A stretch of DNA of 64,000 nucleotides from Candidatus Latescibacterota bacterium (GTDB lineage Bacteria; Krumholzibacteriota; Krumholzibacteriia; LZORAL124-64-63). A program made the translations under genes and the position numbers. Location of the stretch: the NCBI GenBank assembly GCA_030658975.1, contig JAUSBL010000002.1:353-64352 (forward strand), given 5' to 3'. This document shows positions 1-64,000 of this stretch, piece by piece. How positions within the stretch are numbered: the stretch's first letter is position 1; each line of letters starts with the position of its first letter. The notes under the pieces are model-generated. The model was not told the DNA's origin and did not search any database. It saw only the letters and a list, made by a program, of their open reading frames with translations.

Positions 1-224
1 CCGTGGCCGCCGGCTGGGCGCGCTTCTTCGAGGGGGACACAGCACCCTTCGCCTGGGCGCCCCAGGATGTGGCGGTGCTCGCGTCCGGACAACTGGGCCT
101 CTCGAGCGGCCCCGTCACCGCACCTGACGGCTCGCCGTCCGGCTTCTTCACCTCGACCTGGCGACGCACGGCCGACGGCCGCTGGGAGATCATCCTGGAC
201 CGCGGCTGCCCGCCCTGCGAGTAG
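1..224 (+). CDS. DUF4440/NTF2-like (SnoaL-like) protein, C-terminal part; 5' end lies outside the window
   Basis: WAPQDVAVLASGQLGLSSGPV...FTSTWRRTADGRWEIILDRG is the typical C-terminal strand pattern of DUF4440 proteins. Confidence 0.65.
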   Translation, partial: VAAGWARFFEGDTAPFAWAPQDVAVLASGQLGLSSGPVTAPDGSPSGFFTSTWRRTADGRWEIILDRGCPPCE

Positions 225-271
225 CCGCCCAGCCGAATCGGTGGCGGCCGGGAGATCTTCCCGGCCGCGGA

Positions 272-1510
272 TCACTTCTTCTTCTCGGTCCCCTTGCCCG
301 TCGCCGCGTCGTGCAGCTTGACCTCGACGCGGTCCCCGGCGTCCAGGCCGGCGTAGTATTCCTTCAGGATCGCCAGCACCTCGGGGCGCGAGAACTCGGG
401 CGGGATCTCGCCGCCCTCGCTGAGGCCCTTGCGCAGGGCGGTGCCGGAGAGGAACAGGCGGTCTTCCTTGCCGTGAGGGCAGGTGCGCATGGAGATCATG
501 CCGCCGCACTTGTAGCACCAGAAGGTCCAGTCGATGGGCAGCATCTCGATCTCGAGCGAGCCAGCGGGGATCTCCGACCAGATGTTCTGGGCGTCGAAGG
601 GGCCGTAGTAGTTGCCGACGCCGGCGTGGTCGCGGCCGATGATCATGTGGGTGCAGCCGAAGTTCTGGCGGAACAGGCCGTGCAGCAGGCCCTCGCGCGG
701 CCCGGCGTAGCGCATGTCCAGCGGGTAGCCGCCCTGCAGGACGCTCTCCTTCAGGAAGTACCCGTCGACCAGCGCGTCGATGCACTTCGCGCGCACGTCG
801 GCGGGGATGTCGCCCGGCTTCAGGTTGCCCACCAGCTGGTGGATGAAGACGCCGTCGTTGATCTCCAGCGCGATCTTGGCCAAATACTCGTGGCTGCGGT
901 GCATGGGGTTGCGCAGCTGCAGCGCGGCGATCGTCTTCCAGCCGCGCTCGGCGAAGATGCGGCGGCTCTCCTCGGGGCGCATGTAGAGGCCGGGGAACTC
1001 GGCCGGGAACGTGCTCTCGCTCAGCACCTTCACCGGGCCGCCGAGGTTCACGTCCTTCTGCTCCATGACCATCTTGACGCCCGGGTGCTCGGCATCGACG
1101 GTGCGGAAGACGCGCTCGCACTCGAAGGCGCGGTCGATCTCGTACTTCTCGCGCACCTCCATGGTGGCGAGGATCTCGCCCGTCTCCGGCTCGACCAGCG
1201 CGATGCCGTCGCCGCTCTTCAGCGAGCCGGCCGTGGCGCGGTCCACGCTCAGGGTGATCGGGATCGGCCAGAAGACGCCGCTCTGCAGCTTCATGTCGCG
1301 GCAGACGCCCTCCCAGTCGGCCTTGCCCATGAACCCGGTCAGCGGCGTGAAGCCGCCGATGCCCAGCATGATCAGGTCGCCGGCCTCGCGGCTGCTGATG
1401 ACGACCTGCGGCAGGCCGGCGGCCCGCTTCAGTTCGGCGTCGCGGGCGGCGCCTTCCAGGAGCAGAGGCATCAGGCGGTCGCTGCCGTGCGGGCGGATCT
1501 GGCTGGACAT
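272..1510 (-). CDS. sat: Sulfate adenylyltransferase (ATP sulfurylase)
   Basis: Motifs [55 protein letters not shown]. Confidence 0.95.
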
Positions 1511-1689
1511 GGTCGGGTTCCCTTCGCGTGGGTGTGCTCGGTGCCGGCGAAATGTAGCGCGGCGCGGCGGGTTTGTCAGGTCGCAGACGGACGCGGGCGG
1601 GCGCGGCGTTCCGGCGGGGCGGCGGCGACGACGAACGGGCCGGCAACCCCTTGGACCACAAGAGTCTGTCCGCGAGGCCGCCGGCCCCG

Positions 1690-1719
1690 TTGACGGCGCT
1701 CCCCGCCCGGCGCTAGTGT
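1690..1719 (+). promoter_or_regulatory. Possible sigma70 promoter for the gene at 1989
   Basis: TTGACG-N18-TAGTGT in a GC-rich divergent intergenic region. Confidence 0.35.
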
Positions 1720-1988
1720 CGTCCCCTCGAGGGCTGCGGAGCCAGACCAGCCCCGCCCTCGCACCGGCCGCGCGCCCTCGCTCCTCGCTCCCGAGCCTCC
1801 GTCTCCGAGACTCTGACTCCTCCCCGCCTGCGACGCGGACACGCGGCGCTTCCGCGCGTTCCGCACCGGCCGTTGCACACGGGTGGAGTTCGACGCCGGC
1901 GGCGCGTCCGAGGGAGGGACGCCCGGCGGCTCTTGCCGGCCGGCGAAGGTCGCCGGTCGGCCGCGGTCAAGCTGCAAGGGGGTCGAAC

Positions 1989-2792
1989 ATGTACCACAAG
2001 CTATGTGCCGTTCTCTGCCTGGTCGCGGCCGCGGTCCTGCTGCCGCCCGCGACCGCCGCGGCGCAGGGCGGCCTCGAGGTCGCCCTCGTCGAGTGGGAGA
2101 CGCAGGGCGCCATGGTCGCCTTCCACATCCGGTTCCACAACGCGGGCACCCAGACCACCGGAACGGCGACGGGCGAACTCTTCTCGCAGGAGTACGGCGC
2201 CTTCCTGCCCGACTTCGGCGTCATCGGCACCTTCGATGTGCCGCCCATCCTGCCGGACAGCTTCTTCGACGTGTTCCTGGATGCCCCGCGGGAGGAACTG
2301 CCCCCCTCGGCCGCCGAGAACCTGCCCTGGCTCATGCCGACCGGGAACAAGGACTACTGCGGGCCCGACGATCACTGGGACGGCAACGTGGACATCATCT
2401 GGTTCTTCAACGGCCTCCCCGGCGGCCAGGTCAACGCCCACTTCGGCAATCTGCTGGTCTGCCCGGGCTTCGGCCACTCCTACATCCATGTGGTCACGAT
2501 GTGCCCGGGGTGGGCCGGCTGGTGGTTCGCCGGCGTGTGCGCCGGCTGGAACGTGGCGCTGGTGAACGAGGACCTGTCGCCGGCGCCCAACCCGGTGCCG
2601 CCGGGCTGGAGCGGGCACATCGCCGTGTCGGCCGACGCGACCGTGGCCTTCGGCGCGGTCTGCTGCTTCGCGCTCAACTTCAACTGCGGCGGCGTCGTGA
2701 CGCCGGTGAACCTCTGCGCGACGACCTGCGACTGCGGCGCGGTCGCCGACGAGCCGACGAGCTGGGGCGCCATCAAGAGCATGTACCGGTGA
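1989..2792 (+). CDS. Secreted Cys-rich hypothetical protein with C-terminal SWGxIKxxYR tail
   Basis: ATG at 1989, signal peptide MYHKLCAVLCLVAAAVLLPPATAAA, GC3-rich codon usage, ends EPTSWGAIKSMYR. Confidence 0.8.
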   Translation: MYHKLCAVLCLVAAAVLLPPATAAAQGGLEVALVEWETQGAMVAFHIRFHNAGTQTTGTATGELFSQEYGAFLPDFGVIGTFDVPPILPDSFFDVFLDAPREELPPSAAENLPWLMPTGNKDYCGPDDHWDGNVDIIWFFNGLPGGQVNAHFGNLLVCPGFGHSYIHVVTMCPGWAGWWFAGVCAGWNVALVNEDLSPAPNPVPPGWSGHIAVSADATVAFGAVCCFALNFNCGGVVTPVNLCATTCDCGAVADEPTSWGAIKSMYR

Positions 2793-2808
2793 GGATCCGG
2801 TGACGGAT

Positions 2809-2834
2809 GGGGCGCGGCCGCCGGTCCGCGCCCC
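2809..2834. terminator. Hairpin between convergent genes
   Basis: GGGGCGCGG-N8-CCGCGCCCC. Confidence 0.45.
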
Positions 2835-2837
2835 GCT

Positions 2838-4130
2838 TCAGGCGGGCTTGCCCAGCAGCCGGAACATCTCGCGCTTGTAGGCCTCGACACCGGGCTGGTC
2901 GAAGGGGTTCACCCCCAGCAGGCGCCCGCTGACCGCCACGGCCTTCTCGAAGAAGAAGAGCAGCCCGCCGACGCTCCACTCGTCCAGCGTCGCCAGTTCC
3001 ATGCCGATGGTCGGCAGCCCCCCCTCGCGGTGGGCGGCGCGCGTGCCGGCGAAAGCCCGGGCGTTGATGTCGTCCAGGGAGCGGCCCTCGAGGTAACCGA
3101 GGCCGTCGCCGCGATCCGCCGAGGCCGGCACGACCAGCGTGGAGTCGGTCTCGCGTACGGTCAGGAAGGTCTCGAACAGCTCGCGGCGGCCGTCCTGCAG
3201 GTACTGGCCGAGGCTGTGCAGGTCGGTCGTGAAGCGGCACGACGCCGGGAAGATGCCGCGGCCCTGCTTGCCCTCGCTCTCGCCGAAGAGCTGCTTCCAC
3301 CACTCCTGCAGCGGCCCGAGGTCGCTGTGGAAGGTGCTGAGCACCTCGGTCGTGAAACCGGCCTCGTAGAGCCGGTGGCGCGCCACGGCGTAGAGGTGGG
3401 CGGGGTTGTCGGCGAGCACGGGGTTCTCGCAGGTCGCCGCCATGGCGGCGGCCCCGTCCAGCAGGCGGCGGACGTCCAGCCCGGCGACCGCCAGCGGCCA
3501 CAGGCCCACCGGGGTCAGCACCGAGAAGCGACCGCCCACGTCGTCGGGGATCACATAGGTGTCCCAGCCCTCGGCGTCGGCCAGGGCGCGCAGGGCGCCG
3601 CGCGAGGCGTCGGTGATCGCGGTGATGCGGCGGCGCTCGCCCTCGCGGCCGTAGCGCTCCTGCAGCGCGGCGCGGAACAGGCGGAACGAAACGGCCGGCT
3701 CCAGTGTTGTACCGGACTTGGAGATCACGCACAGCCGCACGTCGCGTCCCTCGATGCGCCGCAGCAGGCGGCGCAGGCCGGCGGCGCACAGGTGCGTGCC
3801 GGCGAACAGGATCTCGGGTCCGGACGTGCGGTCGGTCAGGGCATGCAGGACGGCTTCGGCCCCCAGATAGGAACCGCCGATGCCGATCACCACCACGACG
3901 TCGCCGTCGCCCCTGGCCGCCTCGGCGGCGTCCCGCAGACGGTCCAGGTCGGGGCCGGCCGCGGTGCGCGGCAGGTCGAGCCAACCCAGGAAATCGGCGC
4001 CGGGACCCTCGCGGCGGGCCAGTTCCGCGCCGATCGTCCGCACGCGGTCGCCGCAGGCGTCGATCGCGCCGCGGTCGAGGAAGGGCTCCAGGCCCGTCAG
4101 ATCGAGGGAAAGGGCGCGGACGTCCGGCAT
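2838..4130 (-). CDS. pgi: Glucose-6-phosphate isomerase
   Basis: GIGGSYLG, ISKSGTTLE, GGRFSVLT, QLFGESEGK, NPFDQPGVEAYK; ATG at 4130 preceded by GGAGGA. Confidence 0.95.
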   Translation of the reverse strand: MPDVRALSLDLTGLEPFLDRGAIDACGDRVRTIGAELARREGPGADFLGWLDLPRTAAGPDLDRLRDAAEAARGDGDVVVVIGIGGSYLGAEAVLHALTDRTSGPEILFAGTHLCAAGLRRLLRRIEGRDVRLCVISKSGTTLEPAVSFRLFRAALQERYGREGERRRITAITDASRGALRALADAEGWDTYVIPDDVGGRFSVLTPVGLWPLAVAGLDVRRLLDGAAAMAATCENPVLADNPAHLYAVARHRLYEAGFTTEVLSTFHSDLGPLQEWWKQLFGESEGKQGRGIFPASCRFTTDLHSLGQYLQDGRRELFETFLTVRETDSTLVVPASADRGDGLGYLEGRSLDDINARAFAGTRAAHREGGLPTIGMELATLDEWSVGGLLFFFEKAVAVSGRLLGVNPFDQPGVEAYKREMFRLLGKPA

Positions 4131-4299
4131 CGGTTCCTCCCGGCGGCACCCGGCCGGAAACCTGGTCGCGGATTCCCGCAGGTGCGAAAGCTGCATGAGT
4201 GTATTAGCATTGCCCCTTGGCGCGTCGGGCGCGGCATCCTGCATTGTGAGCCAGACAACTCGAGGAGACAACTGGGTTCTTTGCGACCGCAACTCTGAA

Positions 4300-6465
4300 A
4301 TGCACACATCGCCCAAGACATACACCGGCCTGATCGCCACCTTGCTGTGCGTCGCGCTCCTGTCGCCCGTCGCGGGCTTCGCCGCGCCCGCCGCCGAAAA
4401 GGCCCTGGACGATCACATCCTGACTGACCAGAGTCCCGACTCCTGGGCGTACGAAGGCAAGGCGCGGGCCCTGGCCGCCGCCGCCGCCGCCGGCCGGATG
4501 ACCGAGATGACGCCCGAGCAGGCCGCGATCGACGTCCTGCACTACGTGCTGTACCTCGGCGTGGACATCGCGCAGGAAACCCTGAACGGTGCCTGCCTCA
4601 TCACCTTCACGCCGGTCGAGCCCGGCGTCGGCGAACTGGTCCTGGACTACGTCGCCGGAATGGGCGTCGGCACCGTCGGCGCGATCGACGGGACGTTCAC
4701 CCCGCTGGCCTGGGAGCGCGACGGCGACCTGCTGCGCACGCAACTGGCGACGCCCGTCTCGCCCGGCGACACGCTGACCGTCCTGGTGACGTTCGACGGC
4801 GCGCCGCAACCCGACGGGCTCTTCGGCTTCCAGTTCAAGACGCGGCCCGGCGGCGGGCCGATCGCCGCCAGCCTCAGCGAACCCTGGAGCGCCCGCTCCT
4901 GGTGGCCGTGCAAGGACTACCCCCTGGACAAGGCCACCTGCGACATCATGCTGACGGTGCCCGCGGGCCTGATCGGCGTCTCCAACGGCGCGCCGCTGGC
5001 CGAGCCGCCGCCGCATCCCTACCTGAACGGCGCCGCCGCCGCATCCCCGCCCGGCTCGCCCCTGCCGGATCGCAACGACGCGACGACCGACCTTTTCTGC
5101 TGGCGCGAGGCGCAGCCCATCAGCACCTACCACCTGTCGGTCGCCGTCAGCGACTACGTCGTGCTGCAGGAGACCTACCGCGGCCTGGACGGCAACCTCC
5201 AGCTGACCCATTTCGTCTATCCCGACCTCGTCGAGGAAGCCCTCGTCGATTTCGACAACCTCGGCGACATGATGGCCTTCTGCGAGGAGAAGTTCGGAGC
5301 CTACCCCTACCCGCACGAGAAGTACGGCATGGCCCTGTTCGAGTGGCAAGGCGCCATGGAGCACCCCACGGCCACCTCGTACGGCTCGCACTTCGTGCGC
5401 GGCGACCACTTCTTCGACACCATCGTCATGCACGAGCTGTCCCACCAGTGGTTCGGCAACAAGGTCACCTGCGCCGACTGGACCCACATCTGGCTGAACG
5501 AGGGTTTCGCGACCTACGTCGAGGGCCTGTGGCGCGAGCACAACTCCGGCCCGAACGCCCTGAAGTGGTTCATGAAGGCCCGCAGCATCTTCACGTGGTG
5601 GGACACCCCCCTGCTGCGGGAAGCCGGCGTCGCGGATCCCTGGTACTACTTCGATAATCTGGTCTACCACAAGGGCGCCTGGGTGCTGCACATGTTGCGG
5701 CGGGTGCTCGGCGACCAGATGTTCTTCGACTGCCTGCGCGATTACATCACGAACCGCGACCACACCCACACGACGGTGTCCACCGCGGACTTCGTCAGCT
5801 CGTGCGAGCGCACCAGCCGCCGGCAGCTCGACTGGTTCTTCGACCAGTGGCTCCTGCGCACCACCCACCCCGAGCTGTCCCTGTCCTGGCTCTACGAGAC
5901 GGAGCCCGGGCACAACGTGCTGCACATCGACCTGCACCAGACCCAGCCACCGGATCCCCTGACCGGCGACGCCCCCTTCATCTTCCCGCTGGACCTGACG
6001 CTCGCCACGGCCGCCGGGGACACCCTGGTGACCCTGTGGGTGGACCGGCGGGTCATGGACTTCCGGCTGCCCGTCAGCGCCGCGGTGACCGCAGTGACGG
6101 TCGATCCCAACGGATGGCTGCTGCACTCCGCCGACGTCATCGTCGCGGTGGGCGACAGCGGCGCGAGTCCGGGCCTGACCCTGCAGCCCCCCTTGCCCAA
6201 CCCCTTCCACGGCCGCGGCGTCCTGCGCTGGCGGACCGCCACCGAGAGCAGCGACCGCCTCGAGATCCACGACCTCCGCGGCCGCCTCGTCCACGAGCAC
6301 AGCCTGCCCCCCGCTCCCGCCGGCGAACGCTCCGCGATCTGGGACGGTCACGACCGGGACGGGCGCGCCTGCCCGGCCGGCGTCTACTTCGCCACCCTCG
6401 TCAGCAGCCCCCGGGACGGGACCGGGGCGGACCGCCGCACCGTCAAGATCACCCTCGCCCGTTGA
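4300..6465 (+). CDS. Secreted M1-family zinc aminopeptidase with C-terminal FlgD-Ig/T9SS-CTD-like domain
   Basis: GAMEH, HELSHQW...WLNEGFA and YHKG motifs; signal peptide; C-terminal PNPF...DLRGRLV...WDG...AGVYF. Confidence 0.9.
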   Translation: MHTSPKTYTGLIATLLCVALLSPVAGFAAPAAEKALDDHILTDQSPDSWAYEGKARALAAAAAAGRMTEMTPEQAAIDVLHYVLYLGVDIAQETLNGACLITFTPVEPGVGELVLDYVAGMGVGTVGAIDGTFTPLAWERDGDLLRTQLATPVSPGDTLTVLVTFDGAPQPDGLFGFQFKTRPGGGPIAASLSEPWSARSWWPCKDYPLDKATCDIMLTVPAGLIGVSNGAPLAEPPPHPYLNGAAAASPPGSPLPDRNDATTDLFCWREAQPISTYHLSVAVSDYVVLQETYRGLDGNLQLTHFVYPDLVEEALVDFDNLGDMMAFCEEKFGAYPYPHEKYGMALFEWQGAMEHPTATSYGSHFVRGDHFFDTIVMHELSHQWFGNKVTCADWTHIWLNEGFATYVEGLWREHNSGPNALKWFMKARSIFTWWDTPLLREAGVADPWYYFDNLVYHKGAWVLHMLRRVLGDQMFFDCLRDYITNRDHTHTTVSTADFVSSCERTSRRQLDWFFDQWLLRTTHPELSLSWLYETEPGHNVLHIDLHQTQPPDPLTGDAPFIFPLDLTLATAAGDTLVTLWVDRRVMDFRLPVSAAVTAVTVDPNGWLLHSADVIVAVGDSGASPGLTLQPPLPNPFHGRGVLRWRTATESSDRLEIHDLRGRLVHEHSLPPAPAGERSAIWDGHDRDGRACPAGVYFATLVSSPRDGTGADRRTVKITLAR

Positions 6466-6539
6466 CATCGCCCGCGCGGGGCGCATCCTTGGGGCTGACC
6501 CGCGGCCCCCGGCTCCCATCCCTCGTCGACGGAGACCCC

Positions 6540-7781
6540 GTGCACGACAGCCTCCCGACCGACGGCGACCGTACGGTCATCAGCGCCCACTACGCGGAGA
6601 TCGCCCTGAAGGGCAAGAACCGCCACCTGTTCCTGCTGCGCCTGCGCAACAACATGATGGCGCAATTGCGCGGCGAGCCCGTGGTCGCCATCAACCACAT
6701 CGAGAGCCGCCTGCTGCTGCGCCTGGGCGACCCGGCCGCCGCGCTGCGCGCCGCCGCGAAGCTGCAGCGGGTGCCCGGCATCCAGAACCTGTCGCTGGCC
6801 GCGTCGGTGGCGCGCACCGGCGACGACGAGGCCGACCTGGACCACGCCGGCGCGATCGCCGCCGCGATGACCCGCCGCGAGGCGGGCGGCGCCCGCACCT
6901 TCAAGGTGGACACGCGCCGCTCCGACCGGGCGTTCCCGGTGCCCTCGCCGCAGATCAGCGCGCGCCTGGGCGCCGCGATCGTCATGGCGACCGCCCTGCC
7001 CGTGGACCTCCACGCTCCCGAGTTCACGGTCCACGTGCTGGTGATGAAGCGGGAGATCCTGATCTTCGCGCAGAAGCTGCCCGGCTGCGGCGGCCTGCCC
7101 GTCGGCTCCAGCGGCCGCGTCACGGTCCTGATGTCGGGGGGGATCGACTCGCCGGTGGCGGCCTGGATGATGATGCGGCGGGGCTGCCGCCCCGAGTTCG
7201 TGCACTTCTACCCGGGGCGCGGCGTCGCCGAGGCCGACTCCGCCAAGATCGAGCGCCTGGTCGCCGTCCTGGCCGGCTACGCCCCCCAGCCGCTGGTGCT
7301 GCACCTGGTGCCGTCCTACCCGTACGAGGCGCGCGCCGTGGGCGCGGTCGAGGACGCCTACGACATGGTGCTGTTCCGGCGCTACATGTTCAAGACGGCG
7401 GTGCGCTTCGCGCGGCGGGAGAACTGCCAGGCGGTGATCGCCGGCGACAGCGTCGGCCAGGTCGCCAGCCAGACCCTGCCCAACCTCGCGGCGATCACCC
7501 CGGACATCCGGCTGCCGATCCTGCGGCCGCTGATCGGCATGGACAAGCTCGAGATCACCGCGCTGAGCCGCCGCATCGGCGTCTACGACATCTCCATCGA
7601 GCCGCACCGCGACTGCTGCTCGATCCGCTCGCCGCGGCCGGTGCTCAACGCCCGCGCCGTGCACCTGCTGGAGCTGTCGGAACGGATCGGCCTGGACGAG
7701 GCGGTGAACGAGGCCCTGCACACCTCGACCAAGCTGCGGATCGGCCCGCAGGGCCGCGTCGCCGCGGAGCCGGAAGCCTGA
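6540..7781 (+). CDS. thiI: tRNA 4-thiouridine synthase ThiI (THUMP + PP-loop, no rhodanese domain)
   Basis: YAEIALKGKNR, GGLPVGSSG, SGGIDSPVA, GQVASQT, RPLIGMDK, DCC; GTG at 6540 after GGAG. Confidence 0.9.
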   Translation: MHDSLPTDGDRTVISAHYAEIALKGKNRHLFLLRLRNNMMAQLRGEPVVAINHIESRLLLRLGDPAAALRAAAKLQRVPGIQNLSLAASVARTGDDEADLDHAGAIAAAMTRREAGGARTFKVDTRRSDRAFPVPSPQISARLGAAIVMATALPVDLHAPEFTVHVLVMKREILIFAQKLPGCGGLPVGSSGRVTVLMSGGIDSPVAAWMMMRRGCRPEFVHFYPGRGVAEADSAKIERLVAVLAGYAPQPLVLHLVPSYPYEARAVGAVEDAYDMVLFRRYMFKTAVRFARRENCQAVIAGDSVGQVASQTLPNLAAITPDIRLPILRPLIGMDKLEITALSRRIGVYDISIEPHRDCCSIRSPRPVLNARAVHLLELSERIGLDEAVNEALHTSTKLRIGPQGRVAAEPEA

Positions 7782-7788
7782 TCCCCGC

Positions 7789-8484
7789 TCAGTCCGGCAG
7801 CACGCGCCGGATCGTCTCGAGGCTCTTGGTCCACCAGGGTTCGTCCAGGCTGTCGATCTGCACGCGCCCCCCCGTGGACGTCGAGTGGATGAAATCCCCG
7901 TGCCCGATGTAGATCCCCACGTGCGAGATCCGCCCCCGCCCGTTGTTGAAGCAGAGCAGGTCGCCCACGCGCAGCTCGTCCTTCGCCACGTGATGGGCGT
8001 AGCGCGCCTGCTCGACCGACGACCGCGGCAGCTCGACCCCGACCTTCTTGTAGATGAACCGCGCGAACCCGCTGCAGTCGAACCCCTTGGCCGTCGAGCC
8101 CCCGTAACGGTAGGGCGTGCCCAGGTGCTCCATGGCCAGCCGGCAGACCTCCAGACCGTCCGCAGTCACGGCCCCGGCCTCCGGCGCCGCCGCCGCCCCG
8201 GCCAGGGTGTCGGCCGGCGTCCCCTGCGGCATGCCCGCGGGCGGCCGCCGCGACCCGCCCTGCGCCCGCTCGCGGCCGGGGCGCGACCGGTCGGGCCGAT
8301 CGCTCTCGGGCCGGGCCACGGGCTGGTCGCTGAGCGGCGGCAACTGGCCGCGGCGATGGGGGGCGCAGCCGGGAGCCAGCAGGAGCAGACCTGCCAGCAG
8401 GAGCAGGAGGGTGATGGGGGAAGGGCGGTGGGGGGGGCTCTGCAACATGTCGGGCAGTCTACCCTCCCACTCCGCCTCTGTCAT
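7789..8484 (-). CDS. NlpC/P60 (C40) cell-wall peptidase, probable lipoprotein
   Basis: LGTPYRYGG, FDCSGF, SHVGIY, FIHS; hydrophobic leader ending APGC; exact start uncertain. Confidence 0.85.
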   Translation of the reverse strand: MTEAEWEGRLPDMLQSPPHRPSPITLLLLLAGLLLLAPGCAPHRRGQLPPLSDQPVARPESDRPDRSRPGRERAQGGSRRPPAGMPQGTPADTLAGAAAAPEAGAVTADGLEVCRLAMEHLGTPYRYGGSTAKGFDCSGFARFIYKKVGVELPRSSVEQARYAHHVAKDELRVGDLLCFNNGRGRISHVGIYIGHGDFIHSTSTGGRVQIDSLDEPWWTKSLETIRRVLPD

Positions 8485-8514
8485 CCGGTTGTGCCGTCGA
8501 AAATGTGTCTCAGC

Positions 8515-8575
8515 TATTATGGTTCAAATATATATATATATTTATCTATATTTCACCATAATACGGGAGTAATCG
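8515..8575. promoter_or_regulatory. AT-rich divergent promoter region with a (TA)n run
   Basis: aatatatatatatatttatctatatttcaccataata between divergent genes in a high-GC background. Confidence 0.4.
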
Positions 8576-8677
8576 CGGCTCTCAAACCCAGAACACAATC
8601 TCCGCGGCACAACCCTTGGATGTGGGGGGGGCGGGTGCTAGTTTGGGGGGCCTTCTCACCATTTCCAAGGATCCCAA

Positions 8678-10072
8678 ATGAACGACCAGCACACCCCGCC
8701 CCCCCCCGGCGTCCCCACGCCCGCCGCCCTGAACGTGGGCGACGTTTTCGAAACCGCCATCGCGAAGCTGGTCACCGGCGGGGCCGGCCTGGGTCGCAGC
8801 TCCGACGGGCAGGCCGCTTTCGTGTCCGGCACCGCGGCGGGCGACCGGGTGCGCGCCCGGGTGACGCGCCGGCGCAAGGGCTTCGTCGAGGCCGAGCTGG
8901 TCGAGGTGCTCGTCCCGTCGACCGACCGCGTCGAGCCGCCGCTGGGCGAACTCGGGTCGCTGTCGGGCTGTGATCTGCAGCACCTGTCGGTGGAGGCCCA
9001 GTTGCGGGCCAAGACGGAGATCGTGCGCGACTGCCTGGCCCGGATCGCCGGGCTCGATCTCGGCGACCGCCTCGAGGGGCCGCTGCCCGCCGGTCCCGCG
9101 CTGGGGTACCGCAACAAGGTCCGCCTGTGGCGGACCCCGGCCGGGCCGTACGGCATGCTCCGCCACGACAGCCACGAGGTCCTGCCGATCGAGCGGCACG
9201 GCCTGATGCCGGACGCCTTCAACGACGACATCCTGCCCTTCGTGGTCACGTTGCCGCCAGCGGACCAGATCGTGGTGCGCCTGGACCACCAGGACCGCTT
9301 CCTGGTGTCGCTGTTCGGCGAGCCGGGCCGCGCGCGGATGCTCAAGGCGGTGCTCAAGAAGCTGCCCGACGGCGAGGCGCCGCACCCGAAGTGCCTGGGC
9401 ATCCTCTACAACAACCGGCCCCTGTGGGGCCGCGACCACCTGGTGATCCAGCTCGCCGACCGCACCTACCGCGTGCACGCCACGAGCTTCTTCCAGACGA
9501 ACTACCGGGAGACCGAGGCTGCCGTCGCGCTCGTCCGCGGCTGGCTGGACGAGGCAGGCGTCACCGCCGCGGCGCCGGGCGCCGCGCTGCTGGACCTCTA
9601 CGCCGGCGTCGGGCTGTTCAGCCTGGCGCTGGACGACCGTTTCGCGCGCATCCTGGCCGTCGAGAGCGACGCGGGCGCGGTCCGCGACGCCCGCAACAAC
9701 GTCAAGCGGGACCGCGCCGCCGCCACCCGCACCGCCGTGATCGACACCCCGGTCGAGCGGGCCGTCCTGTCCTGGAAGACCGGCGATCCCGCCGACCAGC
9801 CCGGCAACCCGGGCGATCCCGCCGGAGCGCTCGACTGGGCCACCACGACGGTCGTCGTCGACCCGCCGCGCACCGGTCTGGGCGAGCAGGTGGCGAAGGA
9901 CCTCGCCGCATTCGGCCCCGCGCGCGTGCTGTACATGAGCTGCGATCCGGCGACCTTCGCCCGGGACGTCAAGACGCTGGGCGAGGGAGGCTATGCGCTG
10001 AAGAGGGCGCGGGTGATCGACATGTTCCCGATGACGGGGCACGTCGAGGTGCTCGGCGAACTGGCGCGCTGA
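8678..10072 (+). CDS. TRAM-domain 23S rRNA (uracil-5)-methyltransferase, RlmD/TrmA family
   Basis: N-terminal TRAM domain, YRNK, SFFQTN, DLYAGVGLF, VDPPRTG, YMSCDPATFARD, DMFPMTGHVE. Confidence 0.9.
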   Translation: MNDQHTPPPPGVPTPAALNVGDVFETAIAKLVTGGAGLGRSSDGQAAFVSGTAAGDRVRARVTRRRKGFVEAELVEVLVPSTDRVEPPLGELGSLSGCDLQHLSVEAQLRAKTEIVRDCLARIAGLDLGDRLEGPLPAGPALGYRNKVRLWRTPAGPYGMLRHDSHEVLPIERHGLMPDAFNDDILPFVVTLPPADQIVVRLDHQDRFLVSLFGEPGRARMLKAVLKKLPDGEAPHPKCLGILYNNRPLWGRDHLVIQLADRTYRVHATSFFQTNYRETEAAVALVRGWLDEAGVTAAAPGAALLDLYAGVGLFSLALDDRFARILAVESDAGAVRDARNNVKRDRAAATRTAVIDTPVERAVLSWKTGDPADQPGNPGDPAGALDWATTTVVVDPPRTGLGEQVAKDLAAFGPARVLYMSCDPATFARDVKTLGEGGYALKRARVIDMFPMTGHVEVLGELAR

Positions 10073-10078
10073 AACGAA

Positions 10079-10113
10079 GCGCGGGAGGGGCCGGCCGCCG
10101 TCCCCTCCCGCGC
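10079..10113. terminator. Hairpin between convergent genes
   Basis: GCGCGGGAGGGG...CCCCTCCCGCGC inverted repeat. Confidence 0.55.
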
Positions 10114-10136
10114 GTGTGCCTGCCGGGTTCAAACAC

Positions 10137-11207
10137 TCACCGATACAGGCTCTTGACCGCCCCCCAGCTCCGATCCTCGTTCGCCGCGGCCGTCGGTTGG
10201 AGGCCCGTCACCAACAGGTCGATCTCGTACTCGTAGGGCGTGGCGCCGGTGGGCGACATCGCACTGGCCGGCAGGATGTACAGCCGGACGACCGTGCCGG
10301 GATCCACAGCCACGTCGAAGCTGCCGGGTTCGCCGCGGCCGCCGTGCGCCGTGGCCAGGATATCCGGGTCGGAGCAGTCGTCGGACATCAGCGCCAGGAC
10401 GGAGGTCGTCCAGTCGGCGTCGAACTCGCAGTGCAGCGATCCTTCCGGTCCCACCGTCACTTCCAGCCAGTCGGTGTCGAAGTCGAGCCCGTCGGTCCCG
10501 ATGCGCCAGCCGGACTTCACGCACATGTGGACGGCTCCGTCGAGACCGCCGGCCAGCTCCTGGAAGAGCAACGACGAGGTGTTGCAGCCGCTGTTGTAGA
10601 GGTCCTGCGTGCCGTTCGCCAGGGGGGGCTCCCCCTCGGCCCGGATGCCGGGCGGGCAGTCCATGTCGTAGAACGAAGCCGCGTCGACGTCGAGCACGTA
10701 GTCGCCGGCGTCGTCGTCGTAGCCGTCGATCACGATGTAGTAGGTCGTCAGGCCCGAGAGTTCGAGAAATTCGATCTTCGACGCGAACGGCAGGCAGGCC
10801 GGATCGCCCGGCATGTAGAAATCGTCGCTGCACGCGACGACCTCGCCGGTGTCGTCGTAGACGAAGACCTTGGTGTCGTAGTCCGAGTGGCAGAGGTCGA
10901 TCGAGATCGGGCCGCTCGAAGTCGGCGTGTAGGTGTAGACCACGTCGGGCGACTGGCTGCCTTCGAAGGGGCAGGCCTCGTCGTAGTCGTCGACGGCGCC
11001 GAGCGTCGTGCCGCTGTCCGAGTACGGCAGCGAGAGGATCTCCACGGCGGTCGCCATCGTGTCGCCGCCGACCCGCGACGAGGCGGGCGCGGGGGCGGTC
11101 GGTCCGCCGCCGTGGCGGGGCTTGGCGGAGAACGGGTCGGCGGCGGCCGGGGCGGCCATGGCCGCGCCGATCAGCAGCAGGGCGGGCAGCAGCAGCTTCG
11201 CATGCAT
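10137..11207 (-). CDS. Secreted acidic protein (PPC-like domains), paralog 1, with WG tail
   Basis: ATG at 11207 after AGGAGA; signal peptide; GGDT..TAV.I..LPY.D.G.T...DYDEACP..SPDVVY; ends DRSWGAVKSLYR. Confidence 0.8.
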   Translation of the reverse strand: MHAKLLLPALLLIGAAMAAPAAADPFSAKPRHGGGPTAPAPASSRVGGDTMATAVEILSLPYSDSGTTLGAVDDYDEACPFEGSQSPDVVYTYTPTSSGPISIDLCHSDYDTKVFVYDDTGEVVACSDDFYMPGDPACLPFASKIEFLELSGLTTYYIVIDGYDDDAGDYVLDVDAASFYDMDCPPGIRAEGEPPLANGTQDLYNSGCNTSSLLFQELAGGLDGAVHMCVKSGWRIGTDGLDFDTDWLEVTVGPEGSLHCEFDADWTTSVLALMSDDCSDPDILATAHGGRGEPGSFDVAVDPGTVVRLYILPASAMSPTGATPYEYEIDLLVTGLQPTAAANEDRSWGAVKSLYR

Positions 11208-11304
11208 CGTTCTCTCCTGTTCGAGATGGTCCCTGGCGAACGAACAGCCCGATCCCGGCCGTCGGTGTAACGGGGTCCAGCGATACCGAGTGGCCCGGCC
11301 GGAC

Positions 11305-12357
11305 CTACCGGTACGCGGCCTTGATCTCACCCCAGCTCGACGCCTCGTTCGCCGTGGTCGTCGCCTGGCCCGTCACGGTCAGGTGGAGGTCGTACTCCAG
11401 GGGCAGGATGAAGCCGGGATCGACTTCGGGCGACGGGGACAGCACGATCCACACCGGCGTGCCCGGGGCGAGCGGGATGTCCAGCACGGCGACCTCGCCT
11501 GGTACCGCCGCGACGAAGCCGTAGTACTCGGCGAACTCGCAGCTGGTCGCCAGCACGACGAGCTCCGATGGCCACTCCGTCACCAGTTCGCAGTGGAGCT
11601 GCCCGTCTGGACCGACGGCGGTCGCGATCCAATCGAATTCGCGCGCGCTGCCGCCGGGGATGCCGTTCCAGCCGGAGCGGAAGCAGGCGAAGGTCGTGCC
11701 GGCGGGGTCGATGCCGAGCTTCTGGAAGCGGGCCGGCGGGTTCGCGCAGAAGCAGCCGCAGTTGTACGCGTCGTCGATCCCGTACACCATCGGCGGCTCG
11801 CCTTCGACCTGGGCGCCGTCGGGGCAGTCCAGCTCGGGGCTGTCGGTGACGGACACCGACAGGGCGTAGTCGCCGCTGTTGCCGCCGTAGCCGTCGATGA
11901 TGATGTAGTAGGGGATGCCAGCCTCGAGCAGCAGGACGTCGATCCGCGAGTCCAGCCCGCTGCACGGCGTTTCCGCGTAGGGGTTGTCGTCGTTGCAGGC
12001 CACCAGGTTCCGCAGGTAGTCGTAGACGAAAACGCGGGTGTCGTAGCCCGAGCCGCAGAGGTCGATTGCGACGTACGTGTCGAACGACTGCTTGATGGCG
12101 TAGACCACGTCCGGCGAATCGCTGCCGTCCCAGGGGCAGATCTCGTCGTAGTCGTTGTTCGCACCGGCGGTGGAGCCCGTGTCGGCGTAGGGCAGCGTGA
12201 AGATGCCCACGGCGGTCTCGATGGTGTCGCCGCCGATGCGCGGGACGGCGGTCGGCGTCCCCGGCGCCGCGAGCCGCGTCTTGGCGGGTGCTGCGGGGCC
12301 GGCCGCGGCCGCGGCCGCGAGGAACAGGACCGTGCAGGCGAGGGCTGTCGTTTTCAT
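11305..12357 (-). CDS. Secreted acidic protein (PPC-like domains), paralog 2, with WG tail
   Basis: AAGGAG RBS; signal peptide; collinear similarity to 10137..11207; ends ASSWGEIKAAYR. Confidence 0.8.
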   Translation of the reverse strand: MKTTALACTVLFLAAAAAAGPAAPAKTRLAAPGTPTAVPRIGGDTIETAVGIFTLPYADTGSTAGANNDYDEICPWDGSDSPDVVYAIKQSFDTYVAIDLCGSGYDTRVFVYDYLRNLVACNDDNPYAETPCSGLDSRIDVLLLEAGIPYYIIIDGYGGNSGDYALSVSVTDSPELDCPDGAQVEGEPPMVYGIDDAYNCGCFCANPPARFQKLGIDPAGTTFACFRSGWNGIPGGSAREFDWIATAVGPDGQLHCELVTEWPSELVVLATSCEFAEYYGFVAAVPGEVAVLDIPLAPGTPVWIVLSPSPEVDPGFILPLEYDLHLTVTGQATTTANEASSWGEIKAAYR

Positions 12358-12557
12358 CGCCGTGGCTCCTTCGTGGGCGACCGCGAGGATCGTACCACGG
12401 CGGCGGCGGGTGTCCAGAGCCCCATCGGAACGATCCGATTTTGTATTCTGGTTCTCAATGTGTTATCATTAATCAACTTTGGGGCGGATTCGCCCGCCGC
12501 CCCAATAGTCAGACCCGGCATCCGCCTGCCCGGATCCTCACCCGAAGGACGTACCCG

Positions 12558-14567
12558 ATGACCCGCTTTCGCCCACTGCTCGCGCTCGCCGCCCTGTTGC
12601 TGTTCGCCGCACCCTGCCTGGCCCAGAGCCTGGATGTCGGCGGCTGGAAGCTCGAACAGGCGAACTCCGCCCAGACCTACACGATCCCGGCCGGCACCGT
12701 GGTGCCGGCGGGCGGTTACCTCATCGTGGCGCGCGACGCGACCGCGGCCGCGTTCGCGACCTACTACGGGGTCACCCTCGGCAGCAACGTGGTGTTCCTG
12801 AACTCGGCGGCCACGTTCCCCTTCATCAACGGGGACGAGACGTACACCCTGAGGAACGCGGCGAACGGCGTCGAGGACGGGCCTACCCCCGCGCTCACCA
12901 ACGAGGTGCGCGCCTACCACCGGCTGGATCCCGAGGCATCGCCCTGGACCGTCATCAACACCGCCCCGACCCCGGGCTCCGGTGTGGAGGCTCCCGACGC
13001 CGTGATGTCGGGCCTGGTGATCAGCGAAGCGAACAACCCCGCCAGCTACGCCTACGAGTACATCGAGCTGTACTACGACGGCTCGACCGGCACCTCGAAC
13101 CAGCACCCCGTCATCTCGTCGATCCAGCACGCACCCGTCGCCCCGTCCGACGGCGACGACGTCACGATCACCGCGACGGTCACCGACGCCGACGGCGCCG
13201 TCGACGTGGTCTGGTGCTGGTCGCGCACGGGCGCCGGCTCGTTCCTGCCCACGGTCATGACCGCCCAGGGCGGCGGCCAGTACGCCGCGACCTTCGCGAA
13301 CCAGGTCGGCAACACGGTCCTGCAGTACTACGTCTGGGCGCGGGACGACGAGGGCGCCGAGTCCCTGAACCCGGCCAACGCCCCGGCGGGCTACTTCTCC
13401 GTCGCGATCGAGGGCGTCGTGGTCGGCGGCAAGGTCGTCCTCTTCGACCACATGCACGCCCAGGACGCCGGCTCCAACGGCAACTGGCGCGTGGACGACA
13501 ACCATCCCAACCCGCTGCCGGCCACCCCGACGAGCGAAACCTCCTGGAGCGGCCAGCTGTCGAGCTGGGGCTACGAGCTCTGGCTCGCCGGCAACACCAT
13601 CCGCAGCAACACCTCGGCGATCACGGCGGCCCAGCTGGCCGACGTCGACCTGCTGGTGATCCCGGAGCCGCAGGCCCCGTTCACGGCGGCCGAGATCGAG
13701 GCCGTGCGCCAGTTCGTCTTCGCCGGCGGCTCGCTCTTCGTGGTGGCCGACCACAACGGCAGCGACCGCGACGGCGACGGCTGGGACAGCCCCAGCATCT
13801 TCGGCGGCTACTCCGTGCCGCACATCACGGTGCCCCCGACCAACGACACCGAGACCTTCTGCGGCGCCCTCTTCGGTCTGCACTTCCACGTGAAGGACGA
13901 GGGCAACAACGCGATCACCGGCACCTTCGCCAACGTGAACGACGACCCGGCCAACCCGGTGATCCACGGCCCCTACGGCGAGGTGGCGGCCGTCATCTAC
14001 CACGTCGGCAACGTGATGAGCCTGTGGCCGACCGCCAACCCCCACCTCTCGGACGTGGGCGCCCTGATCAGCAAGAACGAGGGCTCGCCCCACGTCGCCG
14101 CCTGGTCGCGCTACGGTCAGGGCAAGATCGTGGGCTACGGCGACTCCTCGAGCACCGCCGACGGCACCGACAGCGAATCCCACGAGAACAACTGGACCGA
14201 GGCCGGCTCGGACAACCGCGAGTTCTTCCTGAACGCCAGCGCCTGGCTGCTGGCCTCCGACGCCACCGCGGTCGGCGAGCTGCCGCTCAACCCGGGCCTC
14301 GACCTGCGGGTGCGGCCCAACCCGTTCAACCCGCAGACGAGCATCGCCTTCACGCTGCCGGCCGAGGGGCCCGCCCGCGTGGCCGTCTACGACCTGCAGG
14401 GACGCCTGGTGCGCACGCTGCACGAGGGCGACCTGGCCGCCGGTCCCCACGCCCTGGCCTGGGACGGCCGCAACGACGGGGGGCGCGCCGCCGCCAGCGG
14501 CGTCTACCTCGTGCGGGCGGCGGGGGGCGGGTTCGTGAACATCACCAAGGCGGTCCTGGCGCGGTAG
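12558..14567 (+). CDS. Secreted lamin-tail-domain protein with Ig-like and GldG/DUF4350-like regions and FlgD/T9SS-like CTD
   Basis: DVGGWKL..YTIPAGTVVPAGGYLIV (LTD), VLFDHMH..DLLVIPEP..FV..GGSL..ADH, C-terminal PNPFNP..WDGRN..ASGVY. Confidence 0.75.
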   Translation: MTRFRPLLALAALLLFAAPCLAQSLDVGGWKLEQANSAQTYTIPAGTVVPAGGYLIVARDATAAAFATYYGVTLGSNVVFLNSAATFPFINGDETYTLRNAANGVEDGPTPALTNEVRAYHRLDPEASPWTVINTAPTPGSGVEAPDAVMSGLVISEANNPASYAYEYIELYYDGSTGTSNQHPVISSIQHAPVAPSDGDDVTITATVTDADGAVDVVWCWSRTGAGSFLPTVMTAQGGGQYAATFANQVGNTVLQYYVWARDDEGAESLNPANAPAGYFSVAIEGVVVGGKVVLFDHMHAQDAGSNGNWRVDDNHPNPLPATPTSETSWSGQLSSWGYELWLAGNTIRSNTSAITAAQLADVDLLVIPEPQAPFTAAEIEAVRQFVFAGGSLFVVADHNGSDRDGDGWDSPSIFGGYSVPHITVPPTNDTETFCGALFGLHFHVKDEGNNAITGTFANVNDDPANPVIHGPYGEVAAVIYHVGNVMSLWPTANPHLSDVGALISKNEGSPHVAAWSRYGQGKIVGYGDSSSTADGTDSESHENNWTEAGSDNREFFLNASAWLLASDATAVGELPLNPGLDLRVRPNPFNPQTSIAFTLPAEGPARVAVYDLQGRLVRTLHEGDLAAGPHALAWDGRNDGGRAAASGVYLVRAAGGGFVNITKAVLAR

Positions 14568-14585
14568 GCGCCGATCGGAGCGGCC

Positions 14586-14729
14586 ATGAGCGACGACGGG
14601 CACGGCGAGTCGCGCCCCCTGCGGTTCCGCCGCAAGCACGCGCGGCGCCGCAACAGCTGGCTGCTGTGGGCCGCCATCATCGCGCTGCTGCTGCTGCTGG
14701 CGGCGCGGTACGCGCTGACGGCACGCTGA
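14586..14729 (+). CDS. 47-aa small membrane protein (not in the ORF track)
   Basis: GGAG RBS then MSDDGHGESRPLRFRRKHARRRNSWLLWAAIIALLLLLAARYALTAR*; basic patch plus one TM helix; GC3-rich. Confidence 0.55.
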   Translation: MSDDGHGESRPLRFRRKHARRRNSWLLWAAIIALLLLLAARYALTAR

Positions 14730-14845
14730 CGCGGCCGCGCGTTTTCGCCTTTTCACTCCTACCGGTGAAGAAACGCCCCCCCCGAACGTCATCCTGTCGT
14801 GACGACGGTGCCCGGCACGGGTAACCTCGGGAACGGGAGGGTGGC

Positions 14846-15361
14846 GTGGCGCAGGTACGGGACGACGGGTTCGCGCGGCTGGTCGAGCGGGATCTCGACC
14901 GGGTGCACCGTTTCCTGCACGGCCTGTTGCGGGACGAGGACCTCGCCCGCGACCTGACGCACGACACCTTCCTGCGGCTGCGGCGGTCTGCTCCCGCGGG
15001 GGACGACGGCCTGCCGACGGCGGCCTACGTCTTCGCCTGCGCGCGCCACGCGGCGGTCGACCACTGGCGGCGGCTGCGCACGCGGCGAGACGCGGCGCCG
15101 CACCTGGCCGCCGATCCCGCCCCGCCGACCCCGACCGACGCCCCCCTGCACACCACCGAGCTGCGCGAAGCCCTGGACCGGGCCCTCGGCCTGCTGGACG
15201 AGGAGCACCGTGCGGTTTTCCTGCTGTCGGAAGTGGAAGGGCTGCGTTACGCGGAGATCGCCGAAGCCCTGGGCATCCCGCCGGGCACCGTCGCCTCGCG
15301 CAAGCACCACGCGGTGCAGGACCTGCGCCGCGAACTCGAGAGGATGGGTCATGCGTTGTGA
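14846..15361 (+). CDS. ECF sigma factor
   Basis: Region 2 (ARDLTHDTFL) and region 4 (EGLRYAEIAEALGIPPGTVASR). Confidence 0.88.
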   Translation: MAQVRDDGFARLVERDLDRVHRFLHGLLRDEDLARDLTHDTFLRLRRSAPAGDDGLPTAAYVFACARHAAVDHWRRLRTRRDAAPHLAADPAPPTPTDAPLHTTELREALDRALGLLDEEHRAVFLLSEVEGLRYAEIAEALGIPPGTVASRKHHAVQDLRRELERMGHAL

Positions 15362-15782
15362 GGACGCGCGGGAACTGCTGACCGCTCGCGTCGACGGCGA
15401 GCTCGATGGCGTGCAGGCCGACGCCCTGGCCACGCACCTGGACGGGTGCGCCGCCTGTCGGGCGGAGTCGGCGCGGCGGACGCGGGAGCGGTCAGCGTGG
15501 CGGGAAGCCCTGGCGGGCGACCACACGCCGGACGACCTGCGGCGGCGGGTCCTGGCCGCGCCCGTGCCGGTGGCGTTGCCGCTCCTGCTGCGGCCGCTCG
15601 CCTGGGCGGCGGCCGCCGTGCTGGCGGTGCTGCTGATCGCGCCACCGCTCCTGCAGCGTCTCGGCGACGGCGATGCGACGCTGCGTCCCGCCGCCGTCAC
15701 GCTGGTGCTCGACGGCGGCGACGTGGGACCGGCGACCGCGCTCGCGACGGAGACCCTGAATCTCGGCGACAGCCCGTTCTAG
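15351..15782 (+). CDS. zf-HC2 (ZAS) anti-sigma factor
   Basis: MRCEDARELL..DGEL..HLDGCAAC plus a TM helix; overlaps the sigma gene. Confidence 0.85.
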   Translation: MRCEDARELLTARVDGELDGVQADALATHLDGCAACRAESARRTRERSAWREALAGDHTPDDLRRRVLAAPVPVALPLLLRPLAWAAAAVLAVLLIAPPLLQRLGDGDATLRPAAVTLVLDGGDVGPATALATETLNLGDSPF

Positions 15783-15793
15783 GAGGCGAGACG

Positions 15794-16564
15794 ATGACCA
15801 CGATGCTCGAGACACGACGAGTCGCCGCGATGGCGGCCCTGCTCCTGATCCTGGCGACCTCGTGCTGCGGCGCCGCCGAGGTGCGGCTGGCCGACGGCCG
15901 CACGCTCACCGGCACGCTGAGGCCGATCGACGACGCCACGTACCTGCTGCAGACCGACGACGCGCTCTTCGAGCTGGAGGGCAGCCAGATCCGCGAAGTC
16001 GACGGCCACCGCGAGCTGCCGCGGCCCGGGGAGACGCGCCTGGTGCGCTCCTCCTGCTACGAGGTCCTGCGCGCCGACGGCATCGCCGAGACCTGGAACA
16101 CCATCCACGTCGAGAACGGCGGCCGCGCGCTTCAGACCCGCGTCGAGTGGGGCGTCGCCCCCCACGAGATGGAGACGTTCCGCACGCTGAAGGTCGTGGA
16201 CCCCTGGGGCAACGCGCTGGCCCACCGTTTCGAGCCCCGGCCGGGCAGCGACGTCCAGAGCGTGATCGTCGAGCTCGCGGTGCCCGTCCTGCCAGGCGAG
16301 AGCGTCGAGCTGGCGACCAGCACGATCCGCCCGCGCAGCTCCGTCAGCGACGGCGACCTGTGGACCTGCACCTACCCCGGCGACTTCTCCGAAGACCGCC
16401 TCTACAGCCGCCTGCTGCGCCTGCCGCCGGGGGCCGAGGTCGTCTCGGTCGAACCCGAGGTCCGTGTCCACGAGCACGACGGCGCCTCGTTCGTGAACTG
16501 GCGGCGCTACTACCCGAAGGGGTCGACGTACCCGCTGACGGTGAAGTACCGGCTGCCGGGCTGA
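15794..16564 (+). CDS. Secreted hypothetical protein in the ECF operon
   Basis: AGGAGG RBS, signal-peptide-like N-terminus, EVRLADGRTLTG motif. Confidence 0.7.
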   Translation: MTTMLETRRVAAMAALLLILATSCCGAAEVRLADGRTLTGTLRPIDDATYLLQTDDALFELEGSQIREVDGHRELPRPGETRLVRSSCYEVLRADGIAETWNTIHVENGGRALQTRVEWGVAPHEMETFRTLKVVDPWGNALAHRFEPRPGSDVQSVIVELAVPVLPGESVELATSTIRPRSSVSDGDLWTCTYPGDFSEDRLYSRLLRLPPGAEVVSVEPEVRVHEHDGASFVNWRRYYPKGSTYPLTVKYRLPG

Positions 16565-16746
16565 CCGGGCCGATGCCGGGAGGGTCGGATCGCGATGCCG
16601 GCGCCGGTCGCCGGCATCGCGTTTTTCTTCCCATGACGAGGCGATCATGTATCATCGGCGCCATGCACGAACCCGCCCCCGCCATCGGGGAGGATCCACC
16701 GACCATCACCCGATCCCATGGTCTTCCACGGAGGGAAGGTACCGCC

Positions 16747-19700
16747 ATGCCGCGCCTCACGATGTTCGCCGTCGCGCTCGCCGTCCTGCTCCCGGCGGCA
16801 GGCGACGTCCTGGCCATCGACTGGGATTGTCCCGACGACACCCGGCACCTGAGGTGGACGGCGTCGCTGCCGCTGGGGTACGGCGCCCGCGACCTCGCGA
16901 TCGTCGGTGCGACGGCCTGGGTCGCGGGCGGCGACGGCAGCCTCTACGCGGTCGACGTCGCCGACCCGCTGGCGCCGGCGGTCGTCGGCAGCCTCTTCAC
17001 CGGCGGCGCCGCGATCGCGGTCGTCGCGCGCGACGGCTTCGCCTACGTCGCCGGCGGCGACGAGGGCCTGCAGATCGTCGACGTGGGCGACCCCCTCGCG
17101 CCGGCGCTCGCCGGTTCGCTCGACCTGCCCGGCTACTGCGAGAACCTGGTCCTGGACGGCGGCTGCGCGCTGGTGGCCGCGGGCGACCAGGGCCTGCTGA
17201 TCGTCGATGTCTCCGATCCGGCGGCTCCCGCGCTGCTGGGCTCCGTCGCCACGTCCGGCTGGGCGCTGAACGTAGCCGCGGCGGGGACCTGGGCCTACAT
17301 CGCCGATGCGTCAGGAAGACTGCAGGCGGTGGACCTCGCCGACCCGTCCGCGCCCGTGCTCGCCGGCTGGGCGGAGACCCCCGAGTCGCCGCAGGACGTC
17401 GCGATCGCCGGCGGCCGCGCCTTCGTGGCCTGCGGCGCCGCGGGCGTGGCGGTCTACGATCTCGCCGATCCCGCCGCGCCGGTGCTGATCGAGGTGACCG
17501 GCGTGCCGGGCCAGGCCCGCGCGTTGCTCATGGAAATCGACCTGTGCTGGGTCGCCGCGGGAACCGGGGGCGCCTGCGCCGTCTCGACGGCCGATCCTGC
17601 TGCGCTGCAGGTCCTGCTCGGCCTGGACACGCCGGGGGACACGCGGGCCGTGGCGCTGGGGGACGCCCACGTCTTGCTGATCGACGAGACCGGCGGGCTG
17701 CAGGTGCTGGCGCGGTGGCGGACGGCGGATCCGCAGATCGTCGGGCAGCTCCTGTTCCCTTCGTTGGGCATCTTCGGGGTCACGGCGTTCGGCGAGAACT
17801 ACGCGCTCGCCGGCGGCGGTTATGCGGGGCTTCTCGTCATCGACACCACCGTCGCCTCATCGCCTACCGTGGTGGCGACGGCCGACACGCCGGGCATGGC
17901 GGAGTACGTCTTCGTGGCAGGCGATCTGGCCTACATCGCCGACAGAGGCGCGGGCCTAGCCATCGTTGACCTCTCCGATCCGCTGTCGCCGACGCTGTTA
18001 TCATCGATCGACACACCCTACTCAGCCACGCGAGTCGTGGTCGAAGGCGATCTGGCTTATGTCTCGGACATGAACGGCCTGCAGATCATCGACGTGAGCG
18101 ATCCAGTCAACCCATTCAACGTCGGTTCCCTCACCGGTCGTTGTGATGCCCTGGAGACTGTTATCCATGGCAATTATGCCTACGTCGAAAGTTCGCCCGA
18201 GAGCCTGCAGGTGATCGACGTGAGCGACCCCGCCCTCCCGCGCATCGTCGAGTCGATCCGGATCCGGTACTTGTCCGCAATCGCGAACGACGGGCCGTGG
18301 CTGTATCTCGGTACGGGCAACAGCCAAGGTCCGAACTTCTTCATCATGGACACCACAGACCCCACGCATCCAGTCCAGGTGTCGAGTCTCGATGCGGGTC
18401 GGTGCGTGACCGACATCGACCTGACCGGCGGCATCGCCTGGCTGGCCGGAGGCATGGACCTGGTGGCCGTGAACGTCAGCGACCCGGCGGCGCCGATGAT
18501 CATGGACCGGGCGCCGACTTCCAATTACCTCCTTTACCTCGACGTGGCAGGCGACCGCGCCTACGCGACCCACAGCTACGGGACCGGGGAATTCCGCCTC
18601 GTCGTCGCCGACCTCAACCTCGGCACCACCCTGCCGACGACCCTCGCCACCCTCGACATCCCCGGCGACGCCCGCGCCGTCGAGCTCGCCGGCGACTACG
18701 CCTTCGTCGCCGACGGCTACGACGGGCTGCAGGTGCTGGACGTCGGCGACCCGTCGGCGCCCGTCCTGGTCGCCTCGGCCGACACGCCGGACTTCGCCCA
18801 CGGTCTGGACGTCGCCGACGGCCACGCCTACTTGGCCGACTTCGGTTCCGGCCTGCAGGTCTTCGACGTCGGCGACCCGTCGGCGCCGGCCCTCGTCGGC
18901 GCGGTCGACCTGCCCGGCGAGACCCTGGGCGTGGCGGTCGCCGGCGGCTACGCCTACGCGGGGTGCGGACCCGCCGGCCTGTTCGTCGTCGACGTGAGCG
19001 ATCCCGCGCTGCCACAGGTCGTCGGCGCCGTGGACACGCCCGACTGGGCGACGGGCGTGGGCTGCTTCGGCGATTACGTCTACGTGGCCGACGGGCACAG
19101 CGGCCTGTTCGTCATCGACGTCGCCGATCCCGCGTCGCCCGCGATCGTCGGCAGCCTGGACCTGCCCGAGGCCGCCGTCGACCTGGAGGTGCGGTGGCCG
19201 CTGGTCTACGTCGCCGGCCACTGGGCCGGCCTGTTGATCGTGGACGTGAGCGACCCGGCCGCGCCGCACGTCGTGGGCTCGTACGACACCCCGGACATCG
19301 CGCGCGACGTCGTGGTGGCCGGCGGCTACGCCTACGTGGCCGAGGAGACCGGCAGCGTGCAGGTGATCGACATCACCCAGCCGACGGCGCCGACGTTCGT
19401 GGCCGGGCTGACGGCGCCGCCGATCTCCTACGGCATCGCCACCGCCGGCGACCTGGTGATGGTCGCCTGCGGCGAGGCCGGCGTGGTCACGGCCCGGCGT
19501 CAGTGCCTGGCGGACGTCACCGCGACTCCCGAAGCGAGTCCGCCTCGGCCGGTGCGCTTCGCCAGCCCGTACCCGAACCCGTTCAACCCGCGCACGACCC
19601 TGTCGTTCGCGCTCGAGGCCCCCGGGATGGTCGAACTGACGGTCCACGACCTCGCCGGCCGCGAAGTGGCGCGCCTGGTCGACGGGCTGCGCCCCGCCGG

Positions 19701-19824
19701 GATCGGTTCGGCCGTCTGGTCGGGTCGCGACGCGCAGGGCCGCTCGGTTCCCTCGGGCGTCTACGTGGCGAGGCTCGAGGCGGCGGGCGTCGTCGCGACG
19801 CACAAGCTCGTCCTGCTGAAGTAG
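16747..19824 (+). CDS. Secreted LVIVD-repeat (multi beta-propeller) protein with FlgD/T9SS-like CTD
   Basis: About 20 repeats of AYVA...GL(Q/L)(I/V)(V/I)DVSDP..P; signal peptide; PNPFNP..WSGRD..SGVY. Confidence 0.9.
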   Translation: MPRLTMFAVALAVLLPAAGDVLAIDWDCPDDTRHLRWTASLPLGYGARDLAIVGATAWVAGGDGSLYAVDVADPLAPAVVGSLFTGGAAIAVVARDGFAYVAGGDEGLQIVDVGDPLAPALAGSLDLPGYCENLVLDGGCALVAAGDQGLLIVDVSDPAAPALLGSVATSGWALNVAAAGTWAYIADASGRLQAVDLADPSAPVLAGWAETPESPQDVAIAGGRAFVACGAAGVAVYDLADPAAPVLIEVTGVPGQARALLMEIDLCWVAAGTGGACAVSTADPAALQVLLGLDTPGDTRAVALGDAHVLLIDETGGLQVLARWRTADPQIVGQLLFPSLGIFGVTAFGENYALAGGGYAGLLVIDTTVASSPTVVATADTPGMAEYVFVAGDLAYIADRGAGLAIVDLSDPLSPTLLSSIDTPYSATRVVVEGDLAYVSDMNGLQIIDVSDPVNPFNVGSLTGRCDALETVIHGNYAYVESSPESLQVIDVSDPALPRIVESIRIRYLSAIANDGPWLYLGTGNSQGPNFFIMDTTDPTHPVQVSSLDAGRCVTDIDLTGGIAWLAGGMDLVAVNVSDPAAPMIMDRAPTSNYLLYLDVAGDRAYATHSYGTGEFRLVVADLNLGTTLPTTLATLDIPGDARAVELAGDYAFVADGYDGLQVLDVGDPSAPVLVASADTPDFAHGLDVADGHAYLADFGSGLQVFDVGDPSAPALVGAVDLPGETLGVAVAGGYAYAGCGPAGLFVVDVSDPALPQVVGAVDTPDWATGVGCFGDYVYVADGHSGLFVIDVADPASPAIVGSLDLPEAAVDLEVRWPLVYVAGHWAGLLIVDVSDPAAPHVVGSYDTPDIARDVVVAGGYAYVAEETGSVQVIDITQPTAPTFVAGLTAPPISYGIATAGDLVMVACGEAGVVTARRQCLADVTATPEASPPRPVRFASPYPNPFNPRTTLSFALEAPGMVELTVHDLAGREVARLVDGLRPAGIGSAVWSGRDAQGRSVPSGVYVARLEAAGVVATHKLVLLK

Positions 19825-19907
19825 CCGCTCCCGCGCGTGACAAGCGGCCCGCGGCGGACGATATTGGGGGGACGGACGACCAGCCATCCCCCCAGAGGAC
19901 GAAACCC

Positions 19908-20738
19908 GTGGCCCGCTTCCCCCACGATCCCGTCGACCCCGCGGCCCAGGCGGTGCTGGACAACGTCCGCATCGTGCTGAGCCGCACCACCGAGCCGCGC
20001 AACGTCGGCGCCACGGCCCGCGCCATGAAGACGATGGGCCTGTCGCGCCTGGTGCTGATCTCGCCGCACGACCCCTACGGCGAGCGGGCCCGCGCGCTGG
20101 CGCACGGCGCCGAGGACGTGCTCGAGGGCGCGCAGGTCGTGCTGGACCACCGGGCCGCGGTGCGCGACTGCCTGGTGGTGGCCGGCACCACCGCGCGGCC
20201 CCGCGAGCTGCGCAAGGGCGCCCTGATGGCGCCGCACGAGCTGGCGTCGCTGCTGATCGAGCACGCCGCCGAGGGGCCGGTGGCCCTGATGTTCGGCACC
20301 GAGCGCACCGGGCTGACCAACGAGGAAGCCTACGCCTGCCGCTACCTCGGTTCGATCGACACCGCGCCCGAGCAGCCGTCCCTGAACCTCTCGCAGGCCG
20401 TGATGGTCATGAGCTACGAGCTGCGCCGCGCCTGGCGCGCGGCCTGCGCGGCGCCCCGCCGCGAGCCCAGTCGACGGCCCGAGATGCGCGTCAACCACCC
20501 GCACCGCTCCACGAAGCTGCCGACGCAGGACGAGCTGGACGTGATGTACGAGCACCTCGGCGCCGCCATGGCGGCGGTCGGCCTCGAGCCGCCCGAGCGG
20601 GAGAAGTTCCTGACCTACATGCGCCACCTGCACATGCGCGCGGGGATCGTGAACTGGGAGCTGCAGATCTACCACCTGTTCGCGAGCAAGGTCCTGCACG
20701 CGACGGGCGCCGGGCCCTACCGGAAAGGCGAACGATGA
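19908..20738 (+). CDS. TrmJ/LasT-like SpoU-family RNA methyltransferase
   Basis: NVGATARAMKTMG, VAGTTAR, FGTERTGLTNEE, SLNLSQAV. Confidence 0.88.
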   Translation: MARFPHDPVDPAAQAVLDNVRIVLSRTTEPRNVGATARAMKTMGLSRLVLISPHDPYGERARALAHGAEDVLEGAQVVLDHRAAVRDCLVVAGTTARPRELRKGALMAPHELASLLIEHAAEGPVALMFGTERTGLTNEEAYACRYLGSIDTAPEQPSLNLSQAVMVMSYELRRAWRAACAAPRREPSRRPEMRVNHPHRSTKLPTQDELDVMYEHLGAAMAAVGLEPPEREKFLTYMRHLHMRAGIVNWELQIYHLFASKVLHATGAGPYRKGER

Positions 20739-21547
20739 GCCTGCGCCGCATCGCGCTGGTGACGGCCCTGGCGGGCGTCGTCGCGCTGACCCTCTTCGCG
20801 CTGCTGCGCGGCCGCGAACAGGCGGCGCGCGGGACCGGGCAACCCGCGCCGGCCGCCGCCGACTCCGTCGCGCGATCGGCCCTGGTCGCCGGCGCGCACA
20901 TCCTGATCGCCCACCGCGACGGTCGCCCGGCGCTGCCCGGCGTCACGCGCACGCCGGACGAGGCGCGCACCCTGGCCGTGCGGCTGGCGGCCGAGATCCT
21001 CGACAACCGCGCCTCGTTCGCGGAGCTGGCCCGCCGCTACTCCGACGACGCCCGCACGGCGCGCCACGGCGGCGACCTGGGGATCGTGCAGCCCGGCCGC
21101 CTGCCCCTGTCACTGGAGATGACGCTCACGCAGCTGGAGGTCGGCGGGATCGCCCCCTGCATCGAGTCGGAAGCCGGCTTCCACGTGCTGATGCGGGTGC
21201 CGGTGCGGCGCGCCGTGGCCCGCCACGTCCTGATCGGCTGGCAGGGGTCGGGGGCCGACAGCGGCACGATCGCCCGTTCCCGGACCCAGGCAGAGACCCT
21301 GGCCGGCGAGATCGCCGCCCAGGCGCAGGCGCCCGGCGCCGATTTCTGCGAGCTGGCCGCCCGCTACTCCGACGACGAGCAGAGCCGCTTCGAGTGCGGG
21401 CTGATCGGGCTCGTGGAGCCGGGGAATCTGGAGGCCGCCTTCGAGGAGGCCCTGTTCGCCCTGCCGCCCGGCGGGATCTCCGGCGTGGTGGAGACGACGT
21501 ACGGGTTCCACGTCGTGAAACGCGATCCCGAGCCCCCGCGGGAGTGA
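20735..21547 (+). CDS. Parvulin-type peptidyl-prolyl isomerase (two rotamase domains, N-terminal anchor)
   Basis: AHILI..FAELARRYSDD..GGDLG and ARHVLI..FCELAARYSDD..ETTYGFHVV. Confidence 0.88.
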   Translation: MSLRRIALVTALAGVVALTLFALLRGREQAARGTGQPAPAAADSVARSALVAGAHILIAHRDGRPALPGVTRTPDEARTLAVRLAAEILDNRASFAELARRYSDDARTARHGGDLGIVQPGRLPLSLEMTLTQLEVGGIAPCIESEAGFHVLMRVPVRRAVARHVLIGWQGSGADSGTIARSRTQAETLAGEIAAQAQAPGADFCELAARYSDDEQSRFECGLIGLVEPGNLEAAFEEALFALPPGGISGVVETTYGFHVVKRDPEPPRE

Positions 21548-21567
21548 GGCTGGCCGCGACGGACGCA

Positions 21568-21597
21568 GAAGCGGGAGAGGTCGCCCTCTCCCGCTTC
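21568..21597 (+). terminator. Intrinsic terminator-like hairpin
   Basis: GAAGCGGGAGAGG-TCGC-CCTCTCCCGCTTC followed by CGGTTTG. Confidence 0.6.
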
Positions 21598-21662
21598 CGG
21601 TTTGCGGAGGTCCGTCGCGTCCTGGGGGGGATTCCGACACGCCCTCCGCGGGAACGCTGCGG

Positions 21663-22616
21663 CTAGTACAGGCTCTTGACCTGGCCCCAGCTCATTTCCT
21701 CGGTCTCGACCGGGATGGTCAGGTACGAGGTCAGGCCGTTGGCGGTCCAGGCCACGGCGCTGTTGTCGGCCACCTTGGGCGCGTCGTAGTTGGGATGGTT
21801 GACGATCTGCAGCTCGGCGTTGACCATCAGGTTGTTGAAGGTCGTCATCTGCAAGGTGTACAGCAGGCCCGGGTCGGTGCCGAACACGGGCAGGTAGCTG
21901 TACAGGCCGATTTCCACGCCGGTCGTCAGGCTGCCGAAGATCAGGCCATCGACCGGGGTCGCGCTCAGGATCATGATGCGCGGGTCCAGGACCAGCTTGA
22001 AGGCGGCGCCGCCGACCATCATCTCGGCGTTGCGGATCATGATCCAGGCGTTGTGGATCTCGGTGAAGCCACCGTTCTGGGTCGACACGGTCTCGATGCC
22101 GTCCTCGTCCCAGAACACGCCGATCTCGGGCGTCGGGCGCAGCGTGATGCTCGAGGTCAGGCCGTCGGCCGGGAACAGGATGGCCGACGAGTTCGCCAGC
22201 ATGGGCGTGTCGTAGTCCGGGTCGGCGACGATGGTCTGGTGCGAGTTCACGATCATCGTCGGCGAGAACACCTGGATGTGGCAGATCGAGATGGGATCGT
22301 CGCCGAACTGCGCGATCGGGTTGTAGAGGCCGATCTCGGCGCCGGTCAGCAGCGTGCCGAACACCAGGCCGTCGGCCCAGGTCTCGCTGACGATCATGAA
22401 GCCGCCCTCGGACTCCATCTTGAAGGCCGCTCCGCCGATCAGCAGGTCGGAGTTGTTGATCAGGACGTAGCCGTCATAGACCGATCCGGGTTCGCCGACG
22501 AGCTGGGCGGTGTTGCCCTCGGTGTCGAAGAACAGGCCGATCGTCGCGGTCGCCATCGCGGACGAGGCCAGGCCGAGCATCAGGACGCCGGCCAGCAGGC
22601 TGTAACGAGTCTTCAT
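21663..22616 (-). CDS. Secreted protein with two tandem homologous domains and WG tail
   Basis: Signal peptide; internal repeat IG.F.D..G...GGAAFK...DGL.FG.L.TG.EIGLY; ends EMSWGQVKSLY. Confidence 0.85.
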   Translation of the reverse strand: MKTRYSLLAGVLMLGLASSAMATATIGLFFDTEGNTAQLVGEPGSVYDGYVLINNSDLLIGGAAFKMESEGGFMIVSETWADGLVFGTLLTGAEIGLYNPIAQFGDDPISICHIQVFSPTMIVNSHQTIVADPDYDTPMLANSSAILFPADGLTSSITLRPTPEIGVFWDEDGIETVSTQNGGFTEIHNAWIMIRNAEMMVGGAAFKLVLDPRIMILSATPVDGLIFGSLTTGVEIGLYSYLPVFGTDPGLLYTLQMTTFNNLMVNAELQIVNHPNYDAPKVADNSAVAWTANGLTSYLTIPVETEEMSWGQVKSLY

Positions 22617-22858
22617 TCCAGATCCCTTTCACTTGCCCTCGCGGGGGGGCGCTCATGTCGGGTCCGCACGTCCGGACCGGGGTGAATTCACGGGAGTCCA
22701 TCGGCAAGGCGCATACCCGCTTGAGGATTTCCTTGCAAGAAGCTGAGATCGGCCTGCGGGGGGCGTGGGCCCCGGTCGCACCCCCGCAGTGACATTCGCG
22801 TATCATATTGATATTGTTATAGATACATCATCAGAGCCCCGTGCGGGCGGAGCATCTC

Positions 22859-23001
22859 AGGGGGCGCGCCGCCCTGGGATCTCCGTGAACCGGACGTGTT
22901 CCGTCGTGTCGCGGGAGGGCGCAGAATGCCTTCCTGCGGTGCGGGAGGTGAGCAATACGGAAGCAACGGAGGTCGGAATCTGGACGGGGGCGGCGCCCCC
23001 T
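22859..23001 (+). ncRNA. Candidate structured RNA of unknown family
   Basis: Four nested helices found by eye; G-U pairs favour the + strand; preceded by an AT-rich tract at 22797-22832. Confidence 0.35.
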
Positions 23002-23909
23002 CACACGAGGTAGATGTCGCAGGCGACGAAGAGCAGCAGGAGCATCCCGATCCAGGAATTGATGGTGAAGAACGCCCGGTCGATGCGGCGCAGGTCCCCG
23101 CCCCTGACCAGTCGGTGCTCCCAGATCAGCAGCAGCGTCATCGCGACCAGGCCCAGACGCGCGCACAGGCCCAGGTCCGCCGTCACGCCGAAGGCCGGCG
23201 CCGTGCGAAAGGCGATCGCGAGGCACAGCACGGCCAGCACGTGCAGCCCCTTGGCGATGCCCAGCGCGCCGGGCACCCCGAAGCGGACCGCCAGGGAGCG
23301 CAGCCCCTCGCGCCGGTCGATCTCGACGTCCTGGCAGCCGTAGATCGCGTCGAATCCGCCGACCCAGAGCATCACGCCCGCCGACAGCCACAGCGGGAAC
23401 GCGGCGAAGTGGCCCGTGGCCGCCAGCCACGCGCCCGTCGGCGCGATGCCCAGGCCCAGTCCCAGCACCAGGTGCGACCAGGGCGTGAAGCGCTTGGCGT
23501 AGGAGTAGCCGAGGACCACCGTCAGCGCGACCGGCGCGAGCGCGAAGCACAGCGGGTTGAGAGTGCGGGCGGCCAGCACGAAGATGAGCGCGCTCGCCGC
23601 CGTGAACGTGACCGCGCCGGCCACGCCGATCCGGCCCGCGGGCAGATGGCGGTCGGCCGTGCGCGGGTTGCGCGCGTCGTAGTCGCGGTCGGCGAGACGG
23701 TTGAAGGCCATCGCCGCGCTGCGCGCGGCGATCATCGCCACCAGCACGCCCAACAGGACGCGCCGCGAGGGGCGACCGCCGGTGGCGACCAGCAGCGCGA
23801 TCAGGGCGAACGGCAGGGCGAACACGGTGTGTTCGAACTTCACCAGCCCGAAGTAGTCGCCCGCGGTGCTCCAGCCGCGTCGGCGCGGCGCGGCGGCTCC
23901 CGCCCTCAC
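23001..23909 (-). CDS. UbiA-family prenyltransferase (MqnP-like)
   Basis: VKFEHTVFALPFA, AMAFNRLADRDYDARNPRT..RHLP, GFDAIYGCQD; GTG overlaps the ubiX stop. Confidence 0.9.
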   Translation of the reverse strand: MRAGAAAPRRRGWSTAGDYFGLVKFEHTVFALPFALIALLVATGGRPSRRVLLGVLVAMIAARSAAMAFNRLADRDYDARNPRTADRHLPAGRIGVAGAVTFTAASALIFVLAARTLNPLCFALAPVALTVVLGYSYAKRFTPWSHLVLGLGLGIAPTGAWLAATGHFAAFPLWLSAGVMLWVGGFDAIYGCQDVEIDRREGLRSLAVRFGVPGALGIAKGLHVLAVLCLAIAFRTAPAFGVTADLGLCARLGLVAMTLLLIWEHRLVRGGDLRRIDRAFFTINSWIGMLLLLFVACDIYLV

Positions 23910-24538
23910 GCCGTCTCCCCCGGCCCGCCCGCATCGCCCCACGGCCGCGCGAGGCGGACCGCGACGCCCAGCTGGTCGCAGACGCGCTGCACGACGAAGT
24001 CGACGAGGTCCCGCACCGTCGCCGGCCGGTGGTAGAAGCCGGGCATCGCCGGCAGGATGACGGCGCCGGCGGCGGCGAGCCGGGCCATGTGCTCGAGGTG
24101 GTGGACCGCCAGGGGGGTCTCGCGCGGCACGAGCACGAGGCGGCGCCGCTCCTTCAGCTGCACGTCGGCGGCGCGGTGCAGCAGGTCGTCGCCGGTGCCG
24201 GTGGCGATGCGGGCCAGCGTGCTCATCGAGCAGGGGCACACCGCCATGCCGCCCGAAGGCGCCGAGCCGCTGGCGACCGGCGCGGAGAACTCGTGCTTGC
24301 CGTACTCGTGCAGCGCTGCGCCGCGGGCGACGGCCGTCGACCGCAGCTCCTCGATGAGCGCGCGCGGCGTGCGGCCCAGTTCGGCGGCCGCCGTCTGCTC
24401 GACGGCGTCGCTGCGCAGCAGCGCCACGTCGCGGCCCGCCTCCAGCAGCACCTCCACCAGGCGCACGCCGTAGACCAGGCCGCTGGCGCCGGTCCAGGCG
24501 ACCGTGACCGGGGGCTGCGGGATCCGTTCGCGGTCCAT
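23906..24538 (-). CDS. ubiX: Flavin prenyltransferase UbiX (MqnM-like)
   Basis: TGASG, ASGS, PCSMSTL, RAADVQLKERRRLVLVPRETP, PAMPGFY. Confidence 0.92.
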   Translation of the reverse strand: MDRERIPQPPVTVAWTGASGLVYGVRLVEVLLEAGRDVALLRSDAVEQTAAAELGRTPRALIEELRSTAVARGAALHEYGKHEFSAPVASGSAPSGGMAVCPCSMSTLARIATGTGDDLLHRAADVQLKERRRLVLVPRETPLAVHHLEHMARLAAAGAVILPAMPGFYHRPATVRDLVDFVVQRVCDQLGVAVRLARPWGDAGGPGETA

Positions 24539-24548
24539 GGCTCTCCCC

Positions 24549-25337
24549 TCAATCGGTGGTCCCGAGACGCCCGCCGATCAGGTGGGCGATCCCGAGGGTC
24601 TGGCGGCGTACCAGGATGTCCCGGAAGCCGAACTCGCCGAGCAGCGCCGCGAACTCCGCCGGGGTCACGAAGCGGTCGCGGCTGGCGGCGAGGTAGGCGT
24701 AGGCGGCGTGGTCGCGGCCGAGCAGCCGGCCCGCCAGCGGCAGCGCCAGGTCCAGCCCGCGGCGCAGCGGCCGGGCGGCGCCGCGGTCCGCGCCCGCGGC
24801 GGTCGGGTCGTCGCGGAAGAAGTCGAGCACCAGCAGGCGACCGCCGGGCCGCAGGATCCGGCGCATCTCGGCCAGCCCGCGGCGCAGGTCGGCCAGGTTG
24901 CGCACGCCGAAACCGACGGCGACCGCGTCGGCGCAGCCGTCGCGCAGCGGGAGCGCCTGCGCGTCGGCGGCCACGGCGGGGATCTGCGCGCCGAGCCCCT
25001 TGCCGCGGCCGGCCGCCAGCATCGCGGGCGTGAAGTCGGCCGCCACGACCCGGCGGCAGCGGCCGCCGCGCAGGGCTGCGAGCCCCAGATCGCCCGTGCC
25101 CGCGCAGAGGTCCACCAGCAGGTCGGTGCCGGGATCCAGCGCGCGCACGAGGTCGCGCCGCCACGCGCGGTCGCGGTTGAAGCTCAGGGCGTGGTTCATG
25201 AAGTCGTAGATGCGCGCGATCCGCGCGAACATCGACCGCACGACGCGGTCGTGGGCGGCGGGGTCCTGCACGACACCGTCGCGGCCGCGCTCGTGGACGC
25301 CTTCGGGGACGCGTCGGGAGTGCCGGGCCTCACTCAC
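24549..25337 (-). CDS. ubiE: Ubiquinone/menaquinone methyltransferase (UbiE/MenG)
   Basis: MFARIARIYDFMNHALS, DLCAGTGDL, GFGVRN, ILRPGG. Confidence 0.88.
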   Translation of the reverse strand: MSEARHSRRVPEGVHERGRDGVVQDPAAHDRVVRSMFARIARIYDFMNHALSFNRDRAWRRDLVRALDPGTDLLVDLCAGTGDLGLAALRGGRCRRVVAADFTPAMLAAGRGKGLGAQIPAVAADAQALPLRDGCADAVAVGFGVRNLADLRRGLAEMRRILRPGGRLLVLDFFRDDPTAAGADRGAARPLRRGLDLALPLAGRLLGRDHAAYAYLAASRDRFVTPAEFAALLGEFGFRDILVRRQTLGIAHLIGGRLGTTD

Positions 25338-26881
25338 TTCGCGCGCCCCGCCAGCGCCAGCAGGTCGCGCCAGCGCTCCGCGACATCGCGCTTCACTTCC
25401 TCATCCATGCGCACGAGCGGCGGCCACTCGCGGCGGAAGCCGTCCTCACCCTCCCACTTCGCGGTGGCGTCGATCCCCATCTTGCCGCCCAGGAACTGCA
25501 CGTTCACGGCATGGTCGAGGTGGTCGACGGGACCGTCGACGAAGAACGTGTCGCGCCGGGGGTCGATGGAGTTGGTCACGCGCCACACGACTTCGCGCGG
25601 GTCGTGGACGTCGACGTCCGCGTCGACCACCACGATGGTCTTGCAGAACATCATCTGGCCCATGCCCCACAGCGCGTGGCAGACCTTGCGCGCGTGCCCC
25701 GGGTACTGCTTGCGGATCGCCACGATGGCCAGGTTGTGGAAGCAGGCCTCCGGCGGCAGGTGGTAGTCGACGACCTCGGGCAGCGGCTTCTGCATCAGCG
25801 GCAGGAACAGGCGCTCGGTGGCCCAGCCCAGCCACTTGTCCTCCATCGGCGGGATGCCCACGATGGTCGACGGGTAGACGGGGTCGCGGCGCGAGGTGAT
25901 GGCGGTCACGTGGAAGACCGGGAACTCCTCGGGCAGCGTGTAGAAACCGGTGTGATCGCCGAACGGCCCTTCACTGCGGCGCTCGCCGGGGTCGACGTAG
26001 CCCTCGATGACGAAGTCGGCCTCGGCCGGCACCTCCAGGTCGCAGGTCAGGGCCCTGGTCCAGGCGATCGGGGCGCCCTGCAGGAAGCCGGCGAACATCG
26101 ACTCGTCGATCTCCGGCGGCAGCGGCGCCGTCGCGGCGTAGGTCAGCGACGGCGGCCCGCCGAGCGCGACGCAGACAGGCATGCGCTCGCCGCGCCGCTC
26201 GCTGGCGCGGTAGTGGTCGGCGCCGGTCTTGTGCAGCTGCCAGTGCATGCCGGTGGTGCGGCCGTCGTAGACCTGCATCCGGTACATGCCGATGTTGCGC
26301 CGGCCGGTCTCGGGGTTGCGCGTGATGACCAGCGGCAGGGTGATGAACGGGCCGCCGTCCTGCGGCCAGGTCGTCAGCACGGGCATGAGGTCCAGGAGGC
26401 CGCGACGGTCCAGTTCCTCGCCGCGGACCACGACCTCCTGGCAGGGACCGCCGGCGACCGTGCGGGGCATGCCGGCGCTCCAGTCCCGGGCCTTGCCCAG
26501 CAGCTTCAGCTTCCCCCAGAGCCCCTCGGGGGGGGCGAGCTCCAGGGGCTCGCGCACCCGGGCGACGGCCTCCTCCAGGGACTCGCAGCCCAGGGCCCAG
26601 GCCATCCGGCGGCGCGAGGCGAACAGGTTCATGGCCAGGGGGACCGGCCGGCCGTCGGCCGTCGTGGCGCGGGTTGTGCGGCCGGCCCGCTCGCTCCAGC
26701 GACCGGGGCGCGGGTCCTCGAAGAGCAGGGCGGGACCCTCGCCGGCCTTGACGAAGCGGTCGGCGATCTCACCGGCCTCCAGGACCGGGTCGACGGGCTC
26801 CCGGACGCGCACCAGGTCGCCGGCCTGCTCGAGCAGGGCGATGAACGCCTTGAGGTTCCTGGCGGGAAGCTCGGCCATCAT
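25334..26881 (-). CDS. ubiD: UbiD-family menaquinone biosynthesis decarboxylase (MqnL-like)
   Basis: WPQDGGPFITLP, NIGMYRMQ, EGPFGDHTGFY, GGKMGIDAT. Confidence 0.92.
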   Translation of the reverse strand: MMAELPARNLKAFIALLEQAGDLVRVREPVDPVLEAGEIADRFVKAGEGPALLFEDPRPGRWSERAGRTTRATTADGRPVPLAMNLFASRRRMAWALGCESLEEAVARVREPLELAPPEGLWGKLKLLGKARDWSAGMPRTVAGGPCQEVVVRGEELDRRGLLDLMPVLTTWPQDGGPFITLPLVITRNPETGRRNIGMYRMQVYDGRTTGMHWQLHKTGADHYRASERRGERMPVCVALGGPPSLTYAATAPLPPEIDESMFAGFLQGAPIAWTRALTCDLEVPAEADFVIEGYVDPGERRSEGPFGDHTGFYTLPEEFPVFHVTAITSRRDPVYPSTIVGIPPMEDKWLGWATERLFLPLMQKPLPEVVDYHLPPEACFHNLAIVAIRKQYPGHARKVCHALWGMGQMMFCKTIVVVDADVDVHDPREVVWRVTNSIDPRRDTFFVDGPVDHLDHAVNVQFLGGKMGIDATAKWEGEDGFRREWPPLVRMDEEVKRDVAERWRDLLALAGRAK

Positions 26882-27031
26882 GAGACCTTTCGGGGAACGA
26901 GGCGCCACGACGGCGCCCGATGTGGTATATTCAGCAGAACGTAGCAGAGTCGTCCCCGGGCGGCAAGCAGGCCGGCAGGCCCGAGTCCGGGGTGTGTTTC
27001 CAGGCAACCGATCCGGGACATCGTCATTGTC

Positions 27032-27676
27032 ATGAAGCGAGAGGGACAGCCTGGACTGCGACCGGTACCTGCGGACGACTTCGATCCGATGACGGCCGAG
27101 GTCGACGATCCGCGCCGGCTCGACTACGAGCGGGTCTGCATCCAGGATGCGAAGGCCGATCCGGAAGCGTTCAACTATCTCTACGATTATTACTACGAAC
27201 GGATCTTTCGCTTCCTCTACAACCGGCTCCTGAACCGGGTGGACGCCCAGGACCTGACCTCCGACGTGTTCCACCTCGCCCTGGACCGGATCTGGCAGTT
27301 CCGGTGGCGGAACAAACCGTTCGTGACGTGGCTCTACCGGATCGCGATCAACAGGCTGAACCGCCACTACAAGCTGGCGAGACGACAGCAGGTCTGGTTC
27401 ACGCCCCTGAACGTCCTGGGCGAGGAAGTGCTCGTGGACACCGAGTCGAGCCCCGCCCTGAAGCTGGAGAAGACCCGGCTGCGCCTGCGGATCGACAGGC
27501 ACCTCGGCGAGCTGGCGCACGAGGAACGCAACTGGCTCGCCCTGCGCTACTACGAAGATCTGCCCGTGAAGGAGATCGCCGCGATCTACGGCGTCCCCGA
27601 GGGCACGATGAAGGCCCGGCTGCACCGCACGCTCGGCAAGCTGCACCGCGCCATGACGGACGGCCGCCTGGAATGA
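27032..27676 (+). CDS. ECF sigma factor
   Basis: AFNYLYDYY..DAQDLTSDVF..WLYRIA and EIAAIYGVPEGTMKARLHR. Confidence 0.88.
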   Translation: MKREGQPGLRPVPADDFDPMTAEVDDPRRLDYERVCIQDAKADPEAFNYLYDYYYERIFRFLYNRLLNRVDAQDLTSDVFHLALDRIWQFRWRNKPFVTWLYRIAINRLNRHYKLARRQQVWFTPLNVLGEEVLVDTESSPALKLEKTRLRLRIDRHLGELAHEERNWLALRYYEDLPVKEIAAIYGVPEGTMKARLHRTLGKLHRAMTDGRLE

Positions 27677-27680
27677 CGGG

Positions 27681-28388
27681 ATGGTTACGACGGGCATGAC
27701 CGATCACGACGATCTGGAACTCCAGCTGAGCGAAACACGCATCGCGCCCCGGTCCGACCCCGCGCACCGGGAAGCGCTGCGCGCGGAGCTGCGGGCGCGG
27801 ATACGCAGCCGGCGGTCCGTGCGGCCCCTCGTCCTGGCCGCGATCGCGGTGGTGACGCTGGGTGCGACCTTCACCAACCAGCCGGCGCTGGAATCGACGG
27901 GCGTGAGGCTTGAAGTCGCCGGTATCGTCGACGACGGCTCCGCGACGTTCTCGACCCGCGAGGGTGCCCCTCCCAGCTTCATCTTCGGCCGCACCAACTC
28001 TTCGGTCAAACCGGAGGAACTCGCAAGCTTGAAACTGCGGTTGGAAGAGAAGCGCATGGCGTACATGGAGGGGCGTCTGGACCTGACCAGCGCCGCCGGT
28101 CTGACCTTCGAGGGGATGACTGCCTACTTTCTCGGCTATGGGGAAGACAGCGACGGATTCTACTTCCCGATCGATATCGGCAAGATCGAAGCCGGCGACC
28201 GGTACCACAGGTTCGTCACGAGCCCGCGCTATGCCGAGATCTGCAATCTGGCCTATCAGGGGAACCTAGCCGGCGCATCGACGGATACGATCATGCTCGA
28301 CGGACACGCGGTCGTGATGACGTCCTGGCGTTTGACGGAGCCGGAATTCGGCACCATCGTCTACCATCTGGGCACCCCGCTCAACTGA
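27681..28388 (+). CDS. Putative membrane-spanning anti-sigma factor
   Basis: Directly downstream of the ECF; short cytoplasmic helix (HREALRAELR), one TM segment, extracytoplasmic domain; start may be 27696. Confidence 0.6.
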   Translation: MVTTGMTDHDDLELQLSETRIAPRSDPAHREALRAELRARIRSRRSVRPLVLAAIAVVTLGATFTNQPALESTGVRLEVAGIVDDGSATFSTREGAPPSFIFGRTNSSVKPEELASLKLRLEEKRMAYMEGRLDLTSAAGLTFEGMTAYFLGYGEDSDGFYFPIDIGKIEAGDRYHRFVTSPRYAEICNLAYQGNLAGASTDTIMLDGHAVVMTSWRLTEPEFGTIVYHLGTPLN

Positions 28389-29844
28389 CGCTGCTATCCT
28401 TCAGGTGGTCCAGGGCGTGCGGGCCGCGCGCCAGCAGTTCCACCCACAGGCGCAACATCTCCTCGAATCCCTCGCGGACGGACTCGCAGGCCACCTGCGG
28501 CACGGCGCCGACGCGCCCGGTCTTCCTGTCGATCATCGCCGAAAAGCAGAGCCCGCAATGGCGCAGGGCCCAGCAGTCCGCGCAACGCCCGCCGAGGGCG
28601 TCGAACCAGTCCCGTTCGAGGCGGTCGATGGCGTCGAAATCGAAGCCGCGACGCACGTCGCCGAGGCCGAACGCCGTACCGACGCGCTCGCAGGGCTGCA
28701 ACGTGCCATCGCTGCCCACGTGCAGGCGGCGCAGTCCGGGCGCGCAGGCCCCGCCCGGCCGGAAGAATTCGCCCAGCGGTCGGGTGTCGCGGTGGTAGAA
28801 CCGGATCAGGGGACCGTCGAACCAGGAACGCACCAACGGCCCGAGGTCGGCGTGACGACCGGTCGCGCAGGCTTCGACGTAGGCGGCGCGGGCCCGCGCC
28901 CAACCGTCCTCCGCCGGTGGGGTCCCCAGCGGTGTCGACGGCAGGACGGCGTCATCCGCCCCTTCCAGATCGGCGTAGGATGCGCCTACAGGGAGGTCGG
29001 GAATTCCGAGTTCGCGTCCCAGTTCCCCGAAGAAGGAGTCAGCCTCCATCATGTCCGACCCCGGCGCGAGCGTCGCCTGGAAGCGCAGGCGTCCCGCGAC
29101 GGCCGGGTCCCGGTCGAGCAGACGCCGCATTCCGGCGAGCACCGCGGCGTGCGTGGGCCGTCCGCCGGCCGTGGGCCGCCAGCGGTCGTGGATCGCCTCC
29201 GGGCCGTCCAGGCTCACCTGCAGGTGCAGGCCCAGTTCGGCAACGAGTTCCACCATGGTGTCGTCCAGCAGGGTCCCGTTGGTGTCCAAGACGATCCGGA
29301 CCCGGGGGCGTCGCGAATCGCGGACCATCTGCGCGACCAGACGGATGAGACCGGGCGCCAGCAGCGGCTCGCCCCCGTAGAGCGAGATCGACGGCATCTC
29401 GCCGCCGGCGCGATCCAGGAATAGCCCGACGGCTGCACGCACCGTGTCCGACGACATCTGCCGGTCGCCGTGGGGCCGGGTCCAGGATGCGGCTAGCGTG
29501 TGCGGGCAGTAGGCGCAACGCAGGTTGCAGCGCTCGTCCAGGGTCAGGGTCAGCTGGGAAAGACGGTCCAGGTACTCGTCGCGACGTTCACGACCCTGCC
29601 GTTTCGGCGCCAGGCGGGGTCGCTGCGTCCTGAACAGGCCCAGCGCATCCCTCGCTTCCCTGATCTCCTGCTCCGCGGCCGAGTCGCCGGCCAAGCCACC
29701 AGGATCGGATACCTGAGCATCCAGCCGGGCGGCGACCGCCGGTGATACGGACGCGACCTGATCGGTCCCGGCATCGTAGACGTAGTCCTGGCCGCTCTGC
29801 CGCCAGACCCGGCAGATTGCGCGGCCTGGGTCAGGCGCGACCAC
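28381..29844 (-). CDS. Radical SAM/SPASM peptide maturase (CcpM-like)
   Basis: CNLRCAYC, YGGEPLL, TNG, VSLDGP; SPASM GGACAPGLRRLHV..PCER..CADCWALRHCGLC..C; N-terminal YVYDAGT RRE-like segment. Confidence 0.88.
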   Translation of the reverse strand: MVAPDPGRAICRVWRQSGQDYVYDAGTDQVASVSPAVAARLDAQVSDPGGLAGDSAAEQEIREARDALGLFRTQRPRLAPKRQGRERRDEYLDRLSQLTLTLDERCNLRCAYCPHTLAASWTRPHGDRQMSSDTVRAAVGLFLDRAGGEMPSISLYGGEPLLAPGLIRLVAQMVRDSRRPRVRIVLDTNGTLLDDTMVELVAELGLHLQVSLDGPEAIHDRWRPTAGGRPTHAAVLAGMRRLLDRDPAVAGRLRFQATLAPGSDMMEADSFFGELGRELGIPDLPVGASYADLEGADDAVLPSTPLGTPPAEDGWARARAAYVEACATGRHADLGPLVRSWFDGPLIRFYHRDTRPLGEFFRPGGACAPGLRRLHVGSDGTLQPCERVGTAFGLGDVRRGFDFDAIDRLERDWFDALGGRCADCWALRHCGLCFSAMIDRKTGRVGAVPQVACESVREGFEEMLRLWVELLARGPHALDHLKDSSVS

Positions 29845-30016
29845 GCTTGCCGAGGATGGTCGGTAACGCTTTGGGGTCGTTGCTGGGCGATCTCGTCGGT
29901 TTGTTGACGACGGAATCGCCAGCCGCGCAACCGCAGATGCAATCGCAGTTGCACGCCCCGTCGGTGATGGATGTCCGGGTTTCGGGGCGGTGGTCCGGCT
30001 CGACGATTTTGATCAT
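29831..30016 (-). CDS. Cys-rich RiPP precursor peptide (61 aa, CxCxCxCxC core)
   Basis: GGGAGA RBS about 9 nt before ATG 30016 (alternative start 30025); MIKIVEPDHRPETRTSITDGACNCDCICGCAAGDS...; stop overlaps the rSAM start. Confidence 0.75.
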   Translation of the reverse strand: MIKIVEPDHRPETRTSITDGACNCDCICGCAAGDSVVNKPTRSPSNDPKALPTILGKRGRA

Positions 30017-30369
30017 GCGGCTCATTCTCCCGGTGGCCGGGCGAGGGCCTTCAACAGCATACACTTACCGCGGCTGCCAAATGTGAAAATAATGCGGATT
30101 GACTGTGAAACCATGCAACGTTTCATCGTCTCGGTACTTGTATGTGTTGTCGGAGAAGAGTTCGGGGGGACAAACCATTCCAAGTGACATCGGGATTCCG
30201 AAACACTGTGCGAAGCTCTAGTGAGTCGCGAACCTACCTTCCCCCCGTACTCTTGGCCGGAACTTCCTTTTCGAGAATGACCTACGGGCGAGGGCCATTC
30301 GGGGGAGTTCCGGCCTTCCTCTTCCTTCCAGCAGTGCAGGCGGGGGTCGAGAGGGCGAGGCGCCGCTGA

Positions 30370-31008
30370 TCAGCGGCGCCTCGCTACCAGTTCGATCAGG
30401 CCCGCGCGGGGGCCGTCCGTCGCGTTCTCCCCGATCAGCGGCATGTATTCCCGGTGGTGCAGCGTGTTCCAGCCGCGGAACAGGTTGCGCACGACGCCGC
30501 GCGCCAGGTAGGTGCGGTACTCCCCGCCCGGACCGCGGAAGCTGTGCAGGCCCGCGCGCTCCCAGGTCGCGCTCACGTCGTCGTAGGACGCGTCGTCCAC
30601 GTGCCGCGCCGTCAGGAACAGCAGCGATCCGTGCGCCGTCCAGCTGAAGATGCGGTGCAGCAGGCTCGCGTTGTCCGTGCGCGACAGGCGCGGCAGCAGA
30701 TCGTAGCAGAGCAGCGCGTCGTAAGGCTGCGCTCCCGGGTCATGATCCAGGATCGATTCCCGGTAGGCGACGAGGTCCAGGCCGGCGGCGGCCGCGGCCC
30801 CGGTCAGCTGCGCCTCGACGTCGTCGGTCGCGGCGAGCGCGGTGACGCGGTAACCGGCGCCGGCCAGGTACCGAGCGCGGCGGCCATCGCCGGCATCGAG
30901 GTCGAGGATCCGCCCGCTGGGGCGGATCTGGTCCAGGAAATCATCGAGCAGGGCGTCCGGTGCCTCGCCGGCGACTTCGACGACTTCGGCGACATTCGTT
31001 TCTAGCAT
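30370..31008 (-). CDS. Class I SAM-dependent methyltransferase (TehB-like)
   Basis: RILDLDAGDGRRARYLAGAGYRVTAL motif I region. Confidence 0.7.
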   Translation of the reverse strand: MLETNVAEVVEVAGEAPDALLDDFLDQIRPSGRILDLDAGDGRRARYLAGAGYRVTALAATDDVEAQLTGAAAAAGLDLVAYRESILDHDPGAQPYDALLCYDLLPRLSRTDNASLLHRIFSWTAHGSLLFLTARHVDDASYDDVSATWERAGLHSFRGPGGEYRTYLARGVVRNLFRGWNTLHHREYMPLIGENATDGPRAGLIELVARRR

Positions 31009-31155
31009 GGCACGCTCGTGGTTGAGGACATGCCGAACTGGGCGATCGGAGAAGAAGATCGGCAGGCGATCCTCACGGTTGAGCAGAAAATGCGGTGATC
31101 GGCAGAGGGGTGCCCGGGGCCCTGGGCGGTCCCCTTCGGCCTTCAGGTCGCGGGA

Positions 31156-31752
31156 TTACTGCGAATACAGGTTTTTGACCTCGCCCCAGGTCCCCTGCTC
31201 GTCGGCGTCGCCGTTGTTCAGGGTGAACACGGGCCGGTCGAAGTCGCCGCTGCAGACGGTCGCGGGCGTATTGACCCCGAGCGTGTGGAGGTAGCCGGGC
31301 GTCCCGTCGGGGAAGCTGGCCGAACCGGGCGCCGGCCCCACCTTGAAGAACAACGGGCCCTCTCCCAGCAGCTTCACGGTCATGTAGAGCAGCGGCACCA
31401 TGCCGGCGCTGTTCGGCATCAAGCCGTCCACGCCCAGTCCCACCAGAAAATCGTCAGTATCGTTGTCGAAATCCATACCGGCGGTCAGTGTCCAGTTGCC
31501 CACATAGGTGGCCGACCCTTCGACGGTCACGCGGGCTTCCCAGCCCAGAACCGGCGATCCCGAAGGCTGGGCGAGCACCAGATAGACGGTGCAGGACCCC
31601 GGCACGGCCACCTCGACATTCCCGCCGCCGGGCCCGGACGTAACGTCGGTGCAGATGCAGAACACGTCGGACTCGGCCGAAGCGGCGGCGGCCGCGCCGA
31701 GCGTCAGCACGAAGACGAGTACGAGGGCGGGGCGTGGGTAACGCATCGGCAT
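31156..31752 (-). CDS. Secreted single-domain protein (FCIC-domain) with WG tail
   Basis: Signal peptide; VFCICTD..PSG..VLGWEAR..GYLHTLG.NTPATVC.GDF; ends QGTWGEVKNLYSQ. Confidence 0.8.
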   Translation of the reverse strand: MPMRYPRPALVLVFVLTLGAAAAASAESDVFCICTDVTSGPGGGNVEVAVPGSCTVYLVLAQPSGSPVLGWEARVTVEGSATYVGNWTLTAGMDFDNDTDDFLVGLGVDGLMPNSAGMVPLLYMTVKLLGEGPLFFKVGPAPGSASFPDGTPGYLHTLGVNTPATVCSGDFDRPVFTLNNGDADEQGTWGEVKNLYSQ

Positions 31753-31852
31753 CCCTCCGGCGTCGGGCGGTGGCGGTCCGCGATTACCTTACAGAAAAGA
31801 GGGCGGCGGGACAAGCCGCAGCTGCCCCGCCGCCCCGCGACCGCCCGGCGGC

Positions 31853-34174
31853 TCAGCGCACCAGGCTCAACCTCACCACCGCGCCCGACGCGGCCCCGTC
31901 CACGTACAGCGCCGCGAAGTACGCGCCGCTGGCGACGTCGCGGCCCCGCTCGTCGGTGCCCAGCCACGTGACGCGGTTCTCCCCTGCCACGCCGTCGATC
32001 GCCCCGAGCCGCTTCACCACGCGGCCCTGCACGTCGTGGATCCGCACCTCGGCCCTGCCGGCCCGCGGCAGCGTCAGCACGATCTCGGTGCGCGGGTTGA
32101 ACGGGTTCGGCACCGCGCGCAGCGCGCAGCGCCCCGACGGGATCTCCGGCGCGCCGGTCGACAGGTCCGGCGTGCGCAGGCGCACGATCACCGGTACGGC
32201 GCCGACGTCGAGGGTCAGGCTCGACTGTGCACGCATCGACATCACCGCGACGCGGTTCTGGTGGGGCAGGTAGACCTGCAGGTCCTCGTGGCCGCCCCAC
32301 TCCGCGGCGTCCCAGCGCAGCGTGACCGGACCGGGCGCAGGCGCGGTGACCACGAGGTCCCAGGCCACGTCCGCTTCGGTCGCCGCGCGGTAGTCGGCCG
32401 TGAGCTGGTCTCCGGTGCTGAGGTCCAGGGCCGAGCCGTCGAGCCACAGTTCGGGCCGGGACACGGCGGCCGGCGCGCGCGGCGGGCGGGGCTGGTCCCA
32501 GGCGGGGTCGAAGCCGTCGTTGGCCTTTTCGAGGCGCCCGACGGTCAGGGTCTCGGGGCTGCCGTCGAGGCCGAGGCTCAGGCGCCAGTTGAGGTCGTTG
32601 GGCTCGAAGGCGGGAGGGGCGGACTTGTCGGCGCCGATGTTGGTGTAGTGGAACCACAGGCTGACGCCGTTCATGTAGGCGGGCACCCAGTAACCGTGCC
32701 AGGGATGGAGAGTGGTCCGGGCCACGTAGGAGCCCGTCGAGTTCTGATAGAAATAGACGTAGCTCCCGACGAGTCCCATCTGGACCGCCGTCGCGTAATC
32801 GTAGCGCGCGCCCTGGTACTCGACCGCGACATCGTTGAGGCTCATGACCGTCCACAGCGGCGCGCCGAGCAGGTTCCAGCCGTTGGCCAGGGGCAACAAG
32901 GCGCCGTTGAGGTCACGCATCCCCTCCATCGTCCAGGTGATGGGGCTGGTCGCGCCCACCCAGTAGCCCCGGCCCTGCTGCATGGGGTCGGTCGACAGCA
33001 TCTGCTGGTAGCCCGTATTTCCGTTGTGGCCGTAGACGAACGCGGTGCTGGCGATGTCGTCCAGCAGCACGGAGCCGATGGTGCCCGGCGCGTCCGGCAG
33101 CAGGGGCATGCCCACCAGGGACCAGCCGGTCGGCAGCAGGAGTGACGTCGGACTGAGAGGTGGGATCTGGTTCGGCCCCACCAGCAATTCGAAATGACGG
33201 ACCTGCCCGGGCACGGAATTGAACGAATAGCTGAGGGCCGTTTCCCAGAGAAGCGCAACCTCGCCCGTGTCGAGGTCGATCAGTGTCATCACCCAGTTCG
33301 ACGCCTGATTGAAGCTGGGCTGGAACGTAAGCGTCGCGACACCGCTCTGGTCGGTCAGGAAGCGCAACGGCCAGGTCTTGACCGTGGCCGACGGCACATA
33401 GGAGGCCCGGATGTCCGTCCGGAAGAACTCGCCCAGCGGCGAAGCCCACTCCGCATGCGGGAAGCACAGCGAAACGTAGCCCGCAGGCGGGGCCGGCGGT
33501 TCGGGGATGTCCAGGTTCGGATCCAGCCCGTCCGTCGCGGTCTCCCCCATGCCGGCGACATTGTTCAGATCACGGTACGCGCCGAGCGCCGCCGCGACCG
33601 TCAATGTGAATTCGTCCTCGAAGGGCGGAGGATTGTTCCCGTTGATGCTGAAGACCGGCGAATTGAAATCGCCGCCGCACACGGTCGCCGGCGTGTTGTA
33701 ACCGAGCGTGTGCACGTAGCCGGGGGTGCCCTGGGGAAAGGAGACCGATCCCGGGATCGGCCCGATGAAGAATTCGATGCTGGCGCTGCCGTTCACGATG
33801 ATGGCCTGCATCGAACCCAGCACGATGACGTCCTGCGCGTTGGGGACCAGCGGCGAAGCCCCGTTGCCGATGACGAAATCCTGGGGGTCGCTGTCGACGT
33901 CCAGTCCGGACATCATCCACGTGCCGATCATGCTCGTGGCATTCGTCTGGGTGATCCTGGCCTCCCAGGCCAGAACGCGGCCGCCGCTCGGATTGAGAAG
34001 GCACAGGTAGATGTTCGTCGGCACGAAGATCGGGATGTCGGCGTTGCCGCCGCAGCTGGCGGGGGCCGTCGGGTCGATGCAGATGCAGAAGGCGTCCTGC
34101 TGCGCGAGGGCGCCGCCGGCCGTGGTCAGCAGGACCATGGCGATCGTCAGCAGGAAGCGGATCGAAGTTCGCAT
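31853..34174 (-). CDS. Secreted multidomain protein (FCIC-domain, two D.PxPP modules) with FlgD/T9SS-like CTD
   Basis: GGAGG RBS; signal peptide; QQDAFCICIDP; ATDGLDPNLDIPEPP; GWNLLGAP; PNPFNP..WLGTD..ASGAY. Confidence 0.85.
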   Translation of the reverse strand: MRTSIRFLLTIAMVLLTTAGGALAQQDAFCICIDPTAPASCGGNADIPIFVPTNIYLCLLNPSGGRVLAWEARITQTNATSMIGTWMMSGLDVDSDPQDFVIGNGASPLVPNAQDVIVLGSMQAIIVNGSASIEFFIGPIPGSVSFPQGTPGYVHTLGYNTPATVCGGDFNSPVFSINGNNPPPFEDEFTLTVAAALGAYRDLNNVAGMGETATDGLDPNLDIPEPPAPPAGYVSLCFPHAEWASPLGEFFRTDIRASYVPSATVKTWPLRFLTDQSGVATLTFQPSFNQASNWVMTLIDLDTGEVALLWETALSYSFNSVPGQVRHFELLVGPNQIPPLSPTSLLLPTGWSLVGMPLLPDAPGTIGSVLLDDIASTAFVYGHNGNTGYQQMLSTDPMQQGRGYWVGATSPITWTMEGMRDLNGALLPLANGWNLLGAPLWTVMSLNDVAVEYQGARYDYATAVQMGLVGSYVYFYQNSTGSYVARTTLHPWHGYWVPAYMNGVSLWFHYTNIGADKSAPPAFEPNDLNWRLSLGLDGSPETLTVGRLEKANDGFDPAWDQPRPPRAPAAVSRPELWLDGSALDLSTGDQLTADYRAATEADVAWDLVVTAPAPGPVTLRWDAAEWGGHEDLQVYLPHQNRVAVMSMRAQSSLTLDVGAVPVIVRLRTPDLSTGAPEIPSGRCALRAVPNPFNPRTEIVLTLPRAGRAEVRIHDVQGRVVKRLGAIDGVAGENRVTWLGTDERGRDVASGAYFAALYVDGAASGAVVRLSLVR

Positions 34175-34247
34175 GGATGACCTCCGTTACGGGGATGGGT
34201 CCGCCGCATGACGCGGCTGGCCGGTTCGGATACCGATTCGATGGCGA

Positions 34248-34826
34248 TCAGCGATCGTAGAGCTTCTTGATCTCGCCCCAGGCGGCTGTGTCCGCCGCGA
34301 CCGGGTCGTCGGACGTCAACTCCAGCAGCAGCGTCGTGACGGGCGCCAGCGCCACGAAGGGCAGCTGCGCCGGCAGTTCGACGCGGTACGCCCGCTCCGG
34401 GGGCGCCAGGATCGTCACGGCCAGCGGGTACTGCGCGCCGATCTCTGCGGCGAAGTCCAGCAGCAAGGGCCGGTTGACCTGGTCGGTCTCCAGGACCAGT
34501 TCCCAGGTCTCGGTCTGATCCATGAAGATCTCCGAGGGGCGCAGCTCGTGGCGCCAGCGGTTCGGCAGGACTTCCGGAGCGTCCGGCATCACGAAGGACA
34601 GGCCCAGATAACCGCCGGGGGGCGGCGGCGGCTCCGGCAGATCGTAGCCGTCCGGGCCCATCAGGGCGTCGTCGTGCACGCCGAAGCGGTGGATGTCGGA
34701 GACGACCGCGTCGCCGTGCGCCTGCAGCGTGATGACGATCGACTGGGAAAGCGCCGTTGCGGGGGCGAGAACGGCGAACCAGGCCAGGAGCGCGAGGGGC
34801 GGGATGACCAGACGCCGATGATGCAC
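34248..34826 (-). CDS. Secreted single-domain protein (D.PEPPPP module) with WG tail
   Basis: AGGAG RBS, signal peptide, FGVHDDALMGPDGYDLPEPPPPPGGYL; ends TAAWGEIKKLYDR. Confidence 0.78.
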   Translation of the reverse strand: MHHRRLVIPPLALLAWFAVLAPATALSQSIVITLQAHGDAVVSDIHRFGVHDDALMGPDGYDLPEPPPPPGGYLGLSFVMPDAPEVLPNRWRHELRPSEIFMDQTETWELVLETDQVNRPLLLDFAAEIGAQYPLAVTILAPPERAYRVELPAQLPFVALAPVTTLLLELTSDDPVAADTAAWGEIKKLYDR

Positions 34827-34951
34827 GACCGACTCCTATCCGCGTGGGTGCGGAGGCGTCCGCGGCGGTTCGGGTGTCATATCGGGCGATTTGACCCGCC
34901 GATGTTACCAAATCGAAAGCCAGATTACAATACTACGCTGTGAGGGGCTGT

Positions 34952-35599
34952 TCACCTGCCCGCAGACGGGCCCGCCGAATACGCACTCTTGATCGCACCC
35001 CAGGTATCGACGTCCGCCGCGACGACGCCATTGATGCTGAACACCGGCTCGTCGAAGTCGCCGCTGCAGACGGTGGCTGGTGTGTTGAATCCCAGCGTGT
35101 GGACGTAGCCCGGAACGCCCTGGGGGAAACTGATGGAGCCGGGGATCGGGCCGACGAAAAAACTGACCGGGACGCCGTCATCCAGGACCCTGACCATCAT
35201 GGAGGCGAACGTGATGACGCCCGCTGCGTTCGGCTGCCAGGGCGCGGGGCAGGAGCCGACCACGAAATTCCCAGGCACGGAGTCGACATCCAAACCGCCG
35301 TTGAGGCACCACTCGCCAGAGATGGTATCGGCTCCTCTGTCGTCGGTCACTCGGGCTTCCCAGGCCAACACCTGATCCCCGCTGGGTTCGAGCAGGCACA
35401 GCCAGATGGGCGTCGGCACGCCGACGGGGATCACGGCATTGCCGCCGCAGGTGTTCGGGTCCGTGGGATCGAGGCAGATGCAGAAGGCGTCCTGCTGCGC
35501 CGAGGCGCCGCCGGCCGCCGCCAGCACCGCGATGACGAGAAGAGGGATGAACGGGATGCGGCTGTGCGTGAGAGCATTCCAAGGACGCCGATGATCCAC
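34952..35599 (-). CDS. Secreted single-domain protein (FCIC-domain) with WG tail
   Basis: GTG at 35599 after GGGAG; QQDAFCICLDP...; ends VDTWGAIKSAYSAGPSAGR. Confidence 0.78.
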   Translation of the reverse strand: MDHRRPWNALTHSRIPFIPLLVIAVLAAAGGASAQQDAFCICLDPTDPNTCGGNAVIPVGVPTPIWLCLLEPSGDQVLAWEARVTDDRGADTISGEWCLNGGLDVDSVPGNFVVGSCPAPWQPNAAGVITFASMMVRVLDDGVPVSFFVGPIPGSISFPQGVPGYVHTLGFNTPATVCSGDFDEPVFSINGVVAADVDTWGAIKSAYSAGPSAGR

Positions 35600-35707
35600 G
35601 ATCGACTCCCATCCACGCGGACGCGCGGGCGCCCGGCGCTGTCCCGGGTGTGTGTCGGATCGGGCGAATCGACTTCTTGAGGTTACCAATTCACCTGGGA
35701 CAAAGCA

Positions 35708-35736
35708 AGCGCCCCGCCCATCGGGGGCGGGGCGCT
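35708..35736 (-). terminator. Intrinsic terminator after the giant metalloprotease gene
   Basis: AGCGCCCCGCCC...GGGCGGGGCGCT stem, followed by TGCTTTG on the minus strand. Confidence 0.6.
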
Positions 35737-35766
35737 CACGCGGATCCGCGCGACTGGAACCGTCGT

Positions 35767-38700
35767 CTATTTGACGAGGGTCAGTTTGAGCAGATCCTCC
35801 CCTCCCCCCGCCGATCGCAGGCGCACCATGTAGATGCCGCTGGGGACGCGTTTCCCCGCGTCGTCCAGGCCGTTCCAATCCGCGACGTGGCGGCCCGCCG
35901 CCGCCTCGCCGTCGAAGAGCGTCCGGATCTGCCGCCCGCGCACGTCGTGCACGGTCAGCTCGCAACGCCCGGCCCGGGCCACCTCGTACGCGACCTCGGT
36001 CGACGGGTTGAACGGGTTCGGGGTCGCGGCCACCAGACGCGAGGCGACCACGGCGCCCGGTACGGGCTCGCCGTCTTCGATTCCGGTGACGTCCTGCCCG
36101 ACCGTCACCTGCCAATCGCCGTCCAAGGCTGCGGAAGTCCCGTCGGTGCGCCAAACCACGAGCGCGAATTCGCTCGGCGCCCCGGTGGCGGGGACCGTCA
36201 CCGCGAAGGTCGCTTCTTGGGTGCCTGTCTCGGGCGTCTGCCAGGCGATGCCGTCCAGCCAGGGCTCCGTCTTGCCCGTGGCGCCGAAGCTGAAATCGTG
36301 CAGGGAGAAGCCCAGTTCGACGTCGGTGCTCCGGAGCGAGAAGACGTAGGTCCCCTCCGGCAGGTCCAGCCGGATGGCGTCGAGGTAGCTGCCGGCTTCC
36401 ACGGTGCCCGAAAGCCGCCGGCCGACCGGGCTCGCCCAGGAGTCGGTGGTCGTCTTGGTGGCCAGGGTGTAGGTCCCGGTCGACGAGTTGCCGGCGCGGA
36501 CGACGCCGAGGTTGAAGGTGGCCGTCCCGTGCGGCAAGACGCCGCGCAGCACGAAATCGCAGCCCGGTCCGCTCCACTGCGACAGGGCGTAATCCGACGT
36601 GTACCCGTCCTGCACGTTGGCGTTCGCGTAGATCCCCAGATCCACGTCGAGCACGTCGTCCCACGCGTAGGCGGCGACGATCGTGGACACGGTCGGCATC
36701 ACCGGCGTGCTCGGCCGGTAGCCGTCGCAGTTCAGGGCCACGGTGCCCGCGGTCACCAGGGCGAGGCCGCCGAACGGGTTCGCGGGCGCAGGCAGCTGGT
36801 AGGTCGTGTTCGCCGTCAGGGTCTGGGCGGACCAGACCCACTGCCGGCCGTGCCGGTTGTTGGTCCAGTCGTCCTCGTCGATGCGACCGTTGCCGTTGAC
36901 GCTGTGGGTGAGCGCGTGGCGGCCGCCCCGGACGTTCAGCAGGGTGCTGCGCACGGCCTTGACGACGTGGGACGGCGAGATCTCCTCGATGAAGGTCCCG
37001 TTCAGGAAGTTCGTGCCGTCCAGGTAGAGGACGTGGTTCAGCCCCATCGGGATCGGAGCCTCGGCGCTCTCGTTGCTCAGCGACCAGTAGATGCCGGTCG
37101 CCGCGCTGTTGCCGGTGAGCGACGTCGGGGCCGGGATGTCATCCACGTCGGCGTCGTACGGCGTGCCGATCTGGGGCACGACGTTGGCGAACCAGCCCTC
37201 GGGCACGATGGTCGCCGGGTCGGACTTCGCGCGGTAGGCGAAGACCGTGTACGGCGACGAGCCGGCGGGACGGGGATCGCGGGTGACCACCGTCAGCGCC
37301 ATCTCGCCCGGCGGCAGCAGCACGCTGTGGTGCACCGTGTCGCCGGCCGCGGCCGTGACGAGGGCGTCGGCGTTCGCCAGGGACCCCACGCCGAACCCCG
37401 GCTCGAAGAAGCGCAGCTGCAGGTCGCGCGTGCTCCCGTTGGCCAGCTTGATCGTGAACCACGCCTCCTCGTCGAGCTCGTTATAAGTCAGGTAGAAGTC
37501 CAGGCAGTCGGCGGCCGACAGCGACCCGGACAAGGTGTCCGGCATGGCGAAGAACTCCCCGATCTCGCGGTGGATGCGGTAATCGGCGCCGCTGCCCTCG
37601 TCGTCCAGGACGCCGACGCAGTAGTTGGTCATGATCGTCTCGGAGGGGTTCTGGATGACGACCGCCGGCAGGTCGGCGCGGCTGGTCGACGTCGCCAGCG
37701 GCGTGGTGAACCCGGTCTGGTTGAAGTCGTGCGGGTGCAGGCGCAGCACGATCCGGTTGCTCGCGTCGTCGGGCACGGCCCAGACCAGTTCGGGAAAGAG
37801 ACAGAGTTCGATCTCGAAACCGTCGCCGTTGGGATAGAACGTGGTGCCGGCGGGCAGCATCCCGTGGCCGGCGGTCGCGTCGGGCAGGCCGCCCGCGCGC
37901 GCGATCGTCTCGCCCAGATCCAGGTCCTGCGGCGCGAAGACGAACTGCTTGGCGTAGATGTTGTTGTCCTCGTTGGACTCGGCCGCGTTGTCGAGGCCGT
38001 CCTCGCGCACCCACACGGTGTGGCGGCCGATCGCGCCCAGGTTCACGGGCCCGTTGTTGCGCGGGGCGTTCGTGACGCCGGCGTTGAGCAGGCGGATGGT
38101 CGAGGTGTAGACCGGGTTGCCGTCGAGGTACATCACGTCCACGAAGTTCCCCGAGGTGCCGGTGCCGACGTTGCGCTCGCCCCAGTTGAAGTAGACGCTG
38201 CTGCCGTTGACCAGGCTGGTCTGCAGCACCGGGTTCGGAGCCGCCACCGTGACGTTGCGCAGCACCAGCGGCGCCGTCCAGCCGGTCGGGGTCATGGGCT
38301 CGAGATCGGAGGGGCCCGGCGCGATGATCACGATCGGCCCGTAGTAGCTGGCGATGTTGCTCCAGCGCCCGGCGCGGTCCACGGCGAGGACCGAGAAGTA
38401 ATAGGTGCCGGGCGCGAGCTGCTCTTCGGGCTCCCACCACAGGTTGGTCGTGTCGATCACGCGGTCGGGCGTCAGCGTGTGCCCCTCGGTCAGCTGGACG
38501 CTGTAGGCGCAGACGCCCGACATGTCGTCCCAGGGCCGCTGCCAGTGGAAGGCGCCGTTGGCGATCTGCGTGGGCGTGCTGATGGGGAACGACGCGGTCA
38601 GGCCCGGCACCGGCCCGGGCGACTGTTCGTCGATCTGCAGGTCGAAGTTCCAGGCCGTCTCCCAGAGCATGGCGCGCGTGGCCTGCGGCGAGCCGAGCCC

Positions 38701-40236
38701 GTCGAGGTACTCGGCCGCGCAGCGGAAGAAGCCGGGGGCGCGGTAGGGCTCGTGGCCCTCGATGTCGCAGTTCTGGGCCATGATGTTCAGGATGTCGACG
38801 GTCTCGAGATCGAGTTGGTCGTAGACGTCGGCGCCCAGGGCGTCGGTGCGGAAGTGATCCGTCTCGGTGCCGTAGTCGTCGTCGGCCATGTCCCAGGCGG
38901 CGCCGGCGAACGCGTTCTCGATGCTCCAGGCATCCCAGGCGCAGCCGGGGCTGTCGTTGACCGAACCGACGTCGTTGTGCACCACGGCGAAGTCGACCAG
39001 TCCGGCGAGGTGGTCGGTGCAGAGCCGGCTGATGATCTGCGCGCAGCCCTCGATCCAGGCCACGGCGAGATCCTCGGGGCACCACGCGCAGTGGCCGCAG
39101 TCGTCGCCGTCGTCGCAGATGCCGTTGCAGTAGTCGATGCTGACGGTGTGGGCGTGCGCGGCGTGCCAGTAGTGGCCCCATTCATGGCAGATCGTTGCGT
39201 CGGACCAGGCATCTGCGCGCTCGAGGTGCAGTTCGTCGTAGTAAGGGGTGTAGAAGCTGCCGTCGTCGTCCGGCCACTGCACGTCGACGCGGTTCACGTC
39301 CCAGCCCAGGTCCCGGAAATAATTGTGGGCGTAGGTGATGTCCGTGCAGATGTGCAGGGCGCCGTGGTGCGAGGTGGGGAAGACGATGGCGGCGTTGTAG
39401 CTGGTGAAGTTCGCGGGCAGCGTGTAATTCGTCGTCGTCCAGGTGTAGTTGTCCTCCCAGATGCCGTCCTCCTGCACCACCACGGCGTTGCTGGTGGCCG
39501 CCATGCAGATGCGGAAGGTGCACCCGGCGGGGACGTCGATCTCGAAGCGGCCGAACTCGTTCACGCGCTGCGACCCGACCGAGTAGGGCCAGCCGGACTC
39601 GGGAAGCACCTGGATCCAGACGGTGGCGCCGAAGGCCGGCAAAAGCCTGCTCTGGGTATCGTGCAGGTACCAGAGGTTGCCGTAGACGTTGCAGGTCGTG
39701 CGATCCTTGTCGACAGGCGCGGCAGGCGGCGGCTCGTCGGCGGCCAAGGCCGTCAGCTCGGCCATCGTCAGCTGCGGCGTCCCCTTGAACTGATCGCCCC
39801 CGGCCGCCCGGATGCGGCGCGGCGGCACCAGGTCGCTGTCGGTGGGCAACAGGCCGTCGTAGGCCTCGCGCGAGGGATCGAAGCTCCTGCGCCACGGCTT
39901 GCCGTTCACCAGGGCCGACAGCACGAGCGGCCCGAAACCGGCGTCCGGCGTGGCCGTCAGCGCCCAGCGCACCGAGCCGCCGGCGGCGAGCGTCAGGTCG
40001 CGCGAACCCTCCCAGCGGGAGACCGTCCAGCCCTCGCCTTTGATCTCGACCTCGCTCAGGGTCGCGTCGGCCGCGGCTTCGATCGTCACGGCAGTGGCGA
40101 ACTCCCGGCCCGCTTCGGCGAAGCGCTGCGGGCGTTCGCAGTGGGCCTTGATCGGAATCTGGACGATGTCCGCCAGGGACGGCCCCGCGATCGTCAGCAG
40201 GACCGCACAGATCGGCAGCAGTTTCACTCTGCGCAC
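35767..40236 (-). CDS. 1489-aa secreted zincin-type metalloprotease-like protein with CARDB/Fn3-like domains and FlgD/T9SS-like CTD
   Basis: Signal peptide; HEWGHYWH..AWIEG; ESNEDNN (CARDB-like); PNPFNP..WNGLD..SGIY. Confidence 0.8.
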   Translation of the reverse strand: MRRVKLLPICAVLLTIAGPSLADIVQIPIKAHCERPQRFAEAGREFATAVTIEAAADATLSEVEIKGEGWTVSRWEGSRDLTLAAGGSVRWALTATPDAGFGPLVLSALVNGKPWRRSFDPSREAYDGLLPTDSDLVPPRRIRAAGGDQFKGTPQLTMAELTALAADEPPPAAPVDKDRTTCNVYGNLWYLHDTQSRLLPAFGATVWIQVLPESGWPYSVGSQRVNEFGRFEIDVPAGCTFRICMAATSNAVVVQEDGIWEDNYTWTTTNYTLPANFTSYNAAIVFPTSHHGALHICTDITYAHNYFRDLGWDVNRVDVQWPDDDGSFYTPYYDELHLERADAWSDATICHEWGHYWHAAHAHTVSIDYCNGICDDGDDCGHCAWCPEDLAVAWIEGCAQIISRLCTDHLAGLVDFAVVHNDVGSVNDSPGCAWDAWSIENAFAGAAWDMADDDYGTETDHFRTDALGADVYDQLDLETVDILNIMAQNCDIEGHEPYRAPGFFRCAAEYLDGLGSPQATRAMLWETAWNFDLQIDEQSPGPVPGLTASFPISTPTQIANGAFHWQRPWDDMSGVCAYSVQLTEGHTLTPDRVIDTTNLWWEPEEQLAPGTYYFSVLAVDRAGRWSNIASYYGPIVIIAPGPSDLEPMTPTGWTAPLVLRNVTVAAPNPVLQTSLVNGSSVYFNWGERNVGTGTSGNFVDVMYLDGNPVYTSTIRLLNAGVTNAPRNNGPVNLGAIGRHTVWVREDGLDNAAESNEDNNIYAKQFVFAPQDLDLGETIARAGGLPDATAGHGMLPAGTTFYPNGDGFEIELCLFPELVWAVPDDASNRIVLRLHPHDFNQTGFTTPLATSTSRADLPAVVIQNPSETIMTNYCVGVLDDEGSGADYRIHREIGEFFAMPDTLSGSLSAADCLDFYLTYNELDEEAWFTIKLANGSTRDLQLRFFEPGFGVGSLANADALVTAAAGDTVHHSVLLPPGEMALTVVTRDPRPAGSSPYTVFAYRAKSDPATIVPEGWFANVVPQIGTPYDADVDDIPAPTSLTGNSAATGIYWSLSNESAEAPIPMGLNHVLYLDGTNFLNGTFIEEISPSHVVKAVRSTLLNVRGGRHALTHSVNGNGRIDEDDWTNNRHGRQWVWSAQTLTANTTYQLPAPANPFGGLALVTAGTVALNCDGYRPSTPVMPTVSTIVAAYAWDDVLDVDLGIYANANVQDGYTSDYALSQWSGPGCDFVLRGVLPHGTATFNLGVVRAGNSSTGTYTLATKTTTDSWASPVGRRLSGTVEAGSYLDAIRLDLPEGTYVFSLRSTDVELGFSLHDFSFGATGKTEPWLDGIAWQTPETGTQEATFAVTVPATGAPSEFALVVWRTDGTSAALDGDWQVTVGQDVTGIEDGEPVPGAVVASRLVAATPNPFNPSTEVAYEVARAGRCELTVHDVRGRQIRTLFDGEAAAGRHVADWNGLDDAGKRVPSGIYMVRLRSAGGGEDLLKLTLVK

Positions 40237-40631
40237 GGCGGCACCTCCCGGACGGCGGTCGCCAGAGGCGCGAAGACGTAGTCGGCCGGCAGCCGCGTCT
40301 TCTGGACCTCGAGCCGGGCGCGCAGATCCCCGACCAGGACGGCGAGGTCCGCGCGCGTCGAGTCGTCGACCGCGCTTTCCAGCCGCGCCTGATGCAGCGC
40401 GAGGCGGCTGGCCGCCTTCACGTACACCGCGCAGCGCTGCAGCGCGAGCACCTCGACGGGGTCGGCGGCGGCGGCGATCGCCTCGCCCAGCCGGGCGAGT
40501 TCGGCGGCCTGGGCCGACTCGATGCCGGCGACCTTGGTTGCGAAGGCCGGCGCCGCAGCGCGGGCCGGCGCGACGAGCACGCAGGCGCCGGCCAGCAGCG
40601 CCGCGCAGAGGAACTTTTTGCAGAGGTTCAT
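40224..40631 (-). CDS. Small secreted helical protein coupled to the metalloprotease gene
   Basis: MNLCKKFLCAALLAGACVLVAPARA signal peptide; 3' end contains the GGGAGG RBS of, and overlaps, the next gene. Confidence 0.65.
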   Translation of the reverse strand: MNLCKKFLCAALLAGACVLVAPARAAAPAFATKVAGIESAQAAELARLGEAIAAAADPVEVLALQRCAVYVKAASRLALHQARLESAVDDSTRADLAVLVGDLRARLEVQKTRLPADYVFAPLATAVREVPPCAE

Positions 40632-40775
40632 GGCGTCACTCCGGGATGCGGGTGGGTGCATACCCCTGGAAAACGAGACGGCAGAATCGTTTAGTTTCAT
40701 GGAATTGATCGATGGGAAGGATCGGCGAGGCTCCCGGGGGGCGCCTGATCCTATAGGTATAATATTATCAAAAGA

Positions 40776-43484
40776 TTACGATGATCTTCGGCGTCGCAGA
40801 ACCGGCGCCGCGACCACACCCGCAACGGTGATGACCGCGATCCCGGCAACGAGGCTCCGCGGAACGCGGCGCGGCTGCAGTCGGACCGGCGTGTCCCCTT
40901 CCCCGAGCAGGACGAAGCCCGCCCAGTAGAACGGGTGCGACGTCGCGGGATCGTCGCGCAGCGCGGTGCGGGCCGCGCCGAGCGCCGCCGCCGGGGGCCG
41001 GCCGGCGGCCAGCTCGTCGTAGAAGACGCCGATCAACCGGGAGGTCGCCGCGTCGTCGACCGGCCAGAGCGTGGCGACCACCGCCGGCACGCCCGCGCTC
41101 AGGAATCCGGAGGCCAAACCGGGCACGCCCTCGCCGGCCACCAACTGGCCGTCCGCGCTGCCGCAGCTGGAGAGCACCGCCAGCTGCGCCTTCAGGTCGA
41201 GGCGCGCGATGTCGCCGGCGCGCACGCGCAGGGGACGCTCCGCGTCGCCGAAGACGAGGGCCGAATTCCAGGGCCGTTGCGCGTCGACTTCACCGTGGCT
41301 CGCGAAGTGCAGGACGTCGAAGCTCTCCACCACGGCGCCGCCGAACGCGGCGGTGTCGGTGCGGGCCGCCGACGGCACGGTCACGCGCCGGAACCGCCGC
41401 CGCAGGCGCGCGACCTCGGCCTCGGCGCCGGACAGCCGTCCACGGGCGGAATTCTCATGACCCGCGACCGCCAGCACGCACGCCGCCGGCGGCGGCGGCG
41501 CGGCGCGCGCGCGCAGGTGCGCGAGCACGGTCGCCGAGGGCAGCCGGCGCGGTTCGGCCGGCGCCAGCAGCAGGGCGAAGGGGGCGCGGTGCAGCACGCC
41601 GTCCGGACAGACGAAGACCGTCGCGGCGCCGGCGACCGTCGCCGCCGCCGGCGAGCCCGGCGCGCCCAGCAGCGTGTCGCGCGCGGCCGCCGCGCCGCGC
41701 GCGTCGAAATCGTCGAAGGGGTGGGCGAGCTGCGCGAACAGCGGCGCGAGGACGGCCTCCCAGCCGTCCCCGCCGGGCAGCGGCCGCGCGAGGAGGTCGT
41801 CACGCGTGACGACGAACAGCCAGCCGCGGTCCCGGCCCGCGAACACGTCCAGCAGGACCTCGCCCGGCTTCAGGACCGCGGCCTGCAGGTCGTGCAGCGT
41901 GATGGGCGGCGCCTCTCCCGCGACCGGCAGTTCCTCGCCGGGGCCCAGGATGCGCTCGAGCATCGTGCGCGCCTTGTAACGCTGGGCGGCGTCGAAGGCC
42001 GCCACCGGGTCGGGCCGCTCCATCGCCAGACCGAGCCGCAGCTCGAAAAGACGCTGGGCCTCGGCGCCGCGCCGTTCCCGCCACTGGGGATCCGCCGGCA
42101 GGGCGCGTTCCCGCTCCCAGAGCCGCTGCGCCGCGTCGAGCCAGACGCCGGCCGAGTCGGCAGCGGCCAACGCCCGCCAGGATTCGGCGCCCGCGACCAG
42201 CAGGGGCAGCCGGTGACGCGCGACGTCGGCGGCCGTCGCGGCCGCCAGCGCGGGCGCCACGACGGCCAGCGCTTCGGCATGGCGGCCGAGCGCGCGCAGC
42301 ACGCGGCTGCGGCCGGCGGCCAACTGCATCTCCAGGATGAAATCGTCGCGACCTTCGAGCGAGGCCGCGGCGGCCGCGCACTCCGCCAAGGCCTCGTCGC
42401 CGCGGTCCAGGCCGAGCAGCGCATCGGCGGCGGCCAGGCGCGCGTTGCTGAGCACATCCGGCGCGAGTTCCGCGTCCGAAGCCAGCGCCTCCCGGCAGCG
42501 GGCGTACGCCGCGGCGTACCGGCCGGCGGCCAGGTCGACCTCGGCGAGGCGGACGAGCGTGAGGGCCTCCTCGTCGCGGAAGCCGCGTTCGCGGCAGAAG
42601 ACCAGCGCGGCCTCCAGCTCGGCGCCGGCCTCGTCCGGCGATCCCAGCTCCAGCAACGCAGACGCCAGATTGCGCCAGGGCGCGCCGGCCTGCTGCCAGA
42701 GTTCGAGCTCGCGCTGGATGTCGCGGGCGCGGCGGTAACCGGCGACCGCCGCCCCCGGATCGCCGAGGATCATCTCGATGCCGGCGAGGTTGTTCGCGGC
42801 CATGGCCTCCAGCGAGCGCGAACCGCCGCCCCGCGCCATGACCGCCGCGCGCGCGTAGTGCGCAGCGGCGTCGCGGTAGGCTCCGCGGCCGGCGCGGCAG
42901 TTGCCCAGCCCGTTGAAGAGGGCGGCGAGATCGGCCGAATCGGCGGCGGCCTCCAGGAAGGGGCGGGCGGCCGAGTAGAGGGAGTCGGCGCCGGCGAGGT
43001 CGCGCGCCCGGTAGAGCAGGCGCCCACGGCCGTACAGGGCCTTGCCGGTGTGGAAACCGTCGCCCGCCGCGCGAGCCCTGCTCTCCAGCTCGGCGAACGT
43101 CGCCGCCGATTCGTCGCGCCGCCCGAGGTGCTGGCAGGCTTCCGCCAGGTAGCGCAGCGCCTTCAGGGCTGCCGGAGTGTCGCCGCTGGCTTCGGCCAGC
43201 GCGAGGGCCTCGCGCAGGTCGGCCTCGCCGTCGGCCGCGCGGCCGTAGGCGACGCGGGTCATGCCGCGCTCGAGGGCCAGCATCGCGACCAGCATCCGGT
43301 CGCCGGCCTCGCGGGCCGGCGGCAGCATCGAAGCGACGAGCGTTTCCACGGAATCCGGCAGGGAGCGCGCGCGCCAGTCGGCCAGCCGGGCGGCGAGGTC
43401 GGCGGGAGCGGTCGCCGCGAAGGCCGCGGCCGGCATGAAAGGCACGACGAGGACGAACAGCAGCAGCGTGAGGACGTGGCGCAT
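40776..43484 (-). CDS. TPR-CHAT (caspase-like) protease with signal peptide and C-terminal membrane anchor
   Basis: TPR repeats; PDGVLHRAPF, LHFASHG, VLSSCGS, ATLWPVDD, HPFYWAGF; C-terminal hydrophobic helix plus RRRR. Confidence 0.9.
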   Translation of the reverse strand: MRHVLTLLLFVLVVPFMPAAAFAATAPADLAARLADWRARSLPDSVETLVASMLPPAREAGDRMLVAMLALERGMTRVAYGRAADGEADLREALALAEASGDTPAALKALRYLAEACQHLGRRDESAATFAELESRARAAGDGFHTGKALYGRGRLLYRARDLAGADSLYSAARPFLEAAADSADLAALFNGLGNCRAGRGAYRDAAAHYARAAVMARGGGSRSLEAMAANNLAGIEMILGDPGAAVAGYRRARDIQRELELWQQAGAPWRNLASALLELGSPDEAGAELEAALVFCRERGFRDEEALTLVRLAEVDLAAGRYAAAYARCREALASDAELAPDVLSNARLAAADALLGLDRGDEALAECAAAAASLEGRDDFILEMQLAAGRSRVLRALGRHAEALAVVAPALAAATAADVARHRLPLLVAGAESWRALAAADSAGVWLDAAQRLWERERALPADPQWRERRGAEAQRLFELRLGLAMERPDPVAAFDAAQRYKARTMLERILGPGEELPVAGEAPPITLHDLQAAVLKPGEVLLDVFAGRDRGWLFVVTRDDLLARPLPGGDGWEAVLAPLFAQLAHPFDDFDARGAAAARDTLLGAPGSPAAATVAGAATVFVCPDGVLHRAPFALLLAPAEPRRLPSATVLAHLRARAAPPPPAACVLAVAGHENSARGRLSGAEAEVARLRRRFRRVTVPSAARTDTAAFGGAVVESFDVLHFASHGEVDAQRPWNSALVFGDAERPLRVRAGDIARLDLKAQLAVLSSCGSADGQLVAGEGVPGLASGFLSAGVPAVVATLWPVDDAATSRLIGVFYDELAAGRPPAAALGAARTALRDDPATSHPFYWAGFVLLGEGDTPVRLQPRRVPRSLVAGIAVITVAGVVAAPVLRRRRSS

Positions 43485-43610
43485 TTCTGGTGGCTCCCGG
43501 CGGGGATGGTCGGCTCCTCGACGCGGATCGAGGCTACCATGCCCGAACGGGCTTGCCCACGCACCGGTGCGCTGCGGCGGAGAAAATCTCGCGGTGAAGA
43601 GGCGAGCGGA

Positions 43611-44393
43611 TCAGTCCACGCTCGGGTCGTCGCAACGGGACACCTTGCCGACCGCCTCGGAGAGGTGCGCAGTGACCGCGCGGATCGCTTCCTGGCGCGT
43701 GCCGGCGGCGACCGGCAGCAGCGCCTGCAGGCGTTCGGGATCGGGAGGTCCGCGCGTGGCGACGGCCAGCAGGTAGGTCTCGGGACCGGCCGCCAGATCC
43801 GCGCGCCACGCGGAGGCCTCGCCCGGCGGCAGCAGGACGAGCCGGTCCTTCGCCAGCAGCGCCGGCGGCGTACCGGCGGCCGGGTGGATCAGGCGCGCCG
43901 CGCCGTCGCCGTCGATGTGGACCAGGACCGGGTAGCCGGGTTTTTTCAGACGGAAGCTCACGCCGTGCGTCCCGCCGGCCGGCGCCTCCGCGTCCCCGCG
44001 CAGGACCAGGGGCGACCCGACGCGCAGGTCGCGCACCGGTGATCCCCGCTGCAGGACGGGCAGGATGAGAGCGAAGGCCACGATCGCGGCCAGCGCCAGC
44101 GGCGGGGTCCGCCGCCAACGCCGGGGCGGGCGCTTCTCCAGCGTGGCCAGCAGCGCCGCGAGACTGTCGCGCGCCTGGACCCGCTCGACCTCGCTCGACG
44201 CCGCCAGGGGGTCCGGCGTCTCGGGCAGGGCGGCGACCGACCGCACCGCGTCCTCGACGGCGAGCACACGTTCGCGCAGCGCGCGGCAGGCGGGGCACGC
44301 CTGCAGATGCCGCCGCGCCTCGGCCAACTCCTGCGCCCCGAGCTCCTCCTCGATGAGGACCAACCGCCGCAGCCGTGTGCATTCGGATGTCAC
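43611..44393 (-). CDS. zf-HC2 anti-sigma factor with extracytoplasmic DUF4384-like domain
   Basis: C...HLQACPAC, TM helix, GYPVLVHIDGDG..LIHP..GPETYLLAVA. Confidence 0.75.
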   Translation of the reverse strand: MTSECTRLRRLVLIEEELGAQELAEARRHLQACPACRALRERVLAVEDAVRSVAALPETPDPLAASSEVERVQARDSLAALLATLEKRPPRRWRRTPPLALAAIVAFALILPVLQRGSPVRDLRVGSPLVLRGDAEAPAGGTHGVSFRLKKPGYPVLVHIDGDGAARLIHPAAGTPPALLAKDRLVLLPPGEASAWRADLAAGPETYLLAVATRGPPDPERLQALLPVAAGTRQEAIRAVTAHLSEAVGKVSRCDDPSVD

Positions 44394-44451
44394 GATGCCA
44401 CCTCCGCCGGGAACACGGCGCCGGGCCGTCCGAAAGTTGCACCGCGGCCGC

Positions 44452-45051
44452 TCATCGCTCCAGCTCCAGCCGACGCGCCAGGCAGCTGCGCAGGGCCAGC
44501 CGGCCGCGCCGGATGTCCGTGCGGACGGTGTTGAGGGGACGGCCGACCGACGCGGCGATCTCCTCGTACGGCATCTCCTCGAACAGCAGCATGGCCAGGA
44601 TCCGGCGTTGATCGGGGTTCGTCAGACCCTCCAGGCAGGCGTTCACGGCGTGCAGGATTTCCAGGCGTTCGAAGTCGAGCCGGGGATCGTCGCCCGACGG
44701 CGGGTCCGAGGCGTCGTCGGCGTCCGTCTGCGCCATGATCTCGCGGGATTCCAGCCGCCGGCGCGCGCGCAGGCTGTCGAGCACCAGGAAGGGGGCGCGG
44801 GTGCGGAACCAGGCCCAGAACGAGCCCGGCCGCCGGTAGACGAAACGCCCTTCGGCGACCTCCGCCGCCAGGCGCAGCAGGCAGTCGTGCGTCCAGTCGC
44901 GGCGCAGGTCGGCGTCGCGGGTCAGGCGGCAGGCGTAGACGTAGACCGCGTCGTGGGCGGCGACGAAGAACTCGCGCCGCGCCCAGGGGGCCGCGGACCG
45001 CAGTCCGGCCGCCAGGGCCTGCTCGTCGTGTCTCTCGCCTTCACCGGTCAC
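44452..45051 (-). CDS. ECF sigma factor
   Basis: GTG at 45051 after AGGAGG; MPYEEIAASVGRPLNTVRTDIRRGR. Confidence 0.85.
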   Translation of the reverse strand: MTGEGERHDEQALAAGLRSAAPWARREFFVAAHDAVYVYACRLTRDADLRRDWTHDCLLRLAAEVAEGRFVYRRPGSFWAWFRTRAPFLVLDSLRARRRLESREIMAQTDADDASDPPSGDDPRLDFERLEILHAVNACLEGLTNPDQRRILAMLLFEEMPYEEIAASVGRPLNTVRTDIRRGRLALRSCLARRLELER

Positions 45052-45098
45052 ATCCGCCTCCTGGCACCTCCACCTTCCGGGCACCGTGGAGGATACCT

Positions 45099-48000
45099 TC
45101 ACCCGGCCTCGGGATCAACGATTCGTGGCGGGACCGCCGCCGGGCCCCGCCGCCCGCCCGGGCGCCCCAGGCCCAGTTCCCTCGTCTTCCACAGCTTGTA
45201 GACGGCGGGGTACACGAGCAGCTCCAGCAGGAAGGACGTCGCCAGCCCGCCGATCATCGGCGCCGCGATCCGCTTCATCACGTCCGCGCCCGCACCGGTC
45301 GACCACATGATGGGCAACAGGCCGATGAAGCTGGCGGCGACGGTCATCAGCTTCGGCCGGGCGCGCTTGACGGCGCCGTGCAGGATGGCCGCGTCGAGTT
45401 CGGCGAGGTTGCGCAGGCGCCCCTCGCTCCTGGCGCGTTCGTACGACAGGTCGAGGAACAGCATCATGAACACCGCGGTCTCGGCGTCGAGGCCCAACAG
45501 CGCGATCAGGCCCACCCACACGGCGATCGAGACGTTGTAGTCGAGGAGGTGCAGCAGCCAGATCGCCCCCACCGCGGAGAAGGGCACCGACAGCAGGATC
45601 ACGCCGGTCTTGAAGGCCGACCGCGTGTTCGCCAGCAGCAGCAGGAAGATGAGCACCAGGGTGGCCGGGACCACGAGGCGCAGGCGCTTCTCGACGCGCA
45701 GCATGTTCTCGTACTGGCCGCTCCACTGCAGGACGTAGCCGACCGGCAGGTCGACCTGCTCGCTCACGACACGCTTGGCCTCCTCCACGTAGCCGCCGAT
45801 GTCGCGGCCGGCGACGTCCACGTAGACGTAGCTGGCGAGGAACCCGTTCTCGTCGCGCAGCATCGCCGGACCGGAGACCACCTTCAGGTCGGCCACCTGG
45901 GCGAGGGGGACGGCGGCGCCGCCCGGCGCGTCGACCAGGATGCGCCCGAGCTTCTCGAGATCGTCGCGCAGCTCGCGGGGGTAACGGACGTTGATGGAGT
46001 AGCGGGCCCGGCCGTCGATGACGGTGCCGAGGTTCTCGCCGCCGACGGCGAACATGATCACGTCCTGCAGGTCGGCGACGGTCAGGCCGAGGCGGGCCAG
46101 TTCGTCCCGGCGGGGTTCGATGTCCACGAAGTACCCGCCCGCGGCCCGCTCGGCGAAGACGCTGCGGGTGCCCGCGACCGCGGGCAGCACCGACTCGATC
46201 CGCGTGCCGAGGCGCTCGAGCTCGGCGAGGTCGGGCCCGAAGATCTTGATGCCCACCGGCGTGCGCACGCCCGTGGTGAGCATGTCGATGCGCGCCTTGA
46301 TGGGCATGGTCCAGGCGTTGGTCACGCCCGGGATGCGCAGGGCGCGGTCCATCTCGGCCACCAGCTCGTCCCAGGAGATGCGGTCGGGCCAGAGCGGCCG
46401 CACCAGCGGCAGCACGAACCCGGGCAGCCGTCCGGTGTACCAGCGCTCCCTGGCGCGCCACTCGTCCCGGGGCTTGAGCACGACCGTCGTCTCCATCATC
46501 GACAGCGGCGCCGGGTCGGTGGACGTGTCGGCGCGGCCGGCCTTGCCGTAGACGCTCAGGACCTCGGGGAACGACTTCAGCACACGGTCCTGCGTCTGCA
46601 GCAGCTCGGCGGCCTGGGTGACCGAGATGCCGGGCAGCGTCGTCGGCATGTAGAGGAGGGAGCCCTCGTTCAGGGGCGGCATGAACTCGGTGCCCAGGCG
46701 GAAGTACACCGGCAAGGTCGCCGCCACGATCAGCAGCGCCGCCAGGATCACCCGTCTCGGGTGGCGCAGCACGAAGCGGCAGGCGGGCTCGTAGACGCGG
46801 GCGATGGCGCGGCTGATCGGGTGCCTTTCCTCGGCGTGGTAGGTGCCGACCAGCACGGCGCTGGCCAGGCGCGCCAGCGCGCGCGGCCGGAACGTGAAGG
46901 GATCGCTGCGCGCGAACATCATGCGCATCGCCGGGTCCAGCGTGATGGCCAGCAGGGCGGCCAGGGCCATCGCGAGGTTCTTCGAGAAGGCGAGCGGCCG
47001 GAACAGGCGGCCCTCCTGGTCGACCAGCGTGAACACCGGGATGAAAGCCACCGCGATCACCAGCAGCGAGAAGAAGACCGAGGGGCCGACCTCCAGCAGG
47101 GCCTGCAGCCGCACGTCGTGGAAGCTGCCCTTGCGGCCGCCCGCCTGCCAGAGGTGGATGCGGTTGTAGGCGTTCTCCACCTCGACGATGGCGCCGTCCA
47201 CCAGCACGCCGATGGAGATGGCGATGCCGGCGAGCGACATGATGTTGACCGTGACGCCCATGGCGCGCAGCGGGATGAAGGCCAGCAGCACCGAGACCGG
47301 GATCGTGATGATGGGCACGATGGCCGACGGCACGTGCCACAAAAAGACCAGGATGACCAGCGAAACGATGATCATCTGCAGCAGCAGCTCGTGCTTCAGG
47401 GTGTCGATGGCGCGGTGGATGAGGTCGCTGCGGTCGTAGGTGGTGACGAATTCCACCCCCTGGGGCAGGCCCGGCTCCAGCTCGCGCAGCCTCTCCTTCA
47501 CGCGCCCGATCACGTTCAGTGCGTTCTCGCCGTGGCGCATGACGACGATGCCGCCCACCGTGTCGCCCGTGCCGTCGAGGTCGGCGACGCCGCGGCGCAG
47601 TTCGGGTCCGATCTCCACGCGGGCGACGTCGCGCAGCAGCACCGGCACCCCGCCGGGGGCGGTCTTCACGACGATCCGCTCGAAGTCGGCGAGCGTGCGC
47701 GCGTAGCCGCGGCCGCGCACCATGTACTCGGCGCCGCTCCACTCCAGCAGGCGGCCGCCCACCTCGTCGTTCGAGGCCCGGACGGCGTCCATCACCGCGT
47801 GCAGGGGCACCCCGTAGGCGGCGAGGCGGACGGGGTCGACCGTGATCTGGTACTGCCGCTGGAAGCCGCCGACGGAGGCCACCTCGGCCACGCCGGGCAC
47901 GGCCTGGATCGCGAAGCGCAGCGTCCAGTCCTGGTAGGAGCGCAGCTCGTCGAGCCCGTGGCGGTTCCCGCGGTCCACGAGCGCGTACTGGAAGACCCAG

Positions 48001-48407
48001 CCCACGCCCGTCGCGTCGGGCCCCAGCGAGACATCCACGCCCGCGGGCAGCCGCGGCTGGATCTCGTCGAGGTACTCGAGCACGCGCGAGCGCGCCCAGT
48101 AGATGTCAGTGCCGTCCTCGAAGACCACGTAGACGAAGGAGTAGCCGAAATCCGAGAAGCCGCGGACGGCCTTGGTGCGCGGCGCGCCCAGCAGGCCGCT
48201 CACGATCGGGTAGGTGACCTGGTCCTCGACGATGTCCGGCGAGCGGTCCCACTTCGTGACGATGATGACCTGCGTGTCCGAGAGGTCGGGAAGGGCGTCG
48301 AGGCGGATGGTCTGCAGCGTGTGGACGGCGTAGGCGCAGGCCAGCGCCGTCAGCGCGAGCACCAGCAGACGGTTGCGCGCGCTGAATTCGATGATGCGCG
48401 CGATCAA
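45099..48407 (-). CDS. cusA: CusA/SilA-type heavy-metal RND efflux permease
   Basis: LDALPDLSDTQVI, YWARSRVLEYL, GPDATGVGW, FMPPLNEG, WTMPIKARIDML, RPKLMT; TTG start overlaps the upstream stop. Confidence 0.92.
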   Translation of the reverse strand: MIARIIEFSARNRLLVLALTALACAYAVHTLQTIRLDALPDLSDTQVIIVTKWDRSPDIVEDQVTYPIVSGLLGAPRTKAVRGFSDFGYSFVYVVFEDGTDIYWARSRVLEYLDEIQPRLPAGVDVSLGPDATGVGWVFQYALVDRGNRHGLDELRSYQDWTLRFAIQAVPGVAEVASVGGFQRQYQITVDPVRLAAYGVPLHAVMDAVRASNDEVGGRLLEWSGAEYMVRGRGYARTLADFERIVVKTAPGGVPVLLRDVARVEIGPELRRGVADLDGTGDTVGGIVVMRHGENALNVIGRVKERLRELEPGLPQGVEFVTTYDRSDLIHRAIDTLKHELLLQMIIVSLVILVFLWHVPSAIVPIITIPVSVLLAFIPLRAMGVTVNIMSLAGIAISIGVLVDGAIVEVENAYNRIHLWQAGGRKGSFHDVRLQALLEVGPSVFFSLLVIAVAFIPVFTLVDQEGRLFRPLAFSKNLAMALAALLAITLDPAMRMMFARSDPFTFRPRALARLASAVLVGTYHAEERHPISRAIARVYEPACRFVLRHPRRVILAALLIVAATLPVYFRLGTEFMPPLNEGSLLYMPTTLPGISVTQAAELLQTQDRVLKSFPEVLSVYGKAGRADTSTDPAPLSMMETTVVLKPRDEWRARERWYTGRLPGFVLPLVRPLWPDRISWDELVAEMDRALRIPGVTNAWTMPIKARIDMLTTGVRTPVGIKIFGPDLAELERLGTRIESVLPAVAGTRSVFAERAAGGYFVDIEPRRDELARLGLTVADLQDVIMFAVGGENLGTVIDGRARYSINVRYPRELRDDLEKLGRILVDAPGGAAVPLAQVADLKVVSGPAMLRDENGFLASYVYVDVAGRDIGGYVEEAKRVVSEQVDLPVGYVLQWSGQYENMLRVEKRLRLVVPATLVLIFLLLLANTRSAFKTGVILLSVPFSAVGAIWLLHLLDYNVSIAVWVGLIALLGLDAETAVFMMLFLDLSYERARSEGRLRNLAELDAAILHGAVKRARPKLMTVAASFIGLLPIMWSTGAGADVMKRIAAPMIGGLATSFLLELLVYPAVYKLWKTRELGLGRPGGRRGPAAVPPRIVDPEAG

Positions 48408-49717
48408 CGGCCGTCCTCCGCGTGTCCGCCCGTCGGGACCACGGCGGCGTCGCCGAGCAGCGCGGCGCGGATGCGGGATTCGCTGTCGAGCAGGAAGTTG
48501 GCGTGCACGACGACCTGCTCCCCGACCGCGAGACCGCCCAGGATCTGCGCCCGGCCGCCCGAGCGCACGCCCACCTCGACCTCGCGCGGGGCGAAGCGGC
48601 CCTCGCCCAGGGACACGAAGACGAGGCGCCGCTCGCCCGTGTCGAGGATGGCGTCGTCGGGGACGACCAGGGCCTCGCCGCGGTCGACCAGCAGCGTCAC
48701 GTTCGCGTACATGCCCGGCCGCAGCAGGCCGAACTCGTTGGCCAGGACGATGCGCGCCGACAGGGTCCGCGACGCTTCGTCCAGCGTCGGGTAGACGTAG
48801 TCGATCTCGCCCGTCAGCACGACGCCCGGGTCGTGCGGCAGCCGCACCTCGACCGGCGCGCCCGCGGCGACCAGACCGGCCTCGTTCTCGTAGAAGCGGG
48901 CCTCGACCCAGACCTCGGAGAGGTCCGTCACCTGGAAGAGCGGCATGCCCGGCTCCACGCGCAGGCCCTCGTAGGCCATGCGCTCGGTGATCACGCCGGT
49001 CGCCGTCGAGAGCAGGGGCACGGCGCGCGACGGCGCGCCGGTCTCCTCGAGCTTCGCGATGAAGCCGTCGGGCACCTCGAACAGCTGCAGCCGGCGCCGC
49101 GCCGACGCCACGAGGCTCTCGGCGTTCGCCAGCGTCTGCGGGTCGCCGCCGGCCGCGGCCGCGCGCGCGGCGACGGCGCGCAGCAGCTCCTCCTGGCTGG
49201 CGACGAGCTCGGGGGAATAGATCGTCAGCAGCGGCGCTCCCCTGGTCACGCGCGTCCCGACCGCGCTGGCCGCCAGCGTCTCGATCCAGCCGGCCACCCG
49301 CGTCTGCACGCTGCGCACGCGCGTCTCGTCGACGGCCACCAGGCCGACGGCCCGGATCTCGGTGCCCAGCGCCTCGACCGTCGCTGGCTGCGTACGCACG
49401 CCCGCCAGGCGGACGGCCTCGTCGCTCAGCTCGATGGCGGCCATGCCCGGCACGTCCGATGCGCCGCCGCCCTGCTGGGCCGCGAACTCGGCCGCCGGCA
49501 CCAGGTCCATGCCGCAGATGGGGCAGCCGCCCTTGCGGGCGGCGACGTAGGTGGGGTGCATGGGGCACAGCCACTTCGCGGCGACGGCGTCGGCACGGGT
49601 GGCGGCGGGTTCGCCGTGCGCGTGTCCGCCATCATCGCCGCCGCCGCCGCCGCACCCTGCGATGGCGAACGCCAGAGCGAAGGAGAGGGCGAGGGCGGGG
49701 ATCGTCGCTCTTCTCAT
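48404..49717 (-). CDS. cusB: CusB-type periplasmic adaptor with heavy-metal-binding domain (lipoprotein)
   Basis: Lipobox IAGC; WLCPMHP..CPICGMDL; IYSPEL; LRPGMY; NFLLDSES. Confidence 0.88.
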   Translation of the reverse strand: MRRATIPALALSFALAFAIAGCGGGGGDDGGHAHGEPAATRADAVAAKWLCPMHPTYVAARKGGCPICGMDLVPAAEFAAQQGGGASDVPGMAAIELSDEAVRLAGVRTQPATVEALGTEIRAVGLVAVDETRVRSVQTRVAGWIETLAASAVGTRVTRGAPLLTIYSPELVASQEELLRAVAARAAAAGGDPQTLANAESLVASARRRLQLFEVPDGFIAKLEETGAPSRAVPLLSTATGVITERMAYEGLRVEPGMPLFQVTDLSEVWVEARFYENEAGLVAAGAPVEVRLPHDPGVVLTGEIDYVYPTLDEASRTLSARIVLANEFGLLRPGMYANVTLLVDRGEALVVPDDAILDTGERRLVFVSLGEGRFAPREVEVGVRSGGRAQILGGLAVGEQVVVHANFLLDSESRIRAALLGDAAVVPTGGHAEDGR

Positions 49718-50913
49718 GGGCGGTTCTCCTGGAGGACGGGATCGCGTCCCGCGAGTGCGCGCAGCGCGGCCCACGCGGTGTAACGGTCGGCTTCGCGCTC
49801 GGCCAGCATCGCGCGGGTCTCGGCCAGGCGCCGCAGGGCCCCGACCAGTTCGGCGACGCCGGCGTCGCCCGTCGCGTAGCCGGCGCGCGCCGACTCGGCG
49901 GCGAGGGCCGCCTGGGGCAGGCTGCCGGTGTTCAGACGGACGATCTGCCGCTGCGCGGCGTCGAGACGCGCCTGCAGCCCGGCGACCTCGGCCCCGGCCA
50001 TCGCCAGCGCCTCGCGCCGCTCGGCTTCGGCCAGCGCGTGCTCGTGGCCGGCGGCGCGGGCCAGGGCGTCCTGCTTGCGCGACTGCCACAGCGGCAGTTC
50101 CACGCCCACGCGGGCGGTGACCATCGGCGGCAGGGCGTCGCGCCAGCCGTACTCGGCGCCCAGGACGATGTCGGGCGATCCCTCGCCCTGCGCCGCCTCG
50201 GCGCGGCGACGGGCGCCGGCGACGCGGGCCTCGGCGACCGCGGCGGCGGCGAGGTCGGCGGGAGCGATGTCGGCCACGACGGTGTCGTCGATCGCAGGCA
50301 GACCGGCGTCGAGCGGCGGGAGGTCGGCCACGGCCACGTCGAGCATGGCGGCCAGCTCCGCCAGGTGCCCGGCGCCGCGGGCTTCGAGATCATCCAGCTC
50401 CGCGGCGAGCCGCAGGCGCTCGAGCTGCAGTTCGATGAGGTCCCGCTGACCGGATTGGCCGGTCTCGTAGCGCACCGCGAGGGAGGGAGCCAGCAGGTCG
50501 AGCAGGTCGATCGAGGCGCGCAGGGCACGCCGCGACGCGTCGATCGCCGTCTGCTCGGCGTAGGCGGCCCGCACTTCGGACGCGAGGCGACGTCGCATAG
50601 CGACCAACTCGGCCTCGGCGATGCCGATCCGCGCCTCGGCGGCGGACTGCCGGCGCCCGCGTTTGCCGGGCCAGGGCAGGGTCTGGCTGACCTCGATCGC
50701 CGCCATGGCCATGGGGTCCTCGCCGATGTCGGCGCCCGGATAATCCTCGCCGCGCGCGCTGAAGCCGAGCATGGGGTCGGGCAGGGCGCCCTCGGCGGGC
50801 GCGGCCTCGCGTGCGGCGGCGATCCCCTCGGCGAGGGCGGCGAGGCGCGGCGAGCGGGCCAGGGCCAGGACGACCAGCGCGTCGGACGCCGCGCCGGCCG
50901 CCACTTCGGACAC
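49714..50913 (-). CDS. TolC-family outer-membrane efflux protein; start uncertain
   Basis: ALARSPRL..GALPDP..SQTLPWPGKR, RYETG, AGYATG; first plausible GTG at 50913, no signal peptide seen. Confidence 0.75.
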   Translation of the reverse strand: MSEVAAGAASDALVVLALARSPRLAALAEGIAAAREAAPAEGALPDPMLGFSARGEDYPGADIGEDPMAMAAIEVSQTLPWPGKRGRRQSAAEARIGIAEAELVAMRRRLASEVRAAYAEQTAIDASRRALRASIDLLDLLAPSLAVRYETGQSGQRDLIELQLERLRLAAELDDLEARGAGHLAELAAMLDVAVADLPPLDAGLPAIDDTVVADIAPADLAAAAVAEARVAGARRRAEAAQGEGSPDIVLGAEYGWRDALPPMVTARVGVELPLWQSRKQDALARAAGHEHALAEAERREALAMAGAEVAGLQARLDAAQRQIVRLNTGSLPQAALAAESARAGYATGDAGVAELVGALRRLAETRAMLAEREADRYTAWAALRALAGRDPVLQENRP

Positions 50914-50987
50914 CGCCAGGTCGCCCGGTTCGGGCGCCGCGGCGAGCGATGAAGGGGCTTCCAGCGCTGGACCGACGTCTTCGCGAT

Positions 50988-51542
50988 CTACTTGCCGCCC
51001 GCCCGCGCCGGTCCGGCCTTCTCTTCGGGCTGGGAGAAGGCCGGCGCGAAACTCGCTTCCTTCTCGCCGCCGCGCAGGCCGGTCACGCGGATCAGCGCCG
51101 AGACCGCGGCGGGGTCGACCCCGGCGAGGTCGGCGGCGCCGAACAGGTGATCCTGCACGAAGAGGGTCATCCCGCCGCAGGGCTCGCACTTGCCGGGCGC
51201 ATCCCGCACCACCTCGGCGTGCATCGGGCAGAAGTACGAGGTGGGCTCGCCCGCGGCCGGCTGGCGCGTCTTCAGGGGCACCTCGAGCGTGCGGCCTCCC
51301 GGCAACGCCAGCGTGGCGGTGCCGGCCGCCTTCTCGACCATGGCCGGCGCCAACTCGTCGGTGAAGAGGAATACACGCACGCCCTGGGCCGTGATCAGGG
51401 TCTCGAAAGCGTGGCTCTTGGTCGTGCTGACCACGCCGCCGTGCAGAGGCGCGGTCACGGGCGCAGCGGCGCCCACCAGCGCAGCCGGCAACGCCACCAC
51501 GACGACCGCCACAGCGGCGAGGAACGGTGTTCGTCTGGCCAT
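50988..51542 (-). CDS. Periplasmic heavy-metal-binding domain protein
   Basis: AAGGAG RBS, signal peptide, PLHGG, YFCPMH..PGKCEPCGGMTL. Confidence 0.8.
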   Translation of the reverse strand: MARRTPFLAAVAVVVVALPAALVGAAAPVTAPLHGGVVSTTKSHAFETLITAQGVRVFLFTDELAPAMVEKAAGTATLALPGGRTLEVPLKTRQPAAGEPTSYFCPMHAEVVRDAPGKCEPCGGMTLFVQDHLFGAADLAGVDPAAVSALIRVTGLRGGEKEASFAPAFSQPEEKAGPARAGGK

Positions 51543-51652
51543 GGGAACTCCTTGGCGGGTCTCGTCCAACTGACAGATACGAACTGATACCTTACCAGAA
51601 AACCCTAGTTCCTGCCTATGATATCGATCCCGATTGTCGCCTCTGGACGCTC

Positions 51653-51789
51653 AGGTCTGCACATCCCGCGGCGACAGGGGTGTCCTGCAGGCCCCGTAGC
51701 CAGGATGGCGAAGGGGCCGAAAGGCCAAGCGCTCCGGGCACACGAAGTGCCCGGAGCGCGCCCCCTGTCACCGCGGGATGTGCAGACCT
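51653..51789. repeat. MITE/REP-like element with 28-bp terminal inverted repeats
   Basis: AGGTCTGCACATCCCGCGG(C/T)GACAGGGG inverted at both ends (1 mismatch); internal hairpins GGCC-GAAA-GGCC and GCGCTCCGGGCAC-N5-GTGCCCGGAGCGC. Confidence 0.65.
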
Positions 51790-52568
51790 TATTTACCGCC
51801 GCTGAGAAGGTCCCCGAGCAGCCCCTTCCCCCCGACCAGCCCTCCGACGCCGCGGTGTTCGCCGCGGTTGCCGCCGGCGGCCGACAGGATGCGGTCGCTG
51901 AGCCGGCTCAGGGGCAGCGTCTGCAGGTAGACGCGGCCGGGGCCGGTCAGGCTGGCGAAGAAGAGGCCTTCGCCGCCGAACAGGGCGTTCTTGAAGCCGC
52001 CGACGAACTTGATGTCGTAGTCGACCGACTCCTGGAAGGCGACCAGGCAGCCGGTGTCCACGCGCAGGTGCTCGCCGTGGGCCAGGTCCTTCACGATGAT
52101 CGCGCCGCCGGCGTGGGCGAAGGCCAGGCCGTCGCCGGAGAGGCGCTGCAGGATGAAGCCCTCGCCGCCGAACATGCCGGCGCCGAGGCGCTTGGTGAAG
52201 GCGATGGTGATGTCGATGCCGTAGGCGCAACACAGGAAGGCGTCCTTCTGGCAGAGCAGCGAACCGCCCAGTTCCCTCATGTTCAGCGGGATGATGCGGC
52301 CCGGGTAGGGCGCCGCGAAGGCCACGTGGCTCTTGCCCGCGCCGCCGTGCTTGAAGGTGGTGATGAAGAAGCTTTCGCCGGTGACTGCCCGCTTGAGGCC
52401 CTTGAAGATGCCGCCGTCGGTGCCGGTGTTCATCTCGATGCCGTTCTCCATGTAGAGCATCGCGCCGGCTTCGGCCTGCACGGCCTCGCCGGGATCCAGC
52501 TCCACCACCACGGCCTGCAGGTCGTCGCCCAGGATCTGGTAATCGATCTCGTGCGCCATGTGCGTCAT
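51789..52568 (-). CDS. AIM24 / TIGR00266 family protein
   Basis: AEAGAMLYM, GESFFITTF, QKDAFLC, FGGEGFILQ, LQTLP. Confidence 0.9.
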   Translation of the reverse strand: MTHMAHEIDYQILGDDLQAVVVELDPGEAVQAEAGAMLYMENGIEMNTGTDGGIFKGLKRAVTGESFFITTFKHGGAGKSHVAFAAPYPGRIIPLNMRELGGSLLCQKDAFLCCAYGIDITIAFTKRLGAGMFGGEGFILQRLSGDGLAFAHAGGAIIVKDLAHGEHLRVDTGCLVAFQESVDYDIKFVGGFKNALFGGEGLFFASLTGPGRVYLQTLPLSRLSDRILSAAGGNRGEHRGVGGLVGGKGLLGDLLSGGK

Positions 52569-52580
52569 CTCCTTCTTGGG

Positions 52581-54221
52581 TCAGCGGCGCGTGATGCGCC
52601 CGTCGGTGGCTGCGTCGATGACGCCGGCTTCGCGCACGGCGTCGGCGATCGCTTCGGTGATCGTCCGGCCGGCGTAGGTCGAGGCCGGCGGGTCCATGTC
52701 CATGTAGATGCGGGCCTTCTGGACCACGAAGTCGGGGCACGCGACCGTATAGACGCGCGCCGGGTCCAGGGGTTCCCCGCCCACGGTCAGTTCGAGCACT
52801 TCCGGCGTGGAATCGGCCCAGGCGTAGGCGTAGCGCAGTCCCGACACCTGCAGGATGCCCTCGCCGCCGTTCTCGGCCGTGCGCGCGTTCGCCAGCACGA
52901 TCCCGCGCAGTCCCGCGCCGTCGATGCGGAACGTCTCGAGCGTGTTGTTGAACGGCACCAGGGAGTGGATGTCCAGCAGGGTCACCGGCCCGGCCAGGAA
53001 GTCGCGGCGCAGGGTGCCGGAGTTCAGCAGCGCGACGTCGGCGCCGGCCGCCTCGCGCAGCCGGTCGCAGATCCAGCTGCCGACGTTGCTCTCCCCGCGG
53101 CCGTTGCGGCGCCAGTCGCGGGTCAGCCGGCCGATGACCTGGCCGAACACGGCGTCCACGCGGGCGGCGTAGGACTCGGCCAGCGACTCGAGCGCGGGAT
53201 CGGCGCGGCGCCCCTCGGCCAGCACCTCGACCAGGCGGCCGTCGTAGGCGACGACGCGGTCGTCGGCCACGCGCAGGTCCAGCCGGCCCAGGTTCTTGGC
53301 GTGGCTGCCCGCCTGCACGACGAGGATGCCGCCGACCAGGCGCGGCTCGCGGGTCCGGCTGTGCGAGTGGCCGCCGACGATCACGTCCAGCCCCGACCCG
53401 GCCAGGTCGCGGGCCAGCTCCTGGTCGACGTCCAGCCCGTCGTGGGTGAGCAGCACCAGCAGGTCGGTCTTCGGGTCCAGCTCGGCGATCCAGCGCCGGA
53501 TCACCGCGCGCTGGTCCTCCAGCCGCAGGCCCGCCACGCGCACGTCGGCCGTCACGTCGAACAGCTCGGAGCAGGTCACGCCGATCACGCCGACGCGCAG
53601 GCCGCCGCGCTCGAGGATCACCGGCGCGTCCGCGAACTCGAGCTCGCCGCGCTCGTCCCGCAGGTCCAGGGCCATGATCGGCCAGGCGGCGCGCGCGGCC
53701 AGGCGGCGCGCGTTTTCGCGGCCCAGGTCGAAATCGTGGTTGCCGATCACCCCGGCGTCGATGCCCAGCAGGTTGAGCATGTCGATCCAACCGCCGCCCA
53801 GGACGCCGTCGACCTCGATCTCGCCGACGGGGTTGCCGGTCATGAAGTCGCCCGCGTCCAGCAGCAGCGACGCCGCGGCGCTGCGCCGCTGCTCTTCGAG
53901 ATGGGAGGCCAGCGCCACGATCCCCCCGGCGGGCGCGTGGTCGTCCCGCCAGGTGGCAGGCTCGGGCGTGAAGGCGGTGTGCGTGTCGTTGATGTGGAAG
54001 ATGGTCAGGTTCCAGGGGCCTTCCCCGCGCAACGGCGCCGGCGACGGTACGACGGACGGCATCGCGGCGACCGGCATCGCGGCGGCGGCCGCGGGCGCCG
54101 CGGTCTCGACCGCGCACTGCGGCCCGCAGGCGCAACCGCCCAGCGACACGGCGAGGAAGAGTCCGGCGAGGGTGGTGAGCGCGCGGGCGGCGGGGCGGTC
54201 GGGCTGGAAGCGCATGGTCAC
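52581..54221 (-). CDS. Bifunctional metallophosphatase / 5'-nucleotidase (lipoprotein)
   Basis: HINDTH, LDAGD, GNHDFD, THDG, GGHSH, NSGTLR, PFNN. Confidence 0.9.
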   Translation of the reverse strand: MTMRFQPDRPAARALTTLAGLFLAVSLGGCACGPQCAVETAAPAAAAAMPVAAMPSVVPSPAPLRGEGPWNLTIFHINDTHTAFTPEPATWRDDHAPAGGIVALASHLEEQRRSAAASLLLDAGDFMTGNPVGEIEVDGVLGGGWIDMLNLLGIDAGVIGNHDFDLGRENARRLAARAAWPIMALDLRDERGELEFADAPVILERGGLRVGVIGVTCSELFDVTADVRVAGLRLEDQRAVIRRWIAELDPKTDLLVLLTHDGLDVDQELARDLAGSGLDVIVGGHSHSRTREPRLVGGILVVQAGSHAKNLGRLDLRVADDRVVAYDGRLVEVLAEGRRADPALESLAESYAARVDAVFGQVIGRLTRDWRRNGRGESNVGSWICDRLREAAGADVALLNSGTLRRDFLAGPVTLLDIHSLVPFNNTLETFRIDGAGLRGIVLANARTAENGGEGILQVSGLRYAYAWADSTPEVLELTVGGEPLDPARVYTVACPDFVVQKARIYMDMDPPASTYAGRTITEAIADAVREAGVIDAATDGRITRR

Positions 54222-54296
54222 TCCGGGGTCAGGGTTCGCGGAACCGGTCGCGGCAGGGTAGGCCGAACCCGCGGCGGTGGCAACCGCGCGATCGGT

Positions 54297-54866
54297 TCAG
54301 CTCGGGTCGGCGGGGGCCCGGGCCGCCAGGTGGACCAGGAACTCCCGGTTGCCGCCCTTGCCGCCCGCCAGGGGCGACGCCACGGGGCCGGCCACGACCC
54401 GGGCCAGCGTGCGCAGGGTCGCCAGCACCGATTCCAACACGCGTTCGGCCTCGTCCGGGGGCAACCGCCCCCCCACCAGGGACGACGGGGGGGCCTCGTA
54501 GTGCGGCTTGATCAGGCTGACGACACCGCCGCCGGGGGCGAGCAGGTCCAGGGCGCGGGGGATGATGCGCTCCTGCCGCGTCCAGCCGGCGTCGACGACC
54601 ACCAGGGCGACGGGCTCGGGCAGTTCGACGCGCAGGGCGTTGGTCCGCTCGTGGACCGCCACGCGCGGGTCGCTGCGCAGGCGCCAATCCAGCACCCCGT
54701 AGGCCGTGTCCACGGCGTGGACGCGCAGGGCGCCCCGCTGCAGCAGCACGTCGGTGAAACCGCCGGTGCTGCAGCCCAGGTCGGCGCAGACCAGGCCGGC
54801 CGGGTCGATCCCGAAGGCGTCCAGGGCGGAAGCCAGTTTGTCCCCGCCGCGAGAGACGTAAGGCAC
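54297..54866 (-). CDS. TlyA-family FtsJ-like RNA methyltransferase lacking the S4 domain
   Basis: Starts VPYVSRGGDKL; DLGCSTGGFTDVLLQRGA; LIKPHYE; GNREF. Confidence 0.8.
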   Translation of the reverse strand: MPYVSRGGDKLASALDAFGIDPAGLVCADLGCSTGGFTDVLLQRGALRVHAVDTAYGVLDWRLRSDPRVAVHERTNALRVELPEPVALVVVDAGWTRQERIIPRALDLLAPGGGVVSLIKPHYEAPPSSLVGGRLPPDEAERVLESVLATLRTLARVVAGPVASPLAGGKGGNREFLVHLAARAPADPS

Positions 54867-55007
54867 GCGCGCTTCCTGCCGATGGAGTGGGGGCCGGACG
54901 GCGACCCGCCCATCCGTCCCGGCTCGAGGTTGCCCGATGGCACATGATAGGGCATCATGGCTGGTGACGGAACCATGAGCGTACGCGGAATGCGGACGGG
55001 ATCTTCC

Positions 55008-56312
55008 ATGCGCCGACCCTGGAATCACATCTCGGTGCTGCTGCTGCTGCAGGCGGTCGTGTTCGTCACGTTCCGCCATGTCCTGGACACGCCCCTGTGG
55101 AACCCCGTCGACTTCGAGATCCTCCACGACGCCCACGTCCTGCGGGGCAACCTGGGCGACTACTTCAGCCACCTCGGCACGTTCTTCAGCCAGCCCCTGC
55201 TGCAGGTCGTGTTCCTGCTGGAATCCGACGCCTTCGGGCACGCGCCCGCGGGTTACCTGGCCGTCAACCTCGCCGTGCACGCCCTGAACGCCTTCGTGGT
55301 CTACATGCTGGTCAACATGCTGTTCCCTCACGAGCGGATGGCCTTGACGGCTTCGCTGCTGTTCGCCCTCGCGGTCGGCCATTACGGCAAGGGCCTGCTG
55401 AGCCTGGCCGGCATGGAATCCCTGCTGATCACGCTGTTCTACCTGGTCGTCCTCTACTGCATGATCCGCAACGACTTCCGGCACGGCGGCCGGCTGCGGA
55501 GCCCCTGGTTCCTCGGCGGCCTGGCGGTGTTCGGCCTGGCGGGCCTGACGCGCCCGGCCTCGTTCTCGCTCCTGGGCTGCCTGCTGGTCTACAAACTCCT
55601 GTTCTTCCGGGAGCGCGGCGGGAGGTCGGTCTTCTCGCCCTCCGTGCTGATCCTGCTCGCGGCGGGCGTATCCTTCTACGTGGCGAAGGTGCTGTGGGGC
55701 TACGACCAGCCGCCGGTGCGCTTCGGCGGCCAACCGGGCGCATCGGAATTCACCTGGGACGCCTTCAAGACGATCTTCCGCTACCTGAACCTGCTGGTGT
55801 TCCCGCTGCAGGTCAGCGACCTCGTGACATCCTCGCACCCGGTCGTGCGCTTCATCTACGACTGGAGGGTTCCCGTGCGGACCCTGGTCTCGCTGGGACT
55901 GTTGAGCTTCAGCTTCTTCGGTTTCCTGTTCGGCAGCCGGGCGCTGCGCTTCTTCATCGCCTGGACCTACATCACGGTGATCCCGCCCGCGCTGATCGCC
56001 GGCAGCGGCGAGTGGCTGAACGTGCGCTCCCTCTATCTGGCCTCGGTGGGCTTCTGCGTCATCCTGGCCGCCGGCACCCTGGGCTGCGTCCGCCTGCTCG
56101 GCGCCCACCGCCGTCGCAGGTGGCTGCCGTTCTTCATTCCGCTCTGCTTCGTGGTCATCGCCCTGAGCGTGAACATGCGCCTGACCGCGCGCAACATCGC
56201 CCGGGCGGAGGAGCCCGACATCCGGGAACTGCACCGCATCCTGGACGCCGAGATCGCCGGCGGCGGGAGCGGGGCCACCGTCCCTGACGGGCGTTCCCCG
56301 GACCTCCCCTGA
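55008..56312 (+). CDS. Polytopic membrane protein, GT-C glycosyltransferase-like
   Basis: Many TM helices; early loop WNPVDF..QPL; VNLAVHALNA motif typical of TMTC/ArnT-like proteins; start uncertain. Confidence 0.6.
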   Translation: MRRPWNHISVLLLLQAVVFVTFRHVLDTPLWNPVDFEILHDAHVLRGNLGDYFSHLGTFFSQPLLQVVFLLESDAFGHAPAGYLAVNLAVHALNAFVVYMLVNMLFPHERMALTASLLFALAVGHYGKGLLSLAGMESLLITLFYLVVLYCMIRNDFRHGGRLRSPWFLGGLAVFGLAGLTRPASFSLLGCLLVYKLLFFRERGGRSVFSPSVLILLAAGVSFYVAKVLWGYDQPPVRFGGQPGASEFTWDAFKTIFRYLNLLVFPLQVSDLVTSSHPVVRFIYDWRVPVRTLVSLGLLSFSFFGFLFGSRALRFFIAWTYITVIPPALIAGSGEWLNVRSLYLASVGFCVILAAGTLGCVRLLGAHRRRRWLPFFIPLCFVVIALSVNMRLTARNIARAEEPDIRELHRILDAEIAGGGSGATVPDGRSPDLP

Positions 56313-56438
56313 CGCCAGGACCTCGTCCCCCTGCCGATTCCGGCTTTCGCGCCCGCCCGGCCCGTGTATCTTTGACCGGCACCCTTGGGACGAGCGACCC
56401 GGATCGGTTTTGCGACTAATTGCCAGGAGGATCGTGCG

Positions 56439-57566
56439 ATGGCCAAGTACCGCATCGGCTGGATGCCCGGCGACGGCGTGGGCGTGGACGTCATGGACGC
56501 GACCAGGACCGTGCTGGACGCGATGGGATTCGACGCCGAGTACATCCACGGCGACATCGGCTGGGAGATCTGGCGGACCGAGGCCAACCCGCTGCCCGAC
56601 CGCACCCTCGCCATGCTGCGCGGCGTGGACGCCGCCCTGTTCGGCGCCATCACCAGCAAGCCGAAGGAGGAGGCTGAGCAGGAACTGGTCCCCGCGCTGC
56701 GGGGCAAGGGGCACGTCTACCGCAGCCCGATCGTCGGCCTGCGCCAGAAGTTCAACCTGCGGACCAACCTGCGGCCCTGCAAGGCCTACGCGGGCAACCC
56801 CCTGAACTTCCGCGACGACCTCGACCTGGTGGTCTTCCGCCAGAACACCGAGGACCTGTACATGGGCGTCGAGTGGCACCCCCTGCCGCAGGAAGTCCGC
56901 GACACCATGAAGAAGACCCATCCCGCCCAGATGGGCCGCATGGACGCGACCGCCAACGAGGACATCGCGGTCAGCTGCCGCATCCTGACCCGCCTGGGCT
57001 GCCAGCAGATCGTGCGCGACGCCTTCGAGTACGCGAAGAAGTTCGGTTACAAGTCCGTCACGGTTGTCGAGAAGCCGAACGTGGTGCGCGAGACCTCGGG
57101 CCTGATGGTCCGCGAGGCCCGCCTGATCGCCAAGGAGTACCCCGGCATCGCGCTGTGGGAGACCAACATCGACGCGATGTGCATGTGGCTGATCAAGAAC
57201 CCCCAGGACTACGGCGTCCTGGTCTCCAGCAACATGTTCGGCGACATCATCAGCGACCTCTGCGCCCAGCTGGTGGGCGGCCTGGGCTTCGCCTGCTCGG
57301 CCAACATCGGCGACGAGGTCGCGATCTTCGAGCCCAGCCACGGCTCGGCGCCGAAGTACGTCGGGATGAACAAGGTCAACCCGATCGCCATGATCCTGTC
57401 GGCCAAGATGATGCTCGACCACCTGGGCGAGAAGAACATGGCGGCGCGGCTGGAGCGGGCCGTCGCCGAGGTCATCGCCGAGGGCCAGGTCCGCACCTAC
57501 GACATGGGCGGCGACGCGACCACGACCGACATGGCCGCGGCGATCGCCGCCAGGGCGGCCCGTTAG
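56439..57566 (+). CDS. Isocitrate/isopropylmalate dehydrogenase family protein
   Basis: AGGAGG RBS; PGDGVG, NLRP, RQNTEDLY, NMFGDIISD, FEPSHGSAPK, RTYDMGG. Confidence 0.92.
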   Translation: MAKYRIGWMPGDGVGVDVMDATRTVLDAMGFDAEYIHGDIGWEIWRTEANPLPDRTLAMLRGVDAALFGAITSKPKEEAEQELVPALRGKGHVYRSPIVGLRQKFNLRTNLRPCKAYAGNPLNFRDDLDLVVFRQNTEDLYMGVEWHPLPQEVRDTMKKTHPAQMGRMDATANEDIAVSCRILTRLGCQQIVRDAFEYAKKFGYKSVTVVEKPNVVRETSGLMVREARLIAKEYPGIALWETNIDAMCMWLIKNPQDYGVLVSSNMFGDIISDLCAQLVGGLGFACSANIGDEVAIFEPSHGSAPKYVGMNKVNPIAMILSAKMMLDHLGEKNMAARLERAVAEVIAEGQVRTYDMGGDATTTDMAAAIAARAAR

Positions 57567-57600
57567 GCGGTCCGGTCACGATCAGCCAGCTCGAGTACCG

Positions 57601-57636
57601 GCCGCGGCTCCCGGAAAGGGGCCGCGGCCTGGTTTT
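57601..57636 (+). terminator. Intrinsic terminator
   Basis: GCCGCGGCTCC-CGGAAA-GGGGCCGCGGC followed by CTGGTTTT. Confidence 0.6.
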
Positions 57637-58414
57637 ATCGGGAGGGTGCGGCGTCGCCGCCCGCCGCGAGCGAGGCGCGCAGCAGGTGCCGCTTGGCGGT
57701 GCGGGCGTTGCGGCCCAGCGAGTGCAGGTAGCCGCGGGCGCGTTCTCGCTCGGAGCCGAGCCCCAGGGCCGCGCGGTCGCAGAGGCAGGGCACGAAGGAG
57801 AAGCCGAGCGTGGCCGCGGCGCGGGCGATCTCGGACTTCTCGGCCAGCAGCAGCGGGCGGATCAGCGCCACGCGCCCGTCGAAAAAGTCGCGGCGCGGCG
57901 GCAGGCCCTCCAGGCCTCCCTTGAACAGCAGGTTCATCAGGACCGTCTCGGCGGCGTCGTCCAGGTGGTGGGCCAGGGCCAGCTTGCCGTAGCCGTGCTG
58001 CGCGGCGTGGCTGAAAAGCAGCCGGCGGCGTTCGTGCGCACAGCGGAAGCAGGGATGGGCCGCCCGCGCGCCCGCGGGCGGACCCGGGTCCGGCTCGGCG
58101 GCCGCAAACGCCAGCGGCACGGCCAGATCGCCGCAGAGATCCTCCAACCGGCGGCGGCGATCTTCGCGCCCCTGCGCCGCGGGAAACTCGACGTGCAGCG
58201 CCGCCAGCCCGAAGTCGAACGGCGTGACCCGGCGCCAGCGCACGAGCAGGTGCAGCAGGGTCACGCTGTCCATGCCACCGGACAGGCCGAGCAGCACGCG
58301 GTCCCCATCGGCGAACAGCGGCCATCGCTTCTGGGCGGCGGCGAGGCGGCGGGCCAGGAAATGCAGGCGGCGCTCGCGATCGGCGGCCGGATCGGCAGTC
58401 GGTTCGACATTCAT
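57635..58414 (-). CDS. ttcA: tRNA 2-thiocytidine biosynthesis protein, TtcA family
   Basis: SGGMDS PP-loop, CFRC..RR, AHHLDDAAET.LMN, IRPL. Confidence 0.82.
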   Translation of the reverse strand: MNVEPTADPAADRERRLHFLARRLAAAQKRWPLFADGDRVLLGLSGGMDSVTLLHLLVRWRRVTPFDFGLAALHVEFPAAQGREDRRRRLEDLCGDLAVPLAFAAAEPDPGPPAGARAAHPCFRCAHERRRLLFSHAAQHGYGKLALAHHLDDAAETVLMNLLFKGGLEGLPPRRDFFDGRVALIRPLLLAEKSEIARAAATLGFSFVPCLCDRAALGLGSERERARGYLHSLGRNARTAKRHLLRASLAAGGDAAPSR

Positions 58415-58673
58415 CCCAGATCCTCCCGCTCCCCATCCTGGACCCCTGCGACCTCCGGCGCAAGATTGCGCGCACGGCGCGTCCCGGATCTGCTATGGTT
58501 CCCGCGACACGTGTCATCGCCGGCCGCGGTTCCCAAGGACGGGGACCGCGGCCGGTTCGCTTGTGGCCGTGCCCGGCCGCGCGCCCTCCTCTGGACGCAT
58601 CCTCTGGACATGAGGCGGCGCGTCGCCCATCGTTGCGCCCGAGGGAGCCCACCACCCCGCCGGGAGGGCGACA

Positions 58674-59666
58674 ATGAAGAACCGCGAAGAACGGGTCCGC
58701 GCCGCGCGCAGCGCGCTGACCAACGTGCTGGACTTGAAGCGCCACGACCGCGTCCTGGTCGTCACCGACACGATCACCCGCGGCGTGGCCGACGTGTTCG
58801 CCGAAACGGCCGAGGCCGAGGGCTGCGACACCGACACCTACCTCATCCCCGAACAGGGCCGACCCCTCGCCGCGCTGCCGGCGGGAATGGTCGACCGTCT
58901 CGCCGGCCGCACGGTGGTGATCAACGCGTTCTCGGCGTCGAACGCCGAGGTGCCCTTCCGCATCGCCTGGATCCGCGCCATCGAAGAGACGCGACGGATC
59001 CGCCTGGGGCACGCGCCCGGCATCACCGAAGCCATGCTCGACGACGGCCCCCTGGCCGTGGACTACGCCGCCATGCGCGCACGCGCCGAGCGGCTGATCG
59101 AGAACCTGCGTGAAGCCGTCTCGGTGCACATCACGGCGCCCGGGGGCACCGATCTGGTGCTGGGCCTGCGCGGCCGGCCGTTCCAGTCCGACGTCCGTGC
59201 GACCGTCGAGACCGGCGTCAATCTGCCGTGCGGCGAGGTCTACTGCGCCCCGATCGAAACCGAGGGCGAGGGCGTGCTGGTGGCCGACGGCCCCATCGGC
59301 GCCATCGGCAAGCCCGCGGCGCCCGTCACCCTGGAACTGTCACGGGGACGCGTCGTGCGGGTGGCCTGCGCCGACGCCGCGCTGCGGGCCGAGATCGAGC
59401 AGCTCTGCGCGGCCGACGCGACCGCGAACATCGTCTGCGAGCTGGGCATCGGCCTGAACCCCGGCGCGCGCCTGGTCGGCTGCATGCTGGAGGACGAGAA
59501 GGCCCTGCGCACGGCACACATCGCCTTCGGCAGCAACGAGGACATGCTCGGCGGCTGCAACATCTCGAGCGTCCACATCGACTACCTGTTCCACACGCCG
59601 TCGATGGACGTCGCCTACGAGGACGGCTCGCACCGCCAACTGATGCGCGACGGCCAGTTCACCTAG
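58674..59666 (+). CDS. M29-like (thermophilic metalloprotease) aminopeptidase
   Basis: GTDL, NLPCGEVYCAP, ELGIGLNP, EDEK..TAHIAFG, HID. Confidence 0.85.
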   Translation: MKNREERVRAARSALTNVLDLKRHDRVLVVTDTITRGVADVFAETAEAEGCDTDTYLIPEQGRPLAALPAGMVDRLAGRTVVINAFSASNAEVPFRIAWIRAIEETRRIRLGHAPGITEAMLDDGPLAVDYAAMRARAERLIENLREAVSVHITAPGGTDLVLGLRGRPFQSDVRATVETGVNLPCGEVYCAPIETEGEGVLVADGPIGAIGKPAAPVTLELSRGRVVRVACADAALRAEIEQLCAADATANIVCELGIGLNPGARLVGCMLEDEKALRTAHIAFGSNEDMLGGCNISSVHIDYLFHTPSMDVAYEDGSHRQLMRDGQFT

Positions 59667-59684
59667 GAAAGCGGGGCCGCGGCC

Positions 59685-62162
59685 ATGCAACCCATCGAAC
59701 GGCTGGGCGCCTTCTACCTCGGCAAGGAGTACGACCCGGCCACCGGCGTGAAGGCCGACGCGCATCTGCAGTACGACGCCCGCGACCTGACGACCCACGC
59801 CGTCTGCGTGGGCATGACCGGATCGGGCAAGACCGGGCTGTGCATCGCCCTGCTCGAGGAAGCGGCGCTCGACGGCGTGCCGGCGATCATCATCGATCCC
59901 AAGGGCGACCTCGCCAACCTCCTGCTCACGTTCCCCGAGCTGAGGCCCGAGGACTTCCTGCCCTGGGTCAACCCCGACGATGCGCGCCGCAAGGGCCAGA
60001 CCCCGCAGCAGTACGCCGCCGCCACGGCGACCGCCTGGCGCGAGGGGCTCGCCGCCTGGGACCAGGATCCCGACCGCATCCGCCGCCTGAAGGCGAGCGC
60101 GGAGTTCCGCATCTACACCCCGGGCTCGGACGCGGGCACGCCGGTGTCCATCCTCGCCTCGCTGCGCGCGCCGGCCGGCGGCTGGGAGGGGAACGAGGAA
60201 GCCCGCCGCGAGCAGATCGCGGGCACCGTCGGCGCCCTGCTCGGCCTGGCCGGCGTCGAGGCGGATCCCCTGCGCGGCCGCGAGCACATCCTGCTCTCGA
60301 CGATCTTCGAGCAGGCCTGGCGCGAGAGCCGCGACCTGGACCTGGTGCAGCTGATCACGGCGGTGCAGAAGCCGCCCGTGGACAAGCTCGGCGTCTTCGA
60401 CGTGGACGTCTTCTTCCCGCCGCAGGACCGCTTCGGGCTGGCCATGGCCCTGAACGCCGTGGTCGCGGCGCCCTCGTTCGCGTCCTGGCTGCAGGGCGAG
60501 CCGCTGGACGTCGACGCACTCTTGCAGGCGCCGGACGGCCGGCCGCGCCACGCCATCTTCTCGATCGCGCACCTGCAGGACGCCGAGCGCATGTTCTTCA
60601 CGACGCTCCTGCTGGAGCAGATCGTCGCCTGGATGCGCCGCCAGCCGGGCACCACCAGCCTGCGGGCCCTGCTCTACATGGACGAAGTCTTCGGCTACCT
60701 GCCGCCGACGGCCGAGCCGCCCAGCAAGAAGCCCCTGCTGACCCTGCTGAAGCAGGCCCGCGCCTGCGGTCTCGGCGTGGTGCTGACCACCCAGAACCCC
60801 GTCGACCTGGACTACAAGGCCCTCGGGAACGCCGGCACCTGGCTGCTGGGCAAGCTGCAGACCGAGCGCGACAAGCTGCGCGTGCTCGACGGGCTCGAGT
60901 CCGCAGGCGGCGGCCTCGACCGCCGGGCGGCCGACGCTCTGCTGTCGAACCTGGGCGAGCGCGTTTTCCTGCTCCACGACACGCACGCCGACGGCCCGGT
61001 CCTGATGCAGACGCGCTGGGCCATGAGCTACCTGCGCGGCCCCCTGACGCGCGACCAGATCCGCTCGCTCACCAAGGGCGCGACGCCCGCCGCGGCGCCT
61101 TCTGCGGCGGCAACCGCCCCGAAGGCGCCCGGCGCTCCCGCATCCCCCCTCGCCGCGCCGCCCCCTCTGCCGCCCGCGGTGCCGCAGGCCTGGGCGCCCG
61201 CAACCCGCTCGCGCGAGTCGGCCCTGGCCGCGCTCGAAGCGGAGCGCGGGCGCCTGGACGTCGCCGCCGCGACGCTGGTCTACGAGCCGCGGCTCGGCGC
61301 CTTCGGGCGCGTCGCCTTTGTCGACCGCAAGCTGGGCGTGGACGCGGAACAATCCGTCGCCCTGCTGGTGCGGCCGCAGGACGCGGGCGCGCTGGTCCGG
61401 TGGCGCGAGGCCGAACCCGCCACCCTCGCGCCCGACGCCCTGGGCGCCGCTCCCGATCCCGGCGCCCTGTGCGCCCCGCTGCCCGCCGGCTGGAGCGCCG
61501 CGGCGGTCTACAAATCGGCCGCGAAGGATTTCGCCGACCATCTCTACCAGGACCGTGAACTGAGCCTGCCGCACTGCCCCGCCCTGGACCTGCACGGCCT
61601 GCCCGGCGAGACGGCGGCGGCGTTCGCCGGCCGCGTCCAGCTGGCGGCCCGCGAGCGTCGCGACGCCGACGTCGACAGGCTGCGCGCCAAAACCGGCACG
61701 GCCCTCGCACGGCTGATGGCGAAGCTGGAGCGCGAACAGTCGGAGCTGACGCAGGACAGGGCCGACCATGCCTCGCGACAGCGCGAGGAACTGCTGTCGG
61801 CGGGCGAGACGATCGCCGGCATGCTCGGCGTCTTCGGCGGACGGCGTCGCACCGGCCTGGCGGCGGCGGCGCGCAAGCGGCACCTGACCGACAGCGCCCG
61901 GATGGACATCGCGGAATCGGAGCGGCTGATCGCCGGTCTCGAGCGGGAGATCGCCGCCATGCGTGCGCAGGCCGAGCAGGAGGCGGCCGCGGTCGCCTCC
62001 CGCTGGGACGCCGCCGCACGGGAGATCGCCGCCGTGGCGGTCAAGCCCCGGCGCACCGACGTGCGGGTGGACCTCGTCGCACTGACCTGGATGCCGTTCT
62101 GGGAGTTCACGGTGCGGGAGGGGGACGGCGGGACCGCGCCGTTGCGCGCCCCCGCGAGCTAG
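59685..62162 (+). CDS. HerA/DUF87-like P-loop ATPase with C-terminal coiled coil
   Basis: THAVCVGMTGSGKT, IIDPKGD, YMDEVFG, KQAR..G..VLTTQNPVD. Confidence 0.85.
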   Translation: MQPIERLGAFYLGKEYDPATGVKADAHLQYDARDLTTHAVCVGMTGSGKTGLCIALLEEAALDGVPAIIIDPKGDLANLLLTFPELRPEDFLPWVNPDDARRKGQTPQQYAAATATAWREGLAAWDQDPDRIRRLKASAEFRIYTPGSDAGTPVSILASLRAPAGGWEGNEEARREQIAGTVGALLGLAGVEADPLRGREHILLSTIFEQAWRESRDLDLVQLITAVQKPPVDKLGVFDVDVFFPPQDRFGLAMALNAVVAAPSFASWLQGEPLDVDALLQAPDGRPRHAIFSIAHLQDAERMFFTTLLLEQIVAWMRRQPGTTSLRALLYMDEVFGYLPPTAEPPSKKPLLTLLKQARACGLGVVLTTQNPVDLDYKALGNAGTWLLGKLQTERDKLRVLDGLESAGGGLDRRAADALLSNLGERVFLLHDTHADGPVLMQTRWAMSYLRGPLTRDQIRSLTKGATPAAAPSAAATAPKAPGAPASPLAAPPPLPPAVPQAWAPATRSRESALAALEAERGRLDVAAATLVYEPRLGAFGRVAFVDRKLGVDAEQSVALLVRPQDAGALVRWREAEPATLAPDALGAAPDPGALCAPLPAGWSAAAVYKSAAKDFADHLYQDRELSLPHCPALDLHGLPGETAAAFAGRVQLAARERRDADVDRLRAKTGTALARLMAKLEREQSELTQDRADHASRQREELLSAGETIAGMLGVFGGRRRTGLAAAARKRHLTDSARMDIAESERLIAGLEREIAAMRAQAEQEAAAVASRWDAAAREIAAVAVKPRRTDVRVDLVALTWMPFWEFTVREGDGGTAPLRAPAS

Positions 62163-62169
62163 GCCGGAA

Positions 62170-63045
62170 TCAGCGGACCACGGAGCCCGCGGCGCGGAAC
62201 GACAGGTAGTCCTGGATCAGCCCGTCGTACTTGTCGCAGAGCGCGTCGTCGGCGAGCGCGTGACGCACGTCATCCGGGGTCGGGACGCGGCGCATCCCGG
62301 AACTGACGCCCCGCAGGGCCTGCAGCACGCGCAGGTGCTCGGAGCGGGCGTCCGGATTGTCCGACACCATGACGTGGTGCTCGCCGAAGCCGAAGACGCC
62401 GTCCGGCGTCGCCGCCATCCACTCGATGAACACCCGCATCGCGTCGTACTGGCGGTTGCGCAGCGCCGCCCGCGGCTCGACCCAGTGCGGCTCGTGCACG
62501 AAGTTCACCGTGATCTCGGGCAGGTCGCCCACGAATCGGCAGACCAGCGTCTCCCCCGGCACGTCCAGCGCCACCATCTCCATCACCGTGCCCATCGACT
62601 TCTCCAGCTCGGCGGCGAAGCGGCGCATCCCCTCTTCCTTGTCGTCCGCGGTCTGGTAGGCCGCCTCCGCAGCCTCGAGCATCAGTTGCACCGTGCGCAG
62701 GCGGTCGCTCATCGGCATGGGGAGCCCGTCGGCCGGATCGGGCCGCCGCATGGGCTCGAACGGCATCCCGGCCAGGAAGAGGGTGTCCGTGCCGACACCC
62801 GTGAACGTCCACGGCGGCGGTATCTGCGCACCGTATCCCACCAGCAGGGGCTGATCACCGCCGGCGACGGTGACGGTGCCGTCCTCGTTGATCGGGTAAG
62901 GGAAGAACTCGGCGCGGAAAAAGCGCCAGTAGACCACCAGAGTGATGATCAGCACGAGCTGAACGGCCGCCACCAGCAGAAAAACGCGCTTCCAGCTGAA
63001 CTGCTGGGGATCGAACCTGGAAAAATCCTTCATGGGGGATGTCAT
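62170..63045 (-). CDS. Hypothetical membrane-anchored protein
   Basis: N-terminal TM helix (VFLLVAAVQLVLIITLVVYW); GC3-rich codon usage. Confidence 0.65.
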   Translation of the reverse strand: MTSPMKDFSRFDPQQFSWKRVFLLVAAVQLVLIITLVVYWRFFRAEFFPYPINEDGTVTVAGGDQPLLVGYGAQIPPPWTFTGVGTDTLFLAGMPFEPMRRPDPADGLPMPMSDRLRTVQLMLEAAEAAYQTADDKEEGMRRFAAELEKSMGTVMEMVALDVPGETLVCRFVGDLPEITVNFVHEPHWVEPRAALRNRQYDAMRVFIEWMAATPDGVFGFGEHHVMVSDNPDARSEHLRVLQALRGVSSGMRRVPTPDDVRHALADDALCDKYDGLIQDYLSFRAAGSVVR

Positions 63046-63096
63046 CGGCCAGCATCACCGTGAGTTGAGGGGGATCGGCCAAGGGCCGGGGCGCCT

Positions 63097-64000
63097 TCAG
63101 CGCAGACGCACCAGTTTCAGGGGCGCGGATCCCCGACGGTCGCGCAGGACGGCGTAGTACACTCCGGCGGCCACTTCCCGGCCGCCGGCGTCGCGACCGT
63201 CCCAGCGGCGGCTCAGGGCGGACCCGTCGGGCGTGAGCTCCAGCCGGCGCAGGAGGCGGCCGCGAGCGTCGCGGATCTCCACCAGCGCCTCGGCCGGGGA
63301 GATCTTGCCGCCCGCATCGGAACCGGCCAGCGCTACCGTCGTGCCGCCGGCGAAGGGATTCGGCCAGCCGCGCAGCGCCGAAGGGCGGAGCGGCACTGCC
63401 CCCACTTCCGTCAACGCAGGCAGGTTCAGCAGGTAGTCCAGGATCCGCTGCTCGCTGCCGACCAGGGAATCCGGGACATGCCCGCCCTGCGGGTACACGT
63501 AGTAGACGTACTGCGGCGCCACGGCCCCGCCGGCGGTCATGACCGAATCGGCGCGCGCGCTCTGCAGGATCGGCACGGTGTTGTCCAGTTCGCCATGATG
63601 GATCTGCAGGGGGACCTCGGCGTGCAGGTGCGGCAGGACACACCAGGAGATCAGGGAATGCCGTGCCTGGGCCAGAGTGAGCTGACCGGCCAGCCAGGGC
63701 GCAGCGATCATGTCCGCCACCTGGCGGCCGAGCGAGTCCCCGGTGACCCCGGTGTCGATGCGCTCCTGAGCGCTCAAACGCACGTGGTCCGCGAAGAAGT
63801 CCGTCGGGGCGTAACGGATCGCCGTCCGCCGCACGCGCGGATCCCGCAAGGCCATGTGGTAGGCCACGTTGCCGCCGCGGCTGCCGCCCAGCACGACGAC
63901 ATAATCGGGGTCCGCCTGTGGGATGTTCAGCAACACGGCCGTCAGCAGCGCCATCGTGTCGTCGCAGTCGCGGTCGAAGGGCGACGGCTCGCCGCCGCTG
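63097..64000 (-). CDS. S9/alpha-beta hydrolase with FlgD/T9SS-like CTD; 5' end lies outside the window
   Basis: GGSRGG nucleophile elbow, HGELDNTVP, GGH; PNPF..WDGRD..AGVY. Confidence 0.82.
   Translation of the reverse strand, partial: SGGEPSPFDRDCDDTMALLTAVLLNIPQADPDYVVVLGGSRGGNVAYHMALRDPRVRRTAIRYAPTDFFADHVRLSAQERIDTGVTGDSLGRQVADMIAAPWLAGQLTLAQARHSLISWCVLPHLHAEVPLQIHHGELDNTVPILQSARADSVMTAGGAVAPQYVYYVYPQGGHVPDSLVGSEQRILDYLLNLPALTEVGAVPLRPSALRGWPNPFAGGTTVALAGSDAGGKISPAEALVEIRDARGRLLRRLELTPDGSALSRRWDGRDAGGREVAAGVYYAVLRDRRGSAPLKLVRLR

Follow-up and report, generated by a model that had tools for sequence, protein, structure and literature searches.

LPXTG proteins, among them the cohesin-bearing scaffoldins of Gram-positive cellulosomes, are anchored by sortase A. 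The beta-signal of outer-membrane proteins includes an aromatic close to the C-terminus, and Braun's lipoprotein (Lpp), with the C-terminus ...YRK, is attached to peptidoglycan. The C-terminal domain (CTD) of T9SS type A cargo is a 40-100-aa Ig-like beta-sandwich or sheet with motifs B, D and E, ending in [RK][KR]MxL[VL][KR]. T9SS signals can shrink: PMC11969387 reports natural short CTDs of 40-51 aa in Prevotella intermedia and a minimal Hbp35 T9SS signal of 22 residues. The PEP-CTERM/exosortase, GlyGly-CTERM/rhombosortase and MYXO-CTERM/myxosortase (10.1101/2023.06.07.544157) systems use small C-terminal sorting domains, present on many secreted proteins per genome, both paralogous and unrelated. 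In these domains a signature motif precedes a transmembrane helix and then a basic cluster, and the enzymes that cut them are membrane-embedded.

The tail described here, from an uncultured bacterium, looks like an undescribed C-terminal signal, a candidate for cell-surface sorting. As with the type A CTD, it terminates surface or extracellular proteins that leave the cytoplasm by Sec, and unrelated passengers can carry it. The genomes concerned encode SprA, PorV and PorU, and a genetic association links the tail to a peptidase of the PorU family; its end, [VI]Kx[LM][YF][RK], is likewise hydrophobic-basic. Unlike the CTD, it comprises about 15-18 conserved residues with neither that fold nor those motifs, matches no CTD model and sits on smaller carriers. 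It resembles LPXTG in being a short tag on many unrelated surface proteins with a likely cysteine transpeptidase partner and cohesin-like clients, but it lacks the LPXTG motif, a membrane-spanning segment and a basic stop-transfer sequence, the candidate enzyme is of the C25 family rather than a sortase, and the envelope is diderm. Choice-of-anchor domains among the carriers, and many small tags per genome, recall the PEP-CTERM, GlyGly-CTERM and MYXO-CTERM systems. The initial annotation had set the tail apart from LPXTG, PEP-CTERM and GlyGly-CTERM for want of a transmembrane helix. This distinction holds, as none of the NCBIfam models for these three signals or for MYXO-CTERM matches the tail proteins, and Lys and polar positions occur among the ~12 residues after the conserved tail Glu. 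The near-terminal aromatic and the conserved Lys are reminiscent of the beta-signal and of Lpp, respectively, but the last residue is mostly Arg, the conserved Lys is internal, and the tail sits on small soluble proteins of beta-sandwich or enzyme-like type rather than on barrels. No Pfam or NCBIfam model (June 2026) covers the tail, which had first been put forward as a candidate undescribed signal, and literature searches found no published description of it.

A six-frame search of the window (the whole 64,000-nt stretch of DNA analysed) with WG.[IVLM]K..Y returned seven matches, all at the places where the initial annotation had reported a common tail on secreted proteins, at 0, 1, 1, 1, 2, 2 and 8 residues from the stop codon; there was no internal match in any frame. 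All seven ORFs contain a start codon followed by a Sec-type signal peptide. With signal peptide and tail removed, the passengers formed five BLAST families ({1}, {2,3}, {4}, {5,7} and {6}; Table 1), as many as the minimum first proposed. Tail protein 1, whose reading frame is open from 1011, has no Pfam or NCBIfam family and is a singleton; tail protein 2 belongs to an 11-member passenger family in the 3.23-Mb genome holding the window (G000); and a paralogue of tail protein 4 is encoded on contig C7, next to the operon of the PorU-like gene discussed below. The cohesin-like assignment of tail protein 5 came from Foldseek on a family member and from the ESM Atlas. Tail protein 7 carries 8 extra residues beyond the Tyr.

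Table 1. Tail proteins, CTD-bearing neighbours and the PorU-like peptidase gene (window positions, except for the last row)
Feature	Position	Strand	Details
Tail protein 1, 267 aa from signal-peptide start	1989..2792	+	tail 2742-2789, stop 2790-2792
M1 peptidase with FlgD_ig CTD, T9SS-type cargo (context)	3880..6465	+	start uncertain
Tail protein 2, 356 aa	10137..11207	-	tail 10140-10187
Tail protein 3, 350 aa	11305..12357	-	tail 11308-11355; passenger family as tail protein 2
LTD-domain protein with FlgD_ig CTD (context)	12288..14567	+	
LVIVD-repeat protein with FlgD_ig CTD (context)	15862..19824	+	
Tail protein 4, 317 aa	21663..22616	-	tail 21666-21710, Y directly before stop
Tail protein 5, 198 aa, cohesin-like beta-sandwich passenger	31156..31752	-	tail 31159-31209
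773-aa secreted protein, cohesin-like N-terminal module and FlgD_ig/T9SS-type CTD	31853..34174	-	FlgD_ig residues 705-753
Tail protein 6, 192 aa	34248..34826	-	tail 34251-34301; singleton passenger family
Tail protein 7, 215 aa from signal-peptide start, cohesin-like passenger	34952..35599	-	tail 34955-35023
1489-aa CARDB protein with FlgD_ig CTD (context)	35767..40236	-	
Hydrolase-like protein with FlgD_ig CTD (context)	63097..63954	-	
PorU-like C25 peptidase gene	G000 C7:44774-48976		Peptidase_C25 match; below the PorU model cut-off

Across G000, 57 of the 61 matches to the looser pattern WG..K..[YFW] ended within 12 residues of a stop. A tail HMM, a step that the initial annotation had proposed, raised the count from seven to 65 carriers, all 65 matches being C-terminal: every full-length match of at least 6.2 bits ended no more than 11-12 residues from the stop, and no internal match, the finding that would have spoken against a sorting signal, occurred in this genome. 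Reversing the DNA pattern as a chance control gave 0-3 matches per genome, compared to up to 74 with the real pattern. The consensus is [VI]-[AP]-[NT]-E-x-x-[ST]-W-[GS]-x-[VI]-K-x-[LM]-[YF]-[RK]-COOH. The invariance of W, G, K and Y first claimed is true of the seven window tails; genome-wide it applies to the Lys alone (65/65), with Trp in 63, Gly in 56 (Ser in 9), and Tyr in 55 (Phe in 7, Trp in 3). In relatives, F or L can take the place of W, S, T or D that of G, and F that of Y, and the Lys was replaced by His in one case (L197). Upstream of the core, and set apart by a variable spacer, lies the conserved [VI]-[AP]-[NT]-E block (E in 46/65, V in 43/65). Exactly one residue follows the aromatic in 48 of the 65 tails and none in 6.

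The 65 carriers comprise 44 unrelated BLAST passenger families. A signal-peptide-like N-terminus was found in 64 of them compared to 157 of 400 control ORFs by the same crude heuristic, an enrichment in line with the secreted character first proposed. Among the domains on the carriers are choice-of-anchor E and J, LTD (3), PPC (5-6), CBM20 and Temptin_C. The choice-of-anchor matches, on 2 of 46 carriers (choice_anch_E, 79 bits against a cut-off of 23.8; choice_anch_J, 33.6 bits against 30), place the tail on passengers of a type that carries alternative C-terminal sorting signals. Could the tail, instead of being portable, simply be the conserved end of a single folded domain family? Two related pairs among the seven window proteins would fit this, but the 44 passenger families in one genome, the end of sequence similarity ~16 residues ahead of the C-terminus, and an AF2 model in which the tail is detached from the beta-sandwich refute it, and we give it practically no weight. 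In the model the tail is a short helix of low confidence (pLDDT <50), the sole form in which the amphipathic helix of the initial annotation was seen; that claim found little or no support.

Tail and CTD proved mutually exclusive, as had been claimed: our own CTD HMM found 136 CTD proteins in G000 and no FlgD_ig CTD on any of the 65 tail proteins, and a scan of 53 tail proteins, 7 of them window proteins and 46 others, gave no match to any CTD model in Pfam or NCBIfam, including TIGR04183, PF18962 and FlgD_ig PF13860 (T9SS type A). The carriers are also smaller, with a median of 230 aa versus 650 aa for CTD proteins. In 12 of the 65 tail proteins, the passenger shows homology to some region of a CTD protein. 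One such case lies in the window, where the 773-aa protein begins with a ~170-aa cohesin-like module common to tail proteins 5 and 7 and continues for another ~500 aa to a FlgD_ig/T9SS-type CTD at its end. In the alignment, tail protein 7 is 48% and the 773-aa CTD protein 41% identical to tail protein 5; this is an anchor swap. The ESM Atlas structural row likewise shows a tail passenger related to a CTD protein. Tail genes also lie near CTD genes: 28 of 65 are within 2 kb of one, whereas 500 randomisations gave 14.8 on average and never more than 24. For the lone tail genes of tail-poor genomes, a FlgD_ig cargo gene directly adjoins in five of eight loci and is at most two genes away in a sixth. 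The strictly C-terminal position, the 44 families, the 12 swapped passengers and the choice-of-anchor carriers support the original proposal of a sorting or anchoring tag used as an alternative to the CTD, and we consider a sorting function very probable.

The components expected for T9SS cargo, namely the SprA translocon, PorV shuttle and PorU sortase, are present in G000. SprA scored a summed 459 bits, eight PorV-family paralogues were above the cut-off, and a canonical PorU-like gene (397 bits, cut-off 420) adjoins PorV. PorU beside PorV, together with SprA, was found in 5 of 5 genomes tested. A canonical trans-envelope T9SS in G000 is only putative, because the best GldK match reached 70 bits (cut-off 350) and the GldM model had no match; the GldM search was uninformative, as the control genomes were equally silent.

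Separate from this canonical PorU, and coexisting with it, is a PorU-like paralogue with Peptidase_C25 (PF01364; E = 4e-46 in G000, 2e-44 and 2e-45 in two orthologues). Its N-terminal regions resemble those of PorU, and its C-terminus is itself of the FlgD_ig type. The paralogue scored 150 bits in G000, and 146 and 141 bits in two further orthologues, with the PorU model NF033707, below the equivalog cut-off of 420; the model for the 'putative T9SS sortase PorU2' (NF052324) gave 51-85 bits against a cut-off of 450. All 9 orthologues compared retain His960 and Cys1001, which by analogy with the family probably form the catalytic pair. The paralogue thus shares the peptidase domain, the His/Cys pair and the T9SS-type CTD with PorU and PorU2, but falls below both cut-offs and is encoded beside tail proteins in an operon. 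No publication on PorU2 or on comparable PorU paralogues came up.

In 14 of 20 sampled genomes, from 7 of 9 families, tail genes (29 in all) lay within 6 kb upstream of the PorU-like gene on the same strand, whereas a downstream tail gene was found in one genome (1 gene). When degenerate tails were read by eye, the upstream count rose to 17 of 20; the three genomes without this synteny were the two sampled from family f2 and the one from f9. The arrangement recurs in a second GTDB phylum (G162 and G163). Of the 155 genomes that represent the tail-bearing phylum, 153 had an orthologue at E<=1e-100; the exceptions (G030, 97% complete, and G140, 89%) have tails and no orthologue match. In an essentially tail-free phylum (n=51; no stop-anchored tail in 46 genomes, one in 5), none of the genomes had a match within the orthologue score range (best 281 bits, close to the 249 of canonical PorU in G000). 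The comparison covers about three independent lineages, and bit scores drop with evolutionary distance. One genome (G159) of a third, tiny phylum has six variant tails and a C25 match of just 54 bits. In G167, whose assembly is highly fragmented, 48 tails were found and the best match had 175 bits. The directional synteny, and the shared absence of tail and enzyme from the tail-free phylum, favour the T9SS-type link suggested initially, which we hold to be slightly better than an even bet.

We propose, with confidence just short of even for the whole, that the tail serves as a minimal signal for surface anchoring, linked to the T9SS, with the PorU-like paralogue as its processing enzyme; this last assignment is itself somewhat less likely than not. 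The tail would single out small proteins exported by Sec to be displayed on or attached to the cell surface, and would stand in for the FlgD_ig/T9SS CTD (70-90 aa) that the same genomes encode. An N-terminal signal peptide would carry the protein over the inner membrane, and T9SS-type outer-membrane machinery would then recognise the free tail through its core, W-[GS]-x-[VI]-K-x-[LM]-[YF]-[RK]-COOH. The dedicated PorU-like C25 cysteine peptidase may, once exported by its own T9SS-type CTD, cut in or near [VI]-[AP]-[NT]-E and, as PorU does, join the newly formed C-terminus to an acceptor at the surface, which would make the anchoring covalent.

Alternatively, the tail could be a minimal T9SS signal served by canonical SprA, PorV and PorU only, the PorU-like peptidase being unrelated to it and its operon a specialised cohesin/dockerin/protease module. 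The presence of the canonical genes in all five genomes tested, the clustering of tail genes with CTD cargo genes, the shortening tolerated by T9SS signals as reported in PMC11969387, and the G159 tails with no close PorU-like orthologue all fit this reading. The synteny consists mainly of one passenger family, the cohesin-like one, and 59 of the 65 G000 tail genes are located away from the operon; given the dominance of that family, the operon could indeed be such a specialised unit, not a general tail processor. However, the tail-free phylum keeps a single PorU-family gene (47/51 genomes) and FlgD-type CTD matches with almost no tails, so canonical components are insufficient for predicting tails. 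The directional synteny (14-17/20 versus 1/20) would need another explanation, and none of motifs B, D and E of the CTD is present in the tail. We regard this alternative as unlikely.

A docking role has also to be weighed, in which an uncleaved tail would keep small proteins on the cell by non-covalent binding of its free carboxylate and W/K/aromatic face to a receptor; this receptor could be at the surface or outer membrane, e.g. a PorV-family barrel or a non-catalytic domain of the PorU-like protein. The aromatic lies 0-2 residues from the C-terminus in 59 of 65 carriers, residue conservation is strong and of the kind typical for peptide-protein recognition, the modelled segment is short and detached, the eight PorV paralogues offer candidates, and the cohesin/dockerin-like context hints at non-covalent assembly. 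A few tails, however, have 5-12 additional C-terminal residues, against a strict carboxylate reading; the [VI]-[AP]-[NT]-E block with its variable spacer more resembles a processing site; and the syntenic partner gene encodes a peptidase with an intact His/Cys pair. We therefore consider docking improbable. A periplasmic role, with the tail read by a PDZ or tail-specific protease or a chaperone, or its Lys cross-linked to peptidoglycan after the manner of Lpp, seems considerably more doubtful still. The invariant Lys, the C-terminal position and the ending in an aromatic and then a basic residue would suit it, but 41 of 65 tails end in Arg and just 7 of 65 in Lys, the conserved Lys being internal. 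The carriers bear typical surface or extracellular modules (choice-of-anchor, CBM20, LTD, PPC, cohesin-like), and passengers swap with a T9SS export domain. No L,D-transpeptidase or PDZ protease was syntenic with tail genes in the 118 foreign, 8 lone-tail and 20 orthologue loci inspected.

The main passenger family of the PorU-like operon is putatively cohesin-like by structure; it has no Pfam match to Cohesin (PF00963). With Foldseek, nearly all of the top ~30 matches were cohesins (E ~1e-4, TM 0.35-0.5, model pLDDT 67), and its ESM Atlas neighbours include cohesin clusters (TM ~0.5). That this client family is encoded with a dockerin-like protein suggests anchored scaffolds recruiting other proteins. 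The AF2 model of the dockerin-like protein, the product of the first operon gene, was too poor for use (pLDDT 47.6). Three of nine such products matched Dockerin (PF00404), all below the gathering score of 22.9 (E = 0.0012, 0.031 and 0.29), and duplicated D-x-N-x-D-G-x-[IV]-x-L-S-D segments are visible in the sequence.

We searched the window, a 71% G+C sequence, with WG.[IVLM]K..Y in six-frame translation and obtained seven matches, each 0–8 residues ahead of a stop codon. These were the seven tails that the initial annotation had placed on exported proteins, and no internal match was found. As that annotation had proposed, each ORF has a start and a classical Sec-type signal peptide, and the proteins belong to five unrelated families (BLAST groups {1}, {2,3}, {4}, {5,7} and {6} after removal of signal peptide and tail). 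None of the seven matched a Pfam or NCBIfam model at E<=1. Across the whole genome, G000 (3.23 Mb in 133 contigs, 92% complete), a stop codon lay within 12 residues of 57 of 61 matches to a loose pattern. An HMM built on 210 distinct tails found 65 carriers in G000, W-S, F-G and I-G variants among them; full-length matches of at least 6.2 bits were all C-terminal, and lower scores were partial noise. The residue counts over these 65 tails (see table) give the signal as [VI]-[AP]-[NT]-E-x-x-[ST]-W-[GS]-x-[VI]-K-x-[LM]-[YF]-[RK]-COOH. The claimed invariance of W, G, K and Y thus holds in the window only; genome-wide, W, G and Y each vary. Lys, elsewhere invariant, was replaced in one tail only (…SWGAVHSLYR), that of a protein encoded in locus L197 directly upstream of a PorU-like gene.

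Residues of the tail in genome G000 and coordinates of genes named in the text
Feature	Location	Detail
K	G000 tails	65/65
W	G000 tails	63/65
G	G000 tails	56/65; S in 9
[VI] preceding K	G000 tails	60/65
Y	G000 tails	55/65; F 7, W 3
E, position K minus eight	G000 tails	46/65
V, position K minus eleven	G000 tails	43/65
Exactly one residue past aromatic, mostly R	G000 tails	48/65
PorU-like paralogue	G000 C7:44774-48976	~1400 aa
Operon locus L191	G000 C7:50807-51475 + 44774-50744	outside the window
PorV/PorQ-family barrel	G000 C133:73038-73964	1.6 kb from tail gene
Tail protein with Lys replaced	L197:4430-4894 (+)	
Conserved protein before PorU-like gene	L067:4545-5645	366 aa
Conserved protein before PorU-like gene	L131:5452-6552	366 aa
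Small tail protein	window 1989-2792	
M1-family peptidase	window 3880-6465	
Tail protein with shared module	window 31156-31752	module ~170 aa
FlgD_ig protein with shared module	window 31853-34174	773 aa
Tail protein with shared module	window 34952-35599	module ~170 aa
CHAT/TPR, DUF4384 and sigma-factor genes	window 40776-45102	CHAT/TPR protein 902 aa
AcrB-family gene, open frame	window 45099-49574	about 390 extra N-terminal residues

The G000 carriers are small (median 230 aa), and single-linkage BLAST clustering put their passengers into 44 families, of which 37 had one member. Enrichment of the tail on exported proteins was borne out: 64 of 65 carriers had a signal-peptide-like N-terminus compared to 157 of 400 control ORFs, by a crude heuristic that 39% of control ORFs pass and that shows enrichment only, not per-protein calls. 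The majority of the 46 non-window carriers scanned against Pfam and NCBIfam had no family. LTD (3), PPC (5–6), Temptin_C/GEGP (2) and DUF7451 (2) were found repeatedly, and the remaining domains were choice-of-anchor E, choice-of-anchor J, CBM20 and Kre9_KNH. Choice-of-anchor families take their name from their occurrence with different sorting signals. These carrier domains are typical modules of surface or extracellular proteins, and a periplasmic or peptidoglycan role for the tail is, in our judgment, very improbable. The AF2 model of one carrier (17-sequence alignment) showed a beta-sandwich (pLDDT 70–83) followed by a low-confidence linker and, over the W...Y core, a short detached helix with pLDDT below 50. 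Because the tail is detached in this model, it is predicted to be no part of the passenger fold. A detached peptide of this kind could be an uncleaved docking peptide, which we consider quite unlikely. In Foldseek searches the sandwich was closest to cohesin modules, which made up nearly all of the top ~30 matches (E about 1e-4, TM 0.35–0.5), and its structural neighbours in the ESM Atlas agreed with a cohesin-like sandwich.

T9SS cargo normally requires a C-terminal domain (CTD) of 70–100 aa. The shortest natural CTDs described in one report, whose supplementary alignments could hold shorter ones, are 40–51 aa long; these P. intermedia domains form a three-stranded sheet, keep motifs B, D and E, are cleaved and glycosylated, and have had their PorV binding modelled (PMC11969387). 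In the same report, the final 22 residues of Hbp35 sufficed for GFP secretion and attachment (PMC11969387). Compared with the 40–51-aa CTDs, the tail is shorter and has neither a fold of its own nor motifs B, D and E. It also matched no CTD or other sorting-signal model of NCBIfam release 20, including those for LPXTG, PEP-CTERM and GlyGly-CTERM, from which the initial annotation had already separated it. With no model match, fold or motifs in common, the tail therefore lies outside the CTD, LPXTG, PEP-CTERM and GlyGly-CTERM families, and literature searches covering the tail, PorU2 and PorU paralogues, and T9SS or secretion in Eisenbacteria, Krumholzibacteriota and Fibrobacter found no publication on it. 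The tail is a real, abundant and portable C-terminal signal that current models do not cover.

We then compared tail proteins with the 136 FlgD_ig-type CTD proteins that our own HMM detected in G000 (median length 650 aa, ending in [RK][KR]MxL[VL][KR]). None of the 136 carried the tail, in keeping with the mutual exclusivity expected from the window. Twelve of the 65 tail passengers were homologous to regions of CTD proteins (E<=1e-5, 29–65% identity). Two window tail proteins have a module in common with the N-terminus of the FlgD_ig protein encoded between them, and the ESM Atlas showed the same module sharing between tail and CTD proteins. A CTD gene lay within 2 kb of 28 of the 65 tail genes; 500 randomisations averaged 14.8 such genes and reached 24 at most. 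At eight loci from tail-poor genomes, a FlgD_ig cargo gene adjoined the lone tail gene in five and was at most two genes off in a sixth. The mode of action of the tail most plausibly resembles that of a T9SS/PorU signal. Separately, a small tail protein adjoins an M1-family peptidase in the window, in G038 (L165) and in G132 (L170); this peptidase has a FlgD_ig CTD in the window and G038, with none detected in G132, and the two proteins could be a recurrent functional pair.

The core DNA pattern was present in 41/41 relatives and in 150 of the 155 genomes (>=85% completeness) of the window's GTDB phylum, with 0–3 matches per genome for reversed-pattern controls. Genus g33, a tail-free clade by the strict DNA pattern, was ruled out as such because its tails have F in place of Y and S or T in place of G, reading ...VAT[EQ]xxSW[GST]x[VI]KxLF[R]. 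These variants make g33 unfit as a negative control, and with this exception resolved the tail is universal in the window's phylum. A second, separate phylum had 18–53 stop-anchored tails in 9/9 genomes (controls 0), and a third, tiny phylum had sparse variant tails (6 and 2 matches). In a fourth phylum, around a Zixibacteria-labelled genome, 46 of 51 sampled genomes had no stop-anchored tail and five had one each. Single genes ending …WGKIK-x-L-F-R-stop occur, one per genome, in four members of this essentially tail-free phylum (G239, G255, G266 and G282), and the DNA is near-identical in three; the four genes may encode one conserved protein whose end resembles the tail, as a relic or by transfer.

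Among named genome records we found at least 118 loci with the tail pattern, labelled Eisenbacteria (at least 22), Krumholzibacteri* (at least 9), Fibrobacter(aceae) (at least 9) and Gemmatimonadota (at least 5). Fewer-count labels among the loci listed were Latescibacter* and Effluviviaceae (at least 2 each) and Zixibacteria, UBP1 and Sulfurimonas (at least 1 each), and at least 66 were unlabelled. Taken at face value, the labels would span at least six phyla, a breadth that was rejected because the checked genomes, identified by identical coordinates, share the window's GTDB phylum; the labels checked were Fibrobacteraceae, Latescibacteria, UBP1 and Krumholzibacteria. Public labels and GTDB grouping disagree for L051, L073, L085, L117, L149 and other loci, the Eisenbacteria label included, and the checked genomes among these loci share both phylum and class with the window. 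In the ESM Atlas, most members of the family are labelled Krumholzibacteriota. The Sulfurimonas-labelled locus L080 matched the stringent DNA pattern, yet ORF extraction gave no tail ORF, and the match is probably chance or a contaminant contig.

SprA, many PorV/PorQ-family barrels and a PorU-like sortase adjoining a PorV gene were present in G000 and four relatives. GldK and GldM were undetected in G000 with models trained on Bacteroidota, which may miss this lineage's versions. The PorV/PorQ-family set of G000 is unusually large, with eight above the cut-off (C24, C39, C133, C90, C85, C69, C21 and C15); several sit in very long open frames of 1256–1679 aa, and the C133 barrel lies close to a tail gene. 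The paralogues might differ in the signal class that they serve. We also found a second, weaker PorU-like gene, which lies beside arrays of tail genes. In G000, this PorU-like paralogue has a Peptidase_C25 domain (4e-46) and a FlgD_ig-type C-terminus, and scored below cut-off on both the PorU model (150 bits, cut-off 420) and the NCBIfam 'PorU2' model (51 bits, cut-off 450). Its His960 and Cys1001 are invariant in 9/9 orthologues. A control-free complex prediction for its core (400–1140) with tail segment 166–207 gave no verdict (score 0.00) and was counted neither way.

The paralogue closes an operon that opens with a protein of ~215 aa whose dockerin-like segment is duplicated, continues with 1–5 cohesin-like tail proteins and ends with the C25 peptidase; besides L191, the operon was seen at L192–L194 and L196–L199. 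Dockerin_1 support for the segment was sub-threshold only (3/9 proteins), and the AF2 model of this protein (pLDDT 47.6) was too poor for fold search. A cohesin-dockerin system of a diderm, uncultured phylum is possible. The dockerin-like protein also has an ...N-x-[SA]-C-P end. In a synteny sample of the orthologue +/-6 kb from 20 genomes covering all 9 families, same-strand tail genes lay upstream at 14/20 loci (29 genes) and downstream at 1/20 (1 gene). With degenerate tails read by eye the count rose to 17/20, the exceptions being both genomes of family f2 and the single genome of f9. The dockerin-like gene, single-copy in G000, was present at 17/20 loci, and the same gene arrangement occurred in the second phylum (G162 and G163). 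Clustering the neighbouring genes of the 118 foreign loci listed, 8 kb each, turned up no non-tail family that recurred, CTD-linked lumps aside. A candidate C25 orthologue in G038, at L195, was ruled out (109 bits, no tails close by); the true orthologue is at L210, with tails upstream. At L067 and L131 a conserved protein separates the tail genes from the PorU-like gene.

A profile of nine PorU-like orthologues gave 1954 bits for the G000 paralogue, 249 for the canonical PorU of that genome and less than 70 for anything else. An orthologue at E<=1e-100 was found in 153/155 genomes of the window's phylum. In the essentially tail-free phylum, 0/51 genomes exceeded 281 bits, and 47/51 had a PorU-family match at E<=1e-30, nearly always single; these phyletic comparisons span only about three independent lineages. 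The tail-rich genomes G163, G165 and G166, outside the sample, had a 714–887-bit orthologue plus a second gene at 180–290 bits. There are exceptions: G030 and G140 have tails and no orthologue match, G159 has 6 variant tails and only a 54-bit match, and the very fragmented assembly G167 has 48 tails and a best match of 175 bits. The canonical T9SS alone might process the tail, which we consider unlikely. The best-supported mechanism, which we favour tentatively, is surface sorting and anchoring via T9SS-type machinery with the dedicated PorU-like C25 peptidase as processing enzyme; export, cleavage and anchoring of tail proteins are all three steps that we infer.

LPXTG, PEP-CTERM, the T9SS CTD and similar signals each gave access to a class of surface biology and to useful protein-engineering tags. 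In a genome of 3.2 Mb the tail occurs on 65 proteins, and it is universal across the sampled phylum-level groups of 155 and 9 genomes; current annotation models miss it, leaving nearly all carriers 'hypothetical'. Should its sortase be the PorU-like peptidase, this would mean that T9SS-type attachment systems outside Bacteroidota have split into parallel signal/enzyme pairs; it would also define the smallest natural signal for such attachment and make the surface proteomes of little-studied soil and sediment phyla predictable directly from sequence. For curators, the tail offers an HMM target ready for use, together with an enzyme-substrate pair open to testing. A more speculative reading, which we regard as doubtful, is that the ~15-residue peptide is a complete signal of a new class by which a dedicated PorU-paralogue sortase, recognising it, covalently anchors ~2% of the proteome to the cell surface in at least two uncultured phyla, with cohesin-like scaffold clients recruiting dockerin-bearing partners. 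Such a system would be the T9SS-linked equivalent, in a diderm, of cellulosome-like assemblies anchored by sortase.

Elsewhere in the window, three consecutive genes encode a CHAT-domain/TPR protein, a DUF4384 protein and an ECF-type sigma factor, and the AcrB-family gene downstream of them has an N-terminally extended open frame.

Follow-up and report, generated by a model that had tools for sequence, protein, structure and literature searches.

Organization of the locus

The window analysed here is a stretch of 64,000 nucleotides from Candidatus Latescibacterota bacterium (contig JAUSBL010000002.1), and the features considered are listed in Table 1. A gene for a radical SAM/SPASM enzyme is preceded on the same strand by a small open reading frame (ORF), the stop end of which runs into the GTG start of the enzyme gene. 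The original prediction had described a 61-aa ORF with five alternating Cys residues that overlaps the enzyme start by 14 nt; this description proved exact, and the minus-strand coordinates agree. An overlap of 13 or 14 nt is retained in five loci of the same genus. The encoded peptide begins with the leader MIKIVEPDHRPE..., which is followed by the core CNCDCICGC (residues 22-30, five Cys at alternate positions), by AAGD, and by a terminal 27-aa tail rich in Pro, Lys, and Arg. A Shine-Dalgarno-like GGGAGA lies 9 nt ahead of the ATG. An alternative in-frame ATG 9 nt upstream was rejected as the start, because it is too near GGGAGA and, in the alignment, the peptides of other genera begin at the downstream Met.

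Table 1. Positions of the genes and features of the locus within the window
Feature	Position	Strand	Remarks
ECF sigma factor, 214 aa	27032-27676	plus	4 nt upstream of the anti-sigma-like gene; TIGR02937 and Pfam
Anti-sigma-like single-pass membrane protein (putative)	27681-28388	plus	Homologues across loci, topology, structure model
Radical SAM/SPASM peptide maturase (putative), 487 aa	28381-29844	minus	GTG start; stop at 28381-28383
Precursor peptide gene, 61 aa	29831-30016	minus	ATG at 30016; TGA at 29831-29833
Intergenic region upstream of the precursor, 353 nt, lower GC	30017-30369	minus	Upstream regions aligned by eye
Class I SAM-dependent methyltransferase, 212 aa	30370-31008	minus	Co-oriented, 353 nt upstream of the precursor
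RND pump	45102-49631		Nearest transporter

The enzyme gene is convergent with the anti-sigma-like gene, and their stops overlap by 8 nt. The anti-sigma-like protein comprises 235 aa when translated from the ATG at 27681, or 230 aa from the ATG at 27696. On the other side of the pair, the upstream co-oriented methyltransferase noted in the original prediction was found to be syntenic in 13 genomes of four genera (g1, g22, g3, and g10) at 42-82% identity. It is TehB/Methyltransf_25-like, with all scores under or near the cutoffs. No match to it was found in the other loci; the gene is confined to the subclade with multi-Cys (type A) peptides, in which it may tailor the product.

An adjacent exporter had been claimed to be lacking, and the scan agreed with this claim: neither an ABC transporter nor a peptidase was recognized when Pfam was run on 16 large ORFs located from 12.2 to 49.6 kb (picked from 46 ORFs filtered by third-position GC, plus three from earlier lists) and on 7 ORFs around the pair. 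The absence of a leader peptidase and an exporter among the scanned ORFs is unusual for a secreted RiPP, and such genes could be located elsewhere in the genome.

Conservation of the precursor and enzyme pair

The enzyme was present in 62 of the 208 genomes of the phylum and in 56 of the 90 genomes of the host's family (f1), counts that overstate independence since related genomes are kin. By habitat labels, the host family is found in groundwater and sediment metagenomes. Of 30 related loci, 26 had a small ORF of the CxCxC type within 1.5 kb of the enzyme gene. Such an ORF lay just beyond 1.5 kb in genomes G104 and G117, and it was absent within 1.5 kb at loci L089 and L092 and within 3 kb at L123. 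A peptide profile matched 52 genomes at E<=1e-5, 50 of which also have the enzyme; the same profile search left 12 enzyme-positive genomes with no peptide match. Furthermore, the peptide gene accompanies the enzyme gene through several gene rearrangements. These data confirmed that the precursor and the maturase are a genuine pair, conserved in an uncultured family of bacteria.

Since spurious ORFs are plentiful in high-GC sequence, the small ORF might be regarded as a chance ORF in GC-rich DNA. Apart from its recurrence across the loci and its Shine-Dalgarno-like motif, the dN/dS of the precursor ranged from 0.15 to 0.73 in 10 of 10 pairs, and the Cys codons alternate between TGC and TGT within the genus while Cys itself is invariant. 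The small ORF is under purifying selection, and the chance explanation was rejected on the basis of conservation, invariant Cys, and dN/dS, leaving it a negligible probability.

In an alignment of 34 precursor peptides, Met1 and CxCxC were the only invariant columns, and the residues between the Cys varied freely. Judged from this alignment, the conserved minimal core is CxCxC and the five-Cys form belongs to one subclade. A GD following the last Cys was the sole pattern common to the multi-Cys peptides, and no conserved acceptor pattern was evident in the window's own peptide. The relatives with three Cys end with a conserved [YH]-[FWY]-[DE]-[ILV]-N-G, approximately 25 residues downstream of the Cys run, and this motif could be a source of alternate acceptors. 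A profile built from 12 precursors found exactly one copy in the genome of the window and no additional copy.

Features and affiliation of the radical SAM/SPASM enzyme

The enzyme matched Pfam Radical_SAM at 56.8 against a cutoff of 29.5. When 31 homologues were aligned, the CxxxCxxC of the radical SAM cluster (C106/C110/C113) was invariant; so were the SPASM residues C367, C385, C421, C424, C430, and C453, and C433 was conserved in at least 90%. The spacing is C367-x12-G-x4-C385 ... C421-x2-C424-x5-C430-x2-C433 ... C453. The CxxxCxxC motif and the full SPASM set claimed at the outset are therefore both conserved, which makes 3 + 7 Cys in total, and the SPASM domain lacks an eighth. By alignment to CteB, C367/C385/C433 were assigned to auxiliary cluster 1 (AC1), and C421/C424/C430/C453 to auxiliary cluster 2 (AC2).

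The structure model of the enzyme had a pLDDT of 90.7. In this model, approximately residues 11-68 form a predicted RRE-like domain, with strands at 11-16, 19-24, and 29-33 followed by helices at 35-46 and 55-68, and the N-terminus is predicted to bind the leader. The enzyme profile aligned with CteB (5wgg) over residues 7-480 with an E of 1e-58, and the top Foldseek matches of the model were also CteB (E=1e-20, TM 0.63/0.71). The fold matches also included anSME, SuiB, TigE, ChlB, and SkfB. The paper listed for ChlB (PDB 9gm3) deals with a triceptide.

The original prediction had likened the enzyme to the Cys-rich peptide maturase CcpM, and this likeness was sustained in part. CcpM (TIGR04068) was the best-scoring named family, and in a protein-language-model search the CLI_3235 precursor clusters came out closest to the window peptide (0.90, 180 shared features), a result that serves as a lead only. 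Membership in CcpM was rejected on three grounds. Firstly, the score of the enzyme, split over two stretches, was 171.9 bits and the cutoff is 500, which the positive controls L005 (515.0 bits) and L009 (500.7 bits) passed. Secondly, none of 12 precursors matched TIGR04065 even at E<=10, and the L005 precursor scored 31.7 bits against the cutoff of 26 as a positive control. Thirdly, 41 rows of the enzyme tree formed their own clade (SH-aLRT 100, stem length 1.17; quick IQ-TREE search), apart from L004-L011.

All the other named families also scored far under their cutoffs. QhpD (TIGR03906) was rejected at 114.2 bits against 453, with no qhp genes among the neighbours, and the SCIFF family model TIGR03974 gave 68.6 bits against 425. 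Anaerobic sulfatase maturase (TIGR03942) was rejected as well, at 65.2 bits against 349; an RRE-like domain is present and the neighbours include no sulfatase. A search of genome contigs with the enzyme profile returned mostly unrelated SPASM enzymes, the best being from a Candidatus Krumholzibacteriia MAG at 30% identity. The precursors were equally isolated: no Pfam bacteriocin family matched any of the 34, and hhalign of the window's precursor family against the true CLI_3235 precursor (L005) gave a probability of 1.9%. By sequence and model comparison, the enzyme appears to be a maturase of the CteB-like RRE-rSAM-SPASM type, outside CcpM. As judged by the curated models, its family is unnamed and below every cutoff, and none of the precursor models recognizes its precursors. 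The original prediction had named homologues devoid of a Cys-rich ORF, or clustering with anaerobic sulfatase maturases, as findings that would speak against it. Since the homologues keep the Cys-rich ORF and the enzyme stands apart from anSME, the RiPP-maturase reading survives these two tests.

Thioether chemistry is inferred from the homology to CteB, at 18% identity. The enzyme may instead perform other chemistry on the peptide, such as conversion of Cys to a formylglycine-like residue (as anSME does), C-C or C-O crosslinking, epimerisation, or another sulfur transformation. SPASM maturases of very similar fold, including those among the fold matches above, catalyse many reactions, and every named family is far under its cutoff; moreover, according to the accessible part of PMC10288494, StsB was mispredicted as MftC-like by full-length similarity. 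Against this, the invariance of the peptide is limited to Cys, apart from Met1, and thioether synthases (CcpM-like, RumMC, lachnocin, QhpD, PapB, and CteB) lead both the sequence matches and the fold matches. A seven-Cys SPASM with a three-ligand AC1 is also the arrangement tied to ligation of a substrate Cys: the accessible part of PMC10177961 describes substrate Se/Cys binding to AC1 in Tte1186, based on site-directed variants, and to an Fe-S cluster, likely AC1, in PapB. The anSME possibility in particular has to contend with the score given above and with the RRE-like domain seen here, which anSME does not have. Other chemistry is accordingly considered improbable, and the enzyme probably crosslinks the Cys peptide.

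Predicted complex of the precursor and the enzyme

The precursor and the enzyme were modelled as a complex in three runs, which gave ipSAE values of 0.89, 0.83, and 0.83 (median 0.83), compared with 0.01 for the best of three controls. In the calibration, 58 of 80 solved complexes and 2 of 110 mismatched pairs attained the mark used for ipSAE, counts that are only rough here because our own alignments were used in the complex model. The partner pLDDT was at least 42 (43-44) and the runs agreed in at least 29% of contacts; the precursor's own fold in the model is uncertain. In the model, precursor residues 1-11 contact enzyme residues 21, 29-34, 37, and 60-70, so that the leader docks onto the RRE-like strand 29-34, and residues 13 and 15 also touch the enzyme. 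Cys24, Cys26, and Cys28 contact enzyme residues 350-355, 365, 367, and 373, beside the first auxiliary-cluster ligand. Since CteB-leader complexes have already been solved, the success of the model may partly reflect likeness to those. Together with the conservation of the small ORF and the RRE-like domain, the complex model supports the claimed RiPP pairing of a precursor with an RRE-rSAM-SPASM maturase.

These data also bear on whether the peptide could be an unmodified metallothionein-like binder of metal or Fe-S, with the adjacent radical SAM enzyme acting on another substrate. As a motif, CxCxC is well known for binding metals, Pfam CXCXC was weakly touched by one of the 34 precursors (E=0.12), and no peptidase or exporter was found among the scanned ORFs. 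A free-standing metal binder is at odds with the 14-nt gene overlap preserved across the genus, with a peptide gene that tracks the enzyme through rearrangements, and with an RRE-like peptide-binding domain and a complex model that beats its controls. We regard this explanation as very improbable.

The ECF sigma and anti-sigma-like genes

The sigma factor scored 91 bits with TIGR02937 against a cutoff of 42.9 and exceeded the cutoffs of Sigma70_r2, r4, and r4_2. No specific ECF subgroup reached its cutoff, the best being TIGR02952 (116 against 206). An orthologous ECF sigma gene adjoins the enzyme gene in 18 of the 21 loci, which show four different gene orders, and the orthologues have the motifs LEIEKKWL...FRWQG in common; no sigma gene was found nearby at L123, L129, and L132. 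The original prediction had called the locus minimal, which is misleading because the sigma/anti-sigma pair is a near-constant neighbour.

The proteins encoded by the anti-sigma-like genes across loci form one family, which is present in 62 of the 208 genomes; 53 of these genomes have the enzyme too. The layout comprises a short, Cys-free cytoplasmic N-terminus, a single TM helix, and an extracytoplasmic alpha/beta domain that is conserved and about 130 aa long. In the structure model, residues 104-230 are confident, and the TM helix and linker are poor. The position just downstream of the sigma gene and the single-TM topology suit an anti-sigma factor; RsmA_C in the atlas reached only 0.79, and no anti-sigma domain of Pfam or NCBIfam matched the protein. 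The fold of the extracytoplasmic domain gave no clear match, with a best Foldseek E of 3.4e-3 (to a Cache-type ligand-binding domain of a chemoreceptor) and a best VIA-align Z of 4.5, so a PAS/Cache-like fold is a weak lead. A homologue search, limited by its word index, returned 19 matches, all of them hypothetical proteins with no Pfam domain and only in the host's lineage.

At L131, a gap of approximately 12 nt separates the end of the enzyme ORF from the sigma ORF, which in turn shares 4 nt with the anti-sigma ORF (stop-to-stop coordinates); the three genes appear to share one operon there. In the window, a TATGCT -10-like element was recognized by eye approximately 45 nt ahead of the precursor ATG, and the upstream blocks TTGCAT and CCCCCC...CTCCGAC are shared by members of the genus and, in part, by two other genera. 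A sigma-70 consensus scan of the precursor upstream region returned 0 sites, and Rfam gave no match at E<=1 on positions 26000-32000. The sigma genes are preceded by TGGTAT(A/C)AT-like extended -10 elements, also seen by eye. Of the 6 upstream regions of type A, only 2 suit an ECF-type GGAAC...CGT(C/A) reading. The precursor promoter looks housekeeping-like by eye, not ECF-like, so that control by the sigma factor is no more than a possibility.

Proposed function of the module

The explanation that we favour, and hold to be rather probable, is a conserved module made of a precursor of about 60 aa, a CteB-like maturase with a thioether mechanism, and a dedicated ECF sigma/anti-sigma-like pair, joined by the methyltransferase in the window's subclade. 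The leader (M-I/Y-K-K/I-V/L-E/D) would add a strand to the RRE-like N-terminal domain of the enzyme, and the central (Cys-X)n-Cys core would go into the barrel. The Cys thiolates would then ligate, one after another, the open iron of AC1. The 5'-deoxyadenosyl radical would take a hydrogen atom from an acceptor residue, and the resulting carbon radical would join the sulfur, yielding one thioether per Cys at -2 Da each, i.e., three in most relatives and five here. The product would probably resemble the CxCxC...GxGxG sactipeptide StsA in forming a ladder or hairpin. Transcription of the precursor and enzyme genes might be controlled by the sigma/anti-sigma pair, or the pair might respond to the product.

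The near-constant sigma/anti-sigma neighbourhood hints at a role in signalling or stress, besides or in place of an antibiotic one. We speculated that the crosslinked Cys peptide may be the cognate signal, or a redox- or metal-sensing partner, of the sigma/anti-sigma pair, i.e., a regulator and not an exported antibiotic. It might be a ligand of the conserved extracytoplasmic domain of the anti-sigma protein (autoinduction), or a thiol- or metal-responsive partner inside the cell, providing the Cys that the N-terminus of that protein lacks. A regulatory peptide would explain the single copy, the missing exporter, peptidase, and immunity gene (none of which was found among the scanned ORFs), and the vertical-looking conservation over most of the family. 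It is also consistent with the four genes staying together across four rearranged gene orders, with the operon-like arrangement at L131, with the anti-sigma-like family having been found only in the host's lineage, and with the co-occurrence counts: 53 genomes have both the anti-sigma-like family and the enzyme, 9 have only the one, 9 only the other, and 137 neither. On the other hand, an interaction between the peptide and the anti-sigma protein is conjectural, and the peptide has no signal sequence, so an extracellular ligand would require export. Moreover, ECF pairs such as MibX/MibW are otherwise familiar as mere pathway regulators of RiPP clusters, and no sensor fold was clearly recognized for the anti-sigma domain. 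A signalling peptide is rated as unlikely, yet a more serious contender than other chemistry or metal binding.

Comparison with known systems

Enzymes of the radical SAM/SPASM type with Cys-rich peptides as substrates are of a known kind, but the present family is unnamed. Under the favoured module, a 61-aa peptide and one enzyme would make a compact, tractable two-gene system for studying how up to five or six thioethers are placed on strictly alternating Cys. If the peptide is indeed the signal or sensor of the pair, RiPP chemistry would be tied to extracytoplasmic-function sigma signalling, and a gene set kept by most members of an uncultured family would gain a function. Within the literature reached by our searches, no report of an ECF sigma/anti-sigma pair coupled to a SPASM maturase was found, and the searches for ranthipeptides with ECF sigma, or for Krumholzibacteriota radical SAM enzymes, returned general BGC surveys only.

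MibX/MibW is an ECF sigma/anti-sigma pair that controls the RiPP cluster of microbisporicin. The present locus likewise has a dedicated ECF sigma factor and a membrane-bound anti-sigma candidate inside a RiPP locus. In contrast to the large actinomycete lanthipeptide clusters with their exporters and immunity genes, it consists of four or five genes, and its anti-sigma-like family is unannotated.

We know of no biochemical characterisation of the CcpM/CLI_3235 system of Clostridia, which has been annotated. Both systems have the RRE, radical SAM, and SPASM architecture in common, and the precursor at the true locus L005 also has CxC motifs approximately 22 residues from its N-terminus. However, the precursors described here have no detectable homology to it beyond the Cys motif, and the high-GC uncultured host lineage, the long C-terminal tail of the peptide, and the sigma/anti-sigma partner set the present system apart. 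The accessible part of PMC9062424 lists CcpM among 'previously annotated enzymes'.

CteB/CteA, the system of the SCIFF ranthipeptide thermocellin (PDB 5WGG and 5WHY), provides the closest solved structure by both profile and fold. The ligand pattern of 3 + 3 + 4 Cys is the same, with a three-ligand AC1 and a four-ligand AC2 in CteB according to the accessible part of PMC10177961, and our model likewise places a leader strand on the RRE-like domain. Unlike CteB, the enzyme has CX2C and not CX3C at the last SPASM pair, besides the low overall identity, and the SCIFF core has no run of alternating Cys.

For the Cys ladder itself, StsA of Streptomyces sparsogenes is the best chemical precedent, and the sole one that we found for such a topology. 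As the accessible part of PMC10288494 describes it, the CxCxC donors of StsA form three Cys-Gly sactionines in a nested hairpin. The CxCxC donors lie in the core in both cases, and the acceptors of StsA also stand at alternate positions; they form a GxGxG four residues past the Cys run, whereas GxGxG is absent here. The StsB enzyme is MftC-like and works with a separate RRE protein, StsC, whereas the predicted RRE-like domain is part of the enzyme here. In principle, one of the six unassigned groups of PMC10288494 could overlap the enzyme family described here.

Identification of the precursor gene and its pairing with the enzyme

The 61-aa ORF at the locus was identical in sequence to that quoted in the original prediction, and the claimed 14-nt overlap was likewise recovered, since the GTG start of the radical SAM/SPASM enzyme gene (rSAM) at 29844 was positioned 14 nt ahead of the precursor stop. 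The alternating cysteines, CNCDCICGC, occupied precursor residues 22-30, and a GGGAGA motif was present 9 nt 5' of the precursor ATG.

Predicted genes of the peptide locus and its surroundings (window positions)
Feature	Position	Strand or orientation	Basis or detail
Class I methyltransferase, 212 aa	30370-31008		adjoins precursor in type A loci
Precursor peptide, 61 aa	ATG 30016 to TGA 29831-29833	minus	ORF reading
Radical SAM/SPASM enzyme, 487 aa	28381-29844, GTG start	minus	ORF reading
Anti-sigma-like protein, 235 aa	27681-28388	convergent with rSAM	ORF reading; 4 nt after sigma gene
ECF sigma factor	27032-27676	convergent with rSAM	TIGR02937, 91 bits against a cutoff of 42.9
UbiA prenyltransferase, UbiX-like flavoprotein, UbiE methyltransferase, UbiD decarboxylase	23001-26890	minus	quinone biosynthesis
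Paralogous secreted proteins	31156-31752, 31853-34174, 34952-36841	minus	common N-terminal domain
ORFs with C-terminal FlgD_ig domain	31853-34174, 12201-14564, 35770-40635
CHAT-domain protein	40779-43610	minus	TPR repeats
AcrB-family RND transporter	45102-49631	minus

The 1.5-kb flanks of the 30 best enzyme loci (the window's own locus and the related loci L084-L112) were surveyed for peptide neighbours. In 12 of the 30 loci, the rSAM was immediately preceded by a co-oriented small ORF with four or more alternating cysteines, and a homologous small ORF was found in 26 once the pattern was relaxed to CxCxC. Among these 26, the peptide gene was upstream of the rSAM in 16 (12 co-oriented, 4 divergent) and downstream in 10 (9 co-oriented, 1 on the opposite strand). 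No CxCxC ORF was found within 1.5 kb in L089, L091, L092, and L101; in two of these four, a genome-wide profile search located the peptides 1.5-1.6 kb away, in genomes G104 and G117.

The members of the peptide family were 50-71 aa long and began with M-[IYFH]-[KRE]-[KI]-[LVI]-[ED], followed by a Cys run starting approximately 20-30 residues in and a tail of 25-35 residues. The majority carried CxCxC only and ended with a conserved [YH]-[FWY]-[DE]-[ILV]-N-G, while the type A peptides, which form the multi-Cys subclade of the window, had 4-6 alternating cysteines, then x-x-G-D and another tail. In the 34 aligned peptides, Met1 and the three cysteines of CxCxC were the sole invariant columns; the Cys codons varied between TGC and TGT within the genus, and the residue itself was fixed. 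The dN/dS values ranged from 0.15 to 0.73 in all 10 within-genus precursor pairs. The precursor was single-copy in the window's genome. The peptide profile matched 52 genomes at E<=1e-5, and the enzyme was also present in 50 of them; the peptide matches in the other two were at contig ends. Twelve enzyme-positive genomes gave no match to the peptide profile, and divergent Cys peptides were seen in some of these cases, such as L129 and L132. Given the conservation, the fixed cysteines, the dN/dS values, and the genome co-occurrence, the small ORF is, by its sequence record, a genuine gene under selection and paired with the rSAM.

Family assignment of the enzyme

The enzyme had 573 matches in a large protein collection, the close ones with 70-91% identity and a broad shell at approximately 40%. 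With one genome per species, it was found at E<=1e-30 in 62 of the 208 genomes of the host's phylum, including 56 of the 90 genomes of the host's family (f1) and 5 of the 6 of the host's genus. The predicted CxxxCxxC motif corresponded to C106, C110, and C113, which together with C367, C385, C421, C424, C430, and C453 were invariant in 31 aligned homologues, and C433 was kept in at least 90% of them; the claimed C-terminal Cys set was thus conserved as well.

The original prediction had regarded the enzyme as CcpM-like, and the kind of system was correctly recognized. Membership in the CcpM family was rejected. CcpM (TIGR04068) was the top NCBIfam match, with 171.9 bits against a cutoff of 500, while the clostridial positive controls L005 and L009 scored 515 and 500.7 bits, respectively, and the L005 precursor scored 31.7 bits on TIGR04065 (cutoff 26). 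The scores for RumMC (141 bits), lachnocin maturase (128), QhpD (114), PapB (101.5), SCIFF maturase (69), and anaerobic sulfatase maturase (anSME, 65) were all far under the respective cutoffs. None of 12 precursors matched an NCBIfam model at E<=10, and none of 34 matched a relevant Pfam model. A quick maximum-likelihood tree, built from 50 enzymes, placed 41 in one clade apart from the CcpM-like sequences (SH-aLRT 100, stem length 1.17); this clade consisted of 40 rows of family f1 and one of a sister family. Within it, a subclade with a support of 97 held 12 of the 13 type A rows, and the thirteenth, L107, was placed elsewhere. The enzyme family is an unnamed, CteB/CcpM-like one with its own CxCxC precursor family.

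Alternating-Cys peptides were also observed beside more distant enzymes. In L011, a Planctomycetia MAG, a distant CcpM-like rSAM (195 bits) is followed by three tandem small ORFs (7124-8541), each with a (CX)4C-type run straight after the first Met; two of them share a C-terminal LKFL(R/Q)NAIAELVIVD and the third ends with a related AIAGLEIVDE. Provided that the starts are correct, this would represent a follower-type arrangement. Upstream peptides with DCNCICY and CVCQSMCLCSC were found next to sub-cutoff CcpM-like enzymes in a Halothermothrix MAG (L008, 5678-5806; 371 bits) and a Ca. Krumholzibacteriia MAG (L004, 5645-5830; 341 bits), respectively. The latter two peptides show that alternating-Cys cores recur around the enzyme superfamily outside Clostridia.

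Structural prediction of the enzyme and its complex with the peptide

The closest solved structure by profile was that of CteB, the SCIFF thioether synthase (5WGG; residues 7-480, E=1e-58). CteB was also the top Foldseek match (E=1e-20, TM 0.63/0.71) of the AlphaFold model, whose mean pLDDT was 90.7, and was followed by ChlB, anSME, SkfB, SuiB, and TigE. In the model, residues 11-68 comprise three strands and then two long helices, and are predicted to be arranged like a RiPP recognition element (RRE). The cluster ligands were mapped by HMMER alignment to CteB with the CteB ligand list in PMC10177961. Accordingly mapped, C106, C110, and C113 bind the radical SAM cluster, C367, C385, and C433 auxiliary cluster 1, and C421, C424, C430, and C453 auxiliary cluster 2. 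Auxiliary cluster 1 would thus have three protein ligands and an open iron site, and auxiliary cluster 2 four ligands.

The enzyme-peptide complex was modelled from our own enzyme and peptide alignments in three runs with three controls. The ipSAE values were 0.89, 0.83, and 0.83 for the pair, compared to 0.00, 0.01, and 0.00 for the controls. Calibration of the method had placed 58 of 80 solved complexes, and 2 of 110 mismatched pairs, at this mark; the counts are only approximate here because our own alignments were used. The partner pLDDT was 43-44 and the contact agreement among runs was at least 29%. By the confident contacts of the model, peptide residues 1-11, 13, and 15 touch enzyme residues 21, 29-34, 37, 60-70, and the C-terminal helix 467-482, and Cys24, Cys26, and Cys28 touch residues 350-355, 365, 367, and 373, a site that adjoins the first ligand of auxiliary cluster 1. 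The modelled complex supports binding of the peptide by the enzyme; since the CteB-leader complex and similar ones have already been solved, the pass may partly reflect recall of likeness.

Linkage to an ECF sigma/anti-sigma-like pair

The locus had been read as a minimal one. The precursor and maturase were borne out, and the reading proved incomplete about the module, as the neighbouring ECF sigma and anti-sigma-like genes had been overlooked. The 235-aa membrane protein consists of a short N-terminal part, a single TM helix, and a C-terminal domain; it had no family match in NCBIfam or Pfam. Its C-terminal domain, confidently modelled at approximately residues 104-230, had no clear fold match (best Foldseek match, a Cache-type ligand-binding domain at E=3.4e-3; best VIA-align Z, 4.5).

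When neighbouring ORFs were clustered across 20 larger loci and the window, 18 of these 21 loci had an orthologous sigma gene no more than approximately 3.4 kb from the enzyme, and none was found near it in L123, L129, and L132. The membrane proteins were mutually homologous across four gene-order types.

Gene orders around the enzyme
Type	Order	Loci
A	MTase> peptide> rSAM> <anti-sigma <sigma	window genus, L116, L117, L122
B	<PrkA rSAM> peptide> <anti-sigma <sigma	L118, L120, L124, L126, L127, L130
C	sigma> anti-sigma> <peptide rSAM>	L125, L128
D	rSAM> sigma> anti-sigma> <peptide	L119, L121, L131

By stop-to-stop ORF coordinates, the rSAM ORF of L131 ends approximately 12 nt ahead of the sigma ORF, which overlaps the anti-sigma ORF by 4 nt, so that the three look like a single operon. 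The membrane-protein profile matched 62 of the 208 genomes of the phylum and 60 of the 90 of the family. Enzyme and membrane protein occurred together in 53 of the 208 genomes and neither in 137; each was alone in nine, and six of the nine matches to the membrane protein alone were at contig ends. Because the genomes are kin, these figures describe a lineage-wide module, not independent events.

Two further observations concern the regulators and the upstream regions. In L088/L115 (genome G167), the sigma gene matched as three pieces in three different frames and the anti-sigma match was split with one TAA inside, while the peptide and rSAM were intact; either gene decay or assembly errors may account for this. 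In the type B loci L097, L098/L118, L100, L105, and L111/L120, the stretch between the rSAM and the divergent PrkA gene holds a conserved element approximately 60-150 nt ahead of the rSAM start: a TTGAC(T/G) -35, 17 nt, an extended -10 of TGTGGTA(C/T)A(A/C)T, then CTCGCCCAGGG and a GC-rich hairpin with a T run (GGGAAGAGG...CCTCTTCCC-T7). The element resembles a strong promoter that leads directly into a terminator-like leader or a small RNA. Of its pieces, only CTCGCCC(G)G is shared by the upstream region in the window. A sigma-70 consensus scan found no promoter, Rfam gave no match in 26-32 kb of the window, and the sequencing runs listed for the region included none of RNA.

The methyltransferase and the wider surroundings

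The methyltransferase gene kept the same position at every type A locus (13 genomes of four genera, 42-82% identity), with a gap of 350-500 nt to the peptide gene, and had no match in the non-type-A loci examined. This restriction is consistent with a tailoring function confined to the multi-Cys subclade; the adjacency could equally be inherited synteny.

Pfam assignment of 16 large ORFs in 12.2-49.6 kb revealed FlgD_ig-tailed secreted proteins, an LVIVD-repeat protein, a PPIase, UbiA, UbiX (Flavoprotein), UbiE, and UbiD genes, a CHAT-TPR protein, and an RND pump. No ABC exporter or peptidase was found among them, in agreement with the predicted lack of an exporter. The transporter closest to the peptide locus is the RND pump, approximately 15 kb off. 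The secreted paralogues share the N-terminal motif DAFCIC.D.T…GGN…VLAWEAR.T, and their homologues flank the module in same-genus loci. The Ubi cluster is divergent from the sigma gene and syntenic in the genus, L116, and L122.

Discussion

The locus encodes an unnamed CteB/CcpM-like maturase with its own CxCxC precursors, and a lineage-specific ECF sigma/anti-sigma-like pair is coupled to it. That the peptide product serves in regulation or sensing is rather unlikely in our estimation; the idea is kept alive because no peptidase, exporter, or immunity gene was seen among the ORFs scanned and the sigma/anti-sigma linkage is tight.

In the mechanism that we consider the most likely, the leader would bind the RRE-like domain, and the open iron of auxiliary cluster 1 would receive the alternating cysteines one at a time. 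A substrate carbon radical, generated upon SAM cleavage, would then couple to the sulfur. PMC10177961 describes, for both PapB and Tte1186, an Se-Fe contact of the substrate selenocysteine with an Fe-S cluster, and Tte1186 variants place this contact at auxiliary cluster 1.

No acceptor pattern is evident in the window's five-Cys peptide. In the three-Cys relatives, the C-terminal [YH]x[DE]xN may offer three alternate side chains as acceptors, and these resemble the acceptors (Asp, Asn) of ranthipeptide synthases. The closest chemical precedent is StsA, which was analysed by NiCl2/NaBD4 desulfurization with MS/MS and for which PMC10288494 describes CxCxC donors and GxGxG acceptors, with the crosslinks forming a three-rung hairpin.
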